In this document: positions 1 to 64,000 of the stretch, one piece after another
Layout: each line of letters opens with the position of its first letter
Position numbering within the stretch: the first letter of the stretch is position 1
DNA from: Candidatus Nomurabacteria bacterium
Lineage (GTDB): Bacteria; Patescibacteriota; Minisyncoccia; Phycocordibacterales; UBA5272
Assembly (NCBI GenBank): GCA_028286645.1
Contig: JAQBRF010000004.1
Location: 205,192 to 269,191, forward strand
Length of the DNA: 64,000 nt
Reading direction: 5' to 3'
The notes under the pieces: model-generated
Databases searched by the model: none
The model's input: the letters and a program-made list of their open reading frames with translations, nothing else
Told to the model about the DNA's origin: nothing
Made by a program: the position numbers and the translations under genes

Positions 1-52
1 TCTCTACATATCTCCGACTTGAAAGATGTCTCGCGAAATTTGGAGTGTCTAT

Positions 53-82
53 GACCGGTTGCGAGACCGGTCTTTTTATTGC
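53..82 (+). terminator. intrinsic terminator-like hairpin
   Basis: GACCGGT-tgcga-gACCGGTC stem followed by TTTTTATT. Confidence 0.4.
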
Positions 83-180
83 ATAACCTAATCGTCTGAA
101 TTTGTAAAATATGGTAGTATTATGCTACAAAGTTTCAGGTTTCCAGTTTAAGTTTCAAGAATTTTTCTCTGCGCCCCTTC

Positions 181-210
181 TAGAAACTAATAACTAGAAA
201 CTAACAACTA
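181..210 (+). repeat. tandem direct repeat upstream of tRNA-Gln
   Basis: ctagaaactaataa / ctagaaactaacaa, two adjacent copies. Confidence 0.4.
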
Positions 211-216
211 GTGTAT

Positions 217-287
217 TGGGGTGTCGTCTAATGGTAGGACATCAGGTTTTGGTCCTGAGTATCGAGGTTCGAGTCCTTGCACCCCAG
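217..287 (+). tRNA. tRNA-Gln (anticodon TTG)
   Basis: Cloverleaf by hand. Acceptor tggggtg/cacccca has the U1:A72 pair typical of bacterial tRNA-Gln, and the discriminator is G. Anticodon stem tcagg/cctga with loop ttTTGgt. T-loop is ttcgagt. CCA is not encoded. Confidence 0.85.
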
Positions 288-374
288 CAAGTTTTCTAAA
301 TCAGCTTTTTTACTTGTTTTAGCAATCAAAGAATACATATTCCCCCACATGCGGGGAAAGGTTGCTTAAATACG

Positions 375-1322
375 TTAATTTTCATATAGCTGTGTGTCTA
401 AACCTCTCTTTCTTATTTCATCTATGAATAAATTGCTGTTTATGACCTTAAAAGCCACTCCAGGACGTACAAAGGTATTCTTATGGGGTTTCTTGCCTGT
501 GACTTTTCTTCTCTTACTCCACGACCTTTTTTGAGCTTCAAACCATCTTTTTAATGGCCTCATTTGTTTTTTAAGTTGCCTGATATCTTCCATGTTTCCA
601 TAGAACTTCTTAATGGTGCAATTTAGTAAATTGCGAGAAGACCCCCAGAATCTACCAACATTTTGATATTCAAGAGGAACAAGTTTTTGATCTTGTTTGC
701 TAAGATAATTTGCAAAGTATTTTGCCATCCTATCTTTACTTCTTATTTTCTCTACATGTACACCTCTTTTAAGATGTTTTATATCTCCAGATGCAACAAT
801 CTTAAACCACATTTTAGATAGTTCTTCTATTTTAATTTCCTTGTTAATAAGCATATGAAAATGCGGAGCTCCTCTTCCTTGAAACTCTAAAACCCAAATG
901 AATTTATATCCATAATAATTTAACCTCATTCTAAGTTTATGAAAGTGCTTTTTTACAATAAGACCATCATTGGGGAACTCTTTAGGATATGTAAGGCCTA
1001 CTTCATAAGCCATTACATCTCCTGCATTTCTTAGTAAGAATCTTAAGCGCTTAATTGAACCAAAGGAAAACTTTCTTATATTACCTCTAGCCTTTCTTTT
1101 AAAATTTCTAGGCATGAAATTATTACTTGAAACATGAAAATCTTTAGGAAAGACTTTTACTGTTAATACATTTTCATCATCTCTATTTTTTGGTATCCAT
1201 TTTTGGATAATCTGATCTTTTTCATCAACTTCATACACCCTCCCTAAGCGAGTTAGGTAGCTCTTCTTTTTTATTATCATCAGTTTGTAGAAACTCAATG
1301 AAAGAACCATGAAGATCAGCAA
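375..1322 (-). CDS. rolling-circle replication initiator / HUH endonuclease (superfamily I Rep, Rep_trans/phage-Rep-like)
   Basis: 315-aa ORF with an HUH motif (GAPHFHMLIN) and a downstream two-tyrosine motif AKYFANYLSK (Y-x3-Y-x3-K), as in phiX/microvirus-type and pT181-type Reps and ICE NicK relaxases. Start is uncertain; an alternative Met lies 14 codons in. Confidence 0.6.
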   Translation of the reverse strand: MLIFMVLSLSFYKLMIIKKKSYLTRLGRVYEVDEKDQIIQKWIPKNRDDENVLTVKVFPKDFHVSSNNFMPRNFKRKARGNIRKFSFGSIKRLRFLLRNAGDVMAYEVGLTYPKEFPNDGLIVKKHFHKLRMRLNYYGYKFIWVLEFQGRGAPHFHMLINKEIKIEELSKMWFKIVASGDIKHLKRGVHVEKIRSKDRMAKYFANYLSKQDQKLVPLEYQNVGRFWGSSRNLLNCTIKKFYGNMEDIRQLKKQMRPLKRWFEAQKRSWSKRRKVTGKKPHKNTFVRPGVAFKVINSNLFIDEIRKRGLDTQLYEN

Positions 1323-1431
1323 GAGAGTCTAAATACTCTATTGCTGTGTCATGGGAAATATCTTGTTGATACTTTTCTTTGAAGTATCTAACAATCCTTT
1401 CAATTAAGGTTGTGGGGTATTGAAATTCCAC
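1231..1431 (-). CDS. small hypothetical protein upstream of rep, overlapping it
   Basis: 66-aa ORF on the same strand, overlapping the Rep ORF 5' end by about 90 nt. Could be a separate small gene or a result of Rep start mis-assignment. Confidence 0.25.
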   Translation of the reverse strand: MEFQYPTTLIERIVRYFKEKYQQDISHDTAIEYLDSLADLHGSFIEFLQTDDNKKEELPNSLREGV

Positions 1432-1561
1432 CTAATTAGTAATTAGGTACAGAAAGATTTGTTATGCAAAAGAAATAACCACTTTAATGGTTATTTCTTT
1501 ATTTTGGACACATTTATTTGAGTATGTATTAGTAATCCCTGCTCATTAGGGATTTATTATT

Positions 1562-1765
1562 ATGGTTACCAGAGCCTTTGATGTATTTTTTTATATATTG
1601 TTGCGGAGTGTTATGTATTTCGGCTTTCCGCTTTTTACTGGATTTATATTATTTAGAGCTTATTCGTGTCTCTACATCAAAGGGCTTTTTGTACTATCTC
1701 TAGTAGTACACTCATTTTTCCATGGTGTCAATTACCAAAAAACGATGGTAGAGCTCTCTAAATAA
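1562..1765 (+). CDS. small hydrophobic hypothetical protein
   Basis: 67-aa ORF, mostly hydrophobic. Confidence 0.2.
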   Translation: MVTRAFDVFFYILLRSVMYFGFPLFTGFILFRAYSCLYIKGLFVLSLVVHSFFHGVNYQKTMVELSK

Positions 1766-1783
1766 GAGTAAAATTATAACAAT

Positions 1784-2353
1784 ATGTCAAAAATACCACC
1801 AGAAAAGCTAGCTAATTTTAAGATATACAGAGATCATATAAATAAAATTGGTAACTCAATGCCGATGATTTTTCAAACTCTAGGGAAAAATATTCATAGT
1901 ACACAGAAATATAGATTTATACTTACCATAATTATGGGTACTGAGGTTATTAAAATTAAATTGAGAGGTCTAATTATATTAGATGATTATATTAATGAAC
2001 TGAGATGGTACTTAGAAAAGTTTGGGAACTATGAAATTAAAAAAATGAATGAGTACGCTTTAAAAAGTTATGGTCAAACTTTAAATGAGTTTAATGAAAG
2101 GTATAATCTAGAGAAAAATGATAATAATCTATATAAAAAGTTGTACAATCTTAATAAAAGACGCAACGATACAGTACATAATGCTGTAATAAAATATGAA
2201 GGTGATATACAAAAGGCTGATGAAGAGATAAGACCTTATATATTAACTCAGGCATTAGATGATATTCAAAAAACATTAACTAACATGATTAATTTAAGGG
2301 CTGCAACTCTAGGCGAAGTAGAAAAAGAATTAAGAGAAAAAGGGCTATTTTAA
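1784..2353 (+). CDS. hypothetical protein with HEPN-like Rx5H motif
   Basis: 189 aa, predicted all-alpha. Contains NKRRNDTVHN (R-x5-H) in the C-terminal half, as in HEPN/Abi proteins. Motif-level only. Confidence 0.35.
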   Translation: MSKIPPEKLANFKIYRDHINKIGNSMPMIFQTLGKNIHSTQKYRFILTIIMGTEVIKIKLRGLIILDDYINELRWYLEKFGNYEIKKMNEYALKSYGQTLNEFNERYNLEKNDNNLYKKLYNLNKRRNDTVHNAVIKYEGDIQKADEEIRPYILTQALDDIQKTLTNMINLRAATLGEVEKELREKGLF

Positions 2354-2404
2354 TTATAAAAAAATGAGTCTGCTAAGCCAATTTCTAAAACTTAAAGAGT
2401 ATTA

Positions 2405-2440
2405 ATTGACTGTTTAATTAATCAAGCATAGAATCCACAG
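2405..2440 (+). promoter_or_regulatory. sigma70-like promoter for the 2442 gene
   Basis: TTGACT-N17-TAGAAT immediately upstream of the ATG at 2442. Confidence 0.4.
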
Positions 2441-2441
2441 A

Positions 2442-3062
2442 ATGACAGCTGAAGCAATAATTGTTCAACAAATAGTTGACATAAACAACTTTCTAAAGTT
2501 ACTTGTTTCAGAGTCTTATCAAAGTTGGTGGATAAATCACGGACTAGAATTTTTTGGAATACTAGTTACAGTATTTATAAGCATAAGATTACATTTTATG
2601 TCAAAAAGGCTTTCAGCTAAAGATAAGTTCGAACATGAAAAAGAAATAATGAAAGAAATTTCTAAAATACCTCTCTATCAAAGCATTGTTTTATCAGATG
2701 TAAAAAAATATACACCATTTCGTACTGACTATTCCAATCAGACTTATTATAAACAAGGTGCGGAATTATATACATGTATCCCAGAATTTGGTGTTCAGGT
2801 TATATTAATGCCCAGAAATAATGATGAAATCCCTGTAGGCTTAATACCTTTTGATTGGATAGAGATAATTCGTGAACATGATAGTGAAGATAATAAACCA
2901 ATAATTGTTTGTAAATTTAAAGGGGTTAGATGGCATAAAAATTTTAAATCACCTTTTAAAGAAATAAATTATCTCTTTAAGAACAATGATTACCAAGAAG
3001 GCCATGACCCGAAGTTTTTAATGTACACGACGGTTCGAAACTCTACGGGGACTAATAATTGA
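2442..3062 (+). CDS. hypothetical membrane-anchored protein
   Basis: 206-aa ORF with one predicted TM helix (FFGILVTVFISIRLHF). Confidence 0.4.
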   Translation: MTAEAIIVQQIVDINNFLKLLVSESYQSWWINHGLEFFGILVTVFISIRLHFMSKRLSAKDKFEHEKEIMKEISKIPLYQSIVLSDVKKYTPFRTDYSNQTYYKQGAELYTCIPEFGVQVILMPRNNDEIPVGLIPFDWIEIIREHDSEDNKPIIVCKFKGVRWHKNFKSPFKEINYLFKNNDYQEGHDPKFLMYTTVRNSTGTNN

Positions 3063-3158
3063 AATTGACAAAAATAGTGCCTTACCCTCATTAGGTTAAT
3101 CTAGAGATTATTAACTATTTCTAGTCAGATATCATTCTATAATGCTAGGCGGAATAGC

Positions 3159-3186
3159 TTGACATATTGCTAAAGTGTGCTATACT
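3159..3186 (+). promoter_or_regulatory. consensus sigma70 promoter with extended -10
   Basis: TTGACA(3159-3164)-N16-tgcTATACT(3181-3186). Confidence 0.55.
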
Positions 3187-3237
3187 CAGGTCAGTAACTG
3201 AATTGGCACATTGTTGTATTCCACCAGGAGAGTTGAA

Positions 3238-3543
3238 ATGAAAATCAAAGACAAGATGGCGAAAGCACTCTTCGATCGCGGTCTTTTCGAAGAACAAGCT
3301 GAAGCAGTGCTGAAGCAGTACGTCGAAAGCGATCTCGGCAAAGAGATGGCAAACCGCATGGAGGACGACGAGTCGGACTACCCTCCAACCATGATGACGA
3401 TCGTGGGGATGGGCGTGAAGCAGACGGCACTCGAGTGGATCGATGCGAACTGTCCGAAACACTGGGCACGTCCGCTATTCATGGACGCACCTGCGGACTT
3501 CCAGCAAGCCTTGAAGGGAGCCGAAACTCCATCCAACAAGTAA
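3238..3543 (+). CDS. hypothetical small protein in a GC-rich insert
   Basis: RBS aggagag then ATG at 3238 (MKIKDKMAKALF...). GC-rich codons. Own promoter and terminator. The ORF track starts at an upstream TTG at 3211. Confidence 0.55.
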   Translation: MKIKDKMAKALFDRGLFEEQAEAVLKQYVESDLGKEMANRMEDDESDYPPTMMTIVGMGVKQTALEWIDANCPKHWARPLFMDAPADFQQALKGAETPSNK

Positions 3544-3548
3544 TCAAC

Positions 3549-3592
3549 CCCGCTCGACAGACACCGCGTCTGCTCGAGCGGTTTCTTTTTAT
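3549..3592 (+). terminator. intrinsic terminator
   Basis: cgctcgacagac...gtctgctcgagcg hairpin followed by tttcttttt. Confidence 0.6.
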
Positions 3593-3661
3593 ATAAAAGT
3601 ATGAATATTTATTCTGTGACGTAATAATTCCGTTCGGATATCGTCCCACAATGCCAGCTAG

Positions 3662-3690
3662 TTGACAGCTATACAGTTATATGTTATAAC
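3662..3690 (+). promoter_or_regulatory. consensus sigma70 promoter
   Basis: TTGACA(3662-3667)-N17-TATAAC(3685-3690), then RBS gggaggtg. Confidence 0.55.
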
Positions 3691-3739
3691 GCCACTTAAG
3701 ATGGCATTTTCGCCATATTAACCTGATGGGAGGTGTAGC

Positions 3740-4159
3740 ATGCACCGTTTACTGATTGTTGTGATTATGGGTGCTCTTATGGGTTGCGGCGACAAGCTGA
3801 CACCCACCGAAGAGCAGGTGAAGAAAGTGGAGATCTGGGAAAAGGAACTAAGGCAAGCCCCAGCCTACTCCCTGATCGAATTCACCGTCGATGTACCCAT
3901 TCCCGCGCACGGAGGTACCACACGCTTCGCGCTCCTCTGCACGCAGATCCGTGGCGACAAAGAGCTCGTGTACGCGCTCGTAAGTCATCACACTTACTGC
4001 GGAAACGCATCCCGCGTGAGTATCAGGGAAACGGCGGAGAAGATGAAGGAACTCACTCTTCCCCAGGAGCCAAACTACAATATAAGGCTTCCGATGGTGA
4101 TCAAAGACGCAATCGGACTGGAGGCGTGGCTGAAAGGTCATTCCGAAGCCTACAAGTAG
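3740..4159 (+). CDS. putative lipoprotein
   Basis: Signal peptide with lipobox (LMGC). GC-rich. Terminator follows. Confidence 0.55.
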   Translation: MHRLLIVVIMGALMGCGDKLTPTEEQVKKVEIWEKELRQAPAYSLIEFTVDVPIPAHGGTTRFALLCTQIRGDKELVYALVSHHTYCGNASRVSIRETAEKMKELTLPQEPNYNIRLPMVIKDAIGLEAWLKGHSEAYK

Positions 4160-4169
4160 AACAACAAGC

Positions 4170-4206
4170 GACCTCAACCAATAGAAGTTGAGGCGTTTTC
4201 TTTTAT
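4170..4206 (+). terminator. intrinsic terminator
   Basis: cctcaac-caatagaa-gttgagg stem followed by cgttttctttt. Confidence 0.6.
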
Positions 4207-4211
4207 CAAAA

Positions 4212-4245
4212 AGGTTCCAATAGCGTCACCTAAAGGTACTGCTAA
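4212..4245 (+). repeat. 34-bp direct repeat, copy 1
   Basis: aggttccaatagcgtcacctaaaggtactgctaa, identical to the copy at 4842-4875; lies 20 nt upstream of the ATG at 4265. Confidence 0.8.
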
Positions 4246-4264
4246 AGTTTGATACAATTAAATA

Positions 4265-4843
4265 ATGTCAGATAAATGGAAAGAATATTTTGAGAAAACC
4301 AAAGATGCAAAGCCTAGATCTTTGCTTGTAAAGGCACAGGAGCTGGTTAAACAAAAAAATAACGCTCTTGATCTTGGTTCTGGAGCACTTAATGATGTAA
4401 GATATCTTTTATCTTTAGATTTTAAACATATAGTTGCTGTAGATAAAACCTCTATTGAAAAAGATATTCTAGAACACTTTCTGTCTCCTAGACTATCGTA
4501 TGTAATTTCTAGATTTGAAGATTTCACTTTTGTAGAAAATAACTTTGACCTTATAAATGCTCAGTACTCTTTACCTTTTATACAGAAGAAAGATTTTGAT
4601 AAAGTTTTTAAGGAAATTGTAAATTCATTAAAAATTGGGGGTATTTTCACTGGTCAGTTATTTGGAACAAAAGATGGATGGAATACAGATAGATTAGATA
4701 TGACTTTTCATACCGCAGATGAAGCCAAAAAGTTATTCTCAGGAATAAAGCTTATTGAATTCAGAGAAGAGGAAAATGACAAGCCTACAGCTTTGGGAGA
4801 ACCTAAACATTGGCATGTATTTCACTTTATTGCTGAAAAATAG
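4265..4843 (+). CDS. class I SAM-dependent methyltransferase (TehB-like small MTase)
   Basis: Motif I LDLGSGALND, post-I acidic residue, FDLINAQYSLPF. Confidence 0.6.
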   Translation: MSDKWKEYFEKTKDAKPRSLLVKAQELVKQKNNALDLGSGALNDVRYLLSLDFKHIVAVDKTSIEKDILEHFLSPRLSYVISRFEDFTFVENNFDLINAQYSLPFIQKKDFDKVFKEIVNSLKIGGIFTGQLFGTKDGWNTDRLDMTFHTADEAKKLFSGIKLIEFREEENDKPTALGEPKHWHVFHFIAEK

Positions 4844-4875
4844 GTTCCAATAGCGTCACCTAAAGGTACTGCTAA
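4842..4875 (+). repeat. 34-bp direct repeat, copy 2
   Basis: Identical 34-mer to copy 1. Downstream gattacaattt..ATG resembles the gatacaatt..ATG after copy 1. Confidence 0.8.
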
Positions 4876-4906
4876 TTTTAACAAATTGATTACAATTTAA
4901 AAAATT

Positions 4907-5337
4907 ATGGAGCCCACAGCCCCAGTCGCCTATATTTTTAAAGAGCACGCAGGTGCAACTATAGAAAATAAAGCGTCCTGTAACACAGTAGTGCGGTAGG
5001 ATAGGTTGTTCACCCACGATAGTTATGTTGGTATACTAAAAACATATGGAACAAAGTCCGATAAGTAATCAAGAACTAAACAGAGCCCCAAAACATTCTC
5101 AAATGGTGATAATGCAAAATCTTTTATACTAGCTTTTTGGAAAGCTGTAGCTCCAGATATTGAAAAAAGGTTAGAAAAAAACCGCTAGAGAATTATATGG
5201 GTGAACGTACTTGGGGTAAGGATCGCGTTATCTTGAATGAAGAAGATGGGGTATATACCCTCACTATTTATTCAAATAGCAATGATAATACTTTATCTCA
5301 AAAAGCTGTTGAGTTTTTAAAAACTAGAGTTTAGGTA
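4907..5337 (+). pseudogene. decayed gene fragments between cassette repeats
   Basis: Only short broken ORFs here: about 30, 28 and 45 aa (MGERTWGKDRVILNEEDGVYTLTIYSNSNDN...). No intact gene in 560 bp of an otherwise tightly packed region. Confidence 0.3.
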
Positions 5338-5350
5338 TTTATGTAAATTT

Positions 5351-5378
5351 GTTCCAACAGCGTCATTTAAGGGACTCC
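5351..5378 (+). repeat. degenerate third copy of the 34-bp repeat
   Basis: gttccaaCagcgtcaTttaaGGgactcc versus gttccaatagcgtcacctaaaggtactgc; lies upstream of the gene at 5462. Confidence 0.45.
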
Positions 5379-5461
5379 AATTTCTTATAGAATAAAATAT
5401 TTTTAAAATATTAAAAATTAGAAAGCTAGAATGTATGCATTAAAAATGGTACTGTGAATGT

Positions 5462-6031
5462 ATGAGAAAACTCGTATTGTTCTTACATCAATCACTCGAT
5501 GGATATTGCGCCACTAAGGACGGCGGATTGGACTGGATTCCATATAACGAAGCATTTGAAAAATATGCAGAAAAGATGGTGCAAACTGTAGGCTTGCCTT
5601 TGTATGGACGAGTGACGTATGAAATGATGAAAAGTTATTGGCCAACAGCACTCAACAATCCATCAGCATCAAAACATGATCAAGAACATGCCGCATGGAT
5701 TGAAAATGTCGAGAAAATTGTATTCTCCACTACCCTCATAAAAGAAGATTGGCATAACACACGAGTGATAAGTAGCAACGTAGAAGAAGAAGTAAAAAAG
5801 CTTAAAGAAGGAGAAGGAAAAGATTTAGTAATTTTTGGCAGCCCAACTCTTGCTCGTTCACTTATGAAAATGAATCTTATTGACGAATTTAATTTTACCG
5901 TAAGCCCTGTCATATTAGGAGACGGCCTAACTTTTATTAGAGGTATTGAGGAGAGAGTCAATCTTGAGCTCATCAGTTCTGAACAAATTGAAGGTGGAAT
6001 AGTTGCGCTTCACTATAAAGTTGTAAGGTAG
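5462..6031 (+). CDS. dihydrofolate reductase family protein (RibD C-terminal domain type)
   Basis: MRKLVLFLHQSLDGYCATKDGGLDWI... is typical of YwjB/RibD_C DHFR-like proteins. Confidence 0.6.
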   Translation: MRKLVLFLHQSLDGYCATKDGGLDWIPYNEAFEKYAEKMVQTVGLPLYGRVTYEMMKSYWPTALNNPSASKHDQEHAAWIENVEKIVFSTTLIKEDWHNTRVISSNVEEEVKKLKEGEGKDLVIFGSPTLARSLMKMNLIDEFNFTVSPVILGDGLTFIRGIEERVNLELISSEQIEGGIVALHYKVVR

Positions 6032-6065
6032 ATAGTTAAAAAGTTTATATAATACAATTATATTT

Positions 6066-6494
6066 ATGACAACAATAAACCCTTGGATTAATTTTAATGG
6101 CAACGCAGAAGATGCGTTTAACTTTTATAAATCTGTTTTTGGTGGAGAGTTTGGAAATGTGATTCGCTTCAAAGATCTTGCGGGTCCCAACTTCCCCGTT
6201 TCTGAAAAAGACGAGAACAAAATTATGCAGATTACTTTGCGTCTTGATAATGGAAATATGTTAATAGGAAATGATGTACCGGAATTTATGGGAAAAGTAA
6301 ATGAGCAGGAAAATAGAAGCAAAATTCACATAGGCGTAGATAGCAAAGAAAAAGCTGAAAAAATATTTAACGAACTTTCTCTCGGAGGGCAAGTAGCTGG
6401 ACCAATTGGTGATAGTCCCTGGGGAACATACGGTGGAATGTTTCGAGACAAATACGGCATCGAATGGATTGTGGAATTTAATGCGAATAAATAA
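6066..6494 (+). CDS. VOC/PhnB-like protein (3-demethylubiquinone-9 3-methyltransferase-like fold)
   Basis: N-terminus INPWINFNGNAEDAFNFYKSVFGG and ~140 aa length. Confidence 0.55.
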   Translation: MTTINPWINFNGNAEDAFNFYKSVFGGEFGNVIRFKDLAGPNFPVSEKDENKIMQITLRLDNGNMLIGNDVPEFMGKVNEQENRSKIHIGVDSKEKAEKIFNELSLGGQVAGPIGDSPWGTYGGMFRDKYGIEWIVEFNANK

Positions 6495-6536
6495 AGTAAA
6501 TAGACTTTATCGTTTTCCTGCAACTTCAATAAAACA

Positions 6537-6884
6537 ATGAAAAAAGAAAATCTGTACGCCACAAGCTTCTCTAAGGTTTATCCATATTATATTGCGAAAG
6601 CGGAGAGGAAAGGGCGTACGAAGGCTGAAGTAGACGAAATCATACGCTGGCTTACTGGGTACACTCACAAGCAATTTGAAAAGCATTTATCGATGGGAAC
6701 TAATTTTGAGAATTTTTATATGAAAGCCAAGAAACTTAATCCCAAAAGGAAATTGATTAAAGGAATGGTTTGCGGTATTCGAGTGGAAGAAATCAAAGAT
6801 CCGATTATGCGTGAAATCCGTCATTTAGATAAATTAATTGATGAATTGGCGAAAGGAAAGACAATGGATAATATTTTGCCCTAA
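6537..6884 (+). CDS. DUF2200-family protein
   Basis: 115 aa with ...[31 protein letters not shown]... pattern of DUF2200. Confidence 0.45.
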
Positions 6885-6903
6885 GATACAAACCTGAATC
6901 CGC

Positions 6904-7380
6904 CTATCCCCTTCTTGCTGCTTCAATAGCAGCTACATCTATTTTCTTCATTTTCATCATTGCTTCAAAAGCACGCTTTGCTTCATCTCCACCAGAAGCC
7001 ATGGCTTCCGTTAGCGTACGCGGAGTGATCTGCCATGAAATCCCCCATTTATCTTGACACCAACCGCACTGGCTCTCCTTTCCGCCATTTCCAACTATCG
7101 CATTCCAGTAACGATCTGTTTCTTCCTGGTCCTCAGTTGCAATCTGAAAGGAAAATGCTTGAGTCCGCTCAAAGTGAGGCCCTCCATTAACACCAACACA
7201 CGGAATTCCGCAAACATTAAATTCTACAGTAAGAACATTACCCTCTTTTCCATCTGGATAATCACTGGGCGCATTATGAATAGCGGTTACAGAGCTTTCA
7301 GGAAAAGTAGCTGCGTAAAAGCTAGCCGCACCTTCGGCATCTTTATCGAACATAAGACAAACTGTATTTTTTGGTATCAT
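6904..7380 (-). CDS. VOC/PhnB-like protein, second copy, higher GC
   Basis: SFYAATFPESSV...VEFNVCGIPCVGVNGGPHF...QCGWCQDKWGISWQI, PhnB/YjdN-like. Confidence 0.55.
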   Translation of the reverse strand: MIPKNTVCLMFDKDAEGAASFYAATFPESSVTAIHNAPSDYPDGKEGNVLTVEFNVCGIPCVGVNGGPHFERTQAFSFQIATEDQEETDRYWNAIVGNGGKESQCGWCQDKWGISWQITPRTLTEAMASGGDEAKRAFEAMMKMKKIDVAAIEAARRG

Positions 7381-7593
7381 ATTTTTGTGTAGTTTATTTT
7401 ACCAAATCTTTCCATATAGTAGAAATAGTACTATTTAAATAAACTCTTACTAACTCCGCTCGTATTTTTTAGTATAATTGATTTTATATTAAGGTTAATT
7501 TCCAATCCTGTTCTTGAGATGAAATGAGTCGAATAGATCCACTCAATCTAGGAAATTAGCAGCCAATATCCCCTATTGTGTTAAAATTAGACC

Positions 7594-7893
7594 ATGAATA
7601 AAACATTTACTGTCATATTAAATTTTTCTGATCATCTTATCGGAATTGAGCAGTATGAAAAAGGATCGCCTATAGAGGCATTAAAGGAATTCATAACCTC
7701 AGCAGAGGCTCTTAATGGATATGATCGTGAGCTTTTAACTGAATCTATAATGCCGCTTCTGCAAGGTGCAAAATATAAAGGGGTGTGGATGTTTCATTTT
7801 AAGCCTGAGTTAGATCTTTCGGGCGAAGATGATAATCAAGTTCTGGGTGGTACGATAGTCCAGACTGATCCAGAGGCCTTAACTAGAACTTAA
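7594..7893 (+). CDS. hypothetical protein
   Basis: 99-aa ORF, no recognisable motif. Confidence 0.35.
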   Translation: MNKTFTVILNFSDHLIGIEQYEKGSPIEALKEFITSAEALNGYDRELLTESIMPLLQGAKYKGVWMFHFKPELDLSGEDDNQVLGGTIVQTDPEALTRT

Positions 7894-7987
7894 ATTTAAA
7901 AATTTTAACTTATATGACTTTTAATTTATCTTTCTTTATGTTCCAAAATATCCCCCGGCTGGCAATCAAGAACCCTACAATATTTAT

Positions 7988-8257
7988 ATGAAAAACAACA
8001 TTTTTATTCGTCCTGTTATTGTAACTGCCATTATTTTGGTTATACCCTTATTAGCAAGATTTCCTTGGACATTGAGTGACTTTATAATTATGGGTGCTCT
8101 CATTTTGGTGGTGGGTCTTATATGGGAGACAATTTTAAGGAAAGTAAAAGATAGTATGAAACGCATTTATTTCATCGCATTGCTTGTGGTTGTATTTATT
8201 CTTGTTTGGGCAGAACTTGCAGTAGGAATATTCGGATCCCCTTTTGCTGGAAGCTAA
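7988..8257 (+). CDS. small membrane protein
   Basis: 89 aa with three hydrophobic helices. Confidence 0.4.
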   Translation: MKNNIFIRPVIVTAIILVIPLLARFPWTLSDFIIMGALILVVGLIWETILRKVKDSMKRIYFIALLVVVFILVWAELAVGIFGSPFAGS

Positions 8258-8393
8258 GATAAAAGGATAGTCCATGAGTCTTAATATAGTTTAATCTTCC
8301 TCGTCAGATTTACCAGATGCTTTAAATATAGCATTACCTAATTTCTTAATTTATACACTAAATAGACGATGATCTGTATGCTATAGTTCCTCT

Positions 8394-9164
8394 ATGAATG
8401 AAATATTTAGCTTCATCTCTCACTATATTTATGTTTATATCTGGGTTATATTTACGACCTTTATAAATATAATTGCTCCGGTGTCGGGGTCCGCTGTTGT
8501 AACTCCGGTCATTGCTTATGCTACTTCTCCGCAAAGAGCCGTTGGAATAGCTGCCTTCTTGTTTTTTCTTTCGGCAATCCACCGTATACATATGTTTAGA
8601 AAAAATATTCTTTCAGAAAAGAAAAATATTGACATAATTAAACATCTTCTGCCCTTTTCTATTGTCGGAGCAGTGGCGGGGGGATTCTTTGTGGCTTATG
8701 TAAATACGAAAGTTTTAGCAATCATAATCGTAGTCGTATCTTTATACTACATATTTAGAACACTTGTTGTTTTATACAAAAAGAACAATGAACAGAAAAA
8801 AACAAATAAATACGGAGGAATATTTATAGGTATTCTATCTGGATTCATGCAGGGCTCTGGTATGTCTGGAGGTGATATACGAGCAAATTATTTAAGATCT
8901 ATTGTCTCAGAAGTGAATGTGCGGGCAGTTAGCAGCGTCGTGGGGCTGGTTAATTTCTTTATCGCAGGAAGTATTTTGTTTTTACACAATAAGCTTACGA
9001 GGTTTGATATAATCTTTGTTATAAGTATATTCCCTTTTATTATTCTTGCGCAACTTTATGGAAAAAAGTTCTTGGATAAAATGAAAGACAGAAATGCAAA
9101 GATTTTAGCTATATGCTTATCAATATTTGGAATCGTGCTTCTTACTTATAAATACTTATTATGA
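8394..9164 (+). CDS. TauE/SafE-like permease family membrane protein
   Basis: Polytopic membrane protein with two Gly-rich repeats (PVSGSAVVTP.., GILSGFMQGSGMSGG). Start uncertain. Confidence 0.45.
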   Translation: MNEIFSFISHYIYVYIWVIFTTFINIIAPVSGSAVVTPVIAYATSPQRAVGIAAFLFFLSAIHRIHMFRKNILSEKKNIDIIKHLLPFSIVGAVAGGFFVAYVNTKVLAIIIVVVSLYYIFRTLVVLYKKNNEQKKTNKYGGIFIGILSGFMQGSGMSGGDIRANYLRSIVSEVNVRAVSSVVGLVNFFIAGSILFLHNKLTRFDIIFVISIFPFIILAQLYGKKFLDKMKDRNAKILAICLSIFGIVLLTYKYLL

Positions 9165-9688
9165 TTACTATAATCTTTGAGGCTCATGGAACAACTTACG
9201 ATAACGAGCAGCATTTATCTTCTGGGTGGAATGATGTTGAGCTTTCAGAACGAGGAATAGAACAATCAAAAGAACTGGGCGAGCGTTATAAAGATGATCA
9301 ATTTGATGCTATTTTTACATCAGATTTAAAACGCGCATACGATACTGCAGAAATAGCTTTTGAAGACAGGTTCAAAATAATTACAGATGAAAGACTTAGA
9401 GAATGTAATTATGGAGACTTTACCCAACAGCCTAGTGAGATTGTGGATGTGGAAAAACCAAGAAGGATTTATGACAGATTTCCAAATGGGGAAAGCTATG
9501 AAGAAACAACTATTCGCATGAAAGAATTTTTAGAAGAGCTTCGTGAAAATTATAGTGGAAAGAAAATAATGATAATTGGCCATAGAGCTACCCAATATGG
9601 ATTAGATTATTTGATAAAAGGAATCTCGCTGGAAGAGCTTGCTTCCACTCCATTTAAATGGCAGCCGGGGTGGGAATATAATTTTTAA
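9161..9688 (+). CDS. histidine phosphatase (phosphoglycerate mutase) family protein
   Basis: IFEAHGTTYDNEQHLSSGWND.LSERG....ELGERY; 4-nt overlap with the upstream gene. Confidence 0.55.
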   Translation: MITIIFEAHGTTYDNEQHLSSGWNDVELSERGIEQSKELGERYKDDQFDAIFTSDLKRAYDTAEIAFEDRFKIITDERLRECNYGDFTQQPSEIVDVEKPRRIYDRFPNGESYEETTIRMKEFLEELRENYSGKKIMIIGHRATQYGLDYLIKGISLEELASTPFKWQPGWEYNF

Positions 9689-9718
9689 TCTTTAAAAGAT
9701 TGATTCACTTTTTAATAT

Positions 9719-10120
9719 ATGAAAATCATTCATAAAATCGCAGCTGTTGTTATACAAGATAATAAGTTTCTTATGGTTAGAAAGAAAGGTAAGGACATAT
9801 GGACGAGTCTAGGCGGTCATCCTGAGGAAGGAGAAACAGAAGAACAAGCTCTTATCCGAGAAACAAATGAAGAGATGGGATGTTCGGCTAAAGTGATTAA
9901 AAAAATAGGAGACTTTGAAGCTCCCGCAGTTTTTGATGATGCGATGGTGAGGCTATCTACTTACCTAGTAGAGTTAGAGGGAGATATAATTTTTGAAGAT
10001 CCAGAATTAGAAGAATATAAGTTTTTAAGCAAAGAAGAAGTAAATAATGTGAAGTTGCCAGATTCAATAACCAAGCAAATTATTCCCTACTGCATAAAAA
10101 ATGGTTTGCTAATGTGGTAA
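9719..10120 (+). CDS. NUDIX hydrolase
   Basis: Nudix box GGHPEEGETEEQALIRETNEEMG. Confidence 0.75.
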   Translation: MKIIHKIAAVVIQDNKFLMVRKKGKDIWTSLGGHPEEGETEEQALIRETNEEMGCSAKVIKKIGDFEAPAVFDDAMVRLSTYLVELEGDIIFEDPELEEYKFLSKEEVNNVKLPDSITKQIIPYCIKNGLLMW

Positions 10121-10185
10121 TGTTATTCCTTAAATTGAGATATTTAGATAAAAAATGCGACGCTTTCGCGCCGCAACTCCATCAT

Positions 10186-11022
10186 TTACTTTCTTGCAGT
10201 GAGATATCCGAGCTCTGGATTATTTATGTAATCTTTCCAGAATTCTTCTCCGAAAAGGCTTAGGCCCTCTTCGGAAACGATTGGCCGGTGCCATTGTACC
10301 TCCGGGAACCCTACCTCCCTCAGCTGTTTTTCGATTGTGTCTGCTGTATAGTAAACAGCAGACAATGTGCAGATTTCCTCCTCTTCGTTGTACAGAGTAA
10401 TGCGTAAAACACCCTCATCCACCGACCCGCCCGGCACATACTTCATTGCCCCGAACCTTTTGAGATTCGTGTCGTTAGGAAGGTCGACAAGCAGTATAAC
10501 TTTTCCACCCTCCGACAAGCTGGTATATAGTTGGCGGAAAAGCTGGCGAAGTATGGGAGTGGTACGCGCGTAATTTGTCACAAACGGAATGACGATGACA
10601 TCTGCCGACGGAAGATTGTCGACAAAGACATCCTTCAATATGTACTCAATCCGTGGGTGGCGTGAGACTTTGGCAGCAAGCGCAAGCTGAGCTTGTGAGT
10701 TGTCGATTCCGTACACACGTCTTGCATTAAGTCCGGCAAGTGGAACCGTAAAGAACCCATCCCCACACCCGACATCAAGGACAACTCGATCTTCGCAATC
10801 GCCGACTAGCTTGAGCACGGTCGGCAACATAGAGTATTGCTTGTCAGGTTTGATATTTGACTTCTTGTAGGTCACTGCTAGCAAGTCGTAGTTGTTCAAT
10901 CCACGACTTGCACCGAAGAAGAAGCCATCAAGCCATGCTACGAATCCACCATTTTTCGCAAGCGCCCACCTCCAGAACAGATAGGCGATGGCATTCCGAC
11001 GTCCTGGGATACAAATAATCAC
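10186..11022 (-). CDS. class I SAM-dependent methyltransferase (GC-rich insert)
   Basis: Motif I VLDVGCGDGFFTVPLA, then DNS.., Rossmann-fold MTase. Locally about 50% GC. Confidence 0.6.
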   Translation of the reverse strand: MIICIPGRRNAIAYLFWRWALAKNGGFVAWLDGFFFGASRGLNNYDLLAVTYKKSNIKPDKQYSMLPTVLKLVGDCEDRVVLDVGCGDGFFTVPLAGLNARRVYGIDNSQAQLALAAKVSRHPRIEYILKDVFVDNLPSADVIVIPFVTNYARTTPILRQLFRQLYTSLSEGGKVILLVDLPNDTNLKRFGAMKYVPGGSVDEGVLRITLYNEEEEICTLSAVYYTADTIEKQLREVGFPEVQWHRPIVSEEGLSLFGEEFWKDYINNPELGYLTARK

Positions 11023-11116
11023 GGGAGCCCCCTGTCGTTATGTTGTGGTCTAATCCTAAACTACCATAGAATTTATTATCGTCCAGGATAACCAATAAAC
11101 TTGATATACTTAGTGC

Positions 11117-11656
11117 ATGAAAAATGCAATCATCTTACATGGAACCGGTACCCTCAATTCTGATTTTTGGTTTCCGTATATAAAGGAAAACTTGAAAGTA
11201 AAAGGATACGAAGTGTGGCTCCCTCAACTTCCAAATGCAGATGTGCCTAACTTAGAAGAGTGGCTGCCGTTTGTATTAAGACAAGGAAAGTTTTTAGAGG
11301 AAACAGTTATAATTGGGCATTCTGCGGGATCGCAATTAATTTTAAATATTTTAGAAAAAATTGACGTAAAGATTAAGAAAGCAATTTTGGTTTCGGGGTA
11401 TGCAGAATCATTGCGTGAAAGTGAGATATCAGAAAATAAGCCTGAACTTGATTGGGAGGGAATAAAAGAACACGCAGAAGAGTTCATATTTATAAATTCA
11501 GACAATGATCCTTGGGGCTGTAATGACAAGCAAGGGAAGATTATGCAAGATAAGTTAGGTGGAAAATTAATAATTCTTAAAGGTGAGGGCCACATGGGAT
11601 CCGCAACTTATAATCAGCCGTATAAAGAATTTCCTTTGATTGCAGAATTAATATAA
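11117..11656 (+). CDS. alpha/beta hydrolase, YdeN/RBBP9-like serine hydrolase
   Basis: ILHGTG.....WF...L...G, nucleophile elbow GHSAG, ~180 aa. Confidence 0.55.
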   Translation: MKNAIILHGTGTLNSDFWFPYIKENLKVKGYEVWLPQLPNADVPNLEEWLPFVLRQGKFLEETVIIGHSAGSQLILNILEKIDVKIKKAILVSGYAESLRESEISENKPELDWEGIKEHAEEFIFINSDNDPWGCNDKQGKIMQDKLGGKLIILKGEGHMGSATYNQPYKEFPLIAELI

Positions 11657-11688
11657 AAAACGCGCCCCATATTTTGGGCGCTTAAAAT
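11655..11688. terminator. bidirectional intrinsic terminator
   Basis: aaaaaa-cgcgcccc-atatttt-gggcgc-ttaaaat between convergent genes. Confidence 0.55.
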
Positions 11689-12035
11689 GGAACATCGATG
11701 TCTTCGTAGTCGTTAAGGTCTCCTGAATCGTCCTCTACCACAGTCTTGAGCTCTGTTCGGGGTTCAATACCAACCGACCCATCCAAGTATCGGACAAGTA
11801 CTTGGGTGGTGACGAGCTTGTAGCTTGTCGCAAGAAAGCTTTCTTCTTCCTGGACGTCTGCCATCTCTTCGTAAGGACAAACAGGTTGCGCGTGCCTGCG
11901 AAGGACATCTAGCTTTCCCGTGTTAAACCTGTTTACCTGTCGTGCGTAAACTGTTCCTTGCATAATCTGTGTTCCACACAGGTCGCAGTAATACGGCTTT
12001 CTTGCCTTTTTTATATATCCCCAAACAAAATCCAT
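11682..12035 (-). CDS. hypothetical Cys-containing protein (GC-rich insert)
   Basis: 117 aa, YYCDLCGT...C..C suggests a zinc-ribbon-like N-terminus and an acidic C-terminus. Confidence 0.4.
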   Translation of the reverse strand: MDFVWGYIKKARKPYYCDLCGTQIMQGTVYARQVNRFNTGKLDVLRRHAQPVCPYEEMADVQEEESFLATSYKLVTTQVLVRYLDGSVGIEPRTELKTVVEDDSGDLNDYEDIDVPF

Positions 12036-12151
12036 GGGCCATCTCCAAGAACTTAATCATTTAATCTTAGCTTATTAAACAAATAAATAAAAGATGGACT
12101 GCTCATGTATAGGCTAATATTTCATACAATTACTCTGTTATACTCAGCTTA

Positions 12152-12877
12152 ATGAAAACACCTGAATTTGGTCAACAAACACAAATTGAGACACCTGTTG
12201 TACCTGAATTAAGTCATTTAAAGAATCCCGCAGATGCCATTATGCTTTGTATAGATTCACCGGATGATATTACCGAAGAGACTATTAATAAGGTGAAAAT
12301 GATAACTAGGAATGGGGAAAATATTGATTTCTTTAAAAAGACAGCTGCCATCGTTTCCGAAGTGAACGATCAGGATAAATATTCACGAGAATATAGAAAT
12401 TGTACTGGGACTATTGTTGTGGGAAGATCAAGCGCTGATCCCACAAAAAACATTTCTCTCCTTTCACATCAAATGCCTTATGAGCTTTATGTAAGAGATA
12501 GTTTTATTGCAGAACTTAAGAAAAAAATAGAAAAGCTTAAAATGGATTCTACTCTCGGGACTATTGATGCCATAATAATCGGAGGGAATGAACTTAATGA
12601 TGAATTTAGGGAGTATACAGATTCGATTATAGACTTAAATAAAATTATTAAAGATTCTTTGGGATTTGATGCTATCGTGGCCATAGGGCCGAATATCTCA
12701 CCACGTGGTGATAGGACAGGAGTAAATACAAATATATATTTTGATAATTCTAATCGTAGGCTTTATGTTATTAGAGCGGAACAGCCAGAAAATATCACCA
12801 ATAAAAGCTTTGCACCAGAGGATATAGAAAAAGAAAAAGAGGAGTGGACAAAAAGCCTAGAAAAGTCTAAAAAATAA
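12152..12877 (+). CDS. hypothetical protein
   Basis: 241 aa, Rossmann-like alternation (GTIVVGRSSADP...IDAIIIGGNE); no confident family. Confidence 0.35.
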   Translation: MKTPEFGQQTQIETPVVPELSHLKNPADAIMLCIDSPDDITEETINKVKMITRNGENIDFFKKTAAIVSEVNDQDKYSREYRNCTGTIVVGRSSADPTKNISLLSHQMPYELYVRDSFIAELKKKIEKLKMDSTLGTIDAIIIGGNELNDEFREYTDSIIDLNKIIKDSLGFDAIVAIGPNISPRGDRTGVNTNIYFDNSNRRLYVIRAEQPENITNKSFAPEDIEKEKEEWTKSLEKSKK

Positions 12878-12900
12878 TAAAATAAATTTTCTTATTAAGA

Positions 12901-13362
12901 TTATAAAATCTTCTCTAAACTAATATCAATTTCATTAAATCCATTTTTCTTATAAAACTTTAAAGCTTTTTCATTTGCAATATACGTATTAACAAATACT
13001 TTTTGATATCCATTTTGCTTTCCCCATATAAAACATTCTTCCATGAGTTGTTTACCTATTCCTTTGGATCTATATTCTGGGATAACTCCCATATTTTCTA
13101 TTTCTAAATACTTACTCTTTCTATAATCTATAAGCTTTTCTATAGCAGTCAGGTAGCCAATTGCCTTACCACCATCTTCAGCTATAACCTTAAAAACATC
13201 TTGGTTAACTAATATATCGGAAAAATACTTCCGTCCCTTTTCTCCTTTTGACCAATTCAAATTTAAATCTGAATCATATTTTGCATTGTCTACAAAGACT
13301 TCATCATTTAATGTCTGCAAAATAGATAGATCCTCGAGTGTAGCTAGTCGTATATTTATCAT
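12901..13362 (-). CDS. GNAT family N-acetyltransferase
   Basis: ...GYLTAIE....ENMGVIPEYRSKGIGKQLM (acetyl-CoA binding motif A). Confidence 0.65.
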   Translation of the reverse strand: MINIRLATLEDLSILQTLNDEVFVDNAKYDSDLNLNWSKGEKGRKYFSDILVNQDVFKVIAEDGGKAIGYLTAIEKLIDYRKSKYLEIENMGVIPEYRSKGIGKQLMEECFIWGKQNGYQKVFVNTYIANEKALKFYKKNGFNEIDISLEKIL

Positions 13363-13383
13363 AATGAAAGTATAGCAATTTAA

Positions 13384-14127
13384 TTGGTATACTTCCTTTA
13401 TATGGACAAACAGGAGTTACTAAGTAGAATAGTTAAACTAAAGCAATTTTTCGATGAGGGTAAAATCCCTACTATATCTAATCATGAAATACATCCAAAT
13501 TATCCAAAAGAGAGTCGAGAAAGATATTTATACTTCACCCTTCCGCCATGTTTAAACTTTCAGAGAAGCTCCCCTGCTATGTGGCAAGCCGCATATTCTA
13601 CATGGAATGACCCAGAAACTAATTATTTATTTTATCCAGAAAAAGTTGTAATAACTCCTTACGAAAAAATTCAGAAAGATTTAGTGAAACACAAACTTTC
13701 TTTACAAAGAAATAAACACACTCAAATATGGATATCAATATGCAAGTCATTACATGAACGGTTTGATAGCGATCCTAGAAAGTTAATTGCCCTTCATAAT
13801 TCATCAGTACTAAAGGTGATTGAATATCTTAGGGAGAATAAATCAAGTTTTCCTTATTTAAATGGCCCTAAGATGTCTAATTACTGGCTTTATATTTTAG
13901 ACCATTATACTGACATTAAAATAAAAGATAAGCATCTGCTCTCCATTATTCCAGACACTCATGTAGCGCAATGCTCTATACATTTAAAATTAACCCAACT
14001 GAATGCAACTCCAGAAGTGATAGCGAAGGCGTGGTTTGATTTATTAGAGGGACATGTGATTACTCCAGTAGAAATGCATCCAGTGCTTTGGAATTGGAGT
14101 AGAAACAACTTTTTACCGGAGGTTTAA
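13384..14127 (+). CDS. hypothetical protein
   Basis: 247-aa ORF, no confident motif. Confidence 0.35.
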   Translation: MVYFLYMDKQELLSRIVKLKQFFDEGKIPTISNHEIHPNYPKESRERYLYFTLPPCLNFQRSSPAMWQAAYSTWNDPETNYLFYPEKVVITPYEKIQKDLVKHKLSLQRNKHTQIWISICKSLHERFDSDPRKLIALHNSSVLKVIEYLRENKSSFPYLNGPKMSNYWLYILDHYTDIKIKDKHLLSIIPDTHVAQCSIHLKLTQLNATPEVIAKAWFDLLEGHVITPVEMHPVLWNWSRNNFLPEV

Positions 14128-14172
14128 TTCTTTAATAATAAAAAGACTGCATCACCTCGGGAGATGATGCAG

Positions 14173-14544
14173 CTATCGTGCGATTGCTACAGGACTACTC
14201 TCTGCAGTATTTCTCGATTCCGAGAATCCTTTTTTCCTCTGCAGTGAGCAGGAGTGGGGTAGTGAAGTCCAGTTCTCGCTCGAGGTAGACGCCGAAGATA
14301 GGAGGACCGCCTCTCCGTTAAAAAGTACGGTAAAGAGAAGTTTTTTGGAGTATTTTCCCGGTTCGATGTTAAGCACCGTTCCTACTTCTCCCGAGTGTCC
14401 ATCCCAGAGCTTGTAGAACCTCTTAGGCAGCCATCGAGGAACCCGCACTTTCGCTTCTTTTAGATATTGCGGGTGCTCCCGAGATGCCTTTAATTCTTTC
14501 AAGGCTTCCCTTACCTGCGTAGAGGTAATTTCTGTTTTAGTCAT
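14173..14544 (-). CDS. hypothetical protein (GC-rich insert)
   Basis: 123-aa ORF, higher GC than flanks. Confidence 0.3.
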   Translation of the reverse strand: MTKTEITSTQVREALKELKASREHPQYLKEAKVRVPRWLPKRFYKLWDGHSGEVGTVLNIEPGKYSKKLLFTVLFNGEAVLLSSASTSSENWTSLPHSCSLQRKKGFSESRNTAESSPVAIAR

Positions 14545-14627
14545 AAGAACCTTCCAGCTGTTATGGTATGTAGAAATACTATTATATTTATTAAGATTTG
14601 TCGATATAAAAAACCGCTGGGCGAACC

Positions 14628-15338
14628 ATGCGGCGTAGTGTTGCTCGCGATTACTCTTTCCTTTATATCACTTGCTATACTTCCCTTATGCAAGTCACTT
14701 CCCTTCATAAACATTATGATCTTCTTCAAAGTATCCATGGCGATAAAAATCTAGTATCTGTATATGGGGCAGGTAAAATCAATAAACCAAAAGTCTGTTT
14801 TATTTTTATGAATCCGACTTCGAGAAATATATCTACTTCGCCAGATTGGAAAGGTTTAAGAGCTCCATGGCTTGGTACTAAAAGTACATGGAAACTCTTT
14901 GCTCAAATCGGCATATTAAGCGAGAAGTTGAATATAGAAATACAAAATAAGAAGCCCGGTGACTGGGATGAAGAATTTTGCCAAAAAGTATACAAGGAAG
15001 TCAAAAAAAATAATTACTTTATTTCCAACTTGGCTAAATGCACTTTTCATGATTCAACGAATCCTTCAAATAAAGTTTTTAAAGAATATAGAGAGCTAAT
15101 GCTTCAAGAAATAGAGATACTTAAACCAAAGATAATCATTTCATTTGGTAATCAGGTAAGTTCTATTTTACTAGAGAAGGCCATAAACATTGGCGAAACT
15201 CGTAAAAAATCACTTGATTTAATAGTAAACAAAAAGACTTATAAAGTCTTCCCGGTGTTTTATCCAGTAGGGCAAGGAATGAGAAATATTGGTAAATCTA
15301 TTGAAGATATTAAATTTATAATAAAACTGATAGAATAA
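14628..15338 (+). CDS. uracil-DNA glycosylase superfamily protein (MUG/TDG-like motif)
   Basis: KVCFIFMNPTSRN resembles the GINPG motif region of UDG family 2. UDG-sized. True start probably at an internal Met. Confidence 0.4.
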   Translation: MRRSVARDYSFLYITCYTSLMQVTSLHKHYDLLQSIHGDKNLVSVYGAGKINKPKVCFIFMNPTSRNISTSPDWKGLRAPWLGTKSTWKLFAQIGILSEKLNIEIQNKKPGDWDEEFCQKVYKEVKKNNYFISNLAKCTFHDSTNPSNKVFKEYRELMLQEIEILKPKIIISFGNQVSSILLEKAINIGETRKKSLDLIVNKKTYKVFPVFYPVGQGMRNIGKSIEDIKFIIKLIE

Positions 15339-15347
15339 CTAAATTAT

Positions 15348-15881
15348 ATGAGAACACATCGCCCCTATGAAATACGCGAGTATGATCCTAAGTGGAAGGA
15401 CTTATTTTTTGAATATGCTGAAGCGATAAGACCAATATTCGGTAATAACCTTATAGCAATAGAGCACATGGGGAGTACCTCAATAGAGGGAATGGTCGGA
15501 AAACCACAAATAGATATTTTAGTTATTGTTAAAGATTTATCAAAAGTAAAAGAGCAATACGAAGAGTTTAGGTTAGCGGGCTTTACTCCACAAGGAACTG
15601 AATATGTAGGAATTGGAGACGAATATTTTACAAAGGATGATTTAAATGGCATGCGTCTTGCCGGTGTGCATACATTTCAAGAAGGTCATCCAGAAATAGC
15701 CGAGACTCTTTTATTTAGAGATTATTTAAGATCTAATAAAGAAGATAGAGATTTATATATTGATACAAAGAGAAATCTATATGCAGAACATAAAGATAAT
15801 TACAACGGTTACGATAGCGGCAAAAAGAATATTATTAATGAAATAAAATTTCGGGCAAAAGAATGGTTAAAGAATATATAG
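15348..15881 (+). CDS. GrpB family protein (UPF0157 nucleotidyltransferase-like)
   Basis: ...AIEHMGSTSIEGMVGKPQIDILVIV... is the GrpB signature. Confidence 0.6.
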   Translation: MRTHRPYEIREYDPKWKDLFFEYAEAIRPIFGNNLIAIEHMGSTSIEGMVGKPQIDILVIVKDLSKVKEQYEEFRLAGFTPQGTEYVGIGDEYFTKDDLNGMRLAGVHTFQEGHPEIAETLLFRDYLRSNKEDRDLYIDTKRNLYAEHKDNYNGYDSGKKNIINEIKFRAKEWLKNI

Positions 15882-15892
15882 AGTAAGGGTTA

Positions 15893-16267
15893 TTAAAATG
15901 CCCCTAATTCATTCTTTGAATTGGTAGGTATTTGCTGGCCAACATCCCACATTTCTGTAATCTTACCATCTTCAAACTTCATTATATGCACTACAATCAG
16001 TCCCTCTTCCTCTTTATTGAATCTTAAATGAGAATGTGCTATCACTATGTCTCTTTCTTCTATCAAATGCTTTATTTCAAAAAGTTTATCAGGGTGTAGG
16101 CTCTGATTTTCCAGCATCCCCTTTTTTAAAGAGTCAGGATCACTTGAGAAATACATGTTGTGATGTTTAAAATTATCACTTATATATTTAGCAAACGCCT
16201 CTTCTATGTTCCCCTTTGTAACGAGTTTTAAAAATGACGACGCCAGATCTTTATTTGACTTATTCAT
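15893..16267 (-). CDS. SnoaL-like / NTF2-family protein (ester cyclase-like)
   Basis: 124 aa, FLKLVTKGNIEEAFAKYISDNFKHH and C-terminal ITEMWDV pattern. Confidence 0.45.
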   Translation of the reverse strand: MNKSNKDLASSFLKLVTKGNIEEAFAKYISDNFKHHNMYFSSDPDSLKKGMLENQSLHPDKLFEIKHLIEERDIVIAHSHLRFNKEEEGLIVVHIMKFEDGKITEMWDVGQQIPTNSKNELGAF

Positions 16268-16325
16268 ATTATGATTATAACAAAAGACTTACTCTGCCGC
16301 ACTTTGTTAAGTTATACTAAAACCA

Positions 16326-17009
16326 ATGAAAAGATATTTAGAAATACTTGTTGCTCCTCTATGTGTCTTGCTTCTTTTTATTATCGTTGGACTTATTTGG
16401 AATGGTTTAAATCTTCCCCCTCAACAAGAGCTAATGATAACTATAAAAGATTATTTCAATTCATATGGTATTTGGCTGGTATTCCTCGCATCAATCTTAG
16501 AAGCGGCATTTGTCGTGGGGGCATATATGCCCGGCAGCTTAGTTATATTCTTAGGAGTCATATTATCTATAGGAAATCCCATAAAAGCTATTTTGGTTGT
16601 ACTGAGTGTAATCGTTGGATTCTTAATAGGATTTTCAATTGATTTTATATTGGGGCGATATGGTTGGTATAAATTACTTGCTCACTTTGGATTTAAAAAA
16701 GCCATTGAAAGCACTAAAATAAGAATTCAAAAATATGGATATAGCATTCCTTGGATTGGATATCATAATCCAGATTTAGGATCATTAGTTGCAACCTCAT
16801 ATGGAATACTAAATTATAATTATAAAAAATTTTTATTAATTACTGTGCCTCCTGTAATGGCCTGGTGTGCATTTTGGGGATTTATAACATATATCTTTGG
16901 AAATAGCATATTTAATATTCTAGGATATAAAACATTGATTATAGTGCTTGTAGTTTGGGTGGCTGTTAGAATTGTGGAAGTGAGATTTGTAAATAAGGGT
17001 AATTTTTAA
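16326..17009 (+). CDS. DedA/VTT-domain membrane protein
   Basis: YGIWLVFLASILEAAFVVGAYMPGSLVIFLGV matches the DedA core. Confidence 0.55.
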   Translation: MKRYLEILVAPLCVLLLFIIVGLIWNGLNLPPQQELMITIKDYFNSYGIWLVFLASILEAAFVVGAYMPGSLVIFLGVILSIGNPIKAILVVLSVIVGFLIGFSIDFILGRYGWYKLLAHFGFKKAIESTKIRIQKYGYSIPWIGYHNPDLGSLVATSYGILNYNYKKFLLITVPPVMAWCAFWGFITYIFGNSIFNILGYKTLIIVLVVWVAVRIVEVRFVNKGNF

Positions 17010-17023
17010 TATATACTTATATT

Positions 17024-17446
17024 ATGACATTTAAGGAATTTCTTGAAGATATTTATATAGATGTGCTCGTGTCTATTTTATTTATTGTTTATGTATTAAT
17101 GAATCCAATAAATACCGGGCAATATAGATTTGGAGTTTACTTAGCACTTGTGTCCTTCGTTCTGTGGCTTATATCAAGATTTCAATTGGGAAAATCATTT
17201 ACGATGAAAGCTGAGGCTAGAGAATTGATCACGCATGGAATTTACTCTAAAGTAAGGCATCCAATGTATTTATTTTCATCACTTATGATATTAGGGATAC
17301 TGCTCTGCTTAAATTACATCATAGGATATGTATTATTTATAATTCTCATCTATGTGCAAATAAGCAGAATGAAGAAAGAAGAAAAAACATTAGAAAGAAA
17401 GTTCGGCAACAAATATATTGAATATAAAAGCAAAAGCTGGTTTTAG
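17024..17446 (+). CDS. isoprenylcysteine carboxyl methyltransferase (ICMT/PEMT) family protein
   Basis: HGIYSKVRHPMYLFSSLMILG plus C-terminal EE..L...FG..Y.EY. Confidence 0.6.
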   Translation: MTFKEFLEDIYIDVLVSILFIVYVLMNPINTGQYRFGVYLALVSFVLWLISRFQLGKSFTMKAEARELITHGIYSKVRHPMYLFSSLMILGILLCLNYIIGYVLFIILIYVQISRMKKEEKTLERKFGNKYIEYKSKSWF

Positions 17447-17505
17447 TAGTTTAAAAATAGAAATTTTGGTAGTGTTAATATAAACCAATAAAGTGGAATC
17501 TGAAC

Positions 17506-17634
17506 ATGAGCAAAAAAAGCATAGTAAGCGTTTGTGATGACGTGATGTACGACGAACTTGAAGGAGCGTGTGCGTTATACGATCCGAGAAAATCAGGGCT
17601 AGTGATCCAAGACGGAGAACTCCTTGTAGCTTAA
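17506..17634 (+). CDS. very small GC-rich ORF (42 aa, Cys-containing)
   Basis: MSKKSIVSVCDDVMYDELEGACALYDP...; followed by a hairpin terminator near 17737-17770. Confidence 0.2.
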   Translation: MSKKSIVSVCDDVMYDELEGACALYDPRKSGLVIQDGELLVA

Positions 17635-17788
17635 CCTATTCGGTTGTAATCAAAGATACAGCGGATATTCAGTGGGGGGTCACCGCGCTAAACGCCTTGG
17701 ACGAACTCATCCTTTTCTCATATGGAAATTTACACTGACAATACCCTACCACCGAGGTTAGGGTATTTTTATTTGATATACTAATGAA

Positions 17789-18253
17789 ATGTTTAATTTA
17801 TTTAGAGAAATCCGTGAGTTAAGAGATGAGGGAAAATTGCATACTAAATTGATAAGCAGAACCAGGATGCTTTTTATAATTTCAGCAATATTATTATTTG
17901 TTGTCTTATTTAATATTTTCTTTAGAGATATTACCTTTCCTATTCTTTTATTGATTATGGGCCTCGCTATCATAGGCTTTTTCTTGGGATTATATGTATT
18001 TAGCCAAATGAATGTAGTTAATTGGAATGAAGAGGAGGAAATTTTAAAGTCTGGGAAAATGGATAAAGCGGGATGGTTTGCACTTGCGCTATACATAGTA
18101 TTCGAAATAAGTCTAAGAACTTTTTTAAATGCAAATTTCCCTACTTTTGTCATTCCACTGCTTTTATCAGGTATTTTCGGTACCATTTTAGGGCGAGCAA
18201 TTGGAACACTTGTAGAAATTCACAGAGTGTATGAATTTAATTATACAAAGTAA
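17789..18253 (+). CDS. membrane protein
   Basis: 154 aa, four hydrophobic helices. Confidence 0.4.
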   Translation: MFNLFREIRELRDEGKLHTKLISRTRMLFIISAILLFVVLFNIFFRDITFPILLLIMGLAIIGFFLGLYVFSQMNVVNWNEEEEILKSGKMDKAGWFALALYIVFEISLRTFLNANFPTFVIPLLLSGIFGTILGRAIGTLVEIHRVYEFNYTK

Positions 18254-18375
18254 GTATTATTACAGTCATTTCTTTATAATGTAGTTTGATATTTGAACAG
18301 TCGTCTGTTTCGATATCGCATTTGATATCGTGCAGATTTTCTACAATGAGTTTTAGAAAAGAAGAGGCAAACTTT

Positions 18376-18909
18376 ATGAATGTAGTTACAAACAGGCCGA
18401 AATTCCTTACGAAAGCGATAGCTCGCGAAGCCGTCGTGCGCGTTCTCGGTAGCTTGACAGCATTCCCTGAGATCGACCCCATGAGACTTCATGTCGTCAT
18501 TATGGTGCCGCAGATGCTCGTACCAAGCGGAGTCCGCTGGCGTGGTGATCAGCCCGCTCCGTACAGCATTCATCCGTACGTGCTCTACGAACACTCCGAA
18601 GGCAAAGGAGGGTGGGATGTGCATCTCGATGAAATTGCCAAAGAAAAGGCCCTGGCCCTCTGGATCGGCTTCGCTGACGGAAGCCTCTCTCCCGTCCCAC
18701 ACCTCCTCATGGAGGGAGCCACCAAGTGGGTCGGCGGAGTGAAGCGGGATTGGCTTGTTGTTGCCTGCTCGGGATCCAAGTCGCATGCGGACCGCCTGAT
18801 TTCTGAAACAATCGCTTCGGTCCTCATATTCCTCACGCAGCATGACTGGGAAGAAAGCGAAGAGAAGAAAAACCGGGAGATCGACTTCATCGGCGAAAAA
18901 CTGTCGTAA
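18376..18909 (+). CDS. hypothetical protein (GC-rich insert)
   Basis: RBS gaagagg 8 nt before the ATG at 18376 (MNVVTNRPKF...). Terminator directly after the stop on the + strand. The antisense ORF is a shadow ORF. Confidence 0.5.
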   Translation: MNVVTNRPKFLTKAIAREAVVRVLGSLTAFPEIDPMRLHVVIMVPQMLVPSGVRWRGDQPAPYSIHPYVLYEHSEGKGGWDVHLDEIAKEKALALWIGFADGSLSPVPHLLMEGATKWVGGVKRDWLVVACSGSKSHADRLISETIASVLIFLTQHDWEESEEKKNREIDFIGEKLS

Positions 18910-18924
18910 TAAGCCCATCAACAA

Positions 18925-18955
18925 CCCCGCCAAAGAAGCGGGGAGTTTTTATTTC
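18925..18955 (+). terminator. intrinsic terminator
   Basis: ccccgc-caaagaa-gcgggg followed by agtttttattt. Confidence 0.6.
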
Positions 18956-18960
18956 AAAAA

Positions 18961-19440
18961 TTATATTTTACTGAGTTCATCTAATATTGCTTTATTATCT
19001 GCTTTTAGCCGGCGCACTCCAGGAGATTGAGTATTCTCTGCCATATTTATGGCGTCATGATAGGCGTCCGTGGCTTGCTCTAGAAAATTAGCAGCAAACA
19101 AAATCTTGGCTTGCTCTACAAGGAAAACGAAAGTGCTCGTTTCAATGGCTTCCGTAGTGTTTTCCACTTGCATGTGCTCTTCTTCTCTTAAAATGATGTA
19201 ATCAACATAAGGTTGTACGTCTTCTTTATGGGTAAGCAATTTAAGTACCACTTCCTGTTGTCTTCTGGTTAAAAGCCCTTCAATAGTTTCTATAGCTTTG
19301 TGGCCAATGGGAGTGGTGGGAAGGATGGGAGAAATAGCCATTGCTCCTAAAGTTCCTAAAAAATTTCTTCTTCCCTGATTTACTTTCTCAACAGGTGGAA
19401 CTTCTGGGCCATTTTGTTTCTCAGGGTTTCTTTGTTCCAT
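18961..19440 (-). CDS. hypothetical protein with twin-arginine signal
   Basis: N-terminal RRNFLGTLGAMAISPIL is a Tat-type signal. Confidence 0.45.
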   Translation of the reverse strand: MEQRNPEKQNGPEVPPVEKVNQGRRNFLGTLGAMAISPILPTTPIGHKAIETIEGLLTRRQQEVVLKLLTHKEDVQPYVDYIILREEEHMQVENTTEAIETSTFVFLVEQAKILFAANFLEQATDAYHDAINMAENTQSPGVRRLKADNKAILDELSKI

Positions 19441-19533
19441 TTGTTTATTATACAGATTTTATAAATAAAATGCCGGCTCTTGTTTTACAGATAGGCCGAC
19501 TATGTATTTTTCATATTATTGATCTCCAGTGAA

Positions 19534-19734
19534 TTATTTAAAAAGAAATTCATCTTTTTCTACTTTAACTTTTAACTTTCTTCTATCAGCTTCTTGTCTC
19601 ATAATTTTCCACACAGGAAGAGTTCTTGGCTTGCCATCGGGCTGGACTAGGTAAGCTTCGATTTCTTCGTCTTCCCATTCGTCGACATTTACTGTTCCGT
19701 CAGATTTGATCAAACGTTCCCAATTTATCGCCAT
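19534..19734 (-). CDS. small acidic hypothetical protein
   Basis: RBS aaagggggc before Met (MAINWERL...); 66 aa. Confidence 0.35.
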   Translation of the reverse strand: MAINWERLIKSDGTVNVDEWEDEEIEAYLVQPDGKPRTLPVWKIMRQEADRRKLKVKVEKDEFLFK

Positions 19735-19880
19735 GATAAGCCCCCTTTCTTTAGGCAATAGTTCCAAGTTAGTGTAACTGACAATTAGAATAATGCCTGT
19801 TGACAACTTCGTAAATAATAGAGATCATATATATTGAGGTACCCAATTTGGGTGCCATAGCCAAGAGAAAGGAAAAGAGG

Positions 19881-20186
19881 ATGTCCAAAAGAGTTCCTAT
19901 CCATGAAGGGGTGGAAATCCCAGTTCCACTCCCTCTCGTTGAAAGAATGGCCGAGTATCTGGAAAAATACCCCGCGCGGCAAAATATTGTGCGGAGAATC
20001 CATGACACTCTTCGAAGGGAAGGTAAGCGATACTTCGCAATTGTGTTGAAGACCGATCTGGAAACCATCCGTGCCCTAAAAGGGAACGGCGGGTGGCAGG
20101 GATTGATGCGTGAACTTGTGGGCATCAAAAAGTGGCTGGTGCCCAAAAAGAAAAGAAAAGCCCGGAGAAAAGCAAAAAAGAAGTAG
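19881..20186 (+). CDS. small basic hypothetical protein, possibly RHH-like
   Basis: RBS aaaggaaaagagg before MSKRVPIH; lysine/arginine-rich C-terminal tail; GC-rich. Confidence 0.4.
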   Translation: MSKRVPIHEGVEIPVPLPLVERMAEYLEKYPARQNIVRRIHDTLRREGKRYFAIVLKTDLETIRALKGNGGWQGLMRELVGIKKWLVPKKKRKARRKAKKK

Positions 20187-20202
20187 ATTAAGATGAGAAG
20201 CT

Positions 20203-20282
20203 GGCCGCGCCAACCGCGGTCAGCTATTTTATTTAAATATTAGACAAATTTAAACCGCGAGTTGCCCCGCGGCTTTCCTGTG
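20203..20282. terminator. pair of GC-rich hairpins (bidirectional terminators)
   Basis: ccgcg-ccaa-ccgcgg followed by agctattttattt; second hairpin ccgcgagttgccccgcgg serves the minus-strand gene. Confidence 0.5.
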
Positions 20283-20291
20283 TGAGTTTCG

Positions 20292-20885
20292 TCAGAAGAA
20301 TGACCTGAAGTACGGCGCCCACCCTCCGCTTGCGAGCATGGCCTTCCATACGATATCTATTCCTTTAAAGGCCGGTACGGCCATAAGGAGCGTAAGCCAC
20401 GTCGCCGGAACTGACCATGCCACCACGCTGAAAGGAAGTCCGATGATACGGAAGCAGCTAACCAGCATGACTCGATTCTGCGGAAGAAGCCAATTTTCTC
20501 CAATGGTGGGGGCTACTGCAGTGCTGGGCGGCGAGAAGAAACCACCGAGCATGATCATTCCCATGCCTTTCTCCCCACTGAGCACTTGCAGGACAAACGC
20601 GCTATGATACTTTGCGAGCATCATCCCCATCGCCATGACGGGAATAACGACCACCAGTGTCAGGAATATCCCCGCACTTGTTTGGATGCTCATCGGCATG
20701 ATCTTCTTCAGAGCCGGCATACCACCCGCGTGATACAAGGCGCCGAGTAGTATTGCCCCAACGAGAAGAATGGGAGCCGCTTGTACTCCCGGGACCAGAA
20801 GAAACTTTTTCCACGTCATCGGCACTTCCGTGTAGATTCCGTAGAAGGTGAGCGCGAGCCCAATAGCAATGAATGTTTTACCCAT
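20292..20885 (-). CDS. polytopic membrane protein (GC-rich insert)
   Basis: RBS aaaggggggaaga before MGKTFIAIGL; 5-6 TM helices. Confidence 0.45.
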   Translation of the reverse strand: MGKTFIAIGLALTFYGIYTEVPMTWKKFLLVPGVQAAPILLVGAILLGALYHAGGMPALKKIMPMSIQTSAGIFLTLVVVIPVMAMGMMLAKYHSAFVLQVLSGEKGMGMIMLGGFFSPPSTAVAPTIGENWLLPQNRVMLVSCFRIIGLPFSVVAWSVPATWLTLLMAVPAFKGIDIVWKAMLASGGWAPYFRSFF

Positions 20886-21082
20886 GTCTTCCCCCCTTTT
20901 CGAAGAGCAACAGTCCAATATTGGATAATCTTATTATACCTTAAATATAACTATCTGTCAATTAGATATTAATGTTTTTCCATTGCCAAATATGAAGAAA
21001 TAGTGTATTTTTTGTCTTAAGGATCAAATTGCTCATTTCATTTACCCAATACGCAGTAATTAAGTGCGCGAGGAATAAGCCG

Positions 21083-22027
21083 ATGGATAATTTCGAGGTA
21101 AAGCCAAAAGTCATCTTTATCGATGATCGACCTGATGTTGTCGCAGGGCGAGCCAAGATCTTGGAAGGAATGGGTTATCTGGTACAGATCTACTCAACCT
21201 CCGGGCAAGCTCTGGAAGCTGTCCATGACCTAAATGATCCCACCATCGTCTTTGTTGACATGGATATGGGGCCGGGAGAGGCAACAGGAGTTCAGATCGT
21301 AGCTTACTGGGATGAGAATCATCGCGCGCCTCTAACGATTTGGGCATATACCGCTGATTCCACTTCTAAGACCGAAACCCGCTTCCGAAGAGCGGGGGCC
21401 GACGGGGTTGTAAGTAAGACGTGCGATTTCGATACCTTCATGGGAGTAATGTATTCCGCAATACGATTTCTTCGAAAGGAGCAGCGTGCGACCAGAGACA
21501 AACTAACTCAAATCCCAAACCGGGATGAGGGTTTTATCCGAGGAGAGAAGCTGTTAGACGTGGCTCAGCGGGAGGAAAAGCCCCTGATCGGTATCATGTT
21601 CGACCTCGATGACTTCAAAAGCTATAACACCAAGTACACTCACCCAAGAGCGGATCGCATCCTCGTCCATGTTGTTCGGATGGCAAAAGCTCATCTTCGT
21701 AAAGCAGACGAGTTCTTCCGTTACGGAGGTGAAGAGTTTGTGGTCCTGTGCCACGATGCGCCGGATATCGACTTTGCTCTGAACCTTGAAGAGGCCTTAA
21801 ACACTGCATTACTCACAACCCTCACAGATTTGGGAGGGGGAGACCACGATACGTGTTGTGTGACCTTCGGCATTTGTCTCATATCAAAAGATGTGGAAGG
21901 CAGTGAGTACACAATGTCATATCTAGTGGACCAAACCGCCGTTAGCCTTCGGGAGCGTAAGAAGACCAAGTACGACAGGAAGGACGCATTACTCAAAAAA
22001 ATTAAAGAAGCGGCGAGGGAATTATGA
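21083..22027 (+). CDS. response regulator receiver + GGDEF diguanylate cyclase
   Basis: N-terminal REC (VIFIDDRPDV....VFVDMDMGPGEATG) and a GGDEF domain with intact GGEEF plus RxxD-like region; RBS aggaataag. Confidence 0.7.
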   Translation: MDNFEVKPKVIFIDDRPDVVAGRAKILEGMGYLVQIYSTSGQALEAVHDLNDPTIVFVDMDMGPGEATGVQIVAYWDENHRAPLTIWAYTADSTSKTETRFRRAGADGVVSKTCDFDTFMGVMYSAIRFLRKEQRATRDKLTQIPNRDEGFIRGEKLLDVAQREEKPLIGIMFDLDDFKSYNTKYTHPRADRILVHVVRMAKAHLRKADEFFRYGGEEFVVLCHDAPDIDFALNLEEALNTALLTTLTDLGGGDHDTCCVTFGICLISKDVEGSEYTMSYLVDQTAVSLRERKKTKYDRKDALLKKIKEAAREL

Positions 22028-22106
22028 GAACAAACAGCCCAAAGGAATCAGGTGACGCGGCCCAAGAGTTGCGACACCTGTTTTATTTTGTAAAGACAAA
22101 TTCAGA

Positions 22107-23966
22107 TTAAATCAATTCCTTAGATTTTTCCAGACAAGTAATCGCTTTCTTTAAATCAACTTTATCTTTTAATATACCTTCCCACACGTCTCCATATTTA
22201 TGTATTCGTTTGAAAATTGTTTTAATAGTAAACTTTTTCGGATTTAACCCTTTTTTAACTTCAGCCCATTTAAGAGGGGTAGAGACTGTGGCGTCTTCTG
22301 TGGGACGAAGAGAGTATGGCGCGGCGATAGTTTGACCGATGTTATTTTGGAGGTAATCTAAATATATTTTCTTTTTTCTTTTTGCCGGTGATCTTTCCAA
22401 ACTTGTAATTTCCGGAAGCTTTTTGTTTACAATCTTTACTAAAAGTTCTGAGAAGTTTTTAACTTGTTCGAATGGATATTTGGCTCCAAGCGGCACGAAA
22501 ATGTGAATGCCCGTTTTCCCCGAAGTTTTTACGTAACTTTTTTCACACGACATATCTAAAACTTTTTTTACTTCTTGCGCTACTTTAATGAGTTCGTCTA
22601 ATGTGTTTTCTCCCGGATCTAAATCAATCACCATCCAATCTGGATAGTCTGGTTTAGCAATGCGCGAGTTCCATGGATTTATCTCGATGCATCCTAAGTT
22701 TGCCATATAAAGAAGTGTTTCTTTATTTTGGCATACTATATAATTCACATCTTCTTTCGTTGAATCTGCAGTTCTTTTGTATGTACTTACAAAGGGAGGT
22801 AATTCCCCTGTTACGTTCTTTTGGAAAAAGTTAGGCTTTCCTACCCCATTTGGATGGCGATTAAGAGATTCCGGTCGATCTTTTAAATATTTTAAAATTA
22901 TGGGCGAGATTTTTTCGTAGTAATTAATCACATCGCCTTTGGTTACATTTCCTTTCGGAAAGTAGACTTTATCTAAGTGAGTTAATTCTGCCTTTTGTTT
23001 TATATTATTTGACTTTATAGTTTTTGTTTTCATGATTTTTACTTTTTCTTTTTTAACTTCTCTAATTTTTTTATCTTCTCGGAGGCCCAGGTAAACCGGC
23101 TGCCGCATGATACCGCCCCCTGTCCATTCAGCGAACTTTATTTGAGCAATAAGCGATGGCTTAATCCAAGTAATAGGAGAATTAAGCGGGACTTTCGATT
23201 TAAAGGGAGAATTTGAGACTTTAAGAGTCTTCATCTGTGAATAAAGATCTTTAAGAATTGTTTGATTAAATCCGGTTCCGGTATGTCCGACGAAAGTAAA
23301 CTCACCATTATCTTTATATTGTCCTAAAACCAATGACCCGAAATAACTTCTAGATCCTTTAGGCTCCGTAAATCCGGCTATTATCGCTTCATCGCCTTGA
23401 TGATGTTTTATTTTCAGCCAAGACTCGCTTCTTTTGTTTGGCGTATATTTGCTATTTATTTCTTTGGCCATTATTCCTTCCAGATTTTTACTGACTGCCT
23501 GTTTAAATAATTCCTTTCCTTTCCCTTTTACATGGCTAGAATAAGTTAGCTTCGGGTATTTCTTTAGTATATTTTCCAAAATATCTTTTCGTTCTAAAAG
23601 TGGCTTATACATAATATTTTTCCCTTCAAAATAAAGCAGATCGAAAATAACATACTCTATCTTAATATCCTTATTGCTTTCCATATTTTGCAAACTTTGA
23701 AATGAAGCATTTCCACTTTTGTCATATGCAACTATTTCCCCGTCAAATAAAACATTTTCTTTAACTTTCTTTAGTAAATTTACAATATCAGGATACTTTT
23801 CTGTAAAGCTCTTTAAGTTTCTAGAATACAAATCCACCTTTCTCTCGTTAACCTCCGCAAGGGCTCGGTATCCGTCTAATTTTATTTCATATATATAATC
23901 TTCGCTATCAAATGGAGCATTTGCTAAGGTCGCAAGCATTGGCTTAATTTTAGTAATTTTATTCAT
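22107..23966 (-). CDS. ligD: ATP-dependent DNA ligase LigD (ligase + polymerase/primase domains)
   Basis: KxDG motif EIKLDGYR in the N-terminal ligase domain; C-terminal LigD Pol domain (...KTSGKTGIHIFVPL...). Confidence 0.75.
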   Translation of the reverse strand: MNKITKIKPMLATLANAPFDSEDYIYEIKLDGYRALAEVNERKVDLYSRNLKSFTEKYPDIVNLLKKVKENVLFDGEIVAYDKSGNASFQSLQNMESNKDIKIEYVIFDLLYFEGKNIMYKPLLERKDILENILKKYPKLTYSSHVKGKGKELFKQAVSKNLEGIMAKEINSKYTPNKRSESWLKIKHHQGDEAIIAGFTEPKGSRSYFGSLVLGQYKDNGEFTFVGHTGTGFNQTILKDLYSQMKTLKVSNSPFKSKVPLNSPITWIKPSLIAQIKFAEWTGGGIMRQPVYLGLREDKKIREVKKEKVKIMKTKTIKSNNIKQKAELTHLDKVYFPKGNVTKGDVINYYEKISPIILKYLKDRPESLNRHPNGVGKPNFFQKNVTGELPPFVSTYKRTADSTKEDVNYIVCQNKETLLYMANLGCIEINPWNSRIAKPDYPDWMVIDLDPGENTLDELIKVAQEVKKVLDMSCEKSYVKTSGKTGIHIFVPLGAKYPFEQVKNFSELLVKIVNKKLPEITSLERSPAKRKKKIYLDYLQNNIGQTIAAPYSLRPTEDATVSTPLKWAEVKKGLNPKKFTIKTIFKRIHKYGDVWEGILKDKVDLKKAITCLEKSKELI

Positions 23967-23976
23967 ATCTGTCTTT

Positions 23977-24585
23977 TTATTTTTTAAGTTTGCTTATTTT
24001 TTCTTTATATTTTGTCGTATCTTCCTTTCTGCCAATAAGCATTCTTCCAGAAAGAACAGAACGAGGATCAGCTGTTACATCGTCGCTTGTAGCGTAATTA
24101 TCTTTTCCTTTTACAAGCATCCAGCCTTTTTGATCTCCTAATCTAAAAAGAGAAAATAATCCCTTTAGCTTTTCGCCTTCTATTATGAATTTAAACTTAC
24201 CGCTCTTTAATCCTCTAAGAAATTCCTTCTCGCTTTCATCTCTTTCATCTGTATTTTCACTATGATATATTCCTTTATCCCAAACTATAACGTCTCCTGC
24301 GCCATAATTTCCTTCCGGAATGCTTCCCTCAAATGTATTGTAGGAAATGGGATGATCTTCTGTCGGCATGGCGAGGCGCTTAATAGACGGATCCATGGAA
24401 GGGCCTTTAGGAACTGCCCAGCTTTTCATCACTCCTTCCATTTCTAATCGAAAGTCATAATGAAGGTGGGATGCGTCATGCTTTTGAACTACAAATCTTA
24501 AGCCACTTGACTTCTTTTGCTTTGTCCCTTTTGGCTCCGGTGTTTGCTCAAACTTTCTTTTTTTATTATATAAAGTAAGTGACAT
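23977..24585 (-). CDS. LigD 3'-phosphoesterase (PE) domain protein, stand-alone
   Basis: RFVVQKHDASHLHYDFRLE is the hallmark of the LigD PE domain. Confidence 0.7.
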   Translation of the reverse strand: MSLTLYNKKRKFEQTPEPKGTKQKKSSGLRFVVQKHDASHLHYDFRLEMEGVMKSWAVPKGPSMDPSIKRLAMPTEDHPISYNTFEGSIPEGNYGAGDVIVWDKGIYHSENTDERDESEKEFLRGLKSGKFKFIIEGEKLKGLFSLFRLGDQKGWMLVKGKDNYATSDDVTADPRSVLSGRMLIGRKEDTTKYKEKISKLKK

Positions 24586-24596
24586 GGTTAATATGT

Positions 24597-25379
24597 TTAA
24601 CCCCGTACAGTTTCTTTCTCCAGGCTTTTCTTTAAAAGCTTCATCAAGTCTTTCATCTGGGTATCGGTTCTTTCTTTTTGGTGGGCTGGTGCTTTTACTT
24701 TTTTACCCTTTGCTTTCGCTTCGATCACTTCCTTAAGTTCATCGACATAAGTATCTTTAAATTTCTTTGGATCAAATTTGCTGGTGAGCTGTTTTATAAG
24801 CGTGGTGGCGACACTAAACTCACCATCCGAATAATTCGCGGACTTTGGAATCGCGAGGTCTTTTGTATCTTTTATCTCATCTCTGAAACGAAGCTGGTTT
24901 AAAACAAGAACGTCTCCATCTGGCTTAATCGCTGCAATGTGCTCTTTATCTCTCATGACGAACCTCGCTATTGCGACCTTTTTAGACTTTTCTAAAGCAT
25001 CGCGCAAAAGAAGATATGCTTTTCCCGCCTTTTTATCGGGCTCTATATAATATGGCTTTTCATAATACTTGCTTTCAATATCCTCTTCATCAGAAAATTG
25101 AACGATATCAATTAGATCGGTTTTCTTCGGGGCGGCTTTTTTGAAATCTGATTCATCTAAAATAATATAATCTCCTTTTTGATATTCATATCCTTTAACA
25201 ATGTCTTCTTGGGGTATTTCTTTATGGTTATCACGGCAAACTTTTATATATGAAACAGGGCAATTCCCATGCTTATCAAATAACTTAAAACTAAGCGCCC
25301 GCTCCTCAGACGCGCTATAGAGCTTAACCGGAATGTTAATTAATCCAAACGAGAGAGAACCAGTCCATAATGATCTCAT
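24597..25379 (-). CDS. ku: Ku DNA end-binding protein
   Basis: MRSLWTGSLSFGLINIPVKLYSA is the typical bacterial Ku N-terminus; operon with the LigD genes. Confidence 0.75.
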   Translation of the reverse strand: MRSLWTGSLSFGLINIPVKLYSASEERALSFKLFDKHGNCPVSYIKVCRDNHKEIPQEDIVKGYEYQKGDYIILDESDFKKAAPKKTDLIDIVQFSDEEDIESKYYEKPYYIEPDKKAGKAYLLLRDALEKSKKVAIARFVMRDKEHIAAIKPDGDVLVLNQLRFRDEIKDTKDLAIPKSANYSDGEFSVATTLIKQLTSKFDPKKFKDTYVDELKEVIEAKAKGKKVKAPAHQKERTDTQMKDLMKLLKKSLEKETVRG

Positions 25380-25446
25380 AATATTATAAATTAAGGCTTA
25401 TAATCCCTAATTACCATGACGTCTTAAGCTCATTTAACCTTACGAG

Positions 25447-25893
25447 TTAGTCTAATGAGTATGGAAGCCTCTTAGCGGGAGACATGGTAGTTTTAGGATC
25501 TTCTATCCAATCGTTATTCACATCTACGTATAATTCAAGTTCGTTGTTATCTGGATCTAACATATAAAGACTATGCGTAACATGGTGATCTGTAGCTCCG
25601 ACTACCGTAACTCCTTTTTCTAGCAATTCTTTATAGGCAGACTTCAGTTCGTCTGGGGTATTCCCTATTTTAAATCCGATATGATATAGACCTGGGGTTG
25701 GACGCGATTCTTCTTTAGGATTTCCACCCACTTCAATTAAAAGCAACTCGTGATGAGTTCTTCCGGAAGAAAATAAAGCAGTGTGTAGATCTCTATGGAT
25801 TTCTTTAAACCCTAAAATATCTTTATAAAAATCCGCAGATTTCTTCAAATTAGAAACATAAAGCACCACGTGGCCAAGTTCATGAATTTTCAT
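25447..25893 (-). CDS. VOC family protein (glyoxalase/bleomycin-resistance/dioxygenase fold)
   Basis: HVVLYVSNLKKSADFYKDILGF. Confidence 0.55.
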   Translation of the reverse strand: MKIHELGHVVLYVSNLKKSADFYKDILGFKEIHRDLHTALFSSGRTHHELLLIEVGGNPKEESRPTPGLYHIGFKIGNTPDELKSAYKELLEKGVTVVGATDHHVTHSLYMLDPDNNELELYVDVNNDWIEDPKTTMSPAKRLPYSLD

Positions 25894-25902
25894 ACTGTAA
25901 AG

Positions 25903-25945
25903 TATACCCCCACACTAATTTAAAAGAAATTAGTGTGGGGGTATA
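25903..25945. promoter_or_regulatory. 43-bp near-perfect palindrome in a divergent intergenic region
   Basis: tatacccccacactaatt-taaaagaa-attagtgtgggggtata gives an 18-bp stem. On the minus-strand mRNA it would pair the gggggt SD-like run 10 nt before the VOC ATG. Confidence 0.5.
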
Positions 25946-26056
25946 GGAAAGCCAATCCCCATATTTAAGTCATAATTTAACAATATCTTGCTATACTTTA
26001 TGTATTCAGGAGTGTCTTTCTCGTGGGAGAAATAGGATATTTCCTTATATTATTTT

Positions 26057-27496
26057 ATGAAATCCTTTCCAGAGGTGTTTTGCATAGTCGATACTGAAAC
26101 CACAGGCATGCGGGCAGAATTTTCGCGTGTAATAGATATCGGTATTATAAGAGTGGAAAAAGGAAAAGTGGTAAAAAGATACGAGACACTTATAAACCCA
26201 GGATTTACACTTCCTGGAAATATTATTTCCATCACTGGAATTAATGACAAGGATTTAATAGAGGCGCCGACTTTTGATGAAGTGGCTCTTGAAATTGAAA
26301 GCATGCTGAAGGACGCTGTGTTTGTCGCCCATAATGCAGCATTTGATTATTCATTTATACAAAATGAGTTTAAGAGAATTGGTATAGACTTCAAGGCTCC
26401 GACACTTTGCAGTGTAAAATTATCCCGCGCTCTTTATACAAAAGAAAAACGCCACAATCTAGACGCTTTAATTGAAAGACATAATATTCCTTGCTCAGAA
26501 AGACATAGAGCCATGCCGGACGCGGAAGCGGTGCTCACATTCTTCGAAACCATTACTAAAGAATTTAAAAGTATAGCGATCAAGGAAGCGGTAGATAAAA
26601 TTATTGGCGGTACTTCTACAAGGAATAATTTAACAAATTTGCCCGATGGCGCAGGAGTTTACTTCTTTTATGGAGATGATCAAGAACTTCTTTATATAGG
26701 AAAAAGCAAACATATACGCACCAGAGTTCGTTCTCACTTTCATAAAAGTCCTGAGGGGAAACAAAAAAGAATTCAAGGAGAAACATCCCGCATTGAGACA
26801 ATTCAAACTTCGGGAGAACTTTCTGCTCTTATCTTGGAAGCAAACTTAATCAAAGCGAAATCCCCTATCTATAACAGAGCGCTAAGAAATAGAAGAAAAC
26901 TTGTTTTAGCCAAAGTCTCGCCGAGCGTGAACGGATATAACAAAGTAAATCTAGAATGGACAACTGATTTAGCGCCGGATAGTACGATAGTTTCAGTTTT
27001 TAGAAGCATGGCTCAGGCAAAGGCAAAGCTTCAGGAAATTGCAAAAGAAAATAAGTTATGCGAAAAGCTTTTAAATATAGATAAAAATAACGGAGCCTGT
27101 TTTAGTCATCAAATAAGAATCTGTGATGGTGCATGCTTAGGTAAAATTACCGCAGAAGCTCATAACAAAAGAATAAATGATGTGTTTGCATCCAGAAGAA
27201 TAAAGACCTGGCCCTATAATGGTACAGTTCTTATAACTGAACAGGATAACCAAGAGAGAGGAACGTTATTCTTTATTGATAACTGGGTGCTAAGAGGTGC
27301 ATTTAAATTCGATGGGGAAAGTTATGAACAATTAATGGAACATAACAGCTCTTTTGATTACGATACTTACAAAATCCTTACCAGATACATGCTTAATAAG
27401 ACTAACAAAAGAAATATTAAGGTTTTATCTCCAAAAGAATATAAAATCCACCACGAAAAATGCACTGGAAGCTATGAAAATACGGTTTATATTTAA
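26057..27496 (+). CDS. DnaQ-like 3'-5' exonuclease fused to GIY-YIG (UvrC/Cho-like) nuclease domain
   Basis: Exo motifs IVDTETTG, FVAHNAAFD, H....D; C-terminal GVYFFYGDDQELLYIGKSKHIRTRVRSH (GIY-YIG). Confidence 0.7.
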   Translation: MKSFPEVFCIVDTETTGMRAEFSRVIDIGIIRVEKGKVVKRYETLINPGFTLPGNIISITGINDKDLIEAPTFDEVALEIESMLKDAVFVAHNAAFDYSFIQNEFKRIGIDFKAPTLCSVKLSRALYTKEKRHNLDALIERHNIPCSERHRAMPDAEAVLTFFETITKEFKSIAIKEAVDKIIGGTSTRNNLTNLPDGAGVYFFYGDDQELLYIGKSKHIRTRVRSHFHKSPEGKQKRIQGETSRIETIQTSGELSALILEANLIKAKSPIYNRALRNRRKLVLAKVSPSVNGYNKVNLEWTTDLAPDSTIVSVFRSMAQAKAKLQEIAKENKLCEKLLNIDKNNGACFSHQIRICDGACLGKITAEAHNKRINDVFASRRIKTWPYNGTVLITEQDNQERGTLFFIDNWVLRGAFKFDGESYEQLMEHNSSFDYDTYKILTRYMLNKTNKRNIKVLSPKEYKIHHEKCTGSYENTVYI

Positions 27497-27632
27497 AAAC
27501 TAGACATGAGTTAAAATTTTTGGGATAGTATTTATAGGATGTGCAAGCATCCTTCCTGAGACGAAGTTATTCAGAATGACAAACTAACGCTAAATTAAAC
27601 AAGGAAAAATTTACCAGTTAATTAAATTAAAT

Positions 27633-28250
27633 ATGGACTATAATAAATTGGCAACAAAAGAGACACTAGACAAAACAGTTTCCGCATTAAAAGAAAGAAA
27701 TATAGACGCAATTGTATGCGCAAATAAAGACGAAGCTCTTTCAAAGATTAAGGAAATGATTCCGGATGGAGCTTCGGTAAATAATGGAAGTTCTACCACA
27801 CTTCAACAATTAGGTTTTGTTGATTTACTTAAGTCCGGGAATCATAAATGGATTAATTTAAAGGAAGAAGTGGTAAAGGAAACTGATCCTGCCAAGCAAG
27901 CCGAGGCCAGAAATAAAGCATTGTTTTCTCAATACTATTTAGGATCAGTTCATGCAGTTTCTGAAGGTGGTGAAGTTATAATTGCTTCCGCATCTGGAAG
28001 CCAATTGCCGCACCTTGTATTTACTTCGCCAAATATTATTTTCGTCGTAAGTACAAAAAAGATCTGCCCAGATCTTAATAGCGGACTAGAGAGGATAAGA
28101 ACTCATGTAGTCCCTCTTGAAGATGAAAGGATGAAATCAGTAGGAATGGGAGGAACAGTGCTTTCTAAGATACTTATTCTAGAAAAGGAGCCGGCCTTCA
28201 TGAATAGAAAAGTCACAATGATCTTCGTAGAAGAGAACTTAGGGTTCTAA
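27633..28250 (+). CDS. LUD (lactate utilisation C-like, DUF162) domain protein
   Basis: 205 aa, YYLGSVHAVSEGGEVIIASASGS pattern. Confidence 0.45.
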   Translation: MDYNKLATKETLDKTVSALKERNIDAIVCANKDEALSKIKEMIPDGASVNNGSSTTLQQLGFVDLLKSGNHKWINLKEEVVKETDPAKQAEARNKALFSQYYLGSVHAVSEGGEVIIASASGSQLPHLVFTSPNIIFVVSTKKICPDLNSGLERIRTHVVPLEDERMKSVGMGGTVLSKILILEKEPAFMNRKVTMIFVEENLGF

Positions 28251-28302
28251 GACTGGAATTCATAATTAGTTATTGTTAAATACAATTAAATAAACTACTT
28301 CC

Positions 28303-29013
28303 ATGAAAATTAATCATATTCCTGGCGAAAGCCGAGGAAAAGGAGACCATGAATGGCTTAAAAGCCGTTTCTCATTTTCCTTTGCAGATTATTATGACCC
28401 TTCTAGAATGGGGTTTGGTCCACTTCGAGTGATCAATGATGACTGGATAGCACCTGGATCTGGATTTCCTCCTCATTCTCACCGTGATATGGAAATCTTT
28501 ACCATTCCCTTATCTGGGAAGCTTCATCATAAAGATAATACAGGCAAAGAATCAGTAATAGGACCTGGAGAAATTCAAATAATGTCTGCAGGAACGGGGG
28601 TGACTCATTCTGAGTTCAACGATTCTGAAACCGAACCTCTTAACTTGCTTCAGATCTGGATCGAACCAAGTATCCGAGGCATATCCCCCCGCCATGAGGA
28701 AAAAAGTTTCCCCTTCTTAAATGAGAAGAATAAATTGCATGAAATAATTAACCCCACAGGAGAAAGTAATGCCCTTAAAATCCAACAAGGTGCATATATA
28801 TATCTAGGAACATGGAACAAAAAAGAAGAAATTAAATTTCATATGCATGGCGCAAATAATGGACTGTACATATTTGTAATTGAAGGTATGATATCGGTGG
28901 GAGAAGTTGCGGCAAATAAGAAAGACGCTTTAGAAGTTACTCAAGCAGAAAATATTAGCATTAGGGTTTCAGAAAATACTTTCCTCCTTATTATAGAAGT
29001 ACCAAACGTATAA
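28303..29013 (+). CDS. pirin family protein
   Basis: HPHRDMEIFT.PL.G....D, cupin metal site, ~236 aa. Confidence 0.65.
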   Translation: MKINHIPGESRGKGDHEWLKSRFSFSFADYYDPSRMGFGPLRVINDDWIAPGSGFPPHSHRDMEIFTIPLSGKLHHKDNTGKESVIGPGEIQIMSAGTGVTHSEFNDSETEPLNLLQIWIEPSIRGISPRHEEKSFPFLNEKNKLHEIINPTGESNALKIQQGAYIYLGTWNKKEEIKFHMHGANNGLYIFVIEGMISVGEVAANKKDALEVTQAENISIRVSENTFLLIIEVPNV

Positions 29014-29760
29014 TTAGTACCCTAGATCCTTTAGGTGTTTTCTGATGGCGGCCTCATTTGTATATAGCGCTGTTTCATGTTGTCCGTTTGAATTGCATTC
29101 ACATTCAGACATAAAGTCGTTATTTACATCAGACATGTGCTTTGGGTCGTCATAAATATCAACACCATATAAAATTCCTTGTATATCAGCATGATCTTGC
29201 GGCCAAGCTGTCAAAACAATTATTTCGTCCTCTGGATCCTTATCGGCATTTGCGAAAAAGGCCGCTTTAATTTCTGGGCTTCCTCCATTGGGCGAGATAG
29301 TTGTAATAAACTTCGTTAGATAACCTCCATTTGTAGGTGTAAATAAATACATATTATAATAATTATCTGTAGTGTGATCTATATAATTGTCATGTTGTCT
29401 TGATTTTGTTATTTCAAATGGATAAAAAACAATAATGTAATTGACGCCGCCACTCTCACTTTTAAAATAAACAGGAGACAGGTCTGATTTTTTAAAAGAT
29501 ATTTTTACTCCTGGCTGATCAAAATAAGAGCTTCCAAAACCTTCTTTACTTATTGACGCTGGTTCATATTTTGCGATAATATCAGAAACTTTTAAATTAT
29601 TTTCCATCGATGGCGTAGTCGTTGCAGAAGATTTTAAAGGCACATTTTCAATTGGTTTATTTTGAAAACGAATAATGTTTACTATTAAGGCAATTAGAAT
29701 AATTAATACAATACCTGCTCCGGAAATAAGTACTATTAAGGAGTGCTTATGAAAGGTCAT
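29014..29760 (-). CDS. hypothetical membrane-anchored extracytoplasmic protein
   Basis: N-terminal TM anchor, then a Ser/Thr-rich linker and a globular domain. Confidence 0.4.
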   Translation of the reverse strand: MTFHKHSLIVLISGAGIVLIILIALIVNIIRFQNKPIENVPLKSSATTTPSMENNLKVSDIIAKYEPASISKEGFGSSYFDQPGVKISFKKSDLSPVYFKSESGGVNYIIVFYPFEITKSRQHDNYIDHTTDNYYNMYLFTPTNGGYLTKFITTISPNGGSPEIKAAFFANADKDPEDEIIVLTAWPQDHADIQGILYGVDIYDDPKHMSDVNNDFMSECECNSNGQHETALYTNEAAIRKHLKDLGY

Positions 29761-29866
29761 GATATGAGTATATATCCCAATTGTGTATATCTATGTGTTT
29801 ACATTGTTGCCAAACAAAACAGACAGTTCTATAATTAAATAGTTACCAGTTAATAAGGAAAAAAAT

Positions 29867-30019
29867 ATGCTTACAACAATTGCAGTAATACTACTCATAC
29901 TATGGCTACTAGGATTCATTGGGTTCCATGTATTAGGCGGTTTTATTCACATTCTTCTGGTAGTTGCTATCATATTATTCTTAATAAGAATAATTAGAGG
30001 AGAAAATCCTGTTAGATAA
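29867..30019 (+). CDS. lmo0937-family small membrane protein
   Basis: MLTTIAVILLILWLLGFIGFHVLGGFIHILLVVAIILFLIRIIRG, 50 aa; below the ORF-track size cut-off. Confidence 0.55.
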   Translation: MLTTIAVILLILWLLGFIGFHVLGGFIHILLVVAIILFLIRIIRGENPVR

Positions 30020-30133
30020 TAATAGAACTTGAAACTGAATTAATTGAATAAAAGTAAAAAGCTGCATTTATGCAGCTTTTTACTTGCCTGTACAAATCTA
30101 AGTTTTATGGTAGTATAATACTTATATAATATT

Positions 30134-31246
30134 ATGAACTTAAAAGAAGAAGCTCAAAAGATTCTAAATTTAGCAGACATTAAAATAGGAGGAGATAGAC
30201 CATGGGATATGATCATACACGATGAGCGTGTATATGCCGATGTCTTAAGCAAGGGATCTGTTGCTCTTGGAGAAACTTATATGAACTCATGGTGGGATTC
30301 CCCTGCGCTCGACCAATTCTTTGATAAATTAATTTCAGCTAATTTGAAAGAGAAAGTTAGGCCGACTTTCAGCCATTTGATGCTTTATTTATCTGCTAAA
30401 TTTTTTAATAAGCAATCAAAGAAAAGAGCTTTCATCGTTGGAGAAAAGCATTATGATGCGGGAAATGATTTATATACTCGCATGCTTGATAAAAGACTTA
30501 CATATACTTGCGGATATTGGAAAGAAGCAAAGACTTTAGACGAAGCACAAGAAGCTAAACTTGATCTGATCTGTAAAAAAATAGGGCTAAAGTCAGGTGA
30601 TAAAGTTTTAGACATAGGCTGTGGCTGGGGAAGCTTCGCTAAGTTTGCTGCAGAAAAGTATGGCGCTCACGTCGTCGGCATTACTATTTCCAATGAACAA
30701 GCCAAGCTTGCTCGAGAGCTCGTTGTAGGACTTCCCGTAGAAATAAGAGTATGCGACTACAGAGAGATGAATGAGAAGTTCGACCATATTATCTCTATTG
30801 GAATGTTTGAGCATGTCGGATATAAAAACTTCAGGACTTATATGGAAGTGGCAAATCGCTGCTTAAAAGATGATGGGCTATTTCTGCTTCATACAATTGG
30901 AAACAACTATTCTGATCTTCATACAGATCCATGGATAGAGAAGTATATATTCCCAAATGGGCTACTCCCCTCTATTGCTCAAATAGGCAAATCAATAGAA
31001 AGATTATTTATAATGGAAGACTGGCATAATTTCGGAACTGATTATGATAAGACCCTCATGGTATGGAACGAAAACTTTGAAAAATCCTGGGATGAGATAA
31101 AGGATAAATACGATGAAAGGTTTAAAAGAATGTGGAATTATTATCTGCTAATGTGCGCAGGTTCATTCCGAGCTCGCGATATTAATCTATGGCAAATTGT
31201 ATTATCTAAAAAAGGAGTTAAGGGAGGATACAAGTCAATAAGATAG
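30134..31246 (+). CDS. cfa: cyclopropane-fatty-acyl-phospholipid synthase family methyltransferase
   Basis: VLDIGCGWGSFAKFAAEKYG, ..ISIGMFEHVG..N, CFA-synthase length and C-terminal region. Confidence 0.7.
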   Translation: MNLKEEAQKILNLADIKIGGDRPWDMIIHDERVYADVLSKGSVALGETYMNSWWDSPALDQFFDKLISANLKEKVRPTFSHLMLYLSAKFFNKQSKKRAFIVGEKHYDAGNDLYTRMLDKRLTYTCGYWKEAKTLDEAQEAKLDLICKKIGLKSGDKVLDIGCGWGSFAKFAAEKYGAHVVGITISNEQAKLARELVVGLPVEIRVCDYREMNEKFDHIISIGMFEHVGYKNFRTYMEVANRCLKDDGLFLLHTIGNNYSDLHTDPWIEKYIFPNGLLPSIAQIGKSIERLFIMEDWHNFGTDYDKTLMVWNENFEKSWDEIKDKYDERFKRMWNYYLLMCAGSFRARDINLWQIVLSKKGVKGGYKSIR

Positions 31247-31279
31247 ATTCATATTTGTATACTTCAGAAAATGATCGTA

Positions 31280-31316
31280 GAAAATAAAAAGTGAGGAACC
31301 CGGAGGTCCCTCACCA
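31280..31316 (-). terminator. intrinsic terminator of the minus-strand gene
   Basis: gtgagg-aacccggaggtc-cctcac followed on the minus strand by a T-run. Confidence 0.5.
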
Positions 31317-31336
31317 GTGCACTAGATCCGCCCTTT

Positions 31337-32071
31337 TCAGTACGCGAAGCGTAATCCGACCACTTCGATTATGCGTGTCACACGACTTATGCCGCCGTCC
31401 TTGATTTCAGACGGATCGATATATCGCACCGAAGCGACCACCGACCAATTACGGTTAACGGAGTAACCGCCAATCGCTTCTGCATTCCAGACGTTGCCAG
31501 ATGTGGAACCTAACATCGTCTGATAGTGCCCCCGGTCAAGAATCCCCGTCCATGACCAGGGTCCAGCCTTGCCGATCAACTTGATGCCGACGCGGTTCAC
31601 GGTCGCACCGTCGATCTGCCCACCCATCATGTATACGAGTTCACCCTTATAGAACGGGCAAATCTCGCCGACGGCGAACTTGGGACATTTGTCCGGGCTC
31701 AGGATGAGCACCGGATTTATGATGTCGTTCGACCCCGCCGTGCCGGTGGGAAAGCGGTCGATGAAGGTGACAGATACATCGCAGCGAACCCCGTAGAAAA
31801 CACAGAGCCATCCCACCTTCCCGTCGGTTTCGTTGCCGAAGTGCGCCGTCTCTCCGCCCACAAGCCGTTTGGAGGCCCACAGTTCTCCATAAACGCCGTT
31901 CTTTGCGAAGACGTCGACGAATCCCTGGACGACTGGCTTATTGCTTGCCATGAAGCCGTTAGGGAGCTGATAGCTCGACAGAATACTGAGGCCTCCGGTT
32001 ACGCTAGGCGATTCCGCTACCGCAAGGGTGGCGCTAAAGATCATCAGAATTGCGGCGATAAGCTTCTTCAT
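31337..32071 (-). CDS. secreted beta-rich protein, possibly outer-membrane beta-barrel-like (GC-rich insert)
   Basis: Signal peptide MKKLIAAILMIFSATLAVA; alternating-residue strands; C-terminus ...VGLRFAY. Confidence 0.4.
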   Translation of the reverse strand: MKKLIAAILMIFSATLAVAESPSVTGGLSILSSYQLPNGFMASNKPVVQGFVDVFAKNGVYGELWASKRLVGGETAHFGNETDGKVGWLCVFYGVRCDVSVTFIDRFPTGTAGSNDIINPVLILSPDKCPKFAVGEICPFYKGELVYMMGGQIDGATVNRVGIKLIGKAGPWSWTGILDRGHYQTMLGSTSGNVWNAEAIGGYSVNRNWSVVASVRYIDPSEIKDGGISRVTRIIEVVGLRFAY

Positions 32072-32283
32072 GTTTCCTCCTCGAAATTAAACAGATCAGA
32101 ATTTAGAAAGGTCTGTCTTGCTGGAATTAATTTCAGACCAAGTATGAGATCACACTATATAAACTAATTGAGGCTGTCAAGAATGAGGAAAACTATATAA
32201 GTACTAGAATTGAATATTAACTTACATTTATTTTGTCCTAATACATATCATAATTTGTAAGGTATAATGACTACTCAACGTCT

Positions 32284-32793
32284 ATGAATATAGAAGATCG
32301 TCGAAAAGACTTTAAACAACGATTAACTGTCGCATATACAAATCATAGCGATTCACTTTTTAGACTTTGTCTTTACAAAACAAGCTCAAATGAAACCGCG
32401 AAAGATATACTCCAAGAAACCTATTTAAGATATTGGGATTATTTATCTCAGGGGAAAATTGTCGATAGTGAGAAGGCTTTCCTCTTTCAAATAGCCAGAA
32501 ATTTAATCATTGATTATTACAGGAAGAAAAAGTCTGTTTCATTAGACTCTCTTAAGGAAGAAGGCTTTGATCCAGGAGATGCGAGCCATAATAAAATAGT
32601 AAACGAAGCAGAAGTAAACATTGCTATCGAAACTATAAATAATTTAGATGAAAAATATAAGGATGTTGTGTATATGAGATTAATAGAAGATATGCCAATG
32701 GAAGAAATAGGCCGATCTCTCGGGATAAGCGCAAATACTGCCACAGTTAGATTCCACAGAGGCATGAAACAGCTTGAAAAGGAATTCAAATAA
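32284..32793 (+). CDS. ECF-type RNA polymerase sigma factor (sigma-70 regions 2 and 4)
   Basis: LQETYLRYWDY....FLFQIARNLIIDYYRKK (region 2) and EEIGRSLGISANTATVRFHRG (region 4 HTH). Confidence 0.7.
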   Translation: MNIEDRRKDFKQRLTVAYTNHSDSLFRLCLYKTSSNETAKDILQETYLRYWDYLSQGKIVDSEKAFLFQIARNLIIDYYRKKKSVSLDSLKEEGFDPGDASHNKIVNEAEVNIAIETINNLDEKYKDVVYMRLIEDMPMEEIGRSLGISANTATVRFHRGMKQLEKEFK

Positions 32794-32794
32794 A

Positions 32795-33586
32795 ATGAAA
32801 AAGACAGACAAAACACAATTCAATAGCTCCGTAGAATCTTTAAAGAAAACAAAGATGCTTGAAAACGACAGAAATGACATGGAGTCATCTATTTTCTCGG
32901 CCCTTGACACGAGAATTCCTGTTATTCCTGGATTTATTCCTAGTCCTTACCAACATTCTGTCTTCGAAAGAACAAAAAAACCATTAATCTTAGGATTGAG
33001 CGGTATTGTTATATTTTCAGGCAGTTTAGCTTTTGCCGCTAATGGAGCTCTTCCAGGAGATACCTTATATAAAATAAAAACAAAAGTTACCGAACCTTTA
33101 GTTTTGCTATTTAAACATGACCCAACAGAAAGGGCGGAGTACCAACTAGGCTTAGCAAATAAAAGAGCTGCTGAGATAAAGATATTAAAAGATCGGAACA
33201 CTCTTACGGTAGAGCAAAGCAAAGAAGCTAATGAAATTATGATGAATAATATTAATGCAGCGTGGGATGATTCAGAAAATATTACAACAGGAGCCAAAGG
33301 AAGCATACAAATAGATATCCAAAGAGTGAAAAGCGACCTTATAAATTCAACCAACAACGGCATTGATAGCTCTTCATCCTTAAAGGCTACATCTACTATT
33401 TCTTCCTCAAATATGAATAATGGCAGCAGCTCAATAGATTTAAAACAAGACTTAAAAGTTAATTCGTCCGGGAATCGGCTCATTGATGCAAATGGAACTA
33501 CACCTCATAATTCTTCTGCCTCTTCCTCCCCTATTTCTAAGCCTGATCTCTCATTCCCTTCTAAAAATACCCCTGATTTAAACTAG
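32795..33586 (+). CDS. putative anti-sigma / DUF5667-like membrane protein
   Basis: Immediately after the sigma gene; single TM; LPGDTLYKIKTKVTEP matches the DUF5667 pattern seen next to sigma factors; Ser-rich tail. Confidence 0.45.
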   Translation: MKKTDKTQFNSSVESLKKTKMLENDRNDMESSIFSALDTRIPVIPGFIPSPYQHSVFERTKKPLILGLSGIVIFSGSLAFAANGALPGDTLYKIKTKVTEPLVLLFKHDPTERAEYQLGLANKRAAEIKILKDRNTLTVEQSKEANEIMMNNINAAWDDSENITTGAKGSIQIDIQRVKSDLINSTNNGIDSSSSLKATSTISSSNMNNGSSSIDLKQDLKVNSSGNRLIDANGTTPHNSSASSSPISKPDLSFPSKNTPDLN

Positions 33587-33665
33587 GGGTAGAAATTGTA
33601 AGATTTCAAGAACTTATACGTCTACTACTATGAACAAGAAAACTAATTATAAAGAAACTAAAACT

Positions 33666-34418
33666 ATGAAAAAAATAAATATTAAAAATGGTGTTGTGGC
33701 TCTAGGGATCGCAGCGCTTACTATTAGCGGAGCTTCAGCTCTAACCATAAATACGGTTACATCTGGAAGTTCAACAACTTCCTCATCAGGCGGAACTGGC
33801 CAAGTAAATGGAACCAATACAAATTCTGGAGCAAACTCAAATTCTTCTATAAATGCTAATGCAAATATTAACGCGACTGTAGGACATACAAGCTCTTCAA
33901 GCGATGCCACAAGCTCAGGAAGTTCGACTTCTGGCGGAAGCGTTATGACTACAGGAAGTAACAGCATTATGATTTCTGCTCCGCTTAATATTTCAAGCGA
34001 TGCGGATTTTCAAACATACAGCAATAGCATAATGACAAATGATTCAAATGTATCAAGCATTACAGCCTCAGGTGATAATGGCATTGTTGTAGAGTATAAG
34101 CATCCGGGAAAGTTTCTAGGATTTATTCCAGTAACTGTTACTGCAACAACAGAAGTTACGTCAAACTCAGATAATACAGTAAATGTTAAAACAAAGTTGC
34201 CATGGTGGGCTATGTTTGTAAGCGGCGTACAATCTTTTAAATCAAATATTGAAACACGATTACAAAACTCAAGCGACTTACAAGCAAGCATGAACGCGCG
34301 AGCATCTGCCGCAGGTAAAGCTCGAGCCGTATACCAAATTGTTTCTGGCTTAAACGCCGAAGCAAATGCAAATTCAACAACAAACACTTCTGTAAATGGA
34401 AGCACCAATAATCAGTAG
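33666..34418 (+). CDS. secreted Ser/Thr/Asn-rich low-complexity protein
   Basis: Signal peptide MKKINIKNGVVALGIAALTISGASA, then S/T/N-rich repeats. Confidence 0.45.
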   Translation: MKKINIKNGVVALGIAALTISGASALTINTVTSGSSTTSSSGGTGQVNGTNTNSGANSNSSINANANINATVGHTSSSSDATSSGSSTSGGSVMTTGSNSIMISAPLNISSDADFQTYSNSIMTNDSNVSSITASGDNGIVVEYKHPGKFLGFIPVTVTATTEVTSNSDNTVNVKTKLPWWAMFVSGVQSFKSNIETRLQNSSDLQASMNARASAAGKARAVYQIVSGLNAEANANSTTNTSVNGSTNNQ

Positions 34419-34498
34419 AAATAGTTAAACTTAACAAAAGAGAGTCCGGCTAGGCTCTCTTTTGTTTTGATTTTAAAATAATTTGGTAGAATGGATAA

Positions 34499-35140
34499 AT
34501 GTACGGATTAACAGATAAGGAGATATCTATATTGAAGAAGTTAGACATCCCTCAGAAAATTCAAGATTTCTTGGACAGGATTCCATATAATCACGAATTA
34601 AAAGGAGAAACATGCATGTCCCCTAAAAGAGTTTTGGAAGAAAGGAGAGCTCACTGCATAGAGGCAGCAATGTTTGCCTCTATTGCTTTAATGCTTCAAG
34701 GGAGACCTCCGCTGGTACTTAGTCTTAAAGTAACAAGTGCGGACGACGACTATCATGCTGTCGCATTATTTAAAGAAAATGGATACTGGGGAGCCATAAG
34801 CAAGACTAATCATGCTGTACTAAGATATCGTGACCCAATATATAAAACTATACGGGAACTTGCATTATCATATTTCCATGAATATTATTTAGGGAGCAGT
34901 GGCCAGAAAACCCTGCGAGGCTATACTAGACCCATAAATTTAAAAAAATTTGGAACTAAATGGGTATCTGAAGAAATGGACTTATGGAAAATAGCGGAAT
35001 CTATTTATGTAACAAAACATATAGACATTATTCCTAAAGGTAATGAAAAGTTAATTAGAAATGCTACGCCTTTTGAAAGAAAAGTGACAAATGTAGAGGA
35101 ATGGCTAAGGAATGAAAATATTAATCAAATGATAAAGTAA
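34499..35140 (+). CDS. hypothetical protein, possible transglutaminase/papain-like Cys-His-Asp fold
   Basis: RRAHCIEAAMFASIALMLQG, then DDDYHAVALF with a downstream D. Speculative. Confidence 0.3.
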   Translation: MYGLTDKEISILKKLDIPQKIQDFLDRIPYNHELKGETCMSPKRVLEERRAHCIEAAMFASIALMLQGRPPLVLSLKVTSADDDYHAVALFKENGYWGAISKTNHAVLRYRDPIYKTIRELALSYFHEYYLGSSGQKTLRGYTRPINLKKFGTKWVSEEMDLWKIAESIYVTKHIDIIPKGNEKLIRNATPFERKVTNVEEWLRNENINQMIK

Positions 35141-35142
35141 AA

Positions 35143-36033
35143 ATGAAAGTCCTTATAAAGATAATTCTCATACTGGCCATTGCTCTATGCGGTGCATATT
35201 ATTATAGAAATGTTGTGCTTGTTCCATGTGACAAGCCTATTACTTATAAAATAGGAACTATTGATGCAGGCTTTGGAATAACAAAGGAAGAATTTAAAAC
35301 TGTGATAGAAACGGCATCTGAAGCATGGGAAAAGCCAATCGGTAAAAACTTATTCCAATATGATGACGCAGGAAAGCTGACAATAAACCTTATATATGAT
35401 CATAGGCAGATGATTACCGATACAAATCAAGAATTGAAAGCGGATGTAGATAAAATAAGCGGGGCGGCTCAGTCTGTTAGAGAACAATACACTTCTTTAA
35501 AGAGCCAGCTAGCAAATCTTCAAAATCTATATAACTCTAGTGTTTCGGATTTTGAAGCAAGACAAAGCAAATATAATGACGACGTTAATTATTGGAACGA
35601 TCATGGAGGAGCGCCGCGGGATGAATATAATGCATTAAATGCTGAAAGAAATAGCCTCGAGACTGAGCGTGCTTCTTTAGAAGCGAAGCGCCAGCAAATA
35701 AATAGTTTAGTTGATGAAATCAATGCGTTTATTAAAAAATATAATCTCTTAGTAAATCAAGCAAATACTAATATCAGCAAAATAAATCAAAATGCAGGCG
35801 TAGAGTTTGAAGAAGGATTGTATACCCCTTCTACAAACACTATTGATATATATGAATATAGTAATAAAAACAAATTTATAAGAGTAACCGCCCATGAATT
35901 GGGACATGCCCTAGGAATTGATCACAACGATAACATAGGATCAATTATGTATAAATCAAACATTGGGAGTAACTTATCATTATCAAAAGAAGATCTATCT
36001 AGCTTAAAGAGCGTTTGTAATTTAAATAATTAG
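35143..36033 (+). CDS. membrane-anchored zinc metalloprotease (matrixin/M10-like HExxHxxGxxH) with coiled-coil insert
   Basis: TAHELGHALGIDHNDNIGSIMY (Met-turn) at the C-terminus; N-terminal TM helix; central heptad-rich region. Confidence 0.6.
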   Translation: MKVLIKIILILAIALCGAYYYRNVVLVPCDKPITYKIGTIDAGFGITKEEFKTVIETASEAWEKPIGKNLFQYDDAGKLTINLIYDHRQMITDTNQELKADVDKISGAAQSVREQYTSLKSQLANLQNLYNSSVSDFEARQSKYNDDVNYWNDHGGAPRDEYNALNAERNSLETERASLEAKRQQINSLVDEINAFIKKYNLLVNQANTNISKINQNAGVEFEEGLYTPSTNTIDIYEYSNKNKFIRVTAHELGHALGIDHNDNIGSIMYKSNIGSNLSLSKEDLSSLKSVCNLNN

Positions 36034-37118
36034 AGATTTACCTCAGTTAAAGGAACTGCCGCGCTTTTTTCCACTTTAAAGGTTTCTCGCCCTACAACGC
36101 GTTTACCCCCTACTTTTACGGTCACTCTCCAGAGGCCTGGAGTCACATTATTCTTAAACGAATATGTTCTATACCCTTCAGTCCTCCCTCCTACTATCCC
36201 AAAGGATACGATATTGGATTGTTTCCATTTTCCTTCTTTCTCATCATAATATTCCCATACGTGAGAGATTGGGGCAGTTAGCTCTGCCGGAGCATTTATA
36301 GAGCTAAAGAAATAAATTTGGGATTCACTGTTTGAAAGATGAAATACTGGGGTATGAAACTTAGCAAATATTCCTTTATATGTATCTCTTTCTTCAAGCG
36401 CGGGGAATTCACTGCCCTCATGCCTGATTGAGTGATATATTCCGCTTTTATTTAATGATAACGGAACCGCTGGTAAAACATTTAAAAAATAAAGCATTCC
36501 TACAAACATGGGAATTCCCACCGCAAGAGCATAACCTCTCGGTGCTTCATTTTGCGCAGCCTCTGATGTAAATTTAAGAATAAATATATAAGCCATGCAT
36601 ATGGCAATTGCAATCGCAATACTTATGCTGAAAGTGACATCATTTTGGGACTTCAGAATTACAGGCATATGAAATACCGTGTAAAAAAGAGTGGCCAAGA
36701 AAAGAATCCCGACATCTAATGTAAATCTAAAGCTGTGCGATGATACTAATTCATTAGATAAGATACAAAGCAAAAGAATTACAAGAAGCGGCCAGCTTAC
36801 AAAAATATCCGCGCCGCGCATGGAATAAATAAATACAAATGATAGAGCGGAACCAAGTAAACATACAATTCCAAAGGTTGAAAAAGAATACAGTTTTTGC
36901 TCAGTTTTACTTGCGGTATTTCTCGATACGAGCCATTCTCTAAACATAATAAGCAATGCCGTCGAAACTAAGTAAGCAAGTCCAAAGTATAATGCGCGGG
37001 GTTTATCTATATCGGGCAGAATCGCCATATCAACAAAAAATCCGACAATGAATAATATTGTCGTCGAATGATGTTTATATGTGTCCAGTGACTTAAGTGA
37101 GAGCAGGACTTTCGACAT
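36030..37118 (-). CDS. polytopic membrane protein with C-terminal beta-rich extracytoplasmic domain (DUF2914-like)
   Basis: Six TM helices, then about 110 aa of soluble domain (..WRVTVKVGGKRVVGRETFKV). Confidence 0.4.
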   Translation of the reverse strand: MSKVLLSLKSLDTYKHHSTTILFIVGFFVDMAILPDIDKPRALYFGLAYLVSTALLIMFREWLVSRNTASKTEQKLYSFSTFGIVCLLGSALSFVFIYSMRGADIFVSWPLLVILLLCILSNELVSSHSFRFTLDVGILFLATLFYTVFHMPVILKSQNDVTFSISIAIAIAICMAYIFILKFTSEAAQNEAPRGYALAVGIPMFVGMLYFLNVLPAVPLSLNKSGIYHSIRHEGSEFPALEERDTYKGIFAKFHTPVFHLSNSESQIYFFSSINAPAELTAPISHVWEYYDEKEGKWKQSNIVSFGIVGGRTEGYRTYSFKNNVTPGLWRVTVKVGGKRVVGRETFKVEKSAAVPLTEVNL

Positions 37119-37218
37119 ATATAGATTAGTTTACCTGTAAAGACGCCAAATCTGAAATTATTTAGAATGAGGGAAAGTGGTATAATGAAATGTATTATAA
37201 TAAGAAAGTTCAGAAACT

Positions 37219-37638
37219 ATGAATTTATATTTACATTTTTTAGCTATAGCGTATGCAGCATATAATGTCTTTCGCGCGGACCATATGGGTTTCAATTGGA
37301 TAAGAGGGAAATACCAGACATTAGACGAAAAGAAAGTTAGGTTTTACCATATAAGCACATATGTAGCACTCTTCTTAGTCATCGCTACGGGTATAAATTT
37401 ATTTTGGCCTATTCATGAATATCTCCTAACTAGACCGCAATTTTACACTAAGATGGCGTTTGTTTTACTGCTTTTGATTAACAGTGTTGCAATAGGCAAG
37501 TTTTCAAAAGTAGCAACGATAAAACCTTGGTCATCTTTAACTAATAAAGAAAAGCTTCCTCTCATCATCACGGGAGGCCTTTCCACTATCGGATGGTTAG
37601 GAGCATTTGCCGGAGGATTCTTTCTTATTCCAAACTAG
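37219..37638 (+). CDS. membrane protein
   Basis: 139 aa, four TM helices. Confidence 0.4.
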   Translation: MNLYLHFLAIAYAAYNVFRADHMGFNWIRGKYQTLDEKKVRFYHISTYVALFLVIATGINLFWPIHEYLLTRPQFYTKMAFVLLLLINSVAIGKFSKVATIKPWSSLTNKEKLPLIITGGLSTIGWLGAFAGGFFLIPN

Positions 37639-37639
37639 T

Positions 37640-37981
37640 ATGATTGATCTCGCCCCTGAAATATTTAGACAAAGGCTTGTTATAGAAGGAATTCCTCATG
37701 ATACAATCAGCGCCTTATTGATTTCGAACTATTTAAAAGACTTGTCCGTTCAAATTGATATGGTTACTTTAATAGAACCCATAACTCATAGAAGTGAAAA
37801 ATTTGGATGGTTGGGATGGATACACTGGGAAACCTCCGGGGCGCATTTTTATGCCTGGGAAACACCTATATTATTTTTTTCGGTAGATATTTACACATGT
37901 AAAAGATTTGATGCCCAAATCGCTGTAAATTTTACTAAAGAATTTTTTAACTGTAATTCTATTGAATACAAAGAATTTTAG
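37640..37981 (+). CDS. S-adenosylmethionine decarboxylase proenzyme-like small protein (SpeD/SpeH class)
   Basis: About 113 aa; ...WETSGAHFYAWETP...FFSVDIYTCK resembles ESH.S.HTWPE...DIFTCG of pyruvoyl AdoMetDC. Confidence 0.4.
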   Translation: MIDLAPEIFRQRLVIEGIPHDTISALLISNYLKDLSVQIDMVTLIEPITHRSEKFGWLGWIHWETSGAHFYAWETPILFFSVDIYTCKRFDAQIAVNFTKEFFNCNSIEYKEF

Positions 37982-39003
37982 TATTCACCAAAAGAAAGCA
38001 AAATTGCAGTAAACGCTACCCAAGAGTGAGCCTGAGACACTTCTAAAAGATTTCTTTTTTCAAGTAATTCTAATATTAATCTTGAGCTTATTATTTGTGG
38101 ATATGATTTTGCGATTTCTGATAAGTCAGCTACTCTGCTTTTATCATCCTCATTATTATTCGCTTGATTTACCCTCAAGATAAGTGCTTCTCTTACTAAT
38201 TCTAAGAAAACATCATACGCCTTTATAGCATCAATGTTTCTTTTCTTTAAATCATCTGTTATCTTTAAGATCCCCTTTGCATTCTTTTCACAAACAGCTC
38301 TCAATAGTTCTATAAAGCTTTCTTCCTCCGGGGTTCCCAGCTTTTCCATTACGCTTTCATGATTTATCTTTTTATCTCCGGTTGTTAGAACTTGCTCAAG
38401 AATCCCCAATGCATCTCTATATGAGCCCTTACCTTCTTTTGCGATAAGCTCTCCAGTTTCTTTCGGCAATAAATATCCTTCTTTCTCTGCAATTTTAATT
38501 AATGTTTCAGTAAGCACATTTATTTCAGGCTGCTTAAAAACTATTTTTTGGCATCGGGATGTAATCGTCTGCGGAAGCTTCTCTGGATCAGTGGTGGCTA
38601 AGATAAATACCACATGGCTTGGCGGTTCTTCAAGGGTCTTTAAAAGAGCATTAGCAGCCTCTTTAGTAAGCATGTGCGCTTCATCGACAATGTACACCTT
38701 ATAAGGAGAAACAAATGGCGCCGTTCTTACTGCTTCACGGAGTTCTCGGATTTCATCAATCCCTCTGTTAGACGCAGCGTCTATTTCTATTATATCCATC
38801 GGATCGCAGCCTATTTCTCTCGCTACAATTCTCGCTACTGTAGTTTTACCAGTTCCGCGGCCCCCGCTAAATAAATATGCATGAGAAATTTTCTTTTGCT
38901 TTATAGCGCTAGTTAAAAGTTCAATGGCATTAACTTGTCCCACTACATCATCAAATTTCTGCGGACGGTATTTTCTATATAAAGCTAAATGAGGGTCTGA
39001 CAT
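37978..39003 (-). CDS. dnaX: DNA polymerase III subunit gamma/tau, short form
   Basis: Walker A GGRGTGKTT, DEAH-like IVDEAHML, sensor TRCQ; only 341 aa. Confidence 0.8.
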   Translation of the reverse strand: MSDPHLALYRKYRPQKFDDVVGQVNAIELLTSAIKQKKISHAYLFSGGRGTGKTTVARIVAREIGCDPMDIIEIDAASNRGIDEIRELREAVRTAPFVSPYKVYIVDEAHMLTKEAANALLKTLEEPPSHVVFILATTDPEKLPQTITSRCQKIVFKQPEINVLTETLIKIAEKEGYLLPKETGELIAKEGKGSYRDALGILEQVLTTGDKKINHESVMEKLGTPEEESFIELLRAVCEKNAKGILKITDDLKKRNIDAIKAYDVFLELVREALILRVNQANNNEDDKSRVADLSEIAKSYPQIISSRLILELLEKRNLLEVSQAHSWVAFTAILLSFGEY

Positions 39004-39044
39004 GATAAAAGTAAGTATACATTTTAGACACTTTAGATGCCACC

Positions 39045-39090
39045 TAACTAAAAAGCCCTCTATGGCGTTACTTAACGCCGTAGAGGGCTG
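39045..39090 (-). terminator. intrinsic terminator
   Basis: Perfect stem gccctctacggcgtt-aag-taacgccatagagggc, then a T-run on the minus strand. Confidence 0.6.
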
Positions 39091-39092
39091 TC

Positions 39093-39671
39093 TTACTCTT
39101 GTTTCGGAATGGTGTAGATCTGACCAAGCATGATGACCTGGTCAGTGCTATCCGTATCTATCGTTTCGACTTTCTTCCAGTCTGGACAGTTTAGCTGAGC
39201 TCCCCCGTGCAAGTTTTTCAATGCTCGAACATTCTCTCGCTCGTTTGACGGGAAAACGTATCCCTGAGGACTGAGCAGAAAAAGTGCAGCAAACTGCTCG
39301 TAAGATGAACGCATCTTAGCCCAAATAGGACGATATTCGTTTGCGGCCTGGTCTCTCTCACTTCGCGCTTGCTCGAGTGCGGATTGGAGATCCTTTATAT
39401 CTTTTTTGTATGTCTCCATGTGCTTCTTATATTCTTCCATGACGGATTGTGCACCCCAGAGAATGAAGCATGATACGAGCGTAGGAAGAAAAAGAATCAC
39501 CCCGGCAATAATTGCTACGATCGTGCTTTCCGCCCATCGCCCAGCTATATATACCCCCGCGGGCACAGTCAGCAGAGCGAACAGAATTGAGATGACATAC
39601 GGAAAGAGGTTATAACCCTTGAATCTAATTTCTAAATGTTTCATTTCTATCTCCCGCTGCTCGATCAGCAT
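39093..39671 (-). CDS. hypothetical membrane protein (GC-rich insert)
   Basis: Two TM helices, then a coiled-coil-like segment. Confidence 0.4.
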   Translation of the reverse strand: MLIEQREIEMKHLEIRFKGYNLFPYVISILFALLTVPAGVYIAGRWAESTIVAIIAGVILFLPTLVSCFILWGAQSVMEEYKKHMETYKKDIKDLQSALEQARSERDQAANEYRPIWAKMRSSYEQFAALFLLSPQGYVFPSNERENVRALKNLHGGAQLNCPDWKKVETIDTDSTDQVIMLGQIYTIPKQE

Positions 39672-39765
39672 TTAAAAGTACATTTAATTTCCTCCCAATG
39701 AGGAAACATAGGCATACCGAGATGCCGAAATAACTATACTGTAGAGTAGCTATTTGTCAAGCCTT

Positions 39766-40884
39766 TTATTTTATTAAAGTGAGGAATCTGTTTAAACTCT
39801 CCTCTACCTCCTTCGCATTTTTTGTCTCCATTAATTCCATTCTTAACTCCTTTGCGCCATCAAATCCATTAACATAGGCTTTATAATGCTTCTTCATAAT
39901 CGCAAAGTTTTTTATATCTCCAAGCTTTTCTTCAAATAACTTTGTGTGCTCCACCATAATTCTTAACTTTTCTTCAATGCTCTTTCCTTCCTTCCATTCT
40001 TTTTCATTAAATAACCATGGGGTACCGAACACTCCTTTCCCTATCATTATTCCGTCCGCATCCGTTGCAAGAGCTTTTTCTTTGGCATCAGTTACGTTCA
40101 TCACATCTCCATTTCCCATGATTATAGTACCTCCATTTTTTACTTCGCCTGTTATTTCTCTGACAAGCGCGACAACTTCTTTCATTAACTCCCAGTGTGC
40201 CGGAACTTTTGACATTTCTTTTCTGGTGCGGAGATGAACTGTAAGCACGGGAATATTACATTCCAAAATCTTCGGCAGCCATTCCATATATTCCATCTTA
40301 TTAAATCCTAATCTAGTTTTTACTGACACAGGAAGCCCGCCAGCCCCTTCTTGAGCAGCTCGTATAACTTTCTGCGCAAGCCTCCAGTCTTTAATCATGG
40401 CGGCTCCTGCTCCTTGCTTTTCTATTCCTTTATCAGGGCATCCCATATTAATATCAATTCCATCAAATCCTAATTCTTTACATAGTGCGGCAGCCTTTCT
40501 CATGTTATCAGGGTCTGACGTAAAGAGCTGTGCCACTATTGGTCTTTCTATTTCACTGAATTCTAAATCTCTTTTTAAAACTTCTCTTCCTCCGCTACAC
40601 AATCCGTTCGCTGATACGAATTCTGTCCACATAACGTCCGGCCCTCCTCCAGGAGACCCCATTCCACTATATTTCGCTATTATGCGTCTAAAGGCCACAT
40701 CTGTTACGTCGGCCATTGGCGCAAGCACGATAATTGGTTCACCTTTTAAAATCTTATTATCAATTAATACTTGCCAAAACCCCCGGACTTTATTTCCGGT
40801 AATCTTTTTTGTCCTCCTACTGGACGATGGCTGGAGTAGTCGAAGAAGTTGTCGTAGCATTTGTATCTGTACTTGGCAGACCAT
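39766..40884 (-). CDS. tRNA-dihydrouridine synthase (Dus family)
   Basis: IIVLAPMADVTDVAFRRI..., TIM-barrel FMN motifs, catalytic Cys region. Start uncertain; the ORF-track start overlaps the upstream gene. Confidence 0.75.
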   Translation of the reverse strand: MVCQVQIQMLRQLLRLLQPSSSRRTKKITGNKVRGFWQVLIDNKILKGEPIIVLAPMADVTDVAFRRIIAKYSGMGSPGGGPDVMWTEFVSANGLCSGGREVLKRDLEFSEIERPIVAQLFTSDPDNMRKAAALCKELGFDGIDINMGCPDKGIEKQGAGAAMIKDWRLAQKVIRAAQEGAGGLPVSVKTRLGFNKMEYMEWLPKILECNIPVLTVHLRTRKEMSKVPAHWELMKEVVALVREITGEVKNGGTIIMGNGDVMNVTDAKEKALATDADGIMIGKGVFGTPWLFNEKEWKEGKSIEEKLRIMVEHTKLFEEKLGDIKNFAIMKKHYKAYVNGFDGAKELRMELMETKNAKEVEESLNRFLTLIK

Positions 40885-41650
40885 AGATTATATCCGTAGA
40901 GCCATGTTTTGTAAACTTATAAAAAACCTTATTCCCAAATCGCGTATCCAAATATTCAAGGTCATTTTTATTGTTTTCCAATTTAGATTTCAGTGGTTCT
41001 GTGTCTATTGCGCTAATTATATTTGACCAGGTCTTTTTCATGTCAGCGGATACTGAAAGAATTATAGCGTGTCGCATGCTTTCATCATAAAGCCGGATAT
41101 CTCCATACTCGTCTATTGTAATTTTGCTTACTGGATAAAGCACTGAATTTACTTTGGGAACGAGATCGGCCAAGGATGTAAGAAGCTTTTCATTTACATT
41201 TGTGCTTGTTGCCATTTGGACTATTGGCAAATCACTTCTAAGAGTCATCTCTTCATACATTATTCCATTCTTTGTAATTGCGTGTGTAGTATCAGTTCTA
41301 AATATCGGAACATAAGGAGAGACGCTAATTTTTAGACTATGAAGTCCTCCTAATGAAAATGAAATCTTATCAGTGTTTGGAAGGATATTTTTAATTATGT
41401 TTTTTATGTCTTTCCTGTGGAAGCTAATTATTCTATCTCCAGGAAGGATATAAAACAAATTCTTACTATTGGCTTCCTTTATTTGGCTAACAATTTCTTG
41501 ATTATAGTTATCAGGAACGCCAGATAATTGATACTCGTAGATAGAAAAGGCGCTAGAACCAAAATATATATATAGCAATCCGCAAATAGCTAACAGAATC
41601 GACCCTCGAAAAAGAATACGCTTAGCAATAATACGTGTTCTCTTCTTCAT
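40817..41650 (-). CDS. FtsQ/DivIB-like cell division protein (POTRA-containing)
   Basis: N-terminal TM anchor, then about 240 aa of extracytoplasmic domain; gene neighbourhood. Confidence 0.4.
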   Translation of the reverse strand: MKKRTRIIAKRILFRGSILLAICGLLYIYFGSSAFSIYEYQLSGVPDNYNQEIVSQIKEANSKNLFYILPGDRIISFHRKDIKNIIKNILPNTDKISFSLGGLHSLKISVSPYVPIFRTDTTHAITKNGIMYEEMTLRSDLPIVQMATSTNVNEKLLTSLADLVPKVNSVLYPVSKITIDEYGDIRLYDESMRHAIILSVSADMKKTWSNIISAIDTEPLKSKLENNKNDLEYLDTRFGNKVFYKFTKHGSTDIIYGLPSTDTNATTTSSTTPAIVQ

Positions 41651-41652
41651 AA

Positions 41653-42966
41653 TTAAATGTTCGACACTCCCGCATCATTAACTGCGGTGCTAGAGTTGCT
41701 GAGATTTCGGAATGGCTTTCCTAAAATAGTCTTTCCGTTCATAAATGGCACTAAGATTTCTGGCACTTTTATGGTGCCATCTTTTTGCTGATAATTTTCT
41801 ACTATAGCAGTAACCAATCTAGGAGTAGCGGCGGCTGTATTATTAAGTGAATGAGCATATTGCATTTTTCCATCTTTATCCTTATATCTGATATTTAATC
41901 GCCGTGTTTGGAAATCGTGAAAATAGCTGGCGGAATGTGTTTCTCTGTATTTTTCTTGTGAAGGCATCCAGGCTTCGATGTCATACTTCTTTACTTGCCC
42001 TAAGCCTAAATCTCCACCGCAATTAGCTACTGTATGATATGGGAGCCCTAATTCTTCCATCATCTCTTCAGCATTTCTGGCTATTTCTTCGTGATACTTG
42101 ACCGATATTTCGTGGCTGGCAATGCATAAAACAATTTGTTCACATTTATAAAATTCATGCACACGTATAAGACCCTTAACATCTTTCCCATGGCTTCCTG
42201 CTTCTTTTCTAAAACAAGGACTCCATACAATCATTTTCTTTGGAAGCTCTGCTTCATTTAAAACTTCATCGCTGTAATAATACATTCCCGCCACTTCTCC
42301 TGTTCCCGCTAAATAATCATTTCCATCTTTATATAAGTCATCTTCTCCTTGCGGAAGATATCCAGTTCCTAAAAGCGCTTCTCGGCGCACAAGTGACGGC
42401 ACAAGCATAGGAGTGAATCCTTTATTCTGCCAGCGACTCATGGCATATTGCCATATCGCTATCTCAAGCATCGCTGCATCATTTTTTAAGAAATATCCGC
42501 GGAATCCAGCTGTCTTTGTTCCTCTTTCAAAGTCCACCATATCCTGCCCTTCCATTAAAGCTATATGATCAAGCGGCGTAAAATCAAATTGAGGAATATC
42601 TCCCCACTTTCTTACTTCCACATTTCCCGTATCATCAGATCCTTCTGGAACAGATATGTCAGGGACGTTAGGAACTTGTAGCATAAGCGTCCTCCAGACT
42701 TTCATAATTTCTTCTAGTTCATCTTCTTTCGCCTTTGAATCAGATTTTATTTTCTGGCGTTCAGACAAGATTTGTTCTTTTTCTTCCGGAGAGTTAAATA
42801 CTAGAGGCTTATTTAACTCGGCTCTTGCTTCTTCAACTTCTTTTAAAATCGCAAGTCTTTTTGTATCTATAACTACCAGGTCATCTACATTAAATGAAAG
42901 ATGTTTTTTTACCGCCGCAGCCTTAATGAGATCCGCATTTTCTCTAATGAATTTTATATCTAACAT
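41653..42966 (-). CDS. serS: seryl-tRNA synthetase
   Basis: N-terminal coiled coil; class II motifs (..FRKEAGSHGKDVKGLIRVHEF.K.E, ..GGDLG...). Confidence 0.85.
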   Translation of the reverse strand: MLDIKFIRENADLIKAAAVKKHLSFNVDDLVVIDTKRLAILKEVEEARAELNKPLVFNSPEEKEQILSERQKIKSDSKAKEDELEEIMKVWRTLMLQVPNVPDISVPEGSDDTGNVEVRKWGDIPQFDFTPLDHIALMEGQDMVDFERGTKTAGFRGYFLKNDAAMLEIAIWQYAMSRWQNKGFTPMLVPSLVRREALLGTGYLPQGEDDLYKDGNDYLAGTGEVAGMYYYSDEVLNEAELPKKMIVWSPCFRKEAGSHGKDVKGLIRVHEFYKCEQIVLCIASHEISVKYHEEIARNAEEMMEELGLPYHTVANCGGDLGLGQVKKYDIEAWMPSQEKYRETHSASYFHDFQTRRLNIRYKDKDGKMQYAHSLNNTAAATPRLVTAIVENYQQKDGTIKVPEILVPFMNGKTILGKPFRNLSNSSTAVNDAGVSNI

Positions 42967-43058
42967 AGTCTTATAATTCTAGCATGCATGCTTTATAAAA
43001 GAAAAAGAACCTATGCAGCGGACTACATAGGTTCTACTCAATGCCGACGACGCCTATC

Positions 43059-43412
43059 TTAGGCTATCGCATCGAGACAGAAATCCCCGATGCTCACAGG
43101 TTCCGTCAACGCCACCACTTCCCTGTCCGACGAAAGTGACACGCCGGTTGAAACATTGGCTGACGCTGTCGGCTTTGAAGGTTTACACACGAACAGGAGG
43201 AATGGAAGGTGATGGACCTTCGAAATTCCTTGTCCTCCCACCCCGATGAGTGCCGTGTAAATACCAGCTTTTTTGATTACCGCCTCGGCCTTATCGCGCT
43301 CAGCCTCCGTTTTGTAATAAGCGATCAACAGTCGGTCGACGCCTTCCGGGAATAACGATTCCGAATCAGAATGATTGCTAGTCAATTGAAGCTCCTTGAT
43401 TAAAAAGATCAA
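43059..43412 (-). CDS. hypothetical protein (GC-rich insert)
   Basis: 117-aa ORF; hairpin plus T-run downstream at 42975-43040. Confidence 0.3.
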   Translation of the reverse strand: MIFLIKELQLTSNHSDSESLFPEGVDRLLIAYYKTEAERDKAEAVIKKAGIYTALIGVGGQGISKVHHLPFLLFVCKPSKPTASANVSTGVSLSSDREVVALTEPVSIGDFCLDAIA

Positions 43413-43738
43413 GGCTCAGATAATCATCCGAGCCGCCGCAAGTAAGCCCTCCGGCCGCTCACACCAGCCCTAGCTACGACTAGTTGGTGATGTATGCTTC
43501 GTACATGCCGTACGCCGCCTCATTAGAATGACAGATACTTATGTCATTCAGTATGCGTAGAATCTTTTTTAGGATACCATCTAATATATGATTCGTCAAT
43601 TATGAGCTAACGACTTATTGTAAAATTAAATGAAAATGGTATAATTCTTCTTATCGTAAAAGTGCAACTCTTTAATAGGATTCCTGTACTCTTACTGATA
43701 CCAAAAATCCTGGCATAAAGCCTTAATAATGGATGCAT

Positions 43739-43814
43739 GGGCCCTTAGCTCAATTGGTAGAGCGCCTGTTTTGCACTCAGGAGGCAAGCGGTTCGAATCC
43801 GCTAGGGTCCACCA
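43739..43814 (+). tRNA. tRNA-Ala (anticodon TGC)
   Basis: Acceptor gggccct/agggtcc with G3:U70; D-stem gctc/gagc; anticodon loop ttTGCac; T-loop ttcgaat; CCA encoded. Confidence 0.9.
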
Positions 43815-45285
43815 CAGAAGATGAAAGAGGCTGAAAGGCCTCTTTTGTCTTGAAAATAGAGGCTACTTCTGCGGTTTCATAATTTCCTTCGTTATACACC
43901 ACGCCCTGAGGAAAATGAAACCATTGTAGCTTAAGTTTCTTATCGAGATCTGCCTCTTTCCATATTGAGCTTGGAGATTTGAAGTATTCGCTGGCGACAT
44001 CAAACGCTTCTTCAACATTAATATGTGGTCCTTCATAAGAGATAAGTTTCGTCTGAGCCTGTGTAATATCATTTCCTACTAGTTCGAGCTGCTCTTTTAA
44101 AAGATGATCTGGTATCGTTCCTTCAATGTTCTTCGTTATAAGTATGGTTTGTCTCTCCTTAAGTAATGCGATATGTGATTCTAAACGCCTCTGCTCTTCG
44201 CTTCCCTTGTATATAGCCTTATCGAGTTTCTCTTTTACTTTTATCTTTAGCTTTTCCAGTTGCTCTGAGGAGAGCGTGAACTGGTCCATATACTTCATAA
44301 AACTTTCTTCAAATTTTTGCTTTGGGAAATTGGAATCCTTAGCATGAAAGCGATAATAAGGATATTTTGCCGATCTACCACTGCACCAACTTCCAGTGAG
44401 TTTCCTACCATCTTTGTTCGTAACAAATCTCCTTAGAGGAAAATCCTCGCTATCTAATTTGTAATGTGACATCTTCTTCCCACGATTCTTTAGTACCAGT
44501 TGCACTTGATTAAAAAGACTCTCATCAATTACTGACTCGAAAGCTCCCATGTGGGATTCTCCGAATTTTTCTATGCAACCATAATACAATTTGCTACGTA
44601 TGAGTTTATAGAAATATTGCTTGCTAAGTGGATTTCCATTCTTAAGACGCAGACCTTTTTCTGTCATAATCTTTCTTACTTCTTCCAATGAATGTGTATT
44701 TTTTGCAATAAGTATGAAAGTCTCTTTTACAAATGGTGCCATATGGCTTTTAGCAATAGTTGCCATTCCGGCCGTACGCACGTTCTCATAACCTATTGGT
44801 GCCATCCAAACATATCTCCCATCTCGCACCGCATCTCTCATTCCATTCGTACATCGTTCTGCTCTTACTTCGTTGTCGAATTGTGCAACATTAGCTAGCA
44901 TGTTTTCCATAAATCTTCCTGAAGGATTATTTTCAAAAGCTTCGCTTACAGATCTAATTTCTACGCCATATCTTTTAAGAAGAATACGTAATTGACTATA
45001 ATCATCCGTGTTCCTAGACAGACGATCTATTTTGTAAGAAATTACTGCACTAATGCGATTTTTTTTATCTGAACAGAAAAAAAGCATTTTTTGAAGTTCG
45101 GTTCTCATTGTCGTTTTCGCACTTTCGCCTTGTTCTACGAATACTTGTGCTACTTCATATCCATGCTTCAATGCATATTCTTTGCAAAGTTTTTCTTGAG
45201 TATTAAGACTATTCCCTTCATCAACTTGTTCTTTAGTCGATACTCTACAATAGAGCACTGCTCTTTTTTGATTTTGTTCTTGCAT
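43777..45285 (-). CDS. large serine recombinase (resolvase/invertase-type catalytic domain + recombinase domain + zinc ribbon/coiled coil)
   Basis: N-terminus AVLYCRVSTKEQ (catalytic Ser), ...YKIDRLSRN..., R/E-rich recombinase domain; 502 aa. Last ~13 codons are the reverse complement of the tRNA-Ala 3' half. Confidence 0.8.
   Translation of the reverse strand: MQEQNQKRAVLYCRVSTKEQVDEGNSLNTQEKLCKEYALKHGYEVAQVFVEQGESAKTTMRTELQKMLFFCSDKKNRISAVISYKIDRLSRNTDDYSQLRILLKRYGVEIRSVSEAFENNPSGRFMENMLANVAQFDNEVRAERCTNGMRDAVRDGRYVWMAPIGYENVRTAGMATIAKSHMAPFVKETFILIAKNTHSLEEVRKIMTEKGLRLKNGNPLSKQYFYKLIRSKLYYGCIEKFGESHMGAFESVIDESLFNQVQLVLKNRGKKMSHYKLDSEDFPLRRFVTNKDGRKLTGSWCSGRSAKYPYYRFHAKDSNFPKQKFEESFMKYMDQFTLSSEQLEKLKIKVKEKLDKAIYKGSEEQRRLESHIALLKERQTILITKNIEGTIPDHLLKEQLELVGNDITQAQTKLISYEGPHINVEEAFDVASEYFKSPSSIWKEADLDKKLKLQWFHFPQGVVYNEGNYETAEVASIFKTKEAFQPLSSSVVDPSGFEPLAS
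43824..43850. terminator. hairpin terminator after tRNA-Ala
   Basis: aagaggc-tgaaa-ggcctct followed by tttgtc. Confidence 0.45.
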
Positions 45286-45710
45286 GTTTTCTTTTGCGGT
45301 CTAGATAGATGTCCACTAACACTTCAGCGAGGTAATCTATGGAATCATCTTCAGATACGTGACTACTAATAAAACCCGGAGGGGAACTACGATACGGTGC
45401 GTTGTCGCTACACAAAGACGCTCGTAGGACCCCTTCGGGCTTCGTTTTGTCACCATATGCGTCTTTAGTGCGTAGCTTTTTCATTTTATCTCTCAATGTG
45501 AGTGAATATCTATCCAAATCGGTGGATAGTGTTTCGCTGGCGAAATGTCGGAAAACTGTCTACAGATTTCAAGCGAGTTCTCTGAAATCCCTTCGATATA
45601 AATACTTTTTCTGCAATGACACTCTTTTAATTTTCCGAGTACAGGAGCTTAAGAAAAGACTCTTGCGGGGTTATATCGTTCTACACATTACGAGAGTGTC
45701 CTGGAGTAAA

Positions 45711-45947
45711 TTAAGCCCTTAATTGGTCGTCCTCAGAGCTTTTCCTAGAAGCTTTAGTAAGTACATTTATAAGCTCCCTCCGGTCCTTTGCATCATAATC
45801 ATTTTTATCCACTACCTTTGAGAACCATCGCGATATTGTGCTTCTTGAGAATCCTTGTTTCTTTACAGCAAGATAAAGAGTGGGGAAGTCACCCAAGTTT
45901 ACGTGCTTCCTTCGTACACTATGAAATCTTTTTTGTATTGTTTTCAT
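45711..45947 (-). CDS. small HTH DNA-binding protein (excisionase/AlpA-like, possible RDF or regulator)
   Basis: LYLAVKKQGFSRSTISRWF is a helix-turn-helix; 78 aa; upstream of the recombinase. Confidence 0.4.
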   Translation of the reverse strand: MKTIQKRFHSVRRKHVNLGDFPTLYLAVKKQGFSRSTISRWFSKVVDKNDYDAKDRRELINVLTKASRKSSEDDQLRA

Positions 45948-46031
45948 ATTTGTGTGTTGGTTTGTTATAAATAAAAAAGATACGCCTTAAGCGTACATGT
46001 TAACTAAGTGACTCTCCGACGACTCACCAGA

Positions 46032-46700
46032 TTAGTAATTTCTTTTGACGGTTTTTTCACTCCATTTGAGCAGTCTGTCCTGGGTAGCGCAAGCGGCAGC
46101 AACTCTTTCATTCGTTCGCCCTATGGCGTCTCTTATACTTCTCTGTTCACTTTCTATTTTTTCCTTATCTATTGATTCAGAAGACGTTCCTGTAATTGCT
46201 TCATGTAGAATTTCCCAGTCGACAACTTGACCTTTTTTACAATGAAGAAAAAGATGCTCCAAAATAGAGTATTCTTTTTTATATTCAGGAATATCGATGA
46301 CGACATCCCCAATAATGAGCTTCGATGTCTCGGGCTCAAAGACAATTTTATGTTCAGCCAAGTTTAGTTTCTTTGCAGGTGATTTATTGGAATCATTAAC
46401 AAGCTTATCTTCATCTATCTTGCATACAGCATATAACCAGTCCCCGTTTTCACGTGAATAAACTCTTTCTTCAAAACTCATTACAAGACCATCTCTCTGC
46501 AATTTTCGGAGGGCCCTGATTTTTTCTTCATATTCATCTTCTAAAGAAGTCTCCATAAAACTTGAAGAAACTTCCGATAAAAAATACTCATACTGGGGAG
46601 AAGCTTTAACACTTCCTCTTTTTAAAAATTCACTCTTAAAAGAAGCAATAATGTCGGTCATATAGCTAGTTTCCGTCCCAACAATTTTTTTTATGTCCAT
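46032..46700 (-). CDS. hypothetical protein (island cargo)
   Basis: 222-aa ORF, no confident motif. Confidence 0.35.
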   Translation of the reverse strand: MDIKKIVGTETSYMTDIIASFKSEFLKRGSVKASPQYEYFLSEVSSSFMETSLEDEYEEKIRALRKLQRDGLVMSFEERVYSRENGDWLYAVCKIDEDKLVNDSNKSPAKKLNLAEHKIVFEPETSKLIIGDVVIDIPEYKKEYSILEHLFLHCKKGQVVDWEILHEAITGTSSESIDKEKIESEQRSIRDAIGRTNERVAAACATQDRLLKWSEKTVKRNY

Positions 46701-46785
46701 TGTTTTGGCAAGAAATTATTATTCCAAATGATCGTTTAATTATACCATTTAACCATTTATTAATTGGAAATTACATGATAAAATA

Positions 46786-46935
46786 GGCCTGCAGACAAGT
46801 GGATATTAATAAGGCGTATAAACGGATTTTGGGCGTTGCTCGTAGCCAGCATTGGCATCCTAAGTAGGAAACATATGAGCAACGGCAACGCTGTTCACTT
46901 GTCTGCACCTCTTGGGGTGCCTATTTTGTTTTTGT
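46786..46935 (+). promoter_or_regulatory. structured leader with antiterminator/terminator alternative upstream of small membrane protein gene
   Basis: Long stem ggcctgcagacaagtg...cacttgtctgcac enclosing nested hairpins. Its 3' arm overlaps the 5' arm of the terminator gcacc-tcttgg-ggtgc followed by ctattttgtttttg, 36 nt before the ATG at 46971. Confidence 0.4.
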
Positions 46936-46970
46936 GGCCTCAAGCTTAGTCAACAATCTTATAACACAAC

Positions 46971-47234
46971 ATGCTTCGTAAAATCATAGGAATCCTCATT
47001 TTTATACTTGTCATATACGGCACGTTCTTAATTCATCCACTGCTTGGGAGTATTGTCGTTCTGACAATCCTTCTTCTTATCCTATCGTTTGGGCACATTA
47101 AAAAATATGTGAAGGAAAGTAATATGACAGAAGATGAAAAAATCAAAAGAAAAATATTTGATGAAGTTTTGGACAAAAGAAGCAGGAGAATGGCTGAGGA
47201 AAGAGAGGAGAAAGCCGTTAGTAACCTACAGTAA
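46971..47234 (+). CDS. small membrane protein with charged C-terminal tail
   Basis: Two TM helices, then KR/E-rich tail. Confidence 0.4.
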   Translation: MLRKIIGILIFILVIYGTFLIHPLLGSIVVLTILLLILSFGHIKKYVKESNMTEDEKIKRKIFDEVLDKRSRRMAEEREEKAVSNLQ

Positions 47235-47633
47235 TCTTTGTATTCTTTGCAACACCTTATTAGGATCTTTTTTGATCTGATGTTCCCAGATGCGGACGTG
47301 TTTCCATCCAGATAGTTCCAAGAGGACTTTGTTTCTCCTGTCTCGCTTTATGTTTGCTTCTACTTTCTTCTCCCAAAATTCAACATTCGTTTTCGGGGGT
47401 GTGTAACATTTTTTGCCACCATGCCAAAAACATCCGTCAACGAATATCGCCAGCTTTTGTTTTGAAAAACTAAAGTCTGGAGTTCCATGAATCCTTTTGT
47501 TGTGTCTTCTCCATCCTGTTATTTTGTTCTCTCTGAAAAGCTCAACCATTCTGCCTTCAGTAGTCTTGTTTCCACGACTTTTGACAGAGGCCATTAATGC
47601 TGACCGCTTTTCCTTTGTTATGCGGTCCGCCAT
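47226..47633 (-). CDS. vsr: very-short-patch repair endonuclease (Vsr)
   Basis: ...PDFSFSKQKLAIFVDGCFWHG.. is the Vsr core; 135 aa; adjacent to a C5-MTase. Confidence 0.75.
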   Translation of the reverse strand: MADRITKEKRSALMASVKSRGNKTTEGRMVELFRENKITGWRRHNKRIHGTPDFSFSKQKLAIFVDGCFWHGGKKCYTPPKTNVEFWEKKVEANIKRDRRNKVLLELSGWKHVRIWEHQIKKDPNKVLQRIQRLL

Positions 47634-47635
47634 AG

Positions 47636-48715
47636 TTATCTGGTAAATCTTATTTGCAAATTAAGCTTCAATAACGTATCTCCTCCTTCCTTATAGATAT
47701 TGCCGAAAATGTGACGAGAAGTGCTTGGAGTGTCAAATTTTGTATTCCTGAAAAGATAGTCCCTAAAATCGTCGGCGTTGTAAACGTGGTAACAAACTAT
47801 TTCCCCGTCTTCCCTAACGACTATATAGCCTCCATGTGCCTTCAGAAGGCCGTCCCATGCTGTGTTCGGGACCATACCGAGAGCAATATTGTGAAGGAAG
47901 CTTTTTGTTTTGAATTCATAGTCCGAGGCATCAAGGTTGAAATGAAGAATCTTGATTTCTCCTTCGCCCAATTTCGTCACAAGATCTGGCAATAGCTTTC
48001 CCTTATCAGAATAGTAAGCCAATAACAGTTCTGCCACTATCTCAGGCAATACAGTGTCCACTTTTCTTAAGTTTCTAGTAAACGTATCTGAGCTCGCTCC
48101 TTTGAAGGTGAATGTGCCTCCAGCCTTAATAATTGCAGTGAGACGATCTCTCAATTTGGACCTACCCTGCAATGTATTTATCGTAGAAATTTGTTCCTCA
48201 TTCAATCCTTCAATTTTGTATATGAAGTTTGTAGCCGATGAAGCATTGAGCAAAGTTGCGGTGGAACCTAACATGGATTTTATACTGAATCCAACTTCTG
48301 GGACCGTACCCGTATGCATATCGTGAATCTTTAGTGTTATATCTTCCTTTCTTGAGTTGCCTGCGTTCAGTCTCTTGGCTTTAAAACGGTCCATGAGTTC
48401 TTCAGCAACAGGAACACCAAATGTCGTTTCCGAGCTTTCCTTTATTGCACCAAACACTTCTGTTATCTTTGATTTAAGATCAGATGCATCAACTAGGGCA
48501 ATTTCCACTCCTGCATCAAGTATTCTTATTTGACTGCCTTCAGAAAACTCATAATCCATTCTTCCCGTTGCTTCCTGTCTCACTATCTTAAGGACGGGGT
48601 AAAAAATATCTTCAATCTTTTGAAGGTTCGCATCAGCACCATTAAGCCTTCTTTCGGAAAGCAACTTAAGAAACGTATAGAATTCACTCCATTCCCCCTT
48701 ATTTCCTTTTATCAT
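47636..48715 (-). CDS. type II restriction endonuclease (HpaII-like gene order)
   Basis: 359-aa gene between the C5-MTase (17-nt overlap) and vsr (2-nt gap). The MTase-REase-Vsr order and lengths match HpaII-type CCGG systems. The REase itself was not checked against any reference; nuclease assignment is by context. Confidence 0.5.
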   Translation of the reverse strand: MIKGNKGEWSEFYTFLKLLSERRLNGADANLQKIEDIFYPVLKIVRQEATGRMDYEFSEGSQIRILDAGVEIALVDASDLKSKITEVFGAIKESSETTFGVPVAEELMDRFKAKRLNAGNSRKEDITLKIHDMHTGTVPEVGFSIKSMLGSTATLLNASSATNFIYKIEGLNEEQISTINTLQGRSKLRDRLTAIIKAGGTFTFKGASSDTFTRNLRKVDTVLPEIVAELLLAYYSDKGKLLPDLVTKLGEGEIKILHFNLDASDYEFKTKSFLHNIALGMVPNTAWDGLLKAHGGYIVVREDGEIVCYHVYNADDFRDYLFRNTKFDTPSTSRHIFGNIYKEGGDTLLKLNLQIRFTR

Positions 48716-49664
48716 ATTTTTTTAAGGTCTTTATCACTTCCTCTCCAACGGCTTGGATTGCGTTTATGGCCACGCTGTTCCCTAATTGCCTCATGGCTTG
48801 TACTTCAGACACTGGGAATTCAAACTCTTCAGGAAAACCCATCATTTTTTTTCCTTCCTTAGGGGTGAGTTTTCTGGTCTTGCCACTCACCAAATAAGTA
48901 TCCCAGTTTCTTCTGTCATTCAACCCAGAACCTCTCCCTCCCAAACGAAGTGTATACCCAATTTCCTTTGAACAGTTACCTCCAAAAATTTCCGACATGT
49001 TGGTTTTTAGTTCAATAGGGTCTGGAAATTTGAAAGGGATATTTTTATCGCGGAAACCCACCATATACAAACGCGGTCTGTGTTGTGGAAGGCCGAAATC
49101 GGAAGCCTTCACTATCTTCCAATAGAAAGAGTACCCGAGATCCTTTTCAATTGTTTCCTTGATTCTCGCAAAGGTTTTGCCATCATCATGCTTAAGGAGA
49201 TGTCTCACGTTTTCAATGAAAAAGGCGGCAGGTTTTTTTTCCTTAATGATTCTTGCTATGTCAAAGAAGAGAGTGCCTCGGGTATCATCAAATCCTTTCT
49301 TGTGGCCCGCTTGGCTAAACGCTTGGCAAGGAAAACCTCCCGTCAGAATATCAAAGTCTGGGATTTCTTTCTCATTTACCTTGGTTATATCGCCAGCGAA
49401 CAAATCGCTCTTGAACAACTGGGGTTCCATCTTTGAAAAGTTGTGGATGTATGTCGTTCTCGCATGCTTATCCCATTCGCTGGCAAAAACACACTTCGCT
49501 CCAAGATGGTGGAAAGCGATATGGAATCCTCCGATTCCAGCAAATAGGTCTATGAATGTATATTTCTTCCTGCTGGACTTCGACTTCATGTATTCTTTTA
49601 ATTCTACCATAGAACTACGGCATAGTTTCACTAAAAAATCATGTTTCCCTCTTGTGTTTTTCAA
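48699..49664 (-). CDS. DNA (cytosine-5)-methyltransferase
   Basis: Motif I FIDLFAGIGGF, motif IV GFPCQAFS, ENV motif (FIENVRHL), C-terminal QLGNSV. Confidence 0.85.
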   Translation of the reverse strand: MKNTRGKHDFLVKLCRSSMVELKEYMKSKSSRKKYTFIDLFAGIGGFHIAFHHLGAKCVFASEWDKHARTTYIHNFSKMEPQLFKSDLFAGDITKVNEKEIPDFDILTGGFPCQAFSQAGHKKGFDDTRGTLFFDIARIIKEKKPAAFFIENVRHLLKHDDGKTFARIKETIEKDLGYSFYWKIVKASDFGLPQHRPRLYMVGFRDKNIPFKFPDPIELKTNMSEIFGGNCSKEIGYTLRLGGRGSGLNDRRNWDTYLVSGKTRKLTPKEGKKMMGFPEEFEFPVSEVQAMRQLGNSVAINAIQAVGEEVIKTLKKYDKRK

Positions 49665-49967
49665 GAGTGTGCTTTATACTTCATAGGTAGATTGAAAACG
49701 CAATACAGAAGCTCGCTTGGTAGGGATACCAAGCATCGCCGAGCGACCGACACCACGAAGTAGCACCGAAATCCTTTAGACGGGCATTCTAGCGGGAACA
49801 ATCAAATGTTCCATGCTGGCAATCCACTAGTTATGGGAACACAGTAGCAATACTGCCGTTCCCGTGAGAGTGTCGGTCTAAGGGATTTTTCTTTTGTCAT
49901 CTAATCTTCAACCATAATTACGAGAAGCTTTCAGATTAGATTTGTGCAGCTAACACCGAATAATAAT

Positions 49968-50006
49968 TGGGTGGTAACTGGACGAATCTAGCAACAGGTT
50001 CGTCCA
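49968..50006 (+). terminator. intrinsic terminator
   Basis: ctggacgaa-tctagcaacagg-ttcgtccag followed by tttttgttt. Confidence 0.55.
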
Positions 50007-50116
50007 GTTTTTGTTTAACCGCCGTTTTCCTACATAAAAGGTGAGCGGTTCAGGGTGCAGAAGTCCTTATGCTGCTGCTGGCAGGACAACCCTCGGGGAA
50101 GATTTGAAACGACATC

Positions 50117-50317
50117 ATGTCTACTCAAAATCCCGTCTGTACATGTGCAGACATCTGCGTAGCTTACGTAACCCGAAATGGTAAACGGCGCTATGCTTCA
50201 ACATATGGTCATAAGTGCTGGCCTATTAAAGATAACCGTTCTTGCGCACTTCATAGCAAGAAAGCAAAAACCCCATCACAAGTTGTGACAGGATCTATGC
50301 TTAATCTAATCGCTTAA
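50117..50317 (+). CDS. small Cys-rich hypothetical protein (GC-rich)
   Basis: 66 aa, C-x-C-x3-C ... C ... C spacing suggests a zinc ribbon. Confidence 0.3.
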   Translation: MSTQNPVCTCADICVAYVTRNGKRRYASTYGHKCWPIKDNRSCALHSKKAKTPSQVVTGSMLNLIA

Positions 50318-50535
50318 GGAGTTTATACCTCCTGTGGCCCTAACATCCCGTAAGGGGTGTTTTGTATTCTAAGTATATCCAGTAGCAAGTCCATCGCAAA
50401 AGGATAACTACGGACCATTACTCTACACTTCTCAAGACGAAAAAGCAACTCTGGTTATGCCAGTTCTGTTTTCCTTGAAAATCCAAGAAAGATACTCCAA
50501 TTCTTTAAGCATTCGGTTTATATTTAAATTACCAG

Positions 50536-50592
50536 GGTCCACTAACAAAAACGAACTCAGGCCATAGGCCTGTTTTTGTTAGTGGACCCGTA
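50536..50592. repeat. long perfect hairpin
   Basis: gggtccactaacaaaaac-gaactc(aggcc ata ggcct)g-tttttgttagtggaccc is an 18-bp stem with a nested mini-hairpin. Confidence 0.6.
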
Positions 50593-50733
50593 AAGCACAA
50601 GAACTGCTTCTTGTGCGGATTCGAAAGCGGCAGGCATATTTCACTAGTAAGTGAAATGACGAGGAGGGGCCGGCGAGTCCGACGAACGGCGGTGAGAAGG
50701 AACTTGTCGGAGAAATTCCGCAGGGATCTACAG

Positions 50734-50761
50734 TTGACAAAATCTTTATTTATGCTAAGAT
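50734..50761 (+). promoter_or_regulatory. sigma70 promoter
   Basis: TTGACA-N16-TAAGAT upstream of the ATG at 50791. Confidence 0.5.
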
Positions 50762-50790
50762 GGGTTTGTCTTATTATTGGAGATCGGACA

Positions 50791-50958
50791 ATGATCAAAA
50801 CCATTTTCACGTTCGCCGTTGCAAACGCCCTCGGCCTGGCAATGATGATCTATTTTGACAAAAAGAAAAAGCGTCCGATGAGAAATCCAGCAATGTACAC
50901 AGTGGTGTATCTCATTGCTACCGCATTGGATGTGTCGATTGTTCACTTCGTTCTTTAA
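50791..50958 (+). CDS. small membrane protein (55 aa)
   Basis: RBS ggag 9 nt upstream; MIKTIFTFAVANALGLAMMIYF...; terminator follows. Confidence 0.4.
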   Translation: MIKTIFTFAVANALGLAMMIYFDKKKKRPMRNPAMYTVVYLIATALDVSIVHFVL

Positions 50959-50963
50959 TGCAT

Positions 50964-51008
50964 CCCGCCGCAAGCAATAGACACGCTTCGGCGGGTTTAT
51001 TGTTTTAG
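50964..51008 (+). terminator. intrinsic terminator
   Basis: cccgccg...cggcggg followed by tttattgtttt. Confidence 0.6.
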
Positions 51009-51083
51009 ATTATTAATTATGATGCCAAATCCATTAATATGAAGATCGCAATCAACACCAAGCAACCTAATCATATTTATCCC

Positions 51084-51392
51084 CTAATTAATCACTCCCG
51101 CTGAAATTTGTTTCACTTTTTTTATTAATCCATTAACATGAGCTAATTCTTCTTCCGCATTCGTCGCACCTTCCAGATCTTCTTTCATACGCCCAAGCTT
51201 TTCTAAAAATAAACCAGTTATCAGCATTTTATGCTGATATGGGGAATTTTTATCCTTCATATCTAACTCAAATCCAACTAACTTACTCTCTAATTCACTA
51301 AGATGTTGCTCATATCTATTTATAAGATCGGGCGGACCTTCATGCTCATTTCTGGCTATAAAGGGATTACCTGAATGATCTTCTAATTTCAT
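51084..51392 (-). CDS. hypothetical protein
   Basis: 102 aa, predicted helical. Confidence 0.35.
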   Translation of the reverse strand: MKLEDHSGNPFIARNEHEGPPDLINRYEQHLSELESKLVGFELDMKDKNSPYQHKMLITGLFLEKLGRMKEDLEGATNAEEELAHVNGLIKKVKQISAGVIN

Positions 51393-51474
51393 AACTTAAG
51401 TATACTACTTTCTCTATAAATAAATTATATGACTTCTCTCAGAGTACTGTTATAATAAAATATCAGAGCATATT

Positions 51475-51861
51475 ATGAATTCATCTCACGCAGTAGCCAT
51501 ACTAATAACAACACCAGATGGCATTCCTTTAGTGCGAGATCCAAAAAAGCCCGAACCTCGTTATTGGAAACTTCCAGGAGGAAGGAGCGAGGGTGAAGAA
51601 ACACCTAGAGAATGTGCTGTACGAGAGATCTACGAAGAACTGGGGCTACAGCTTAATCCAACAGACCTAAAAGTCATCGAACGCCAGGATAAGAGCAATT
51701 ATACTTTAACTTTTTTTAAAATAGAATTACCTCAATTTATAGGTCTAAAAGAAATTGGTAATGAACAGGAAGAAATCAAAGTATTCCATTCTCTTAAAGA
51801 AATCAGTGAGCTGGAAGATTCTTTCCCAAATCACAAAAAAATTATCAACCAGATAGTTTAG
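51475..51861 (+). CDS. NUDIX hydrolase
   Basis: Nudix box LPGGRSEGEETPRECAVREIYEELG. Confidence 0.7.
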   Translation: MNSSHAVAILITTPDGIPLVRDPKKPEPRYWKLPGGRSEGEETPRECAVREIYEELGLQLNPTDLKVIERQDKSNYTLTFFKIELPQFIGLKEIGNEQEEIKVFHSLKEISELEDSFPNHKKIINQIV

Positions 51862-51893
51862 TTAAACAGTCATTGGATTGCAGGTCGGGAAAT

Positions 51894-51926
51894 CAAAAAA
51901 TCCTCCATTCGGAGGATTTTTTGATT
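51894..51926. terminator. bidirectional intrinsic terminator
   Basis: aaaaaatcctcc-attc-ggaggatttttt between convergent genes. Confidence 0.7.
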
Positions 51927-51938
51927 AATAGAGAATTA

Positions 51939-52298
51939 CTATCTATTATCTTTAACTACTGATGGAAGGGCTAGAAGTATTACTCCTAGAACCACGTGTA
52001 GCCAAACATCGGCCTTGTTAGCAAGAATACCAAAGATGTTTCCATCTGCTGAGATAAGACCTACTACCGCAAGTATTAGGTAAATCACACCAAATGTCCT
52101 TAGCCATGTTGCTAGTGAATTTGGAGACGAAGTAGCTGCGAATAAAATAACAATACCGATTATTAAGTGAACTGCATCGTGAATGTGGTCAGTTTGGAAG
52201 AACCCGCTGGCTCCTACAATCCCAAGGCCTCCCACAAAGCCGAGTAGTCCTACTAGGACAAAAACTACACCCAGAATGACTGAAAGAGTTTTTAACAT
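51939..52298 (-). CDS. membrane protein
   Basis: 119 aa, four TM helices. Confidence 0.4.
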   Translation of the reverse strand: MLKTLSVILGVVFVLVGLLGFVGGLGIVGASGFFQTDHIHDAVHLIIGIVILFAATSSPNSLATWLRTFGVIYLILAVVGLISADGNIFGILANKADVWLHVVLGVILLALPSVVKDNR

Positions 52299-52449
52299 AA
52301 TGTTTTATTATTTATTAATTTTTCCGCCTCCTATATAAGCCGATATTTTAATGCCTACATCAGGAAGGAATACCCCTATTATACTATAAAGCAATACAAT
52401 ACAAAGTTGACAAATGGGATAATAAATTACTGGTGTATAATTTAATGAT

Positions 52450-52959
52450 ATGAAAAAAGATGAATATTTGATCAATAAAGGTGTAAATAGATGGATGGTT
52501 TTCTTTACAATTGTGTTTATTATTATTACATCACTTTTTTATTACATCCTTTATACAGAAAACAAGCTCCCGACTAGCATTACAATATGGGACTTCGTGA
52601 TTCTCGCCCTAGCCACATTTCGTCTTGTGCGTTTATTCGTTTATGATGCTATTTTTAAGTTTATACAGGAAAATCTAATGGACGCTATAGAGATAATGGA
52701 TAATGGTGAGCTGTTAATGACTCATACGCTTGCACAATCCTCTCTTAAAAGAACACTTTATAAACTAGCAGTATGCCCATGGTGCATGGGAGTATGGATA
52801 GCGCTTTGCGGAGCGTTCGTCTACTATCTACTTCCTGGATCATACTTCTTATTCGTTGTTCTTGCGATTTCCTCATTTGCTTCTATGCTACAAGTATTTT
52901 CCAATTTAATAGGATGGAGTGCAGAATACAGAAAACTAAAGGCAGAAAAATTCGTGTAA
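52450..52959 (+). CDS. DUF1360-like membrane protein
   Basis: CPWCMGVW motif within a polytopic membrane protein. Confidence 0.45.
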   Translation: MKKDEYLINKGVNRWMVFFTIVFIIITSLFYYILYTENKLPTSITIWDFVILALATFRLVRLFVYDAIFKFIQENLMDAIEIMDNGELLMTHTLAQSSLKRTLYKLAVCPWCMGVWIALCGAFVYYLLPGSYFLFVVLAISSFASMLQVFSNLIGWSAEYRKLKAEKFV

Positions 52960-52965
52960 ATAGAT

Positions 52966-53487
52966 TTAAATATTTAGCCCTTCTTTTTTCTTGGTATGTC
53001 TTGCATGTATCTCGTTTTCAAGTACTTCAATCTCTCTCTTCATATCAGTAATAAGAGTTAGTGTCTTTTGAACGTCACCTTTTTCTAATTCTAGTTCATC
53101 CATGGTCTTATCAATCGTTTTCTTGTCCTTTCTAAGTCCTGACATGATAATTGAATCACCTATGAACATAGAAACAAATAACCCCGTAGCAAGCATTACG
53201 CATACGCCAAGGATAAGTGAGCCCATAGGAGAGAAAATTACCCCCAGCCATCCAACACCCGATTGCTCTAAGATATCTGCCGTGTGCCATATACCGCGCC
53301 AAAAAAGAACAATTCCGGTTCCGCCAATAAATGTATAAACAAAAGGATGAAGAGATAACCTTCCTCTAACGTAATCCTCTAACTTGTCAAAAATATGGTA
53401 CACGCCGCTAATGATTTTCATTTCTATAGTATATAGCAATCCCTCTTTATTTCTTATCCACAAATTTCCAAGCGATACTTTTATCAT
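52966..53487 (-). CDS. membrane protein with C-terminal coiled coil
   Basis: TM helices, then MDELELEKGDVQKTLTLITDMKREIEVLENEI. Confidence 0.35.
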   Translation of the reverse strand: MIKVSLGNLWIRNKEGLLYTIEMKIISGVYHIFDKLEDYVRGRLSLHPFVYTFIGGTGIVLFWRGIWHTADILEQSGVGWLGVIFSPMGSLILGVCVMLATGLFVSMFIGDSIIMSGLRKDKKTIDKTMDELELEKGDVQKTLTLITDMKREIEVLENEIHARHTKKKEGLNI

Positions 53488-55111
53488 ATCCCACTTTTTT
53501 CATCGGATTAAGAATTCCTTTTGGATCAAATATATTTTTCGTTTTTTCGAAGATTCTTATCATCTCAGGTGAGAACATCTTAGGAAGATATGCTGTTCTA
53601 AGCAACCCATCATTGTGCTCTGCCGACATCGAGCCTTTATATTCAAAGACGAGCCCGAATACTTCATCCATTAAATTATGAAGTACTTCAATTATTCCGT
53701 CCTTATGAATATCAATCAAAGGAATAATATGAAAATTCGCATCTCCCATATGGCCTGCTATCGTATAAACTAAATCTTTATCATACTTTGCGAAAATTTT
53801 ATCTAGTCTCGGAAGAAACTCGGGAAGATCTTTCGGGTGAACTATTATATCGTCAATTGTGGGAGCGGTTCTATACCCTTTTAATTTGCTTCTAAGTAAG
53901 TTAAAGCTTTCTCTTCTAAAAGTCCAATATTTCTGTGAATCTTTTTCAGAGTGCGCTCTTTTTAATGGATAATTAAAGGACTTCAGATCTTCATAGGCGT
54001 TTTTGATTTTTGTCTCTACTTCTTCTTCGCTGTCTCCGGTAAACTCTGCCATTAAAATAAGCTTAGGCACGCCGCCTGTTATAAGCATCCAAAATTCTGG
54101 AATAAATTGGAATGCTAAATTAAAGGCAGTTCCTCCCATCCTTTTGGCGATATCCTTAAAAAACTTAAGAGCTATTTTAAATGTATGATCATCATATGAT
54201 TCAAATGTTTCCGGGTTATGTAAAAGCATGCGAGGAATAATTTCTCCAAGCTTCTTCGTTGTGGGCAGAAACATTACAAGCATGCGAGAGTGGCTCTTTG
54301 GCTTAACTCCTGTAATTGTCGCCTCCGATACACACGCCAATGTTCCTTGGCTTCCTACAATGAGCTTTGTCATATCAAATTCTCTAGTTTCCTTATTTAA
54401 AACATTCCATAATAAATATCCAGAAGAATTTTTCGAAACGCTTGGCCGTGCTGTTTCTATCTCATCAATATTTTCTGTAATAAGATTATATACTTCTTTG
54501 TGAATGCGTCCACTTTCTGTTGCTTCTTTCATTTTTACTTGTAGTTCATAGATATTTAATGGACGAATCGTATCTTTTTCTCCATTAGCAAATATAATAT
54601 CCAATGACTTTACATACTTTTCGGTCTTTCCATATACAAGGGTTTTTTCTCCTCCCGAGTTATTAGAAACTATTCCGCCCATCGCAGAAAGCTCGCGCGA
54701 TGCGGGGTAACTAGGCATAATCCAACCCTTCTTTAAAGTTTCTTTTTCAAAATCTCTATAATAAACTCCGGGCTCAACTCTCGCGCTTATCTCATCTACT
54801 GACACAACTTTATTCATATAACGGGTAGCATCTACTACAATTGACTTACAAAGCGAACCTCCTGTCATGCATGTTCCTGCTGCGCGCATGGCAATAGACA
54901 AGTCTATTTTCTTATCCTTTTCTCCAGATACATATGCAAGCAACTTTGAAATATCATCTTTATGTTTAGGATAAACAACTATTTCGGGCTTTATATAAAA
55001 CAAACTTGCATCCCGGGAAACTTTTTCCCGATCTTCATCTAGAACTGATATATCTCCATCGATAAATTCGCTTATATCGTCTAATATCTTCGCGTAGTCA
55101 GCATTTCCCAT
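53447..55111 (-). CDS. FAD-linked oxidoreductase (PCMH-type FAD-binding, GlcD/D-lactate dehydrogenase-like)
   Basis: N-terminal FAD-binding region (...MRAAGTCMTGGS...) and C-terminal oxidase domain; 554 aa. Confidence 0.6.
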   Translation of the reverse strand: MGNADYAKILDDISEFIDGDISVLDEDREKVSRDASLFYIKPEIVVYPKHKDDISKLLAYVSGEKDKKIDLSIAMRAAGTCMTGGSLCKSIVVDATRYMNKVVSVDEISARVEPGVYYRDFEKETLKKGWIMPSYPASRELSAMGGIVSNNSGGEKTLVYGKTEKYVKSLDIIFANGEKDTIRPLNIYELQVKMKEATESGRIHKEVYNLITENIDEIETARPSVSKNSSGYLLWNVLNKETREFDMTKLIVGSQGTLACVSEATITGVKPKSHSRMLVMFLPTTKKLGEIIPRMLLHNPETFESYDDHTFKIALKFFKDIAKRMGGTAFNLAFQFIPEFWMLITGGVPKLILMAEFTGDSEEEVETKIKNAYEDLKSFNYPLKRAHSEKDSQKYWTFRRESFNLLRSKLKGYRTAPTIDDIIVHPKDLPEFLPRLDKIFAKYDKDLVYTIAGHMGDANFHIIPLIDIHKDGIIEVLHNLMDEVFGLVFEYKGSMSAEHNDGLLRTAYLPKMFSPEMIRIFEKTKNIFDPKGILNPMKKVGYDKSIAWKFVDKK

Positions 55112-55136
55112 GAAATAGATTAACTTTATAATCTTC

Positions 55137-55688
55137 TTATACTTTTACAATTTTCAATCCAATAGCGCTTATAACCACCATTGCAATCCATGCTGCGATT
55201 GCCAATTCTAATGCTTCTCTATTTCTTGCTTCTACTTCTCTCATAGATCGAGCCACGAGAACATAGCCGTTAGTATCACCATTTTGGTAACTTTTTATAA
55301 CAGCAGCGAATCTGTTAGTTTCGTTCGGCTGCCAGGTAAGCCTGTTTTCTCCGCTTGCTTTTGCTACATCAAATACTCCAGCCGGAGGAGTGGGAATTTG
55401 TCCTCCGATCTGCGCTGATGAAGCAACGGCTGTTCCGTTGGCGTCATAAATTATAACAAATGGTGCAAGAGTCTTCGAAACATCTACCTGAGTAGGTCCA
55501 GTGATTGCTTGAGGTGCGATATTTTGTCCGAGCGCGCTTACAATATCTTCGCTAATCTGAACTTGCGGATCATTAGCATTGGCTCTTGCCATATGCTGGA
55601 TTTCAGCGTATCCAAATAAAACTAATAACAGTGAAACAGCCGAAATTACTAATAAAGCTTTTTTATAATGTGTTAAATGTATTGCCAT
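55137..55688 (-). CDS. secreted/anchored hypothetical protein
   Basis: N-terminal signal anchor; C-terminal second hydrophobic helix. Confidence 0.35.
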   Translation of the reverse strand: MAIHLTHYKKALLVISAVSLLLVLFGYAEIQHMARANANDPQVQISEDIVSALGQNIAPQAITGPTQVDVSKTLAPFVIIYDANGTAVASSAQIGGQIPTPPAGVFDVAKASGENRLTWQPNETNRFAAVIKSYQNGDTNGYVLVARSMREVEARNREALELAIAAWIAMVVISAIGLKIVKV

Positions 55689-57166
55689 ATTGGTAGTATA
55701 GCAAATCCTTGTTTAAGTAAAGCGATTTTTCCTCGAGTAATGGCTCCTACGTAACCTGCTGCCGGATTTATATTATTAGCTTTTTGAAATTTTATAACAG
55801 CTTTTTGAGTAGCCGGACCGAAATATCGAGTTTCTTTTCCTAAAGAGCCCGGTCCGCTTATGGCAATAATATATCCATGATTATTTAAATACTTTTGTAA
55901 TTCCATCACCTCATCCGTACTTAATCCCAATGATAAATCTTTAGAAAGGCTGACACTTGAGGTGGAGGTGGCGGGGTTTGTTGTAGGAATATCCACCTTC
56001 ACCCGAGGAGTTGTAGAGCCGGCTTGAGTAACAAGACTTGTATTTGAAGTGGGGGAACTTTCTGATTCTAGGATTAAACGAGTTGCTTTTCCATAGTATC
56101 CATCCGCAGGATTTATCCCCATTAGGCTTTGATATTCTATCAATGCATTTTTAGTAATAATGCCAAAATATCCCGTTGTTCCCGCGGCTTCTAATTTATC
56201 CCGAGCCGCACCATGAGACTTAGAAATTAAACTAATCTGCATTTTTACTACAGCACTGCTTGTTTCTCCATACGCGAGATCTCCTGCAGACAAACTTGAT
56301 TGTATGGTCGGTGTTACTGTCATGGCAGAAACTGGCGTATTTCCTAGCGCAACGGAAATATTTGACGGAAGCAGAATATTTTGGGAAAGAGCACTTGTAA
56401 ATGTTGACCTAAAGTTTGTAACAAGAAATATGCTGAACGCATTAGTATCGCTTGCTACGGAGAGTATTCTATTTAAATAAGTAATCTTATCTGCCAAAGA
56501 AAATTCGCTTGTCAGTCGTGGGTATGGGTCTACTGCTGTGCCAGTAAAATCATGAACTTCAAAATGAAGATGTGATAATCCTCCTGAAGCATTTCCGGTA
56601 TTCCCTACATAACCAATCAAATCTCCTTTCTCTAGCGTCTTCCCTTCAGTGACCCCTTCACCGTATTTATCTAAATGCATATATACGAAAGTCTCGCCTC
56701 CTGGATTCGCAGTATAGATAGTTAGCCCTTCATTTGGACCGTTCGTGACTTTTAGCACAACAGCCTTAGTCGGACTGACTATCGGAGTTCCTTTAGTCGC
56801 CATAATATCTTCGCCCTGATGCTTCCTGGTTCCACCATCGCGGGGGTCTCCGAAATTTGGAGAAATATTTTTTACAGCAACCCCAAAGAGTACTGGTATT
56901 GGAAATATAGATTCAGCTGATTGAGGCAAAGATGATATAGCTTGATCAGTACTGCCGGACCTATCCCACCAATTTCGAGGATTCACTATCGGCGTGGTAG
57001 TGCTTGTACCATCGTCAGCTATTTGAGCAAGCGCCACAAAGGCACCTTGCCCTAAAAGAACGCTACTAAGTAAAAAAATAAAGGCTTTTTTATGAAAAGT
57101 CATAGATATCAGCACAATAAATACGCTTATATAGTATATAACAATTAATCTCTTATTTTGTGACAA
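55673..57166 (-). CDS. M23 family metallopeptidase with peptidoglycan-binding repeats
   Basis: HQGEDIMATKGTPI...GYVGNTGNASGGLSHLHFEVH is the LytM/M23 core; two PG_binding_1-like repeats (..YFG..T..A...FQ....). Confidence 0.75.
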   Translation of the reverse strand: MSQNKRLIVIYYISVFIVLISMTFHKKAFIFLLSSVLLGQGAFVALAQIADDGTSTTTPIVNPRNWWDRSGSTDQAISSLPQSAESIFPIPVLFGVAVKNISPNFGDPRDGGTRKHQGEDIMATKGTPIVSPTKAVVLKVTNGPNEGLTIYTANPGGETFVYMHLDKYGEGVTEGKTLEKGDLIGYVGNTGNASGGLSHLHFEVHDFTGTAVDPYPRLTSEFSLADKITYLNRILSVASDTNAFSIFLVTNFRSTFTSALSQNILLPSNISVALGNTPVSAMTVTPTIQSSLSAGDLAYGETSSAVVKMQISLISKSHGAARDKLEAAGTTGYFGIITKNALIEYQSLMGINPADGYYGKATRLILESESSPTSNTSLVTQAGSTTPRVKVDIPTTNPATSTSSVSLSKDLSLGLSTDEVMELQKYLNNHGYIIAISGPGSLGKETRYFGPATQKAVIKFQKANNINPAAGYVGAITRGKIALLKQGFAILPIWQYI

Positions 57167-57177
57167 GCTTTAGGTGC

Positions 57178-59916
57178 TTATCTAACCCCTTGAGGGGACT
57201 TCGCTGGGCCTCTTTTTAATGTAGATCTATGAAGTGGAGACTTTTCTTTCTCAAATACAATTGACTTGGATTTAATATCGAATCTCGCTTTAACTTTATC
57301 ACCTTCTTTTAAGTTTCCACGGAGCACATCACTTGCTAGAAGATTTTCTACTTCATTTTGTATCGTCCTATTGATCTCTCTTGCCCCGTATTCTTCCGAA
57401 TATCCTTTTCCAAGTAGATACCCTATCGCGGACTCATCAAAAGATATGGAAATGTTTTGAGCATGTGCCATTCTCTTGACTCTTTCCAGTTGGAGTAATA
57501 ATATTTGTCGTGTTTGCTCCATAGTTAGCGGGTGGAACACGACAATATCATCTAATCGATTCAAAAACTCTGGTCGGAATCGCATTTTCAGGCTTTGTAT
57601 AATCTTTTGCTTCACTTCGTCAAACTGCTTTTTACTTTTATCTTTGCCTTTTTGAAACTCCTCTAGCATTTCTGACCCCATGTTGCTTGTAGCAATAATA
57701 ATTGTATTGGTGAAATTTACCACTCTCCCTTTTCCGTCAGTAAGCCTTCCTTCATCGAATACCTGAAGCAAGATATTATATACATCTGGATGCGCCTTTT
57801 CTATCTCATCAAGAAGTATTACTGAGTATGGTCTTTTTCTAATCGGCTCGGTTAGCTGTCCTCCCTCTTCATATCCGACATATCCAGGAGGAGCTCCAAT
57901 TAATCTAGATACGGAAAATCTTTCCATATATTCTGACATATCTATGCGAACTATCGCATCCTCATCTCCAAATGTCGCCCATGCTATTGTTTTCGCAAGT
58001 TCAGTTTTCCCAACTCCTGTAGGACCGAGGAAAAGAAACGAGGCCACAGGCCTATTTGTGCGGCCGATTCCAGAACGTGACCTTCTCACAGAATTCGATA
58101 CAGCGACAATTGCTTCCTCTTGCCCGATGATTCTTTCATGAAGCTTCTGTTCTAGGTTAAGCAATTTATCTTTTTCTTCCTTACTGAGATCGGTGACTGG
58201 GATCCCTGTGAGCTTAGAGACAACTTCAGCAATTTCTTTTTTAGTAACAATTGATGATTGAGTTCCTTTCTTCTGCTTCCATTTGTTTTCTTCTTCTCCC
58301 CTCTCTTTTGTCAGCCCGCTTATTTCATTTTCTAATTTCTCAGATTCTTTGAAATCATTATGGGCTTTTGAAGACTCTCTTTCTCGGTGCAATTTTTTTA
58401 ACTTCGTATCTATATCTCGGAGCTCCTTGCTGTGGGATGAGGCAGCTATTCGCACGCGAGAAGCAGCCTGATCAATTAAGTCTATGGCTTTATCGGGTAG
58501 AAATCTATTGGTGATGTATCTATCTGAAAGCGCCGCTGCTGTTACGATCGCCTCGTCGCTTATTTTTACTTTATGATAGGCTTCGTATTTATCCCTAAGT
58601 CCTCGCAAAATCTGAACGGTCTGTTCCACTGTGGGTTCAGGTATAAGAATGGGCTGAAATCTTCTTTCTAGCGCCGCATCTTTTTCAATGTATTTTTGAT
58701 ATTCATTTAAAGTTGTAGCGCCTATCAGATGTAGAGTTCCACGGGCAAGTTCTGGTTTTAATACATTTGACATATCCATTCCGCCTTCTTGATTCCCCGC
58801 ACTTACCATAGTATGGAGTTCATCTACAAATATAATAAGCTCATCTTTGTTTTCTTTTATTTCATCTATAACTTGTTTTACTCTTTCTTCAAACTCTCCC
58901 CTATATTTTGATCCCGCCACAATAGCATTTAAATTTAGCTCAACAACTCTTTTATTTAAAAGAGTTTCTGGAATATCTTCGTTTACTATTCTTTGCGCCA
59001 ACCCTTCAACTATTGCAGTCTTTCCTACTCCCGGCCCTCCTATTAGAACGGGATTATTCTTTGTTCTTCGAGAAAGGATTTCTATAGTAGTTTCTATCTC
59101 GTCTGTACGTCCAATTACCGGATCTAATTTGCCTTCTCGAGCTAGCACGCTTAAATCTCTTGAATACTTATCAAGTGTGGGGGTTTTCGATTCTGTTTCA
59201 ATACGACCCTCTTCCGCTCCCTTTCCTACAACTTTTACAATCTTTTGCCTTAGCTTTTCTGGAGTAACTCCATATCTTCGAAGGAGATCTCCTCCTATTC
59301 CATCATCTTCTTCTAAGAGACCGATAAGTAAATGCTCAGGTCCAATATATCCATGTCCGAGTTCACGAGATGCTTGAAAGGCATTTTCTAATATTTTCTT
59401 GACTCGGGGAGATACTCCCATCTTGTCTGGAGAAACCGCTTCTCCTTTTGGACTAGAAGGAGAATTTTTATCTAAGTATTTTTTAATATCTCCAGTATCT
59501 AACTTTAACTGCTTAAATATTTCTTCAGTGGTTGGATTCTGTATTAGAGCATACAGAATATGTTCTGTGTCTATTTCTCTTGCATGCAAACTTAATGCTC
59601 TTTCGGCGGATGATTGTATAACTTCCTTTGTCTGGTTCGACAGATAATTTTCAATATTTATTGCTTCCTGATTTCTTCCGATTTTTCTATTTCTTTCTGG
59701 GATAGCTTCTTCAACGGATCCGAACATATCATCAAAATCTGCAAACGGGTTTTTTCCAAACAATGATTCGAAGGGGGAACGCGCACCCTGTTCCCTTCGT
59801 ATTCTTTCATAATCAATTTTGCACAGATCTAATGTTTGTTGCCTGCCATTTACAATTGCAGTCACTCTAACTTCGGCAGGCCTTATGTTACAAATATCAC
59901 AAAGCTTTTTTGCCAT
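57178..59916 (-). CDS. clpC: Clp/Hsp100 AAA+ chaperone, ClpC-type, with N-terminal Cys4 zinc-ribbon-like extension
   Basis: Two AAA+ modules (GPGVGKT.., GPTGVGKT..); Clp_N repeats; UVR-like middle domain; N-terminal CDIC..(x)..LCKIDY. Confidence 0.8.
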   Translation of the reverse strand: MAKKLCDICNIRPAEVRVTAIVNGRQQTLDLCKIDYERIRREQGARSPFESLFGKNPFADFDDMFGSVEEAIPERNRKIGRNQEAINIENYLSNQTKEVIQSSAERALSLHAREIDTEHILYALIQNPTTEEIFKQLKLDTGDIKKYLDKNSPSSPKGEAVSPDKMGVSPRVKKILENAFQASRELGHGYIGPEHLLIGLLEEDDGIGGDLLRRYGVTPEKLRQKIVKVVGKGAEEGRIETESKTPTLDKYSRDLSVLAREGKLDPVIGRTDEIETTIEILSRRTKNNPVLIGGPGVGKTAIVEGLAQRIVNEDIPETLLNKRVVELNLNAIVAGSKYRGEFEERVKQVIDEIKENKDELIIFVDELHTMVSAGNQEGGMDMSNVLKPELARGTLHLIGATTLNEYQKYIEKDAALERRFQPILIPEPTVEQTVQILRGLRDKYEAYHKVKISDEAIVTAAALSDRYITNRFLPDKAIDLIDQAASRVRIAASSHSKELRDIDTKLKKLHRERESSKAHNDFKESEKLENEISGLTKERGEEENKWKQKKGTQSSIVTKKEIAEVVSKLTGIPVTDLSKEEKDKLLNLEQKLHERIIGQEEAIVAVSNSVRRSRSGIGRTNRPVASFLFLGPTGVGKTELAKTIAWATFGDEDAIVRIDMSEYMERFSVSRLIGAPPGYVGYEEGGQLTEPIRKRPYSVILLDEIEKAHPDVYNILLQVFDEGRLTDGKGRVVNFTNTIIIATSNMGSEMLEEFQKGKDKSKKQFDEVKQKIIQSLKMRFRPEFLNRLDDIVVFHPLTMEQTRQILLLQLERVKRMAHAQNISISFDESAIGYLLGKGYSEEYGAREINRTIQNEVENLLASDVLRGNLKEGDKVKARFDIKSKSIVFEKEKSPLHRSTLKRGPAKSPQGVR

Positions 59917-60310
59917 ACATTATGAGGGGACAAATCCTCATTATTTTTAAGATGACAAACTACACTGGGGACTGCCCCCACTATATAGTTTACGCTTCTT
60001 TTAAATTATGCAAAGAGATCTAAAAAGGGTTGATTTATAAACATATTCCTTTTGATCATCTGGCCTATAACCATCCTGTAATCGGTTGAATATTCCCATT
60101 TTGTAATCTTCCATCCAAATACATCTACTATTAAACTTAACAATATTTAATACATATTTATGTATCCGACCCAAATGCCTATAAATCCGCCCGCCGCAGC
60201 CAGTACTACACCGGAAAGCGAAAATAGATTTGCTCCCCATAAGCTAGGAATGAATCCTCCAATAGTCGAACCTATAATCATTCCCCACCAGATTGCGCCT
60301 TTTTGCATGT

Positions 60311-60937
60311 TTAATTTATTAATTTCTCTAATTCTTCGACGGTATCAGCGATTCCTATTAAATTATCATGATCTTCGCATTCAAAAAAACTTCTATCATG
60401 TCCACCCCATGTAACTGCGATAGTCGGGATACCTGCTTTATCAGATTCCCGTAGGTCTCCCAACGTATCCGTGACGAAAATCATATCACTCCCTTTTACA
60501 TTATACCTTTTCTCCATAATCTTAAACTTTTCAAGTTTACTTTTTGAGATTTCTGCAGTACCAATATAATCAAAATAAGATATAATGTCTGAATTTTTTA
60601 ACAATGGAAGAGTATTTCTTTCATAGGCTGAAGTATTTATGACGATAGTCCATTCAGATGAGTGTAATCTTTTTAATAACTCCTTAATTCCTGGAAAAAG
60701 TACTGCTTCTGATTTCATTTTCGAAAAAGCCAGCCGATTGATTTGTATTTCTTCTTCAGTGTGCTTAAGCTGAGTAAAAGGAATCTTGAGTAATTCCTCG
60801 TGGAAATTTCCACTCATTAATTTCTTTGAGTATTCTTCTGTCATGTCAGGGTAAACTTTTTTGAAAGATTCATAGACGAGTTTTACTGTATCGAACAAGA
60901 CACCATCCATATCAAATATAACCACCTTTTTAGACAT
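60311..60937 (-). CDS. HAD-superfamily hydrolase
   Basis: VIFDMDGVLFDT (motif I) and ..TS.... (motif II) pattern. Confidence 0.65.
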   Translation of the reverse strand: MSKKVVIFDMDGVLFDTVKLVYESFKKVYPDMTEEYSKKLMSGNFHEELLKIPFTQLKHTEEEIQINRLAFSKMKSEAVLFPGIKELLKRLHSSEWTIVINTSAYERNTLPLLKNSDIISYFDYIGTAEISKSKLEKFKIMEKRYNVKGSDMIFVTDTLGDLRESDKAGIPTIAVTWGGHDRSFFECEDHDNLIGIADTVEELEKLIN

Positions 60938-61011
60938 GGAAAGATTATAGCATGCACATACTTATGCATTAATTATTCAAATTGTTTGTTTACACCTCTA
61001 ACTTAATTAAA

Positions 61012-61698
61012 TTATTTTAAGTTCTTCTTAAGAAATTCCAGAGTCTTATTCCATGCGTCTTCGGTTTCTTTCGGGGCAAATTGTGGATTTGATGGATTGG
61101 CAAATGCATGATCAACTCCAGGATAGATGGTTATATCATTTTCAATTCCTAATTCATCTAAGTTTTTCTTAAACTCCTCCACATGCTCTGGTGTGATATG
61201 GCCGTCGTTTCCTGCAAATATACCAAGTACCGGCCATTTTATTCTTGATAACTCTTCTTTATCCGCAACTAATCGACCATAATATATTACTGTTCCATTC
61301 ATCTGCTCCCCTGAAGTAGCAAGTTTTAGAGACTGCGCCCCTCCAAAACACCATCCAATAGAACCCACTTTATGAGCGCCTTTTTCTCGCAAATATGCAA
61401 CTGCGGCACGCATGTTCTCTATACCCTCTCCTTGGTCAAATTTAGCCATTAGAGCCATGCCTTCTGCTACTGTGGGTACTGTTTCTCCTTGGAATAAATC
61501 TATCGCTAGGACCAAATATCCCTCTTCGGCGAGTTTTTCCGCGTACTCCTTAATACCTTCATTTAACCCTCTATTTTCATGTATCATTACCACACCTCCA
61601 TATGAGCCTTCCTTGTTAGGGCTCGCTAAATACCCATTTATATTTTTAAAGTAATTAACCTCTTCTGTTTTTATTTCCATATTATTTATATTTATCAT
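61012..61698 (-). CDS. dienelactone hydrolase family protein
   Basis: GGVVMIHENRGLNEGIKEYAEKLAEEGYLVLAIDLF..; nucleophile GWCFGG; C-terminal H. Confidence 0.6.
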   Translation of the reverse strand: MININNMEIKTEEVNYFKNINGYLASPNKEGSYGGVVMIHENRGLNEGIKEYAEKLAEEGYLVLAIDLFQGETVPTVAEGMALMAKFDQGEGIENMRAAVAYLREKGAHKVGSIGWCFGGAQSLKLATSGEQMNGTVIYYGRLVADKEELSRIKWPVLGIFAGNDGHITPEHVEEFKKNLDELGIENDITIYPGVDHAFANPSNPQFAPKETEDAWNKTLEFLKKNLK

Positions 61699-61999
61699 TA
61701 ATGTAATCCAAGAAATCTTTTCCTCTCATCCCGATCAGCTCAGCCATTCTTAATGTATTTCCAAGAGATTTGTTTAAATCTGATTTTAAATTTTCTATTT
61801 TTAATGTTCCTCCGTGATTAACGTCTTCAATGATCGCCGCAATTTTACCTGCCGTTTTAGAGAAATGTAAGGAAAGATGATTTATGGCAAAAGCTTTTAT
61901 CTCTTCTTCAGACATGCTTTTTACGGGAGGATAGGAGGCTTCCTGAAATTTATATTTTTCAGATATTTTTTGTATAAGCTCATCTAAAGTTGCTTCCAT
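61682..61999 (-). CDS. hypothetical protein
   Basis: 105-aa ORF overlapping the downstream gene by 17 nt. Confidence 0.35.
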   Translation of the reverse strand: MEATLDELIQKISEKYKFQEASYPPVKSMSEEEIKAFAINHLSLHFSKTAGKIAAIIEDVNHGGTLKIENLKSDLNKSLGNTLRMAELIGMRGKDFLDYINDKYK

Positions 62000-62142
62000 A
62001 AATTTGTATTTATTAATTTGTTACTTTACCGTACTTATTAATAATATTGCATATAGTAAAACCTTGCAATATGATTTTACTAAATTGATTACTTATAGTA
62101 GTGTATTAGAAACCCTTAGGGAACAGATAAAAGGACCTCAAC

Positions 62143-62301
62143 ATGCAAGATGCACCTGACGAAAACCTGCCAGTGAAGAATCTGTGCAATTGTCCCAAAG
62201 GCGGAAAATGCAAGGAGCTCGAAAATTGCCGCATAGAGCATGAACTTCCGCCCTGGGAAAGAACCCGCCCCCACCCTACCCCCATCCACTGTGTGGCGTG
62301 A
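62143..62301 (+). CDS. small Cys-rich GC-rich ORF (52 aa)
   Basis: RBS aaaagga; MQDAPDENLPVKNLCNCPKGGKCKELENCRIEHELPPW...HC. An alternative antisense ORF at 62116..62319 exists; strand unresolved. Confidence 0.25.
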   Translation: MQDAPDENLPVKNLCNCPKGGKCKELENCRIEHELPPWERTRPHPTPIHCVA

Positions 62302-62341
62302 AGGGATGGTTCCCATCAATGTCTCCGAAAGGAGACATTTT

Positions 62342-62920
62342 CTATTTCATCCATTTGGATTTAATATATTTATTCGTAAACCAGTTTATTAAGATTATAA
62401 GCAAGATCACGACAAGAGCTATTATTTGAATTTTGACAGCCGTGCTTTTTATTGATGCCACTCCCAGATGCAGGCCTTTAAGTAGGAAATAAAATACCCA
62501 AAACCAAATAGCTGCACCTGCTAAAATCGCTCCTTGGAATTTCCAAAAGTTTAATTTATGAATTCCGGCTAACAGCTGACTGGCTATCCTTGTACCGTAC
62601 ACAAACTTGGCCAGAAAAACCATTTTAATTCCATGTTTCTCATAAAATTTAGAAAATCTCTCCGCCTCACTAACTCTGTTTTTTATAAAACTCCATTTAT
62701 ATAATTTATCTTTCCCATAATGTAACCGTATAAAATACCAGATGGCATCCGCAAGTATTGCAGAAATCAGCACGGCGATAAATAAGTAATAAATATTTAA
62801 TGAGCCCAGTATGCTTAGATACATCACAGGTAAAAGCACTGCGCCTCCCAGGAAAATCAAGAGTATGCAAAAAGCCGGGTAGAAATAGAACGGATTTAAT
62901 TGGGAAATTAAATCAAGCAT
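62342..62920 (-). CDS. DedA/VTT-like membrane protein
   Basis: Polytopic; ..FLAKFVYGTRIASQLLAGIHKLNFWKF.. resembles the DedA C-terminal region. Confidence 0.4.
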   Translation of the reverse strand: MLDLISQLNPFYFYPAFCILLIFLGGAVLLPVMYLSILGSLNIYYLFIAVLISAILADAIWYFIRLHYGKDKLYKWSFIKNRVSEAERFSKFYEKHGIKMVFLAKFVYGTRIASQLLAGIHKLNFWKFQGAILAGAAIWFWVFYFLLKGLHLGVASIKSTAVKIQIIALVVILLIILINWFTNKYIKSKWMK

Positions 62921-62964
62921 ATATTTATCCTATCATGGGTTTATATAAGTGATATAATTAAGTC

Positions 62965-63315
62965 ATGAACACATATAAAGGTGCCTGCCACTGCAAAGCG
63001 GTGACATATGAAGTGGATACAAATTTAGAAAAAGTAATTAGTTGTAACTGCTCTCATTGTTATATAAAAGGCCTTGTTCTTTCTTTTGTTTCTACTGACC
63101 AATTCAAGCTTTCGTCCAGCGAAGGAAATCTTACAGAATATTTATTTAATAAGAAAAAAATCCACCACCTTTTCTGTAATATTTGCGGAGTAGAATCTTT
63201 TGCCAGAGGTGTGGGTCCAAATGGTGAAGAAATGATAGCGATAAATGTGCGATGTCTTGATGGAGTCGATTTAGATCAGATTGAAATCACAAAAGTTGAT
63301 GGAAAGAAATACTAA
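62965..63315 (+). CDS. GFA (glutathione-dependent formaldehyde-activating / CENP-V-like) family protein
   Basis: GACHCKAV.Y ... CNCSHC ... CNICG Cys pattern of the GFA domain. Confidence 0.65.
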   Translation: MNTYKGACHCKAVTYEVDTNLEKVISCNCSHCYIKGLVLSFVSTDQFKLSSSEGNLTEYLFNKKKIHHLFCNICGVESFARGVGPNGEEMIAINVRCLDGVDLDQIEITKVDGKKY

Positions 63316-63335
63316 TTATAATATTCTTTAGATAA

Positions 63336-63977
63336 TTACTTAATTTGCATGGAAGGATTGTTTGGCGCCCTGTCATAGGATTTATTAAATAACATGTTCC
63401 TTTCTTGTTCGTTTATTTCTTTCACGATATCTGCCATTATCGTCTTTTCTTTGCGAACACCTTGTATAAATACCTTATCATTAACTGTTAGCCCGTCACT
63501 CGACATTATTTCCGTACTAGAGGAAACTATTACTTCGAATGATTCATTTCTAGGAGTAATTATAAATATATTTCGATCGTCGATACTTTGGATTTCACCA
63601 GCAATACCATTATGCATCTCTGGATCTGCAAACCCTTCGTAAAGAGATTTTATTGGCTTAAAGTTATGTCCTCTCTCATAAATCTTCTTGTGCAGATCGA
63701 AGCTCGATACTATAGCAGAAACTGCAATTACCAAAATAATAATTCCTAAGAAAACATAAAGTGTTGGGGTGCGATAAGTAAACGCTGCAGATCGGGAAAG
63801 TAAAAGTGTGGAAACTATGCCAATAATAACAAGCAACAAAAGTACCCATGGAAGGCTATTTAATATGGTCATAATACCGAAGAACTTTGATCCGCTTAAA
63901 AGCGTAAACCCGCTGGCTTGTAATGCAAATAGAATAAAACTGCTTAAATAAAGAATTGCTAAAAGCAAAACTAGCAC
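63336..63977 (-). CDS. membrane protein with C-terminal extracytoplasmic domain
   Basis: Three N-terminal TM helices, then about 110 aa soluble. Confidence 0.35.
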   Translation of the reverse strand: MLVLLLAILYLSSFILFALQASGFTLLSGSKFFGIMTILNSLPWVLLLLVIIGIVSTLLLSRSAAFTYRTPTLYVFLGIIILVIAVSAIVSSFDLHKKIYERGHNFKPIKSLYEGFADPEMHNGIAGEIQSIDDRNIFIITPRNESFEVIVSSSTEIMSSDGLTVNDKVFIQGVRKEKTIMADIVKEINEQERNMLFNKSYDRAPNNPSMQIK

Positions 63978-64000
63978 AAAAGCCGCATATATGATGTTTC

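Follow-up and report, generated by a model that had tools for sequence, protein, structure and literature searches.

Composition and gene content of the window

The window, which is the whole 64,000-nt stretch of DNA analysed here (GC 0.378), belongs to a contig of 514 kb in a metagenome-assembled genome of Candidatus Nomurabacteria (Paceibacterota, CPR). Two-state segmentation (HMM) resolves 14 high-GC blocks of GC 0.45-0.56 against a background of 0.356, and the GC mosaic in a background of about one-third GC that was reported in a preliminary description is confirmed; the 15 segments listed there sum to 9,432 bp (14.7% of the window) at GC 0.484, versus 0.359 for the rest. The 12-13 genes of these islands have a GC3 of 0.47-0.68 compared to 0.308±0.047 for 70 background ORFs, their codon adaptation, measured against the background set, lies at z = -5.2 to -8.8, and their Arg, Leu and Lys codon preferences are the inverse of the background's. 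The GC3 shift of +0.2 to +0.37 is accompanied by shifts in GC1 and GC2 across 12 unrelated proteins.

The two leftmost units, listed earlier as one segment at 3145-4200, are both on the plus strand. Unit 1a (3159-3595) consists of a TTGACA-N16-TATACT promoter (3159-3186), an RBS, a 101-aa ORF (3238-3543, GC3 0.66) and a GC-clamped terminator at ~3552-3590, and unit 1b (3662-4200) of TTGACA-N17-TATAAC, a 139-aa lipoprotein-like ORF (3740-4159, GC3 0.66) and a terminator at 4172-4200. A rolling-circle Rep gene that adjoins tRNA-Gln is found at a distance of 2-3 kb from both. Three minus-strand units follow: unit 3 (10156-11100) encodes a 278-aa class I SAM methyltransferase (10186-11022, GC3 0.52; terminator 10156-10175), unit 4 (11662-12100) a 117-aa protein (11682-12035, GC3 0.47; terminator 11662-11681) and unit 5 (14146-14610) a 123-aa orphan (14173-14544, GC3 0.49) whose terminator at 14146-14173 has a 12-bp stem. 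On the plus strand, unit 6 (18286-18950) has an ORF of ~187 aa ending at 18909 (GC3 ~0.6) and a bidirectional terminator at 18925-18943. The region 19780-22090, previously divided into single-gene segments, holds three units: 7a (19800-20230, plus strand; TTGACA-N17 promoter 19800-19828, basic-tailed 101-aa ORF 19881-20186, terminator 20199-20225), 7b (20252-20961, minus strand; perfect TTGACA-N17-TATAAT 20961-20933, multi-TM ORF of ~197 aa 20292-20885 with GC3 0.63, hairpin 20252-20275) and, transcribed divergently from 7b, unit 8 (20983-22080, plus strand), which encodes a REC-GGDEF response-regulator diguanylate cyclase (21083-22027, GC3 0.53; terminator ~22040-22080).

The right-hand units 9, 10 and 11 are all on the minus strand. 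Unit 9 (31290-32180; TTGACA-N15-TATAGT ~32180-32154, terminator 31290-31315) specifies a 244-aa protein with a signal peptide and a predicted beta-barrel fold (31337-32071, GC3 0.68), and unit 10 (39055-39760; TTGACA-N16-TATAGT 39760-39733, terminator ~39057-39092) a protein of 183-192 aa with a TM helix and a coiled coil (39093-39671, GC3 0.51). Unit 11 (43006-43530) is located between SerRS and tRNA-Ala and has an ORF of ~108-117 aa (43059-43412, GC3 0.56), a terminator at 43006-43035 and a GC-rich leader extending to ~43530. A mini-unit on the plus strand (unit 14, 62143-62342) has an RBS, a Cys-rich 52-aa ORF (62143-62301, GC 0.52) and a hairpin with T-run at ~62320-62342.

An integrated element (43739-49664, minus strand) of recombinase and restriction-modification genes adjoins unit 11: its serine recombinase gene (43777-45285, minus) overlaps tRNA-Ala (43739-43814, plus), and it encodes Vsr (47226-47633), an HpaII-type endonuclease (47636-48715) and a C5 methylase (48699-49664), all on the minus strand. 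The element is of intermediate composition, the codon adaptation of its restriction-modification genes being at z = -3 to -4, and most relatives lack the 43.0-52.9 kb block between SerRS and the w52966 homologue. The segment formerly placed at 49670-50600 as an insert reaches ~50995; it consists of mini-ORFs and hairpins and forms a patch within this larger element (island 12, 49690-50995, GC 0.45): on the plus strand are a highly structured stretch of ~200 nt (49690-49900), a 66-aa ORF (50117-50317) and a 55-aa TM ORF (50791-50958) with a TTGACA-N16-TAAGAT promoter (50734), together with several hairpin and T-run sites in the patch.

About a dozen GC-rich single genes stud the AT-rich sequence, and the list of 15 proposed segments needs correcting. 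The gene at 6904-7380 (minus strand; island 2, proposed as an insert at 6890-7380) does not belong to the set; it is a native PF06983 (3-dmu-9_3-mt/VOC) gene that is GC-rich at codon positions 1 and 2 only (GC3 0.31, CAI z = -0.3), has no terminator, and retains the Glyoxalase-DUF2200-3-dmu order on a related JGI contig. Two other segments give a weak signal: 45300-45520 (GC 0.434, 83rd percentile) and 17506-17640 (GC 0.437, 81st percentile), the latter corresponding to a weak plus-strand mini-unit (17507-17775, GC 0.44) with a 42-aa ORF (17507-17634) and a hairpin with T-run at ~17744-17772. The HMM block 56691-57052 falls within a native M23 peptidase gene.

Promoters, terminators and boundaries

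Strong terminators (hairpin and T-run, dG <= -9 kcal/mol) follow 11 island genes out of 13, counting the native and terminator-less island 2, versus 7 genes out of 69 in the background (Fisher p = 1.5e-7), and the earlier statement that AT-rich genes mostly lack such terminators is borne out. The accompanying statement that every unit carries a consensus promoter goes too far, because the exact TTGACA -35 box with a spacing of 16-18 nt, although enriched, is upstream of only 5/12 island genes (versus 0/42 of the background genes that are preceded by 70 nt or more of intergenic DNA; p = 2.5e-4), and total sigma70-like promoter matches are at chance level. Each island's high-GC block lies precisely within an intergenic gap, with flanking genes intact and promoter and terminator matching. 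No boundary repeats common to the islands were found, and the ends of the flanking genes show no increase in GC3; the units are thus discrete modules. The description of them as moron-like expression units is apt, inasmuch as they are compositionally foreign, self-contained modules of moron-like architecture.

Homologues of the island proteins

The islands are real coding genes, since Pfam domains are present in units 3 and 8 and homologous families were found for 1a, 4, 6 and 9 in a search of 1.84 billion representatives, as well as for 10. The 1a protein falls into a family with members of ~83 aa, which is also represented on a phage-like IMG/VR contig of ~54% GC. The family of unit 6 (proteins of ~170 aa, conserved but uncharacterised) is carried by Patescibacteria-type contigs with 43-55% GC; it is of native composition on the Patescibacteria-labelled contigs of ~50-55% GC and is not GC3-enriched in the 43% GC one. 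The unit 9 protein is related to the Gcw_chp and OMP_b-brl families, and a Foldseek search with its AF2 model leads to outer-membrane porins. Unit 4 has one distant homologue (42% identity) among the matches listed, and the best match of the REC-GGDEF protein in a search of 5.8 billion proteins has 32-35% identity. Among the 150 matches listed from the 1.84 billion representatives, 1b, 5 and 7b matched only themselves, 7b as its own deposited 208-aa form (P0079, 99% identical).

A single higher-GC donor, possibly the host, had been proposed as the source. The relatives of the islands lie on higher-GC Patescibacteria-type contigs, on a phage-like contig, in slots of related Paceibacterota, or are absent from the databases, and neither the 5.8 billion nor the 1.84 billion proteins searched include a close homologue of an island protein in non-CPR organisms; we find evidence neither for a single donor nor for donation by the host. 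None of the units could be traced to a donor sequence and the nearest relatives are only 28-58% identical, so the argument for recent transfer is one of composition.

Empty and occupied sites in related genomes

Evidence from empty and occupied sites covers islands 9, 10 and 11, to the right of the nine units in 0-22 kb. Empty sites are demonstrable for islands 10 and 11: the Dus/HolB-like junction that holds island 10 measures 24-60 bp in many relatives versus 762 bp in the window, and the distance from tRNA-Ala to SerRS (island 11) is 97-236 bp in three relatives (L056, L005, L046) versus 772 bp. The slots of islands 9 and 10 are conserved in related genomes and filled by very divergent homologues. 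Positional homologues of island 10 are found in L007, L055 and L066 (BLASTP, E 8e-12 to 8e-6), and genes in L016, L058 and L094 resemble it by motif and architecture only. Because the junction-10 family is AT-rich and genome-like in L007, L055 and L058 (GC3 0.28-0.34) and GC-rich in some genomes only, GC-richness is not a fixed trait of the family. In L094 a homologue of island 9 lies between sigma70 and CMAS, 28% identical versus 62-77% for the flanking genes; it too is enriched in GC3, with a TTGACA promoter and a terminator of its own, and the architecture recurs at the same slot in L095. Other relatives of this beta-barrel come from samples that are apparently small filter fractions, or from mosaic small-gene contigs, and the family has GC3 above its neighbours in 4/4 genomic contexts looked at. 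For islands 9 and 10, "insert" should be taken to mean that a conserved variable slot is occupied or its content replaced, and not that an alien gene has freshly arrived.

The accessory-unit class in the clade

The window is an unusually dense case of a class of accessory units that is found in relatives too. In 53 related loci, GC3 outliers number 0/350 among conserved genes versus 13% of variable genes. Strong terminators are found at 54% of these outliers, 24% of other variable genes and 13% of conserved genes, and upstream TTGACA at 41%, 9% and 2%, respectively; a proper -10 element follows the box in 16/16 of the outlier cases. Outlier orphan genes occur at ~1 per 22 kb in these loci (densest in L018, with 3 in 14.5 kb) versus 1 per 4.9 kb in the window, a ~4-5x contrast in line with the unusual density noted at the outset, which may be exaggerated because the relatives' loci are core-gene neighbourhoods. 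The phenomenon represents a moron-like form, located in the chromosome, of the gene exchange known from Patescibacteria, in which horizontal transfer accounts for up to 13% of genome length, other Patescibacteria supplied 104/124 received genes and 91.9% of the genes on islands had no match (Gios et al. 2025, PMC12455944).

Origin of the units

The preliminary interpretation as a whole is partly supported. Probably the units are horizontally gained, autonomous modules that come from the gene pool which higher-GC Patescibacteria form with their phages, and that are turned over at permissive slots. Some 13 small accessory genes would form autonomous transcription units in intergenic slots between AT-rich native genes, each laid out as a sigma70-type promoter (often with exact TTGACA), RBS, single ORF and GC-clamped intrinsic terminator. 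The foreign codon usage points to horizontal arrival, which for the left-half units we infer from it. The heterogeneous GC3, the unrelated families, the scattered sites and the lack of common boundary repeats are compatible with several events, as the proposal of repeated independent acquisition had it, and several sources within the pool appear likely, rather than one donor or demonstrably the host. At least two conserved slots with very divergent homologues suggest that units are replaced at fixed sites, and the same class occurs at lower density throughout the clade. Promoter and terminator packaging should make expression of a unit possible with neighbouring operons neither joined nor disturbed, which would explain its persistence between housekeeping genes.

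A simple recent transfer does not predict the GC3 enrichment of the beta-barrel family in all four contexts, with flanks only 62-77% identical between the window and L094; this pattern needs perpetual turnover or a persistent GC-raising force. Such a force is the basis of a rather unlikely alternative, namely that the islands are resident, very fast-evolving hypervariable genes of the lineage in fixed slots, kept GC-rich by selection on codon or amino-acid content of strongly and autonomously expressed genes, or by GC-biased conversion at recombination hot spots. The positional homologues of islands 9 and 10, the beta-barrel pattern despite old flank divergence, and the uniform, clade-typical promoter style agree with residence, whereas the wholly empty sites in many relatives, the AT-rich members of the junction-10 family and the composition of family 6 in 43% and 50-55% GC genomes do not. 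Moreover, the GC3 shift, with the GC1 and GC2 shifts that accompany it in 12 unrelated proteins, far exceeds the biased-conversion effects known in bacteria, and presumably well-expressed native genes including ClpC have a GC3 of ~0.30.

The units share the architecture of phage morons but sit in the chromosome, and it is quite improbable that they are true morons inside prophages or phage remnants: the phage-like contig with family 1a and the Rep gene near 1a and 1b would fit, yet phage structural or lysis genes are absent, ten island proteins gave only two weak PHROGs matches (function unknown), and the neighbours are housekeeping or accessory metabolic genes syntenic with non-prophage regions of relatives. 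Capture of host genes by the episymbiont during epibiotic contact, as first suggested, is a decidedly doubtful source. CPR bacteria take up external DNA, and the outer-membrane barrel predicted for island 9 is typical of diderm bacteria. Some transfers into Patescibacteria from Omnitrophota and Bacteroidota have also been described (PMC12455944). Against host capture, close non-CPR homologues are lacking in both searches, the beta-barrel gene keeps its position in a related Paceibacterota genome with its other relatives in apparent small filter fractions or mosaic small-gene contigs, and relatives of islands 6 and 10 occur in Patescibacteria. Chimeric joining or binning of reads from a higher-GC organism, a concern with any metagenome-assembled genome, is very unlikely and the least probable reading, because three contigs of the independent Logan assembly, all from one run (SRR13312974), match the window at 250-4241, 26052-32306 and 32277-42965 with 100% identity and span both junctions of islands 1a, 1b, 9 and 10; the precise fit of the blocks to intergenic gaps and the island-9 slot in L094 and L095, which are from other samples, argue likewise.

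Units of the higher-GC Patescibacteria and phage pool might arrive through uptake of DNA and its subsequent illegitimate end-joining, a step for which the NHEJ operon of this genome (22107-25379, minus strand) is purely by inference a candidate. The operon is of native composition and encodes, all on the minus strand, Ku (24597-25379), a LigD phosphoesterase (23977-24585) and a LigD ligase and primase-polymerase (22107-23966).

Base composition and codon usage of the islands

Two-state segmentation resolves the window (whole-window GC 0.378) into 14 blocks of GC 0.45-0.56 on a background of 0.356. The same division is seen in codon usage: GC at third codon positions (GC3) is 0.308±0.047 in 70 background ORFs and 0.47-0.68 in 12 island genes, which score 5.2-8.8 SD under the mean for codon adaptation to the background set and reverse the background preferences among Arg, Leu and Lys codons; CpG is not depleted in the island genes. 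The background genes are ordinary bacterial ones, e.g. SerRS, ClpC, LigD, a serine recombinase, an FAD oxidase, CMAS, an exonuclease and many small accessory enzymes; the island proteins carry locus tags JWN37_6xx. The GC mosaic of the preliminary description is therefore upheld by segmentation, GC3 and codon adaptation alike, and the 15 segments listed there amount to 14.7% of the window, with a GC of 0.484 vs 0.359 elsewhere. The list itself, and its account of every segment as a single-gene insert, stand only in part: 45300-45520 and 17506-17640 are weak, 6890-7380 is native, 3145-4200 holds two units and 19780-22090 three, and 49670-50600 reaches to ~50995 and consists of a mini-ORF and hairpin patch.

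The segment 6890-7380 (island 2, PF06983) corresponds to a native gene whose GC-richness is restricted to codon positions 1 and 2. Its GC3 (0.31) and codon usage (z = -0.3) are both native, the 3'-end scan finds no terminator, and the Glyoxalase-DUF2200-3-dmu gene order around it is kept on a related JGI contig. A contig of 50% GC, L002, had been suggested as its donor by a shared protein cluster at >=90% identity; this was rejected because the nucleotide match (74.7% identity) does not extend beyond the ORF, GC3 and codon adaptation are native, and synteny is conserved. A further GC bump at 56691-57052, picked out by the segmentation, falls within a native M23 peptidase gene (55673-57166; GC3 0.29, GC2 0.45) and is an amino-acid composition effect, not an insert.

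Terminators, promoters and junctions

When one thermodynamic criterion (hairpin followed by a T-run, dG <= -9 kcal/mol) is applied to every 3' end, strong terminators appear at 11 of 13 island genes, a list that includes the native island 2, vs 7 of 69 background genes (Fisher p = 1.5e-7), and some of those seven merely use the bidirectional terminator of an island. In a consensus scan terminator-like sites are about twice as frequent as in shuffled sequence, the strongest clustering at the islands, and promoter-like matches in total show no excess over chance. When the comparison is restricted to genes preceded by 70 nt or more of intergenic DNA, 5 of 12 island genes but none of the 42 background genes have a -35 box that reads exactly TTGACA with a spacing of 16-18 nt (p = 2.5e-4); the TTGACA of island 9 is spaced at 15 nt. 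On these counts the claim that each unit carries its own terminator, which background genes mostly lack, holds, and the companion claim of a consensus promoter for each holds for about half of the units. All of these promoters and terminators are predictions from sequence.

The possibility that the mosaic is an assembly artefact, raised in the preliminary description, is not borne out. Three Logan contigs, from an independent assembly of run SRR13312974, are 100% identical to window positions 250-4241, 26052-32306 and 32277-42965 and cross islands 1a, 1b, 9 and 10 including their junctions. Each GC-rich block moreover fits exactly into an intergenic gap and leaves its neighbours intact. No direct or inverted repeats common to the unit borders were found, on which ground integron-, transposon- and MITE-like mobilisation is rejected; nor is GC3 raised where the flanking genes adjoin the islands, as was looked for as a footprint of homologous recombination. 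The units are thus shown to be discrete modules of promoter, ORF and terminator that occupy intergenic slots and have neither att-like nor transposon-like ends.

A class of GC-rich variable genes in the clade

The same architecture recurs in the core-gene neighbourhoods of relatives (53 loci, 950 kb). There a GC3 at least 0.15 above background is found in none of 350 conserved genes vs 13% of variable genes. Strong terminators accompany 54% of the 39 GC-rich variable genes vs 24% of other variable genes (p = 4e-4) and 13% of conserved genes (p = 2e-8), and TTGACA lies within 150 nt upstream of 41% of them vs 9% of other variable genes (p = 1e-6) and 2% of conserved ones, with a proper -10 element 16-18 nt beyond it in 16 of 16 such boxes. 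The proteins encoded by these genes are unrelated to the island proteins of the window; it is consequently the architecture that is held in common, not the cargo. The description of the window as unusually dense is justified, GC3 outliers numbering 1 per 4.9 kb vs 1 per 21.6 kb in the relatives. The first 22 kb holds 9 of the 13 window outliers; this stretch (0-22 kb) consists of nine units amid small accessory enzymes, bounded by a rolling-circle Rep/tRNA-Gln element and by the Ku-LigD operon. As a separate observation, a metagenome contig (JGI 3300050210, 1-18695) displays a strong per-gene GC3 mosaic, 0.21-0.74 over 17 genes, among them a Gcw_chp gene followed by a terminator of its own; dense mosaics thus occur also outside the window.

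Occupied and empty sites in relatives

A genome-collection scan anchored on SerRS recovered ~60 related Paceibacterota/Nomurabacteria loci (SerRS 68-78% identical) in which synteny of the SerRS neighbourhood is well conserved. At the site of island 10 the Dus and HolB-like genes are 24-60 bp apart in many relatives and 762 bp apart in the window; at that of island 11 the tRNA-Ala-SerRS gap is 97-236 bp in three relatives (L056, L005, L046) and 772 bp in the window. Islands 10 and 11 are therefore additions with respect to syntenic relatives. A metagenome scan anchored on LigD gave four distant matches (42-52% identity) with no neighbourhood in common, and so recovered no syntenic relative for the nine units at 0-22 kb.

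The Dus/HolB-like junction is also occupied elsewhere. Homologues of the island 10 gene (39093-39671) are found there by BLASTP in L007 (5774-6226; E = 8e-12), L055 (8e-6) and L066 (8e-8), and genes of the same architecture and C-terminal motif, with weak or absent BLASTP support, in L016, L058 and L094. Composition at the junction differs between relatives, the gene being AT-rich in three of them (L007, L055, L058) and GC-rich in two (L016, L066). These small, fast-evolving proteins have a TM helix at the N-terminus and a coiled coil, and their C-termini share a conserved motif of the 'hhMLGxxYxxPKK' type; none has a Pfam match over the curated cut-off.

The slot of island 9 is filled in the sole syntenic relative, a locus from another sample (L094) that is collinear with window 30-41 kb. 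The homologue lies in the identical place, between the sigma70 gene and CMAS, and is 28% identical (E = 6e-19) between flanking proteins that are 62-77% identical. Its GC3 is 0.50 vs 0.33-0.38 for its neighbours, and it has a predicted TTGACA-N17-TATAAG promoter and hairpin/T-run terminator of its own; in each of the four contexts seen, the member of the island 9 family exceeds its neighbours in GC3.

Products of the units

The island 9 protein has a signal peptide and itself no Pfam match; among six aligned distant relatives four match Gcw_chp and one OMP_b-brl. The AlphaFold (AF2) model is a 13-strand barrel (pLDDT 75.5, pTM 0.74) whose top Foldseek PDB matches are the porins NanC, KdgM, FapF and OmpG. 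The matches of the relatives and the model suggest a putative Gcw_chp-like beta-barrel of outer-membrane type. The positional conservation of such a putative barrel in a lineage presumed to be monoderm is a concrete and testable oddity. The gene adjoins ECF-like sigma70 and DUF5667 genes both in the window (31337-33586) and in L094 (7867-10090), an order common to two Paceibacterota genomes and odd for a lineage so regarded.

Domain searches identify unit 3 as a class I SAM methyltransferase and unit 8 as a REC-GGDEF protein, whose best match among 5.8 billion proteins is 32-35% identical over partial length. Unit 1b looks like a lipoprotein from its sequence, unit 7b has multiple TM segments, unit 10 combines a TM helix with a coiled coil, and units 1a and 6 belong to conserved uncharacterised families that have no match in Pfam and PDB profile searches. 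In an exhaustive HMMER search units 1b, 5 and 7b had self-matches only among the 150 matches listed from 1.84 billion representative proteins. The island 6 protein had no match in a word-indexed search, likely owing to a wrong start codon and to relatives at most 52% identical. PHROGs and NCBIfam were essentially negative on the island proteins. Rfam yields two tRNAs only, both over the whole window at the gathering threshold and over 43-52 kb at a permissive one; the islands are accordingly no known RNA genes.

Source of the units

The host of the episymbiont had been suggested as a possible higher-GC donor. This is not borne out. The relatives that were found lie on Patescibacteria-type or phage contigs. 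Database searches gave no close homologue outside the CPR for units 1a, 1b, 4, 5, 6, 7b, 8 and 9, and none was seen for unit 10 in comparison with the relatives' loci only; the count thus covers nine island proteins. Relatives of family 6 come from contigs whose GC is 43-55% and whose gene content is of CPR type, the gene being compositionally native on one Patescibacteria-labelled contig, and a scan of viral contigs for this family found none. Family 1a is also present on a 75-kb IMG/VR contig of ~54% GC together with a small terminase and a phage topoisomerase family. Names of Nomurabacteria MAGs in the taxonomy carry values of roughly 30-47 in a position that presumably encodes GC% by naming convention, and higher-GC relatives would then exist.

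Relation to known systems

The units come nearest to the phage moron (Juhala/Hendrix; Cumby et al. 2012, PMC3594210), of whose four defining features three are found here. Like morons, the units deviate in GC and have a predicted promoter and terminator of their own that would allow autonomous expression, and islands 10 and 11 are extra genes relative to syntenic relatives. Unlike morons, they are chromosomal, amid housekeeping and accessory genes (the flanks include SerRS, ClpC, LigD/Ku, CMAS and Dus), and at least two sit in conserved slots that hold divergent homologues in relatives. No phage modules were found around them, PHROGs being essentially negative. The earlier comparison to morons is thus apt for architecture, composition and, at islands 10 and 11, addition; it fails for a phage or prophage location, and in the missing phage context the units work like morons without being members sensu stricto. 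Integron cassettes resemble the units as small, mostly orphan single-ORF accessory genes of deviant composition, but the units lack attC-like common repeats, an array and a nearby integron integrase, are dispersed among native genes and have their own promoters; their 3' hairpins are short unrelated intrinsic terminators and the sole recombinase in the window is the serine recombinase at tRNA-Ala. Integron cassettes are excluded. In replacement-type flexible genomic islands, known from marine pangenomics, one locus carries highly divergent alleles, often of envelope proteins. Slots 9 and 10 are alike in being homologous yet only ~27-28% identical between flanks that are 62-77% identical, and in encoding products predicted to be of envelope type (a modelled beta-barrel; TM helix and coiled coil). 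They differ in that each unit is one gene instead of a cluster of several, is GC-enriched rather than GC-poor, shows no compositional footprint of recombination in the flanks, and is matched by empty sites in many relatives.

Horizontal exchange in CPR/Patescibacteria is already documented, and the mosaic itself is therefore no surprise. Gios et al. 2025 (PMC12455944) describe individually transferred genes and genomic islands in Patescibacteria, the transfers being mostly intra-Patescibacteria and the island genes mostly unmatched, and the lack of close non-CPR homologues for the nine units covered agrees with this. The phylum is the same and the MAG lineages overlap, nzgw467-471 being among the relatives here; the DNA share is also similar, up to 13% of genome length there vs ~14% of the window. 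MetaCHIP there gives ~1 transferred gene per genome, and the islands measure 2.7-45 kb, whereas each unit here is one gene of 0.2-1 kb and the density is 1 per 4.9 kb; the available portion of that paper holds no description of the promoter/terminator architecture or GC enrichment seen here. Overall the mosaic is a variant of known Patescibacteria gene exchange. Chromosomal single-gene moron-like units (GC-rich ORF, TTGACA-N17-TATAAT, strong terminator) in recurrent slots appear to be undescribed, and they go against the common pattern in which acquired DNA exceeds its recipient in AT content. If general, they would provide a simple sequence signature for a fast-turnover accessory layer of ultra-small streamlined genomes, a layer that may be the likeliest to encode host- or phage-interaction functions.

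The units may arrive through DNA uptake or phage and would then be fixed by illegitimate joining. A candidate joining route is the complete Ku/LigD NHEJ set of the genome, itself of native composition. Packaging with promoter and terminator would insulate the units from adjacent operons and so account for their persistence. A more far-reaching scheme, which we consider improbable, is a slot-and-unit layer across the Paceibacterota, i.e. conserved intergenic slots occupied by interchangeable autonomous GC-rich mini-genes, each with a TTGACA promoter and an intrinsic terminator, with fast turnover (alleles ~28%, flanks ~70%), a GC content kept by continual replacement, and a cargo bias to the envelope or host interface. 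Were it true, a monoderm episymbiont could use the barrel only in an unconventional way, e.g. inserted into the outer membrane of its host.

Neighbouring elements

The NHEJ operon (22107-25379, - strand) consists of Ku (24597-25379), a LigD 3'-phosphoesterase (23977-24585) and a LigD ligase plus primase-polymerase (22107-23966), and directly adjoins the three-unit GC-rich block at 19.8-22.1 kb. The nearest LigD relatives in JGI metagenomes are 42-52% identical.

The block at 43.0-52.9 kb, missing at this position in most relatives, comprises island 11, tRNA-Ala, the serine recombinase, Vsr, an HpaII-type restriction-modification system and island 12. Its portion at 43.7-51 kb (tRNA-Ala, recombinase, restriction-modification) is a conventional integrative element, for which the single-gene units do not qualify; the element genes (43739-49664: serine recombinase, Vsr, HpaII-type endonuclease and C5 cytosine methylase) have intermediate codon usage. 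The 3' end of the recombinase gene overlaps tRNA-Ala, a pairing also found in L045 (65% identity), and recombinase homologues are present in the corresponding region of L065 and L037. The C5 methylase gene is immediately preceded by an ORF-less GC-rich stretch of the other strand, 49690-49900 (+), which folds into an extended, imperfectly paired hairpin (~120 nt) ending in a T-run; its MFE is -81.7 kcal/mol (z = -7.4, none of 200 shuffles equally stable), and it has no Rfam match. A sub-threshold Rfam match of 51837-51950 to Phe_leader (E = 0.41) is almost certainly spurious; this bidirectional hairpin, AAAAAATCCTCCGAATGGAGGATTTTTT, would serve as a terminator common to the convergent native genes 51475-51861(+) and 51939-52298(-).

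At the left end, tRNA-Gln(ttg) (217-288) is followed by a rolling-circle Rep gene (375-1322, - strand; PF23343 REP_ORF2-G2P) with several small orphan ORFs nearby and units 1a and 1b just downstream; the 217-1322 region has the appearance of an ssDNA plasmid or a phage-like element that has integrated. Immediately after unit 1b, an AT-rich methyltransferase gene (4265-4843) is bracketed by a 38-nt direct repeat (97% identical; 4208-4245 and 4838-4875), a putative cassette-like duplication, and a Logan contig (L089) stops at the first repeat copy.

Follow-up and report, generated by a model that had tools for sequence, protein, structure and literature searches.

A probable immobilised member of a family of small integrative rolling-circle replicons beside a tRNA-Gln gene of Candidatus Nomurabacteria

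Abstract

A short island beside a tRNA-Gln gene of Candidatus Nomurabacteria is probably an immobilised copy of a family of small integrative rolling-circle replicons of the Patescibacteria (CPR). The original prediction, that the tRNA gene adjoins what is left of an integrated rolling-circle replicon, is thereby supported. The locus has led to a coherent family at 16 independent loci, in which a compact rolling-circle replicon is joined to a large serine recombinase (LSR) directed at the final bases of a tRNA gene, without virion or conjugation genes.

Background

Described mobile elements of the Patescibacteria are few and, to our knowledge, so are genetic tools for these organisms. Should members of the present family be active, they would provide a replicon native to these organisms together with an integrase whose attB is defined, a combination testable as a Patescibacteria vector. 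The family may also help to explain the mosaic accessory islands found beside tRNA genes in very small genomes, comparable with those attributed to tycheposons. Literature searches returned no description of CPR elements that pair a replication initiator with a serine recombinase; as integrative replicons, however, they represent a variation on an established type. The copy described here would represent an ordinary outcome for such an element, in which deletion of the integrase trapped it and fixed a HEPN-type gene and a membrane-protein gene in the chromosome.

Results and discussion

The locus

The window, that is, the whole 64-kb stretch of DNA that was analysed, comes from a Candidatus Nomurabacteria (Patescibacteria/CPR) metagenome-assembled genome (MAG). 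The features of the island are as follows.

217-288, plus strand: tRNA-Gln (UUG; anticodon TTG), from ARAGORN and Rfam (RF00005, 60 bits)
231-341, minus strand: 3'-terminal remnant of an LSR gene, from tblastn and fixed-register comparison
340-359, minus strand: terminator-like hairpin TTTCCCCGCATGTGGGGGAA just 3' of the Rep stop, from a terminator scan
375-1280, minus strand: HUH rolling-circle replication initiator (Rep), 301 aa, from PF23343, PHROG 3419 and invariant catalytic residues
984-998, minus strand: Rep motif I, GLTYP, from the family alignment
855-863, minus strand: Rep HUH motif (H-F-H), from the family alignment
696-719, minus strand: Rep motif Y-x3-Y-x2-K, from the family alignment
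1231-1431, minus strand: orf66, a small conserved protein gene of the element core, from tblastn
1432-1735, minus strand: conserved structured non-coding leader upstream of orf66, from blocks conserved in six loci
TTGACA at 1726-1731, minus strand: promoter-like box of the leader (TTGACA, 17 nt, TACTAC), from conserved blocks
about 1690-1710, minus strand: leader hairpin TGTACTA-N7-TAGTACA
within 1432-1735, minus strand: long-range stem of the leader, AGCCCTTTGATG/CATCAAAGGCT
about 1465-1498, minus strand: 13-bp leader hairpin, then a T-run
about 1429-1447, minus strand: leader palindrome CCTAATTA..TAATTAGG
1562-1765, plus strand: mechanically called 67-aa ORF (orf67) inside the leader
1784-2353, plus strand: cargo gene 1, HEPN-like all-alpha protein, 189 aa, putative RNase
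2162-2179, plus strand: R127-N-D-T-V-H132 motif of the 189-aa protein
2442-3062, plus strand: cargo gene 2, membrane-anchored protein, 206 aa

A Rep gene beside tRNA-Gln, accompanied by a pair of cargo genes and with no integrase gene in 217-3062, had been predicted, and all of this was borne out. The distance from the Rep stop (375) to the tRNA 3' end (288) is 86 nt; the adjacency stands, and the earlier figure of 88 nt is corrected. The tRNA-Gln gene at 217-288 is intact, is the sole match in an Rfam scan of positions 1-5000, and shares 97% identity with its counterpart in relative L002, a tRNA-Gln gene abutting the recombinase gene. The GC content of 289-3100 is 0.303, versus 0.378 for the window.

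A rolling-circle initiator of the PF23343 family

The Rep ORF of 315 aa spans 375-1322 on the minus strand. Its start is likely the ATG at 1280, giving 301 aa, because M15 of the ORF is the invariant first residue across 19 homologues and because a separate gene call also gives 301 aa. The protein matches Pfam PF23343 (REP_ORF2-G2P) with an E-value of 6.6e-13 (49.2 bits; GA cutoff 27.8) and PHROG 3419, 'rolling circle DNA replication initiation', with an E-value of 1.2e-13; PF23343 is found in all but one of its 105 homologues. Invariant throughout a 19-sequence alignment are L110-T-Y-P113 in motif I, H154 and H156 of PHFHML in motif II, and Y202, Y206 and K209 of AKYFANYLSK in motif III. With three motifs and a PF23343 match above threshold, the earlier call of an HUH rolling-circle Rep is confirmed. 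Its placement among Rep families has changed: Pfam Rep_trans (PF02486), expected of the pT181/NicK type to which it had been compared, is absent even at E<=1, and no Pfam or PHROG family of the likewise proposed phiX/microvirus VP4 type was returned. The protein is best assigned to PF23343, the inovirus/plectrovirus ORF2/G2P type. A sequence search of the PDB with the Rep profile gave marginal HUH matches alone (Helraiser, E 0.01; CRESS Reps). Likeness to the phiX174/Microviridae gpA type is limited to the Y-x3-Y spacing.

Distant relatives of the Rep lie on circular contigs of 1.4-7.6 kb, and the wider Rep family therefore runs autonomous small replicons. No free circular form of a CPR-clade member was seen; by analogy with their Rep family, plasmid-type replication of the CPR-clade elements may be supposed.

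The remnant of a large serine recombinase gene

Between the Rep gene and the tRNA lies the end of an LSR gene. Its last 37 codons, ending ...NMYSLIAKTSKKADLENLLGCKDSNLDTQDQNLMSYH with the stop at 228-230, are preserved, of which 231-288 overlaps the tRNA antisense while 289-341 is element DNA and constitutes the P' arm of attL. In a tblastn comparison, residues 481-517 of the L085 recombinase aligned to window 341->231 with 75.7% identity (E 2.7e-11). When the two were compared ungapped and in fixed register, 33 of 47 nt were identical (shuffle mean 14.2 +/- 3.0; 0 of 20000 shuffles), and the corresponding figure for L001, L002, L004, L084 and L089 was 27-28 of 47 nt. Local alignment separately found the same homologous position in L001, L004 and L085. 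Reading frame and register to the tRNA junction are both preserved in the remnant.

Beyond these 37 codons, no intact LSR gene (Resolvase plus Recombinase domains) is present at the locus. The register of the surviving codons indicates that DNA has been lost inside the element: an internal deletion of about 1.5 kb appears to have taken the LSR promoter and some 480 codons. The deletion junction, at about 341-345, coincides with the 3' edge of the terminator-like hairpin of the Rep gene. The motif TTTCCCCGC(A/C)TGTGGG that follows the Rep stop is conserved in L085 and L089, and a recombinase-promoter-like box, CTTGACTnTATAGTCATATCTGAAGAA, that comes after it in five relatives is missing from the window. 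Decay of the element had been suspected from the outset, and it takes the form of this deletion; the window copy is the sole deleted example among 17 loci.

The other possibility raised with the original prediction was integration by the Rep itself; the element would then have entered beside the tRNA in an IS91/Helitron-like or AAV-like manner, with an integrase never needed. HUH enzymes can catalyse integration in other systems, and the region lacks an integrase gene, as such a history would have it. We nevertheless regard this as extremely unlikely: the remnant of a recombinase gene lies precisely at the junction, an LSR is present in every CPR relative, and the junction point is identical to that of the LSR-bearing elements.

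That the missing integrase might be an artefact of assembly was considered and rejected. Logan contig L093 (run SRR13312974), a separate assembly, matches window 250-4241 at 100%, including the tRNA-to-Rep junction, and the junction is therefore not an artefact of the MAG assembly. An artefact is also disfavoured by the in-frame remnant itself, which has diverged from its relatives by about 30%, as has the rest of the element. The deleted form is known from one sample, the Logan contig being consistent with the same sample as the MAG. An exact-match metagenome search with the upstream flank of the window, seeking an empty site in a sibling strain, gave no match.

The attachment site and the ends of the element

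The sequence shared by the relatives runs as far as ...TGCTG, at the discriminator/trailer end of the tRNA; directly beyond this point the sequences diverge. As expected of an attL junction, the window reads ...TTGCTG followed directly by the GGG of the tRNA, and its register matches that of L001, L002 and L085. From the point at which six elements diverge we infer a crossover at the discriminator/3'-trailer end of the tRNA. The tRNA-Gln gene is the attachment target on the host side, the B arm of attL; the last LSR codons are the element arm of the site, and the tRNA is left undisrupted.

A crossover at the last tRNA bases would duplicate only a few bases, so that a long att repeat is not expected and the missing repeat, previously read as a sign of decay, loses that meaning. 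No other copy of the 3' 24-mer of tRNA-Gln occurs in the window at up to 3 mismatches, and neither blastn-short nor a regular-expression search for tRNA-like arms found a direct repeat of the tRNA-Gln 3' end. At the distal end (attR), no tRNA-like arm or repeat was found. The element may end near 3.1 kb, where GC content jumps, or at a 38-nt repeat at 4208-4245; with attR not found, its size and full cargo list are uncertain.

A family of elements in CPR relatives

The order orf66, Rep, LSR is conserved in all 16 independent CPR relatives, the LSR gene beginning 51-265 nt downstream of Rep in each of them. In 13 of the 16, the LSR 3' end overlaps (antisense) or adjoins a tRNA, which may be Gln, Ser, Val or Arg. 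Gene calls or ORF listings give LSR lengths of 481-534 aa, apart from one of 387 aa in L010; in that locus a direct repeat of about 175 nt bounds an element of about 6.7 kb. Where both ends could be placed (two loci), intact elements measure about 4.5-7 kb. Read inward from the tRNA, their layout is tRNA, LSR, HUH Rep, orf66, structured leader and cargo genes, with the LSR gene running towards the tRNA and terminating antisense within it. Variations include L002, which carries two LSR elements at the same tRNA, and L004, where a 700-nt insert separates the LSR end from the tRNA. The cargo consists of one to a few unrelated genes, none of them shared among the 17 loci. As to whether the gene order is simply core synteny, the orf66-Rep-recombinase-tRNA arrangement is indeed conserved, as a mobile core found at different tRNAs, and the cargo is not.

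These loci also bear on the proposal that an inovirus-like (filamentous ssDNA phage) prophage left its remnant in the window. The two share PF23343, a family named for the inovirus/plectrovirus type; the best phage-database match to the Rep is an 'Inoviridae sp.' record (31.8% identity), and distant relatives occur on 29 IMG/VR contigs, mostly of 4-10 kb. In Roux et al. 2019 (PMC6813254) the reported hosts of inoviruses include CPR, and their integration genes include serine recombinases, by which some inoviruses integrate. Against this, neither the window nor the 64 cargo ORFs of the 16 relatives yielded a Zot/pI-like morphogenesis ATPase, coat module or other virion family, although small coat proteins would escape such searches; FtsK/Tra, capsid, relaxase and T4SS families were equally missing from those ORFs. 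The only gene families common to the loci are orf66, Rep and LSR, the cargo being fully variable, and several elements are too short, since housekeeping genes lie within 4.5 kb. A prophage origin is, in our estimation, highly unlikely, and the integrative replicon is retained as the preferred reading.

orf66 and its structured leader

orf66 overlaps the start of Rep by about 50 nt and, by tblastn, lies directly upstream of Rep in all CPR relatives; in L002 it also adjoins the second recombinase, which is without a Rep. Profile searches against Pfam and the PDB returned noise alone beyond DUF2164, which matched 6 of 13 members below threshold (best E 0.006). A putative role as a regulator or recombination directionality factor is suggested.

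Upstream of orf66, the leader at 1432-1735 is predicted to fold as single-stranded DNA with an energy of -34.8 kcal/mol (z = -5.3 versus shuffles). Its hairpin and long-range stem recur in L002, and it matches no Rfam family. A CTTTGAT-type sequence adjoins a hairpin within it. The leader may serve as a regulatory region and/or replication origin. The overlapping orf67 is probably not a gene: no homologue exists in any related locus, and it is also uncalled in L093.

Mobility, past and present

Knowledge of the protein families suggests how an intact element would behave. The LSR would insert the circle and, with a directionality factor, excise it, while the Rep would nick the origin, possibly within the leader, and drive rolling-circle replication of the excised circle. 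In the window copy, the deletion has joined LSR codon ~481 to the terminator hairpin of the Rep gene; what remains intact is attL (the tRNA together with some 50 nt of element arm), along with Rep, orf66, leader and cargo. Having lost its LSR gene, the element would be unable to excise by itself and is probably immobilised, now a fixed island.

A different fate is conceivable, in which the element is non-autonomous yet mobile, much as a satellite within its family: a related element in the same cell or population would supply the LSR that excises and re-integrates it in trans, provided that attR is intact, and its own Rep would replicate it. About 50 nt of element arm beside the crossover, roughly what an LSR half-site needs, escaped the deletion, as did the tRNA arm, Rep, orf66 and leader, and the tandem and mini-insertions at one tRNA in L002 and L004 would fit such traffic. 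However, no cognate LSR is encoded in the window. Its only LSR, at tRNA-Ala, targets another tRNA and is 27-31% identical to those of the relatives in the conserved N-terminal ~265-430 residues. With attR not located and a single deleted example among the 17 loci, we consider mobility in trans unlikely. Similarly doubtful, taken as a whole, is a broader proposal that joins it to three others: that orf66-Rep-LSR elements are natural self-replicating, site-integrating vectors of Patescibacteria, that the att site lies in the LSR 3' end, and that orf66 acts in directionality or copy control. With the att site so placed, integration would swap the C-terminal tail of the LSR for residues antisense to the tRNA.

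Cargo genes

The 189-aa protein had been described as HEPN-like, and the description holds. It is predicted to be all-alpha and to adopt the four-helix-bundle HEPN fold, and its R-(N/V)-x3-H motif is conserved in all seven full-length family members. HEPN_RiboL-PSP (PF18735) is matched by 3 of 8 homologues (best E 3.4e-5), and single homologues match HEPN_Cthe2314 and HEPN_Apea. The resemblance to HEPN RNase toxins and RiboL-PSP-HEPN proteins thus lies in the all-alpha prediction, the R-x4-6-H motif and the homologues' PF18735 matches; unlike these, the window protein itself stays below every Pfam threshold and has no adjoining MNT antitoxin or L-PSP partner. The name of PF18735 is borne out at one homologue locus, L124, where a Ribonuc_L-PSP gene comes next.

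The 206-aa protein combines an N-terminal hydrophobic helix with a small beta-rich domain, and its family is very conserved and unnamed. Its one hydrophobic segment (aa 35-53; Kyte-Doolittle 1.75) is conserved across the family, and a fold search was uninformative, the long N-terminal helix dominating. The notion of a small restriction enzyme, suggested by its position after an EcoRI-like methylase in L128, was rejected because every member has the N-terminal membrane helix and other contexts lack a methylase.

The two genes lie 88 nt apart, with a promoter-like site between them. They had been taken for an abortive-infection pair, an idea that fails on their distribution: the partners are never neighbours at the 2 loci of HEPN homologues or at 10 loci of the 206-aa family. 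The latter family is widely transferred and unrelated to the HEPN-type cargo protein. PADLOC gave no match for any of the six proteins; most plausibly, both cargo genes would be of a defence or addiction type.

Comparison with known integrative elements

The AICEs (pSAM2-like) are similarly small tRNA-integrated elements that pair a site-specific recombinase with a rolling-circle Rep and that replicate once excised. Their integrase is of the tyrosine type, acting with Xis, and their Tra protein is FtsK-like, whereas the CPR family has an LSR and no Tra/FtsK or other transfer gene. The window Rep differs too, scoring 21.7 bits against RepSA (PF20199), below the cutoff of 34; some homologues are annotated RepSA. 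A review describes AICEs as conjugative elements.

Streptococcal integrative and mobilizable elements are likewise small, integrated and cargo-bearing, and bring together a serine recombinase and an HUH/RCR-initiator-like protein. Their relaxases are of the Rep_trans or other families, and a conjugative helper is needed; in contrast, the window Rep has no Rep_trans match and no helper system is evident. RCR-type relaxases together with serine recombinases are described for these streptococcal elements (PMC5357655, PMC5704250).

In the streamlined genomes of Prochlorococcus, tycheposons pile up and degenerate into tRNA-linked islands of accessory genes, and the same study describes fragmented integrases as remnants (bioRxiv 10.1101/2020.12.28.424599). 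A lineage-specific tyrosine recombinase is present in 910 of 937 of those elements, which measure 10-20 kb, carry primase/helicase/polymerase replication genes and leave partial tRNA copies (bioRxiv 10.1101/2020.12.28.424599). The window resembles them as a decayed element followed by a mosaic accessory island; the CPR elements differ in being smaller, in relying on an LSR and an HUH Rep, and in leaving almost no tRNA duplication.

Gene content of the window element

The locus beside tRNA-Gln is probably a small integrative replicon of the rolling-circle type, in a copy that has become immobilised. Five observations carry this reading: a conserved gene architecture among relatives, the point of the tRNA junction, a remnant of a large serine recombinase (LSR), a Rep gene that has kept its motifs and variable cargo. 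The features concerned are as follows.

Features of the element (window coordinates)
217-288 (+): tRNA-Gln(UUG), by ARAGORN and Rfam
231-341 (-): last LSR codons, reaching from the Rep-tRNA spacer antisense into tRNA-Gln
375-1322 (-): Rep ORF; start ATG at 1280 (M15, the family-wide first residue), 301 aa
1231-1431 (-): orf66, 66 aa, overlapping the Rep start (ORF listing)
1784-2353 (+): 189-aa ORF, HEPN-like cargo protein (ORF listing)
2442-3062 (+): 206-aa ORF, membrane-anchored cargo protein (ORF listing)

The Rep matches Pfam PF23343 (REP_ORF2-G2P) with 49.2 bits against a cutoff of 27.8, and secondly PHROG 3419, 'rolling circle DNA replication initiation'. All three rolling-circle motifs (L110-T-Y-P113, H154-x-H156 and Y202-x3-Y206-x2-K209) are invariant in an alignment of 19 homologues; judged from its sequence, the gene is intact. 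The interval 217-3062 contains no integrase gene. The original prediction of an HUH Rep beside tRNA-Gln and lacking an integrase is thus borne out by the PF23343 match, the ARAGORN and Rfam calls and the ORF listing, while its likening of the Rep to the Rep_trans or phiX type is not supported, neither profile being returned even at E <= 1. The Rep, 189-aa and 206-aa proteins are 100% identical to JWN37_603, 605 and 606, encoded on a 514-kb contig of a Candidatus Nomurabacteria metagenome-assembled genome. A Logan contig assembled separately from run SRR13312974 is identical to window 250-4241, across the tRNA-to-Rep junction, which is therefore no artefact of binning or assembly.

A conserved arrangement in Patescibacteria

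Nomurabacteria are members of the Patescibacteria (CPR). DNA of relatives was obtained by looking up exact protein matches and by scanning the genomes of species representatives, and Patescibacteria contigs were found to carry Rep homologues of 42-77% identity. In the 16 independent CPR loci for which the available sequence is long enough, the arrangement is always the same: an orf66 homologue lies directly upstream of Rep, and an LSR gene starts 51-265 nt downstream of it on the same strand. These recombinases have Resolvase and Recombinase domains, and by ORF listing or gene call most are 481-534 aa long (387 aa in locus L010). The LSR 3' end overlaps or adjoins an opposite-strand tRNA (Gln, Ser, Val or Arg) in 13 of the 16. 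The L085 and L002 genomes have SNase-YqeY-RmuC-L21 flanks in common. The window shows the same order of tRNA, convergent Rep and orf66, with only 86 nt between the Rep stop and tRNA-Gln. Beyond the CPR clade, Rep and LSR were linked in two loci only.

An all-against-all ORF comparison of 17 loci revealed no further common family besides orf66, Rep and LSR, so the genes upstream of orf66 represent variable cargo. The elements are also short, since housekeeping genes (enolase, HisRS) lie within 4.5 kb of Rep in relatives; in L010 a direct repeat of about 175 nt, including the tRNA-Ser 3' end, bounds about 6.7 kb. A Pfam scan of 64 cargo ORFs of relatives detected no Zot/pI ATPase, FtsK/Tra, capsid, relaxase or secretion-system family. 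The locus might alternatively be the remnant of an inovirus-type prophage, as the Rep family and the work of Roux et al. (2019) suggest, but no virion genes were detected in the 17 loci and this is very improbable.

More distant Rep relatives occur on circular contigs of 1.4-7.6 kb, on 29 IMG/VR contigs (mostly 4-10 kb), in one 'Inoviridae sp.' record and on two small actinobacterial plasmids, which indicates that the wider Rep family drives small autonomous replicons. Circular assembly is evident from identical terminal repeats in L035, L038, L040, L041, L062, L064, L037, L094 and L096; their bins belong to widely differing phyla, and the contigs probably represent ssDNA viruses or small plasmids in free form.

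In another relative, L002, a second LSR element (5888-8158) stands in tandem with the Rep element and has an orf66-like gene (70 aa) together with a 159-aa gene that replaces Rep. An orf66 gene can thus accompany the recombinase where Rep is missing, a hint that the function of orf66 lies in recombination, perhaps as a directionality factor, and not in replication.

Remnant of a recombinase gene

When the window spacer was compared with the Rep-to-tRNA interval of six relatives, local alignment chose the last LSR codons in three, and the score for L085 exceeded that of all shuffles. In reverse complement, the spacer (TATTCTTTGATTGCTAAAACAAGTAAAAAAGCTGATTTAGAAAACTTGCTG followed by GGGTGCAAGG) aligns without gaps, and in register with the tRNA junction, to its L085 counterpart (TATTCTGTTATTGCCAAATCGAGTAAAAATCTCAATTTGGATGAGTTGCTG followed by GGGTACAAGG). 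With the register fixed in this way, 33 of 47 nt agree, whereas shuffled sequences gave 14.2 +/- 3.0 and none of 20000 reached that count; the five other relatives match the window at 27-28 of the 47. The remnant is still an open frame, reading YSLIAKTSKKADLENLLGCKDSNLDTQDQNLMSYH and then stop where L085 has YSVIAKSSKNLNLDELLGYKDSNLDTQDQNLMSYH and then stop, and a tblastn search of the whole window with all relatives' recombinases recovered it (341 to 231) at 75.7% identity and E 2.7e-11. The post-Rep motif TTTCCCCGC(A/C)TGTGGG of L085 and L089 is retained upstream of the remnant, where in the window it makes up a terminator-like hairpin (340-359). Missing from the window is the promoter-like box CTTGACTnTATAGTCATATCTGAAGAA that precedes the LSR gene in five relatives. 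No other fragment of recombinase, Rep or orf66 was detected in the window, save an unrelated LSR at tRNA-Ala.

These sequences are most simply explained if about 1.5 kb was deleted internally, the LSR promoter and some 480 codons being lost and the ends joined near 341-345. As had been proposed, the window copy is a decayed family member, its LSR reduced to a remnant. The other option then offered, integration by the Rep itself, is contradicted by that remnant at the junction and is now scarcely credible. In the intact family, by analogy with LSRs and HUH Reps elsewhere, insertion and excision would be catalysed by the LSR and the excised circle would replicate by a Rep-driven rolling-circle mechanism, orf66 having a putative regulatory or directionality role. 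A related LSR acting in trans might still move the window copy, whose tRNA-Gln/element junction (attL) is complete; with no cognate LSR visible in the window, we consider this unlikely.

Attachment site and element ends

Six elements have sequence in common up to (A/T)TGCTG and then diverge at once, which places the crossover where the tRNA ends, at the discriminator/trailer (...CCCCAGCA). Past this point L001, L002 and L085 continue into tRNA-Gln, L084 and L089 into non-tRNA DNA, and L004 into a degenerate tRNA-like stretch. The tRNA body remains that of the host, and the predicted duplication is a few bases only. No long att repeat was found in the window, as originally noted, but its absence carries no information on decay: it is expected of a crossover at the very end of the tRNA. 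Since the crossover falls inside the 3' end of the LSR ORF, the codons for the last ~20 residues of the enzyme in its integrated form run antisense to the tRNA (LGYKDSNLDTQDQNLMSYH), as read from the recombinase 3' ends of L001, L002 and L085 and from window 228-341. The tail would differ in the excised circle, so that the end of the protein would change with the state of integration.

Two candidates present themselves for the distal end of the window element (attR): a jump in GC from 0.30 to 0.49 at about 3.1 kb, and positions 4208-4245, where a 38-nt repeat has its first copy. The ~33-nt motif GTTCCAAYAGCGTCAYYTAARGGNACT occurs in three direct, intergenic copies (4208-4245, 4838-4875 and 5351-5377), the first two being a 38-nt pair identical at 37 of 38 positions, and the copies flank a 192-aa methyltransferase gene and a segment of about 475 nt. 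Among the loci compared, the motif recurs only in the Logan contig (L093), which is identical to the window and terminates within the first copy. These copies may be cassette or attachment-site junctions and a candidate distal end.

In three relatives the LSR gene does not run into a tRNA. At 9940-10741 of L004, a 700-nt insert with a 214-aa ORF separates the tRNA-like stretch abutted by the LSR from the real tRNA-Gln, while in L084 (12700-12760) and L089 (12600-12660) the LSR gene ends against unrelated DNA; secondary sites, or else tandem or mini-insertions, may account for these cases. In L002 (12773-12964), the 5' end of the tRNA-Gln that bears the element is repeated upstream of it within a ~112-nt tandem unit, once at 12827-12865 (29 nt, with 10 nt of upstream flank) and once at 12939-12964 (26 nt); such copies may be decoy sites or scars left by earlier events.

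Comparison with known elements

The closest kinds of element are pSAM2-type AICEs, integrated inoviruses, streptococcal IMEs with RCR-type relaxases and Prochlorococcus tycheposons. Like the last, the CPR family combines an integrase at a tRNA end, a replication module and cargo decaying into islands. It is set apart from each of them by the use of an LSR in place of a tyrosine integrase and of a PF23343 Rep in place of a primase/helicase or Rep_trans protein, by the lack of a transfer or virion module, and by an attachment site that falls within the 3' end of the recombinase gene itself, where the tRNA ends. No published description of this family was found in the literature searched, whose coverage was incomplete.

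A conserved non-coding region, the putative leader

About 300 nt separate orf66 from the cargo and contain blocks conserved in six loci.

Elements of the leader
promoter-like TTGACA-N17-TACnnn box
~1690-1710: hairpin TGTACTA-N7-TAGTACA, overlapping the promoter-like box
long-range stem AGCCCTTTGATG/CATCAAAGGCT
13-bp hairpin, then a T-run
palindrome CCTAATTA..TAATTAGG at the orf66 start
CTTTGATG block

Folded as single-stranded DNA, the window leader has z = -5.3; it matches no Rfam family. Its CTTTGAT block is similar to the nick sites, of the CTTGATA type, in phiX174 and pC194-class replicons. The region is a candidate leader, origin or both. A 67-aa ORF within it (1562-1765) has no homologue and was not called by an independent gene caller, and so is probably not a gene.

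Cargo and other islands

The 206-aa family is unusually well conserved: its 169 matches, which range from Levybacteria to Bacteroidota, show 50-80% identity, and 26 positions are invariant (window 2442-3062; P0115-P0233). In all members a hydrophobic helix at the N-terminus precedes a small beta-rich domain. The family has no Pfam domain or structural match, the fold search being uninformative. The two cargo genes had been suggested to form an abortive-infection-like pair, a view that is not supported: the partner gene is absent from both HEPN-homologue loci examined (0/2) and from all ten of the 206-aa family (0/10), and PADLOC gave no matches. One HEPN homologue is followed by Ribonuc_L-PSP, and one 206-aa homologue lies between an EcoRI-like methylase and GmrSD_N in an LSR-bounded island. 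A role in defence or addiction is plausible for each gene.

Past the Rep element, small genes for accessory enzymes form a mosaic over 4265-20000 (methyltransferases, RibD_C, VOC/3-dmu-9_3-mt, DUF2200, TauE, His_Phos_1, NUDIX, serine hydrolase, GNAT, UDG, GrpB). DUF2200, 3-dmu-9_3-mt, His_Phos_1, NUDIX and GrpB, with OmdA, also accompany the Rep elements of L001 (1-9400) and L084 (1-7700) in different order; the mosaic looks like a hypervariable island tied to the tRNA-Gln site.

Blocks of ~50% GC in this 30-38% GC genome (3100-4245, ~10250-11000, 11500-12000, 14000-14750 and 18250-19000) point to DNA acquired recently from a donor of high GC. Two small genes lie in the first block: one of 110 aa (3211-3543), with a near-consensus sigma-70 promoter found by scan and a hairpin after it seen by eye, and one of 139 aa (3740-4159), with a TTGACA-N17-TATAAC box seen by eye and a hairpin after it found by scan.

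A second tRNA-linked island, without Rep, occupies 43739-49664. Its 502-aa LSR (43777-45285, -) overlaps 38 nt of tRNA-Ala (43739-43814, +) antisense and is followed by 78-aa and 222-aa ORFs, Vsr, an HpaII restriction enzyme and a C5 cytosine methylase; it shares 27-31% identity with the Rep-element LSRs over the conserved N-terminal ~265-430 residues.

What the first reader, a model, noticed from the sequence alone, without database searches (positions are those of the whole stretch)
43739..50600. tRNA-Ala-associated island: serine recombinase ending inside the tRNA, excisionase-like HTH, R-M/Vsr, and structured RNAs
The large serine recombinase ORF (43777-45285, minus) continues through a hairpin terminator. 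Its last ~13 codons are antisense to the 3' half of tRNA-Ala(TGC), so the recombinase gene and the tRNA are physically interlocked. Cargo then includes a 78-aa HTH protein, a 222-aa unknown, a structured leader, the C5-MTase/REase/Vsr operon and a GC-rich structured non-coding region. Host-like AT-rich genes resume near 50600. Serine integrases targeting a tRNA 3' end, and an int ORF overlapping the attachment tRNA, are both unusual. This is a compact defence island whose mobilisation machinery looks intact.
Basis: partly seen in the sequence, partly recalled or inferred. Interest (0 to 1): 0.7.

Follow-up and report, generated by a model that had tools for sequence, protein, structure and literature searches.

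The report
Integrase gene split by tRNA insertion
A 6.7-kb mobile island carrying a restriction-modification system sits at the end of a tRNA-Ala gene because its serine integrase recombines at a site inside its own coding sequence; insertion therefore swaps the enzyme's last helix for codons read off the tRNA, a layout shared by relatives in several phyla that I did not find described for serine integrases.

Summary
tRNA-Ala(UGC) lies at 43739-43814 (+). A 502-aa large serine recombinase ORF (43777-45285, -) ends 38 nt inside it, after reading through a terminator hairpin.

The overlap has a specific cause: the element's attP lies inside the int ORF. The native last 34 codons of int, a conserved helix, sit 6.7 kb away at 50542-50432 (-). 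They are preceded by the same 9-bp core (AGGGTCCAC) that ends the tRNA, and followed by the original tRNA terminator. The island is therefore 43813-50542.

- **Integrated relatives:** in 39 of 80 loci from Patescibacteria, Acidobacteriota and other phyla, int stops inside an antisense tRNA. Displaced tails lie 4.6-10.3 kb upstream.
- **Free forms:** three relatives with an intact-tail int are on circular 10-12 kb contigs.
- **Empty site:** relatives with 78% identical serS have this tRNA-Ala without an island.
- **Cargo:** an HpaII-type restriction-modification system plus Vsr, which varies between relatives.

Not supported: the "excisionase-like HTH". Not shown: excision of this copy, or any function for the tail swap.

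Verdict: a new variant of serine-integrase elements. It is analogous to archaeal SSV-type "suicidal" tyrosine integrases.

The parts
43739..43814 (+). tRNA-Ala(UGC), intact, with the G3:U70 pair kept. It is the B arm of attL. The last 2 nt of the encoded CCA come from the element.
   Evidence: ARAGORN; Rfam 67.4 bits; sequence.
43804..43812 (+). attL core AGGGTCCAC (acceptor-stem 3' strand, discriminator and C74). The crossover must lie within it.
   Evidence: the 9-mer occurs only here and at 50534, against 0.14 expected.
43824..43851 (+). Element-supplied intrinsic terminator for the tRNA (stem AAAGAGGC/GCCTCTTT followed by a T-run). It is embedded antisense in the int codons for K-E-A-F-Q-P-L.
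   Evidence: The hairpin is kept, with differing but complementary stem sequences, in 18 of 22 family members, including the circular forms.
43777..45285 (-). Large serine recombinase, prophage form (502 aa). Residues 1-493 are native. The last 9 residues (PSGFEPLAS) are read from the antisense of the tRNA acceptor and T arm.
   Evidence: Pfam. More than 1600 homologs. Full-length fold matches to Bxb1, PhiC31 and LI integrase complexes for homolog P0006.
45245..45517 (-). Small ORF (about 79-90 aa; likely ATG at 45484) overlapping the int start. It is a conserved partner of int and a candidate regulator or directionality factor.
   Evidence: tblastn finds it directly upstream of int in 15 loci, including Bacteroidota. 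Alignment with L081 and L082. No family match.
45711..45947 (-). 78-aa ORF of unknown function, with an HTH-like 'SRSTISRW' stretch. It is shared with some relatives.
   Evidence: tblastn hits in L003, L043, L011 and L006. No Pfam, PHROG, PADLOC or NCBIfam match.
46032..46700 (-). 222-aa ORF related to part of the 406-415-aa proteins of the circular relatives. It has a weak winged-helix hint.
   Evidence: 35% identity over 93 aa to L082. Trans_reg_C at E = 0.16, which is only a hint.
46971..47234 (+). 87-aa predicted membrane protein (cargo).
   Evidence: ORF; weak match to phrog_502 'membrane protein'.
47226..49664 (-). Cargo operon: C5 cytosine methyltransferase (48699-49664), HpaII-family restriction endonuclease (47636-48715) and Vsr mismatch endonuclease (47226-47633).
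   Evidence: Pfam; PADLOC; NCBIfam. Absent from most relatives.
49765..49895 (+). Strongly structured RNA-like element: a long imperfect hairpin followed by a T-run. Its identity is unknown.
   Evidence: Fold of 49690-49900: -81.7 kcal/mol, z = -7.4 on the + strand against -3.4 on the - strand. No Rfam match. Not found in the other loci.
50117..50317 (+). 66-aa Cys-rich ORF followed by a terminator-like hairpin at 50342-50361.
   Evidence: No family match.
50432..50542 (-). Displaced native 3' end of int: VD-PGNLNINRMLKELEYLSWIFKENRTGITRVAFSS-stop. It is in the same codon phase as int across the core.
   Evidence: tblastn of native tails; translation. A profile built only from 13 intact proteins scores it 26.2 bits, E = 5e-7 against the window's six frames, as a unique hit. 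The rejoined 527-aa protein aligns end to end with intact homologs.
50534..50542 (+). attR core AGGGTCCAC.
50543..50580 (+). Original host flank of the tRNA (B' arm), with its own terminator CAGGCC-ATA-GGCCTG followed by TTTTTG.
   Evidence: The layout matches the empty sites of L165, L164 and L163.

Best explanation
Window 43813-50542 is an integrated 6.73-kb element of a large family of small integrative circular elements.

**Shown by sequence comparison**
- Its large serine recombinase uses an attP that lies inside its own ORF. The site falls in a flexible linker just before a conserved C-terminal helix.
- Recombination with attB, the 3' end of tRNA-Ala(UGC), occurs within the shared core GTCCAC (9 bp shared in this copy).
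- Integration has three consequences:
  1. The tRNA stays intact. The element supplies its last bases and a new intrinsic terminator, which is encoded antisense within int codons.
  2. int keeps residues 1-493 and gains 9 codons read from the antisense of the tRNA.
  3. The native last 34 codons are carried to the other end of the element, next to the old tRNA terminator.
- Excision would rejoin them in frame into a 527-aa protein.

**Inferred**
- The crossover is the usual 2-bp staggered exchange of serine integrases.
- The full-length enzyme made from the free circle is the integration-proficient form. The tail-swapped prophage form is a parked or altered-activity form, so integration state feeds back on the integrase.
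- The conserved small ORF overlapping the int start (45245-45517) is the most likely accessory or directionality factor.
- This copy has no replication or transfer genes. It persists by integration and by the addictive restriction-modification cargo, and would need helpers to spread.
For: - **Enzyme.** Resolvase plus Recombinase domains. The AlphaFold model of the intact homolog P0006 matches full-length serine integrase-DNA complexes: 9dxh at E = 2e-18, also Bxb1 9iu2, PhiC31 9rah and LI 4kis.
- **Tails of homologs.** About 88 of the 120 closest homologs end in tRNA-antisense peptides (VDPxGxEPxT...). At least 13 others have a conserved tail instead (VDxxxxFWNQFxxExEYLxxIL).
- **Tail in the window.** That tail is found once in the window, at 50542-50432 (-). 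It scores E = 5e-7 with a profile that excludes it, and it is in phase with int across the core.
- **Core.** AGGGTCCAC occurs only at the two junctions, against 0.14 expected.
- **Same anatomy in relatives.** Displaced tails lie 4.6-10.3 kb upstream of int in L002, L003, L004, L006, L007, L011, L025, L040 and L043. They share a GTGGAC core and have host terminator hairpins outside it. The anatomy recurs in distant Acidobacteriota-type loci at tRNA-Glu and tRNA-Ala(GGC), with 11-16-nt repeats.
- **Free circular forms.** Contigs L081, L082 and L167 carry an intact-tail int and have exact 30-, 30- and 24-nt terminal overlaps. Long ORFs close across each junction, and in L082 a gene split between the contig ends is rebuilt.
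- **Empty site.** L165 and L166 (serS 78% identical) have serS, then tRNA-Ala, then homologs of window genes that lie beyond the island. There is no int, and a terminator directly follows GGGTCCAC.
- **Occupied by a different element.** L001 has a different element (int 65% identical) at the same serS-linked tRNA.
- **Tail structure.** The rejoined window protein is predicted to have a disordered linker at 486-495, containing the junction V492-D493. A helix follows at 499-519, with pLDDT about 85 over residues 501-510 (series; result). P0006 gives the same picture.
- **Terminator.** The hairpin is conserved, with differing but complementary stems, in 18 of 22 members.
Against: - There is no direct evidence that this particular copy excises. 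Exact-match scans of JGI metagenome contigs for its predicted empty attB and its attP junction found nothing.
- This copy has no replication, packaging or transfer genes. Its 222-aa ORF looks like a shortened version of a 406-415-aa gene of the circles.
- No recognisable directionality factor was found, and the small ORFs match no family.
- Pfam does not detect the zinc-ribbon domain, and the four Cys are absent.
- The regulatory meaning of the tail swap is pure inference. Integrated copies keep open, conserved int bodies with arbitrary tRNA-derived tails, which could equally mean the tail is dispensable.
- Bacteroidota relatives keep an intact tail while in the chromosome.
- The structure models are of moderate quality (pLDDT about 75, pTM about 0.4).
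Confidence: 0.85

Rival explanations
1. Same integrated element and same attP-in-ORF geometry, but the tail swap is a neutral by-product of packing attP into the 3' end of int. On this view the C-terminal helix is dispensable for recombination and has no regulatory role.
For: - Integrated copies carry tRNA-derived tails of arbitrary sequence and length, from 9 to about 20 residues and from five tRNA species. Their int bodies nevertheless stay open and conserved.
- The junction lies in a predicted disordered linker.
Against: - The tail motif is conserved from Patescibacteria to Bacteroidota and to Acidobacteriota-type members.
- Displaced tails remain uninterrupted in all 10 integrated Patescibacteria copies where one was found, 9 related loci plus the window. 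That is unexpected for useless sequence.
Confidence: 0.4
2. The island is a decaying remnant that can no longer move. It was once mobile but is now fixed at the tRNA and retained for its restriction-modification system.
For: - There are no replication or transfer genes, and the 222-aa gene is shortened.
- It is smaller (6.7 kb) than the free circles (10-12 kb).
- No junction sequences were found in metagenomes.
Against: - The int ORF, its catalytic residues, the partner small ORF and the displaced tail are all intact.
- The two cores are identical over 9 bp.
- Other integrated relatives are as small as 4.6-4.9 kb.
Confidence: 0.25
3. An ancient, fixed host arrangement: a domesticated recombinase gene that merely happens to overlap a tRNA, with no element at all.
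For: The tRNA-int overlap recurs across many genomes and phyla.
Against: - Empty sites exist in relatives.
- Different elements, sizes and cargo occupy the same tRNA.
- Targets include Ala, Glu, Lys, Val and Leu tRNAs.
- Circular forms exist.
- The displaced tail and the core repeat define two ends.
Confidence: 0.03
4. Assembly or annotation artefact: a chimeric contig, or a sequencing error that removes the true int stop codon.
For: The window comes from a metagenome-assembled genome.
Against: The same read-through into a tRNA is seen in dozens of independent assemblies. The missing tail is found in phase at the other end of the island.
Confidence: 0.02

Closest known systems
Phage and ICE large serine integrases (Bxb1, PhiC31, A118/LI, TP901-1; SCCmec CcrB is the best NCBIfam hit)
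   Same: - Catalytic Resolvase domain, Recombinase domain, a beta-hairpin and a long coiled coil.
- Full-length fold matches to solved integrase-DNA complexes.
- A short identity core between attP and attB, 6-9 bp in the Patescibacteria members, and int at the edge of the element.
   Different: - The target is the 3' end of a tRNA gene. This was reported as not previously known for serine integrases (PMC7192596), and tRNA is not mentioned in the 6,207-enzyme survey PMC10083194.
- attP lies inside the int ORF, so integration exchanges the last 34 residues.
- The zinc-ribbon Cys ligands are absent, and Pfam Zn_ribbon_recom is not detected.
- No NCBIfam model reaches its cut-off.
SSV-type 'suicidal' integrases of archaeal viruses and plasmids (SSV1, pT26-2)
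   Same: attP lies within the integrase ORF, the target is a tRNA gene, and integration partitions the int gene between the two ends of the element (PMC7253208).
   Different: - Those are tyrosine recombinases of archaea.
- Integration there splits int into two inactive pseudogenes.
- Here the enzyme is a bacterial serine recombinase, only the C-terminal helix is displaced, and the body remains an open 502-aa ORF.
Integration-dependent immunity of mycobacteriophages (BPs, Brujita, MabB/MabK)
   Same: attP lies inside a coding sequence. Integration at a tRNA 3' end replaces the C-terminal 20-35 residues, sometimes adding a few host-encoded residues, and the tRNA is transcribed towards the truncated gene (PMC8092301).
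   Different: The gene split there is the repressor, and the enzyme is a tyrosine integrase. The documented role, removal of a degradation tag, is not shown here.
tRNA-targeting genomic islands with tyrosine integrases (Islander type)
   Same: Insertion at a tRNA 3' end with restoration of the tRNA, int next to the tRNA, and variable cargo.
   Different: The recombinase family differs. No long displaced tRNA fragment is present: only 9 bp are shared here, and no other tRNA piece occurs in the window.

Membership tests
Large serine recombinase (serine integrase) | N-terminal Resolvase catalytic domain with the nucleophilic serine | tested here: met
   PF00239 at 1.9e-32, residues 9-158. The R14-V15-S16-T17 motif and other residues are invariant in the family alignment.
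Large serine recombinase (serine integrase) | Recombinase domain (PF07508) after helix E | tested here: met
   30.7 bits against a cut-off of 21.1, residues 183-268.
Large serine recombinase (serine integrase) | Zinc-ribbon domain with an embedded coiled-coil motif | tested here: inconclusive
   - Pfam Zn_ribbon_recom is not detected, and there is only one Cys in the region.
- The models do show a beta-hairpin at about 296-312 and a coiled coil of about 75 residues at 340-415.
- Full-length Foldseek matches to integrase-DNA complexes were obtained.
Large serine recombinase (serine integrase) | Short att sites with a small identity core and a 2-bp crossover | tested here: inconclusive
   The identity core is 6-9 bp at Patescibacteria tRNA-Ala sites and 11-16 bp in distant members. 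The crossover dinucleotide cannot be mapped in silico.
Large serine recombinase (serine integrase) | Separate recombination directionality factor for excision | not testable with these tools
   Only a candidate exists: a conserved small ORF overlapping the int start, with no family match.
Integrative mobile element | Two junctions sharing a core, an empty site in relatives, and a free circular form | tested here: met
   - Core repeat.
- Empty sites in L165, L166, L164 and L163.
- Circular relatives L081, L082 and L167.
- For this exact copy no circle or empty site was found.
SSV-type suicidal integrase | Tyrosine recombinase catalytic fold | tested here: not met
   The enzyme is a serine recombinase.
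SSV-type suicidal integrase | attP inside the int ORF, so that integration partitions the gene | tested here: met
SSV-type suicidal integrase | Integration yields two inactive pseudogenes | tested here: not met
   The prophage int remains a 502-aa open ORF with all conserved residues. Only 34 codons are displaced.
Islander-type tRNA island | Tyrosine integrase and a displaced tRNA fragment of tens of bp as direct repeat | tested here: not met
   No second tRNA fragment is found with up to 3 mismatches, and no long direct repeat.
Type II restriction-modification system, HpaII-like, with Vsr | Adjacent C5 methyltransferase, HpaII-family endonuclease and Vsr | tested here: met
   CCGG specificity was not tested.
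Excisionase (Xis/HTH_17-type) for the 78-aa ORF | Match to an excisionase or MerR-type HTH family | tested here: not met
   No Pfam hit even at E <= 1, and no PHROG, PADLOC or NCBIfam hit.

The most novel reading that the evidence does not exclude
The exchange of the integrase's C-terminal helix is a built-in sensor of integration state. On this reading only the full-length enzyme made from the free circle integrates efficiently. The tail-swapped prophage enzyme has altered directionality, stability or activity. This would be a self-encoded control of directionality in a serine integrase, operating across several phyla at tRNA genes.
Probability: 0.25. Interest if true: 0.85.

Novelty: new variant of a known kind. 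Interest (0 to 1): 0.72.

Why it matters
- **Target choice.** Serine integrases are central tools for genome engineering, and they are thought to avoid tRNA genes. This family targets tRNA 3' ends (Ala, Glu, Lys, Val, Leu) in Patescibacteria, Acidobacteriota and other phyla.
- **Gene architecture.** attP sits inside the integrase gene, so the protein itself changes on integration. Until now that architecture was known only for archaeal tyrosine integrases and for phage repressors.
- **Patescibacteria mobile elements.** The finding defines a family of small (about 5-12 kb) integrative circular elements in Patescibacteria, whose mobile elements are poorly known. It shows they carry defence cargo.
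- **Practical use.** Predicted attP/attB pairs are given for testing, including a conserved, nearly universal target.
- **Annotation.** Hundreds of database 'proteins' in this family carry C-termini that are tRNA-antisense translations.

Tried and rejected
- **tRNA fragments as att repeats.** Searched for a second copy of either tRNA half, with up to 3 mismatches, and for long direct repeats. None were found. The ends were found only through the displaced protein tail.
- **Known RNA families.** Rfam at E <= 1 over 40-54 kb, and at E <= 10 on the two non-coding stretches, returned only the tRNA.
- **GC-rich spacer 43040-43540.** It is not significantly structured, with z about -1.2 to -1.3.
- **Viral origin.** IMG/VR holds no close relative; the best hit is 39% identical over part of the protein.
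- **This element's own junctions.** Exact scans of metagenome contigs for its empty attB and its attP junction gave 0 hits each. That collection may simply not contain this population.
- **Consensus fold of the embedded terminator.** RNAalifold predicted nothing, because loop lengths shift the register of the ungapped alignment. Per-sequence folds were used instead.
- **Biased first profile.** The first tail profile included the window's own tail, which inflated its E-value to 3.7e-13. It was redone without the window.
- **Small ORFs.** Pfam, PHROG, PADLOC and NCBIfam searches gave nothing usable for the 78-aa, 90-aa, 222-aa and 66-aa ORFs.
- **Dyad symmetry of attP and attB.** Inspected by eye. 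It cannot be separated from coding constraints, so no claim is made.

Full report
**1. Observation**

- ARAGORN and Rfam place an intact tRNA-Ala(UGC) at 43739-43814 (+).
- The 502-aa ORF 43777-45285 (-) has Pfam Resolvase (1.9e-32) and Recombinase (30.7 bits) domains.
- It has no stop codon before the tRNA. It reads through the hairpin AAAGAGGC/GCCTCTTT at 43824-45 and ends 38 nt inside the tRNA.
- The Vsr, HpaII-family endonuclease and C5 methyltransferase genes are confirmed.
- The host is a Candidatus Nomurabacteria genome assembled from a metagenome. The left flank gene is serS.

**2. Why the ORF runs into the tRNA**

The recombinase has more than 1,600 homologs. The best 120 are 52-66% identical and about 510 aa long.

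- About 88 of those 120 end in peptides such as VDPTGLEPATPSLQMRCSTR. These are translations of the antisense of a tRNA acceptor and T arm.
- At least 13 others diverge after the same 'VD' into a conserved tail, VDxxxxFWNQFxxExEYLxxIL.
- tblastn of those tails hits the window once, at 50575-50465 (-). The translation is LLVDPGNLNINRMLKELEYLSWIFKENRTGITRVAFSS-stop.
- A profile built only from 13 intact proteins scores this segment 26.2 bits. That is E = 5e-7 against all six-frame segments of the window, and the next hit has E = 0.09.
- Both places contain AGGGTCCAC: 43804-43812, the end of the tRNA, and 50534-50542. The 9-mer occurs nowhere else in the window, against 0.14 expected.
- GTG-GAC-CCT is in the same codon phase at both places. 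Joining them gives a 527-aa protein that aligns end to end with the intact homologs.
- To the right of 50542 lies a terminator, CAGGCC-ATA-GGCCTG followed by a T-run.

The anatomy from left to right is therefore:
- tRNA | core | int body ... cargo ... int tail | core | old tRNA terminator.

This is an element of 6,730 bp whose attP lies inside int.

**3. The same anatomy elsewhere**

A scan of one genome per species returned 80 loci.

- In 39 of them the int stop codon lies inside an antisense tRNA, with 38-71 nt of overlap. The tRNAs are Ala-UGC 12, Glu 12, Lys 9, Ala-GGC 5 and Val 1. In two further loci the ORF runs through a tRNA-Leu.
- In nine Patescibacteria loci a displaced tail lies on the int strand 4.6-10.3 kb upstream. 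It begins at a GTGGAC core and is preceded by a host terminator hairpin.
- Members only 31-35% identical, from loci labelled Acidobacteriota and unclassified bacteria, show the same layout. They have 11-16-nt repeats of the tRNA-Glu or tRNA-Ala(GGC) end, followed by ...SWNxVxxWLxxL... tails.
- Cargo differs between loci. Only a small ORF overlapping the int start is widely shared. The restriction-modification genes are not.

**4. Free forms and empty sites**

- Three native-tail proteins (P0006, P0012, P0100) sit on Logan contigs of 12.2, 10.4 and 10.3 kb. The ends of these contigs overlap exactly by 30, 30 and 24 nt.
- After circularisation, long ORFs cross each junction. In L082 a gene split between the contig ends is rebuilt into a homolog of an intact L081 gene.
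- These circles carry a helicase-like gene and other shared genes. They have no close relative in IMG/VR.
- Relatives with serS 78% identical (L165, L166) have serS, then tRNA-Ala, then homologs of window genes that lie beyond the island. There is no int, and the tRNA end GGGTCCAC is followed directly by a terminator.
- L164 and L163 show the same tRNA 3' flank.
- L001 has a different element (int 65% identical) at the same serS-linked tRNA.

**5. The enzyme**

- The AlphaFold model of P0006 (pLDDT 75.9) matches full-length serine integrase-DNA complexes: 9dxh at 2e-18, also Bxb1 9iu2, PhiC31 9rah and LI 4kis.
- The rejoined window protein gives the same domain order:
  - catalytic domain and helix E;
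  - recombinase domain;
  - beta-hairpin;
  - coiled coil at about 340-415;
  - a small C-terminal domain;
  - a low-confidence linker at 486-495 that contains the junction V492-D493;
  - a terminal helix at 499-519, with pLDDT about 85 over residues 501-510.
- The gene is thus cut in a linker, and a discrete helix is displaced.
- Pfam does not detect the zinc ribbon, and the Cys ligands are missing.

**6. The embedded terminator**

- About 10 nt beyond the core, on the tRNA strand, 18 of 22 family members have a stable hairpin (-12 to -19 kcal/mol) followed by a T-run. This includes the circular forms.
- The stems differ between members but stay complementary: GAGGC/GCCTC, GACGC/GCGTC, GACGCC/GGCGTC, TCCGCAT/ATGCGGA and TCCACGT/ACGTGGA.
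- On the other strand the same bases encode the conserved K-[ED]-A-F... stretch of Int.
- After integration this hairpin replaces the tRNA's own terminator.

**7. Mechanism: shown and inferred**

- Shown by comparison: the two ends, the core, the in-frame split of int, restoration of the tRNA, mobility of the family, and the variable cargo.
- Inferred: the 2-bp crossover within GTCCAC, a role for the small ORF at 45245-45517 as accessory factor, and a functional consequence of the tail swap.
- I favour a regulatory or 'parking' effect. The tail is conserved across phyla, and displaced tails stay intact.
- The neutral alternative is nearly as likely, because prophage copies carry arbitrary tRNA-derived tails.
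- For this copy, excision is unproven, and it lacks replication and transfer genes.

**8. Comparison with known systems**

- It is a large serine recombinase by domains and fold. No NCBIfam model reaches its cut-off.
- Targeting of tRNA genes by serine integrases was described as unreported, with only 14 uncertain cases out of 297 (PMC7192596).
- The large survey of 6,207 enzymes does not mention tRNA at all (PMC10083194).
- An attP inside the integrase ORF is the hallmark of archaeal SSV-type 'suicidal' tyrosine integrases (PMC7253208).
- C-terminal replacement on integration at a tRNA is known for mycobacteriophage repressors (PMC8092301).
- I found no description of either feature for a serine integrase. 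The literature library searched is incomplete.

**9. Verdict**

The finding is real, and its interpretation is supported and extended. I rate it a new variant of a known kind and score its interest at 0.72.

Noticed in passing
window 49765-49895 (+): A roughly 130-nt long imperfect hairpin followed by a T-run, lying between the methyltransferase start and the 66-aa ORF. The fold z-score is -7.4 on the + strand. It has no Rfam match and is not found in the other loci fetched. It may be a cargo small RNA or a regulatory element of the restriction-modification operon.
   Followed up: partly
window 45245-45517 (-); L081 7933-8199; L082 302-568: A small ORF (64-90 aa, motif SEDDxxDYLAEVLVD) always overlaps or abuts the int start. 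It is conserved from Patescibacteria to Bacteroidota and matches no family. It is a candidate partner or directionality factor of this integrase family.
   Followed up: partly
L036 11466-11902 and 12645-13084; L014 11449-12045 and 13899-14497; L034 11470-11577 and 12165-12272: In Bacteroidota relatives, including the cultured Mucilaginibacter phenanthrenivorans, int keeps its tail. The tail plus the downstream gene is repeated in tandem 0.7-2.5 kb further on. The repeat starts exactly at the codon equivalent to the Patescibacteria crossover point. This suggests the same intragenic site is used there with a non-tRNA target, or with cassette-like units.
   Followed up: partly
L002 1159-1233 and 2371-2436: Two different displaced int tails lie upstream of a single int at one tRNA-Ala. 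This suggests serial insertions at the same site, with loss of the older int body.
   Followed up: no
L081, L082, L167, L168 (whole contigs): These are circular 9-12 kb elements that share a DUF5659 protein, a 460-484-aa protein and a Cys-rich protein of about 200 aa. L081 also has a helicase-like gene. They are not represented in IMG/VR, and whether they are plasmids or viruses of Patescibacteria is open. L169 instead carries ArdC-like and TrwB-like genes.
   Followed up: partly
window 46834-46928 vs L168 5386-5480: The intergenic region upstream of the 222-aa ORF is 73% identical over 96 nt to the region upstream of the homologous 406-aa gene of a related element. It may be a shared operator or an origin.
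   Followed up: no
window 42967-43738: A 772-nt GC-rich spacer (up to 51% GC) lies between serS and tRNA-Ala. It contains a 117-aa ORF (43059-43412, -) with no family match. Relatives have only about 160 nt here. It is not significantly structured and has no Rfam match.
   Followed up: partly
window 50611-52959: The five ORFs between the island and the 173-aa gene, a NUDIX hydrolase among them, are missing from the syntenic region of L165 and L166. This may be a second variable segment, possibly an older insertion next to the same tRNA.
   Followed up: no
window 50117-50317 (+): A 66-aa Cys- and Lys-rich ORF with its own terminator-like hairpin (50342-50361) lies just inside the right end of the island. 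It matches no family.
   Followed up: no
protein database entries P0002-P0120: Most database proteins of this family carry C-termini that are translations of tRNA antisense strands. Gene callers therefore report hybrid prophage-form proteins as if they were native.
   Followed up: yes
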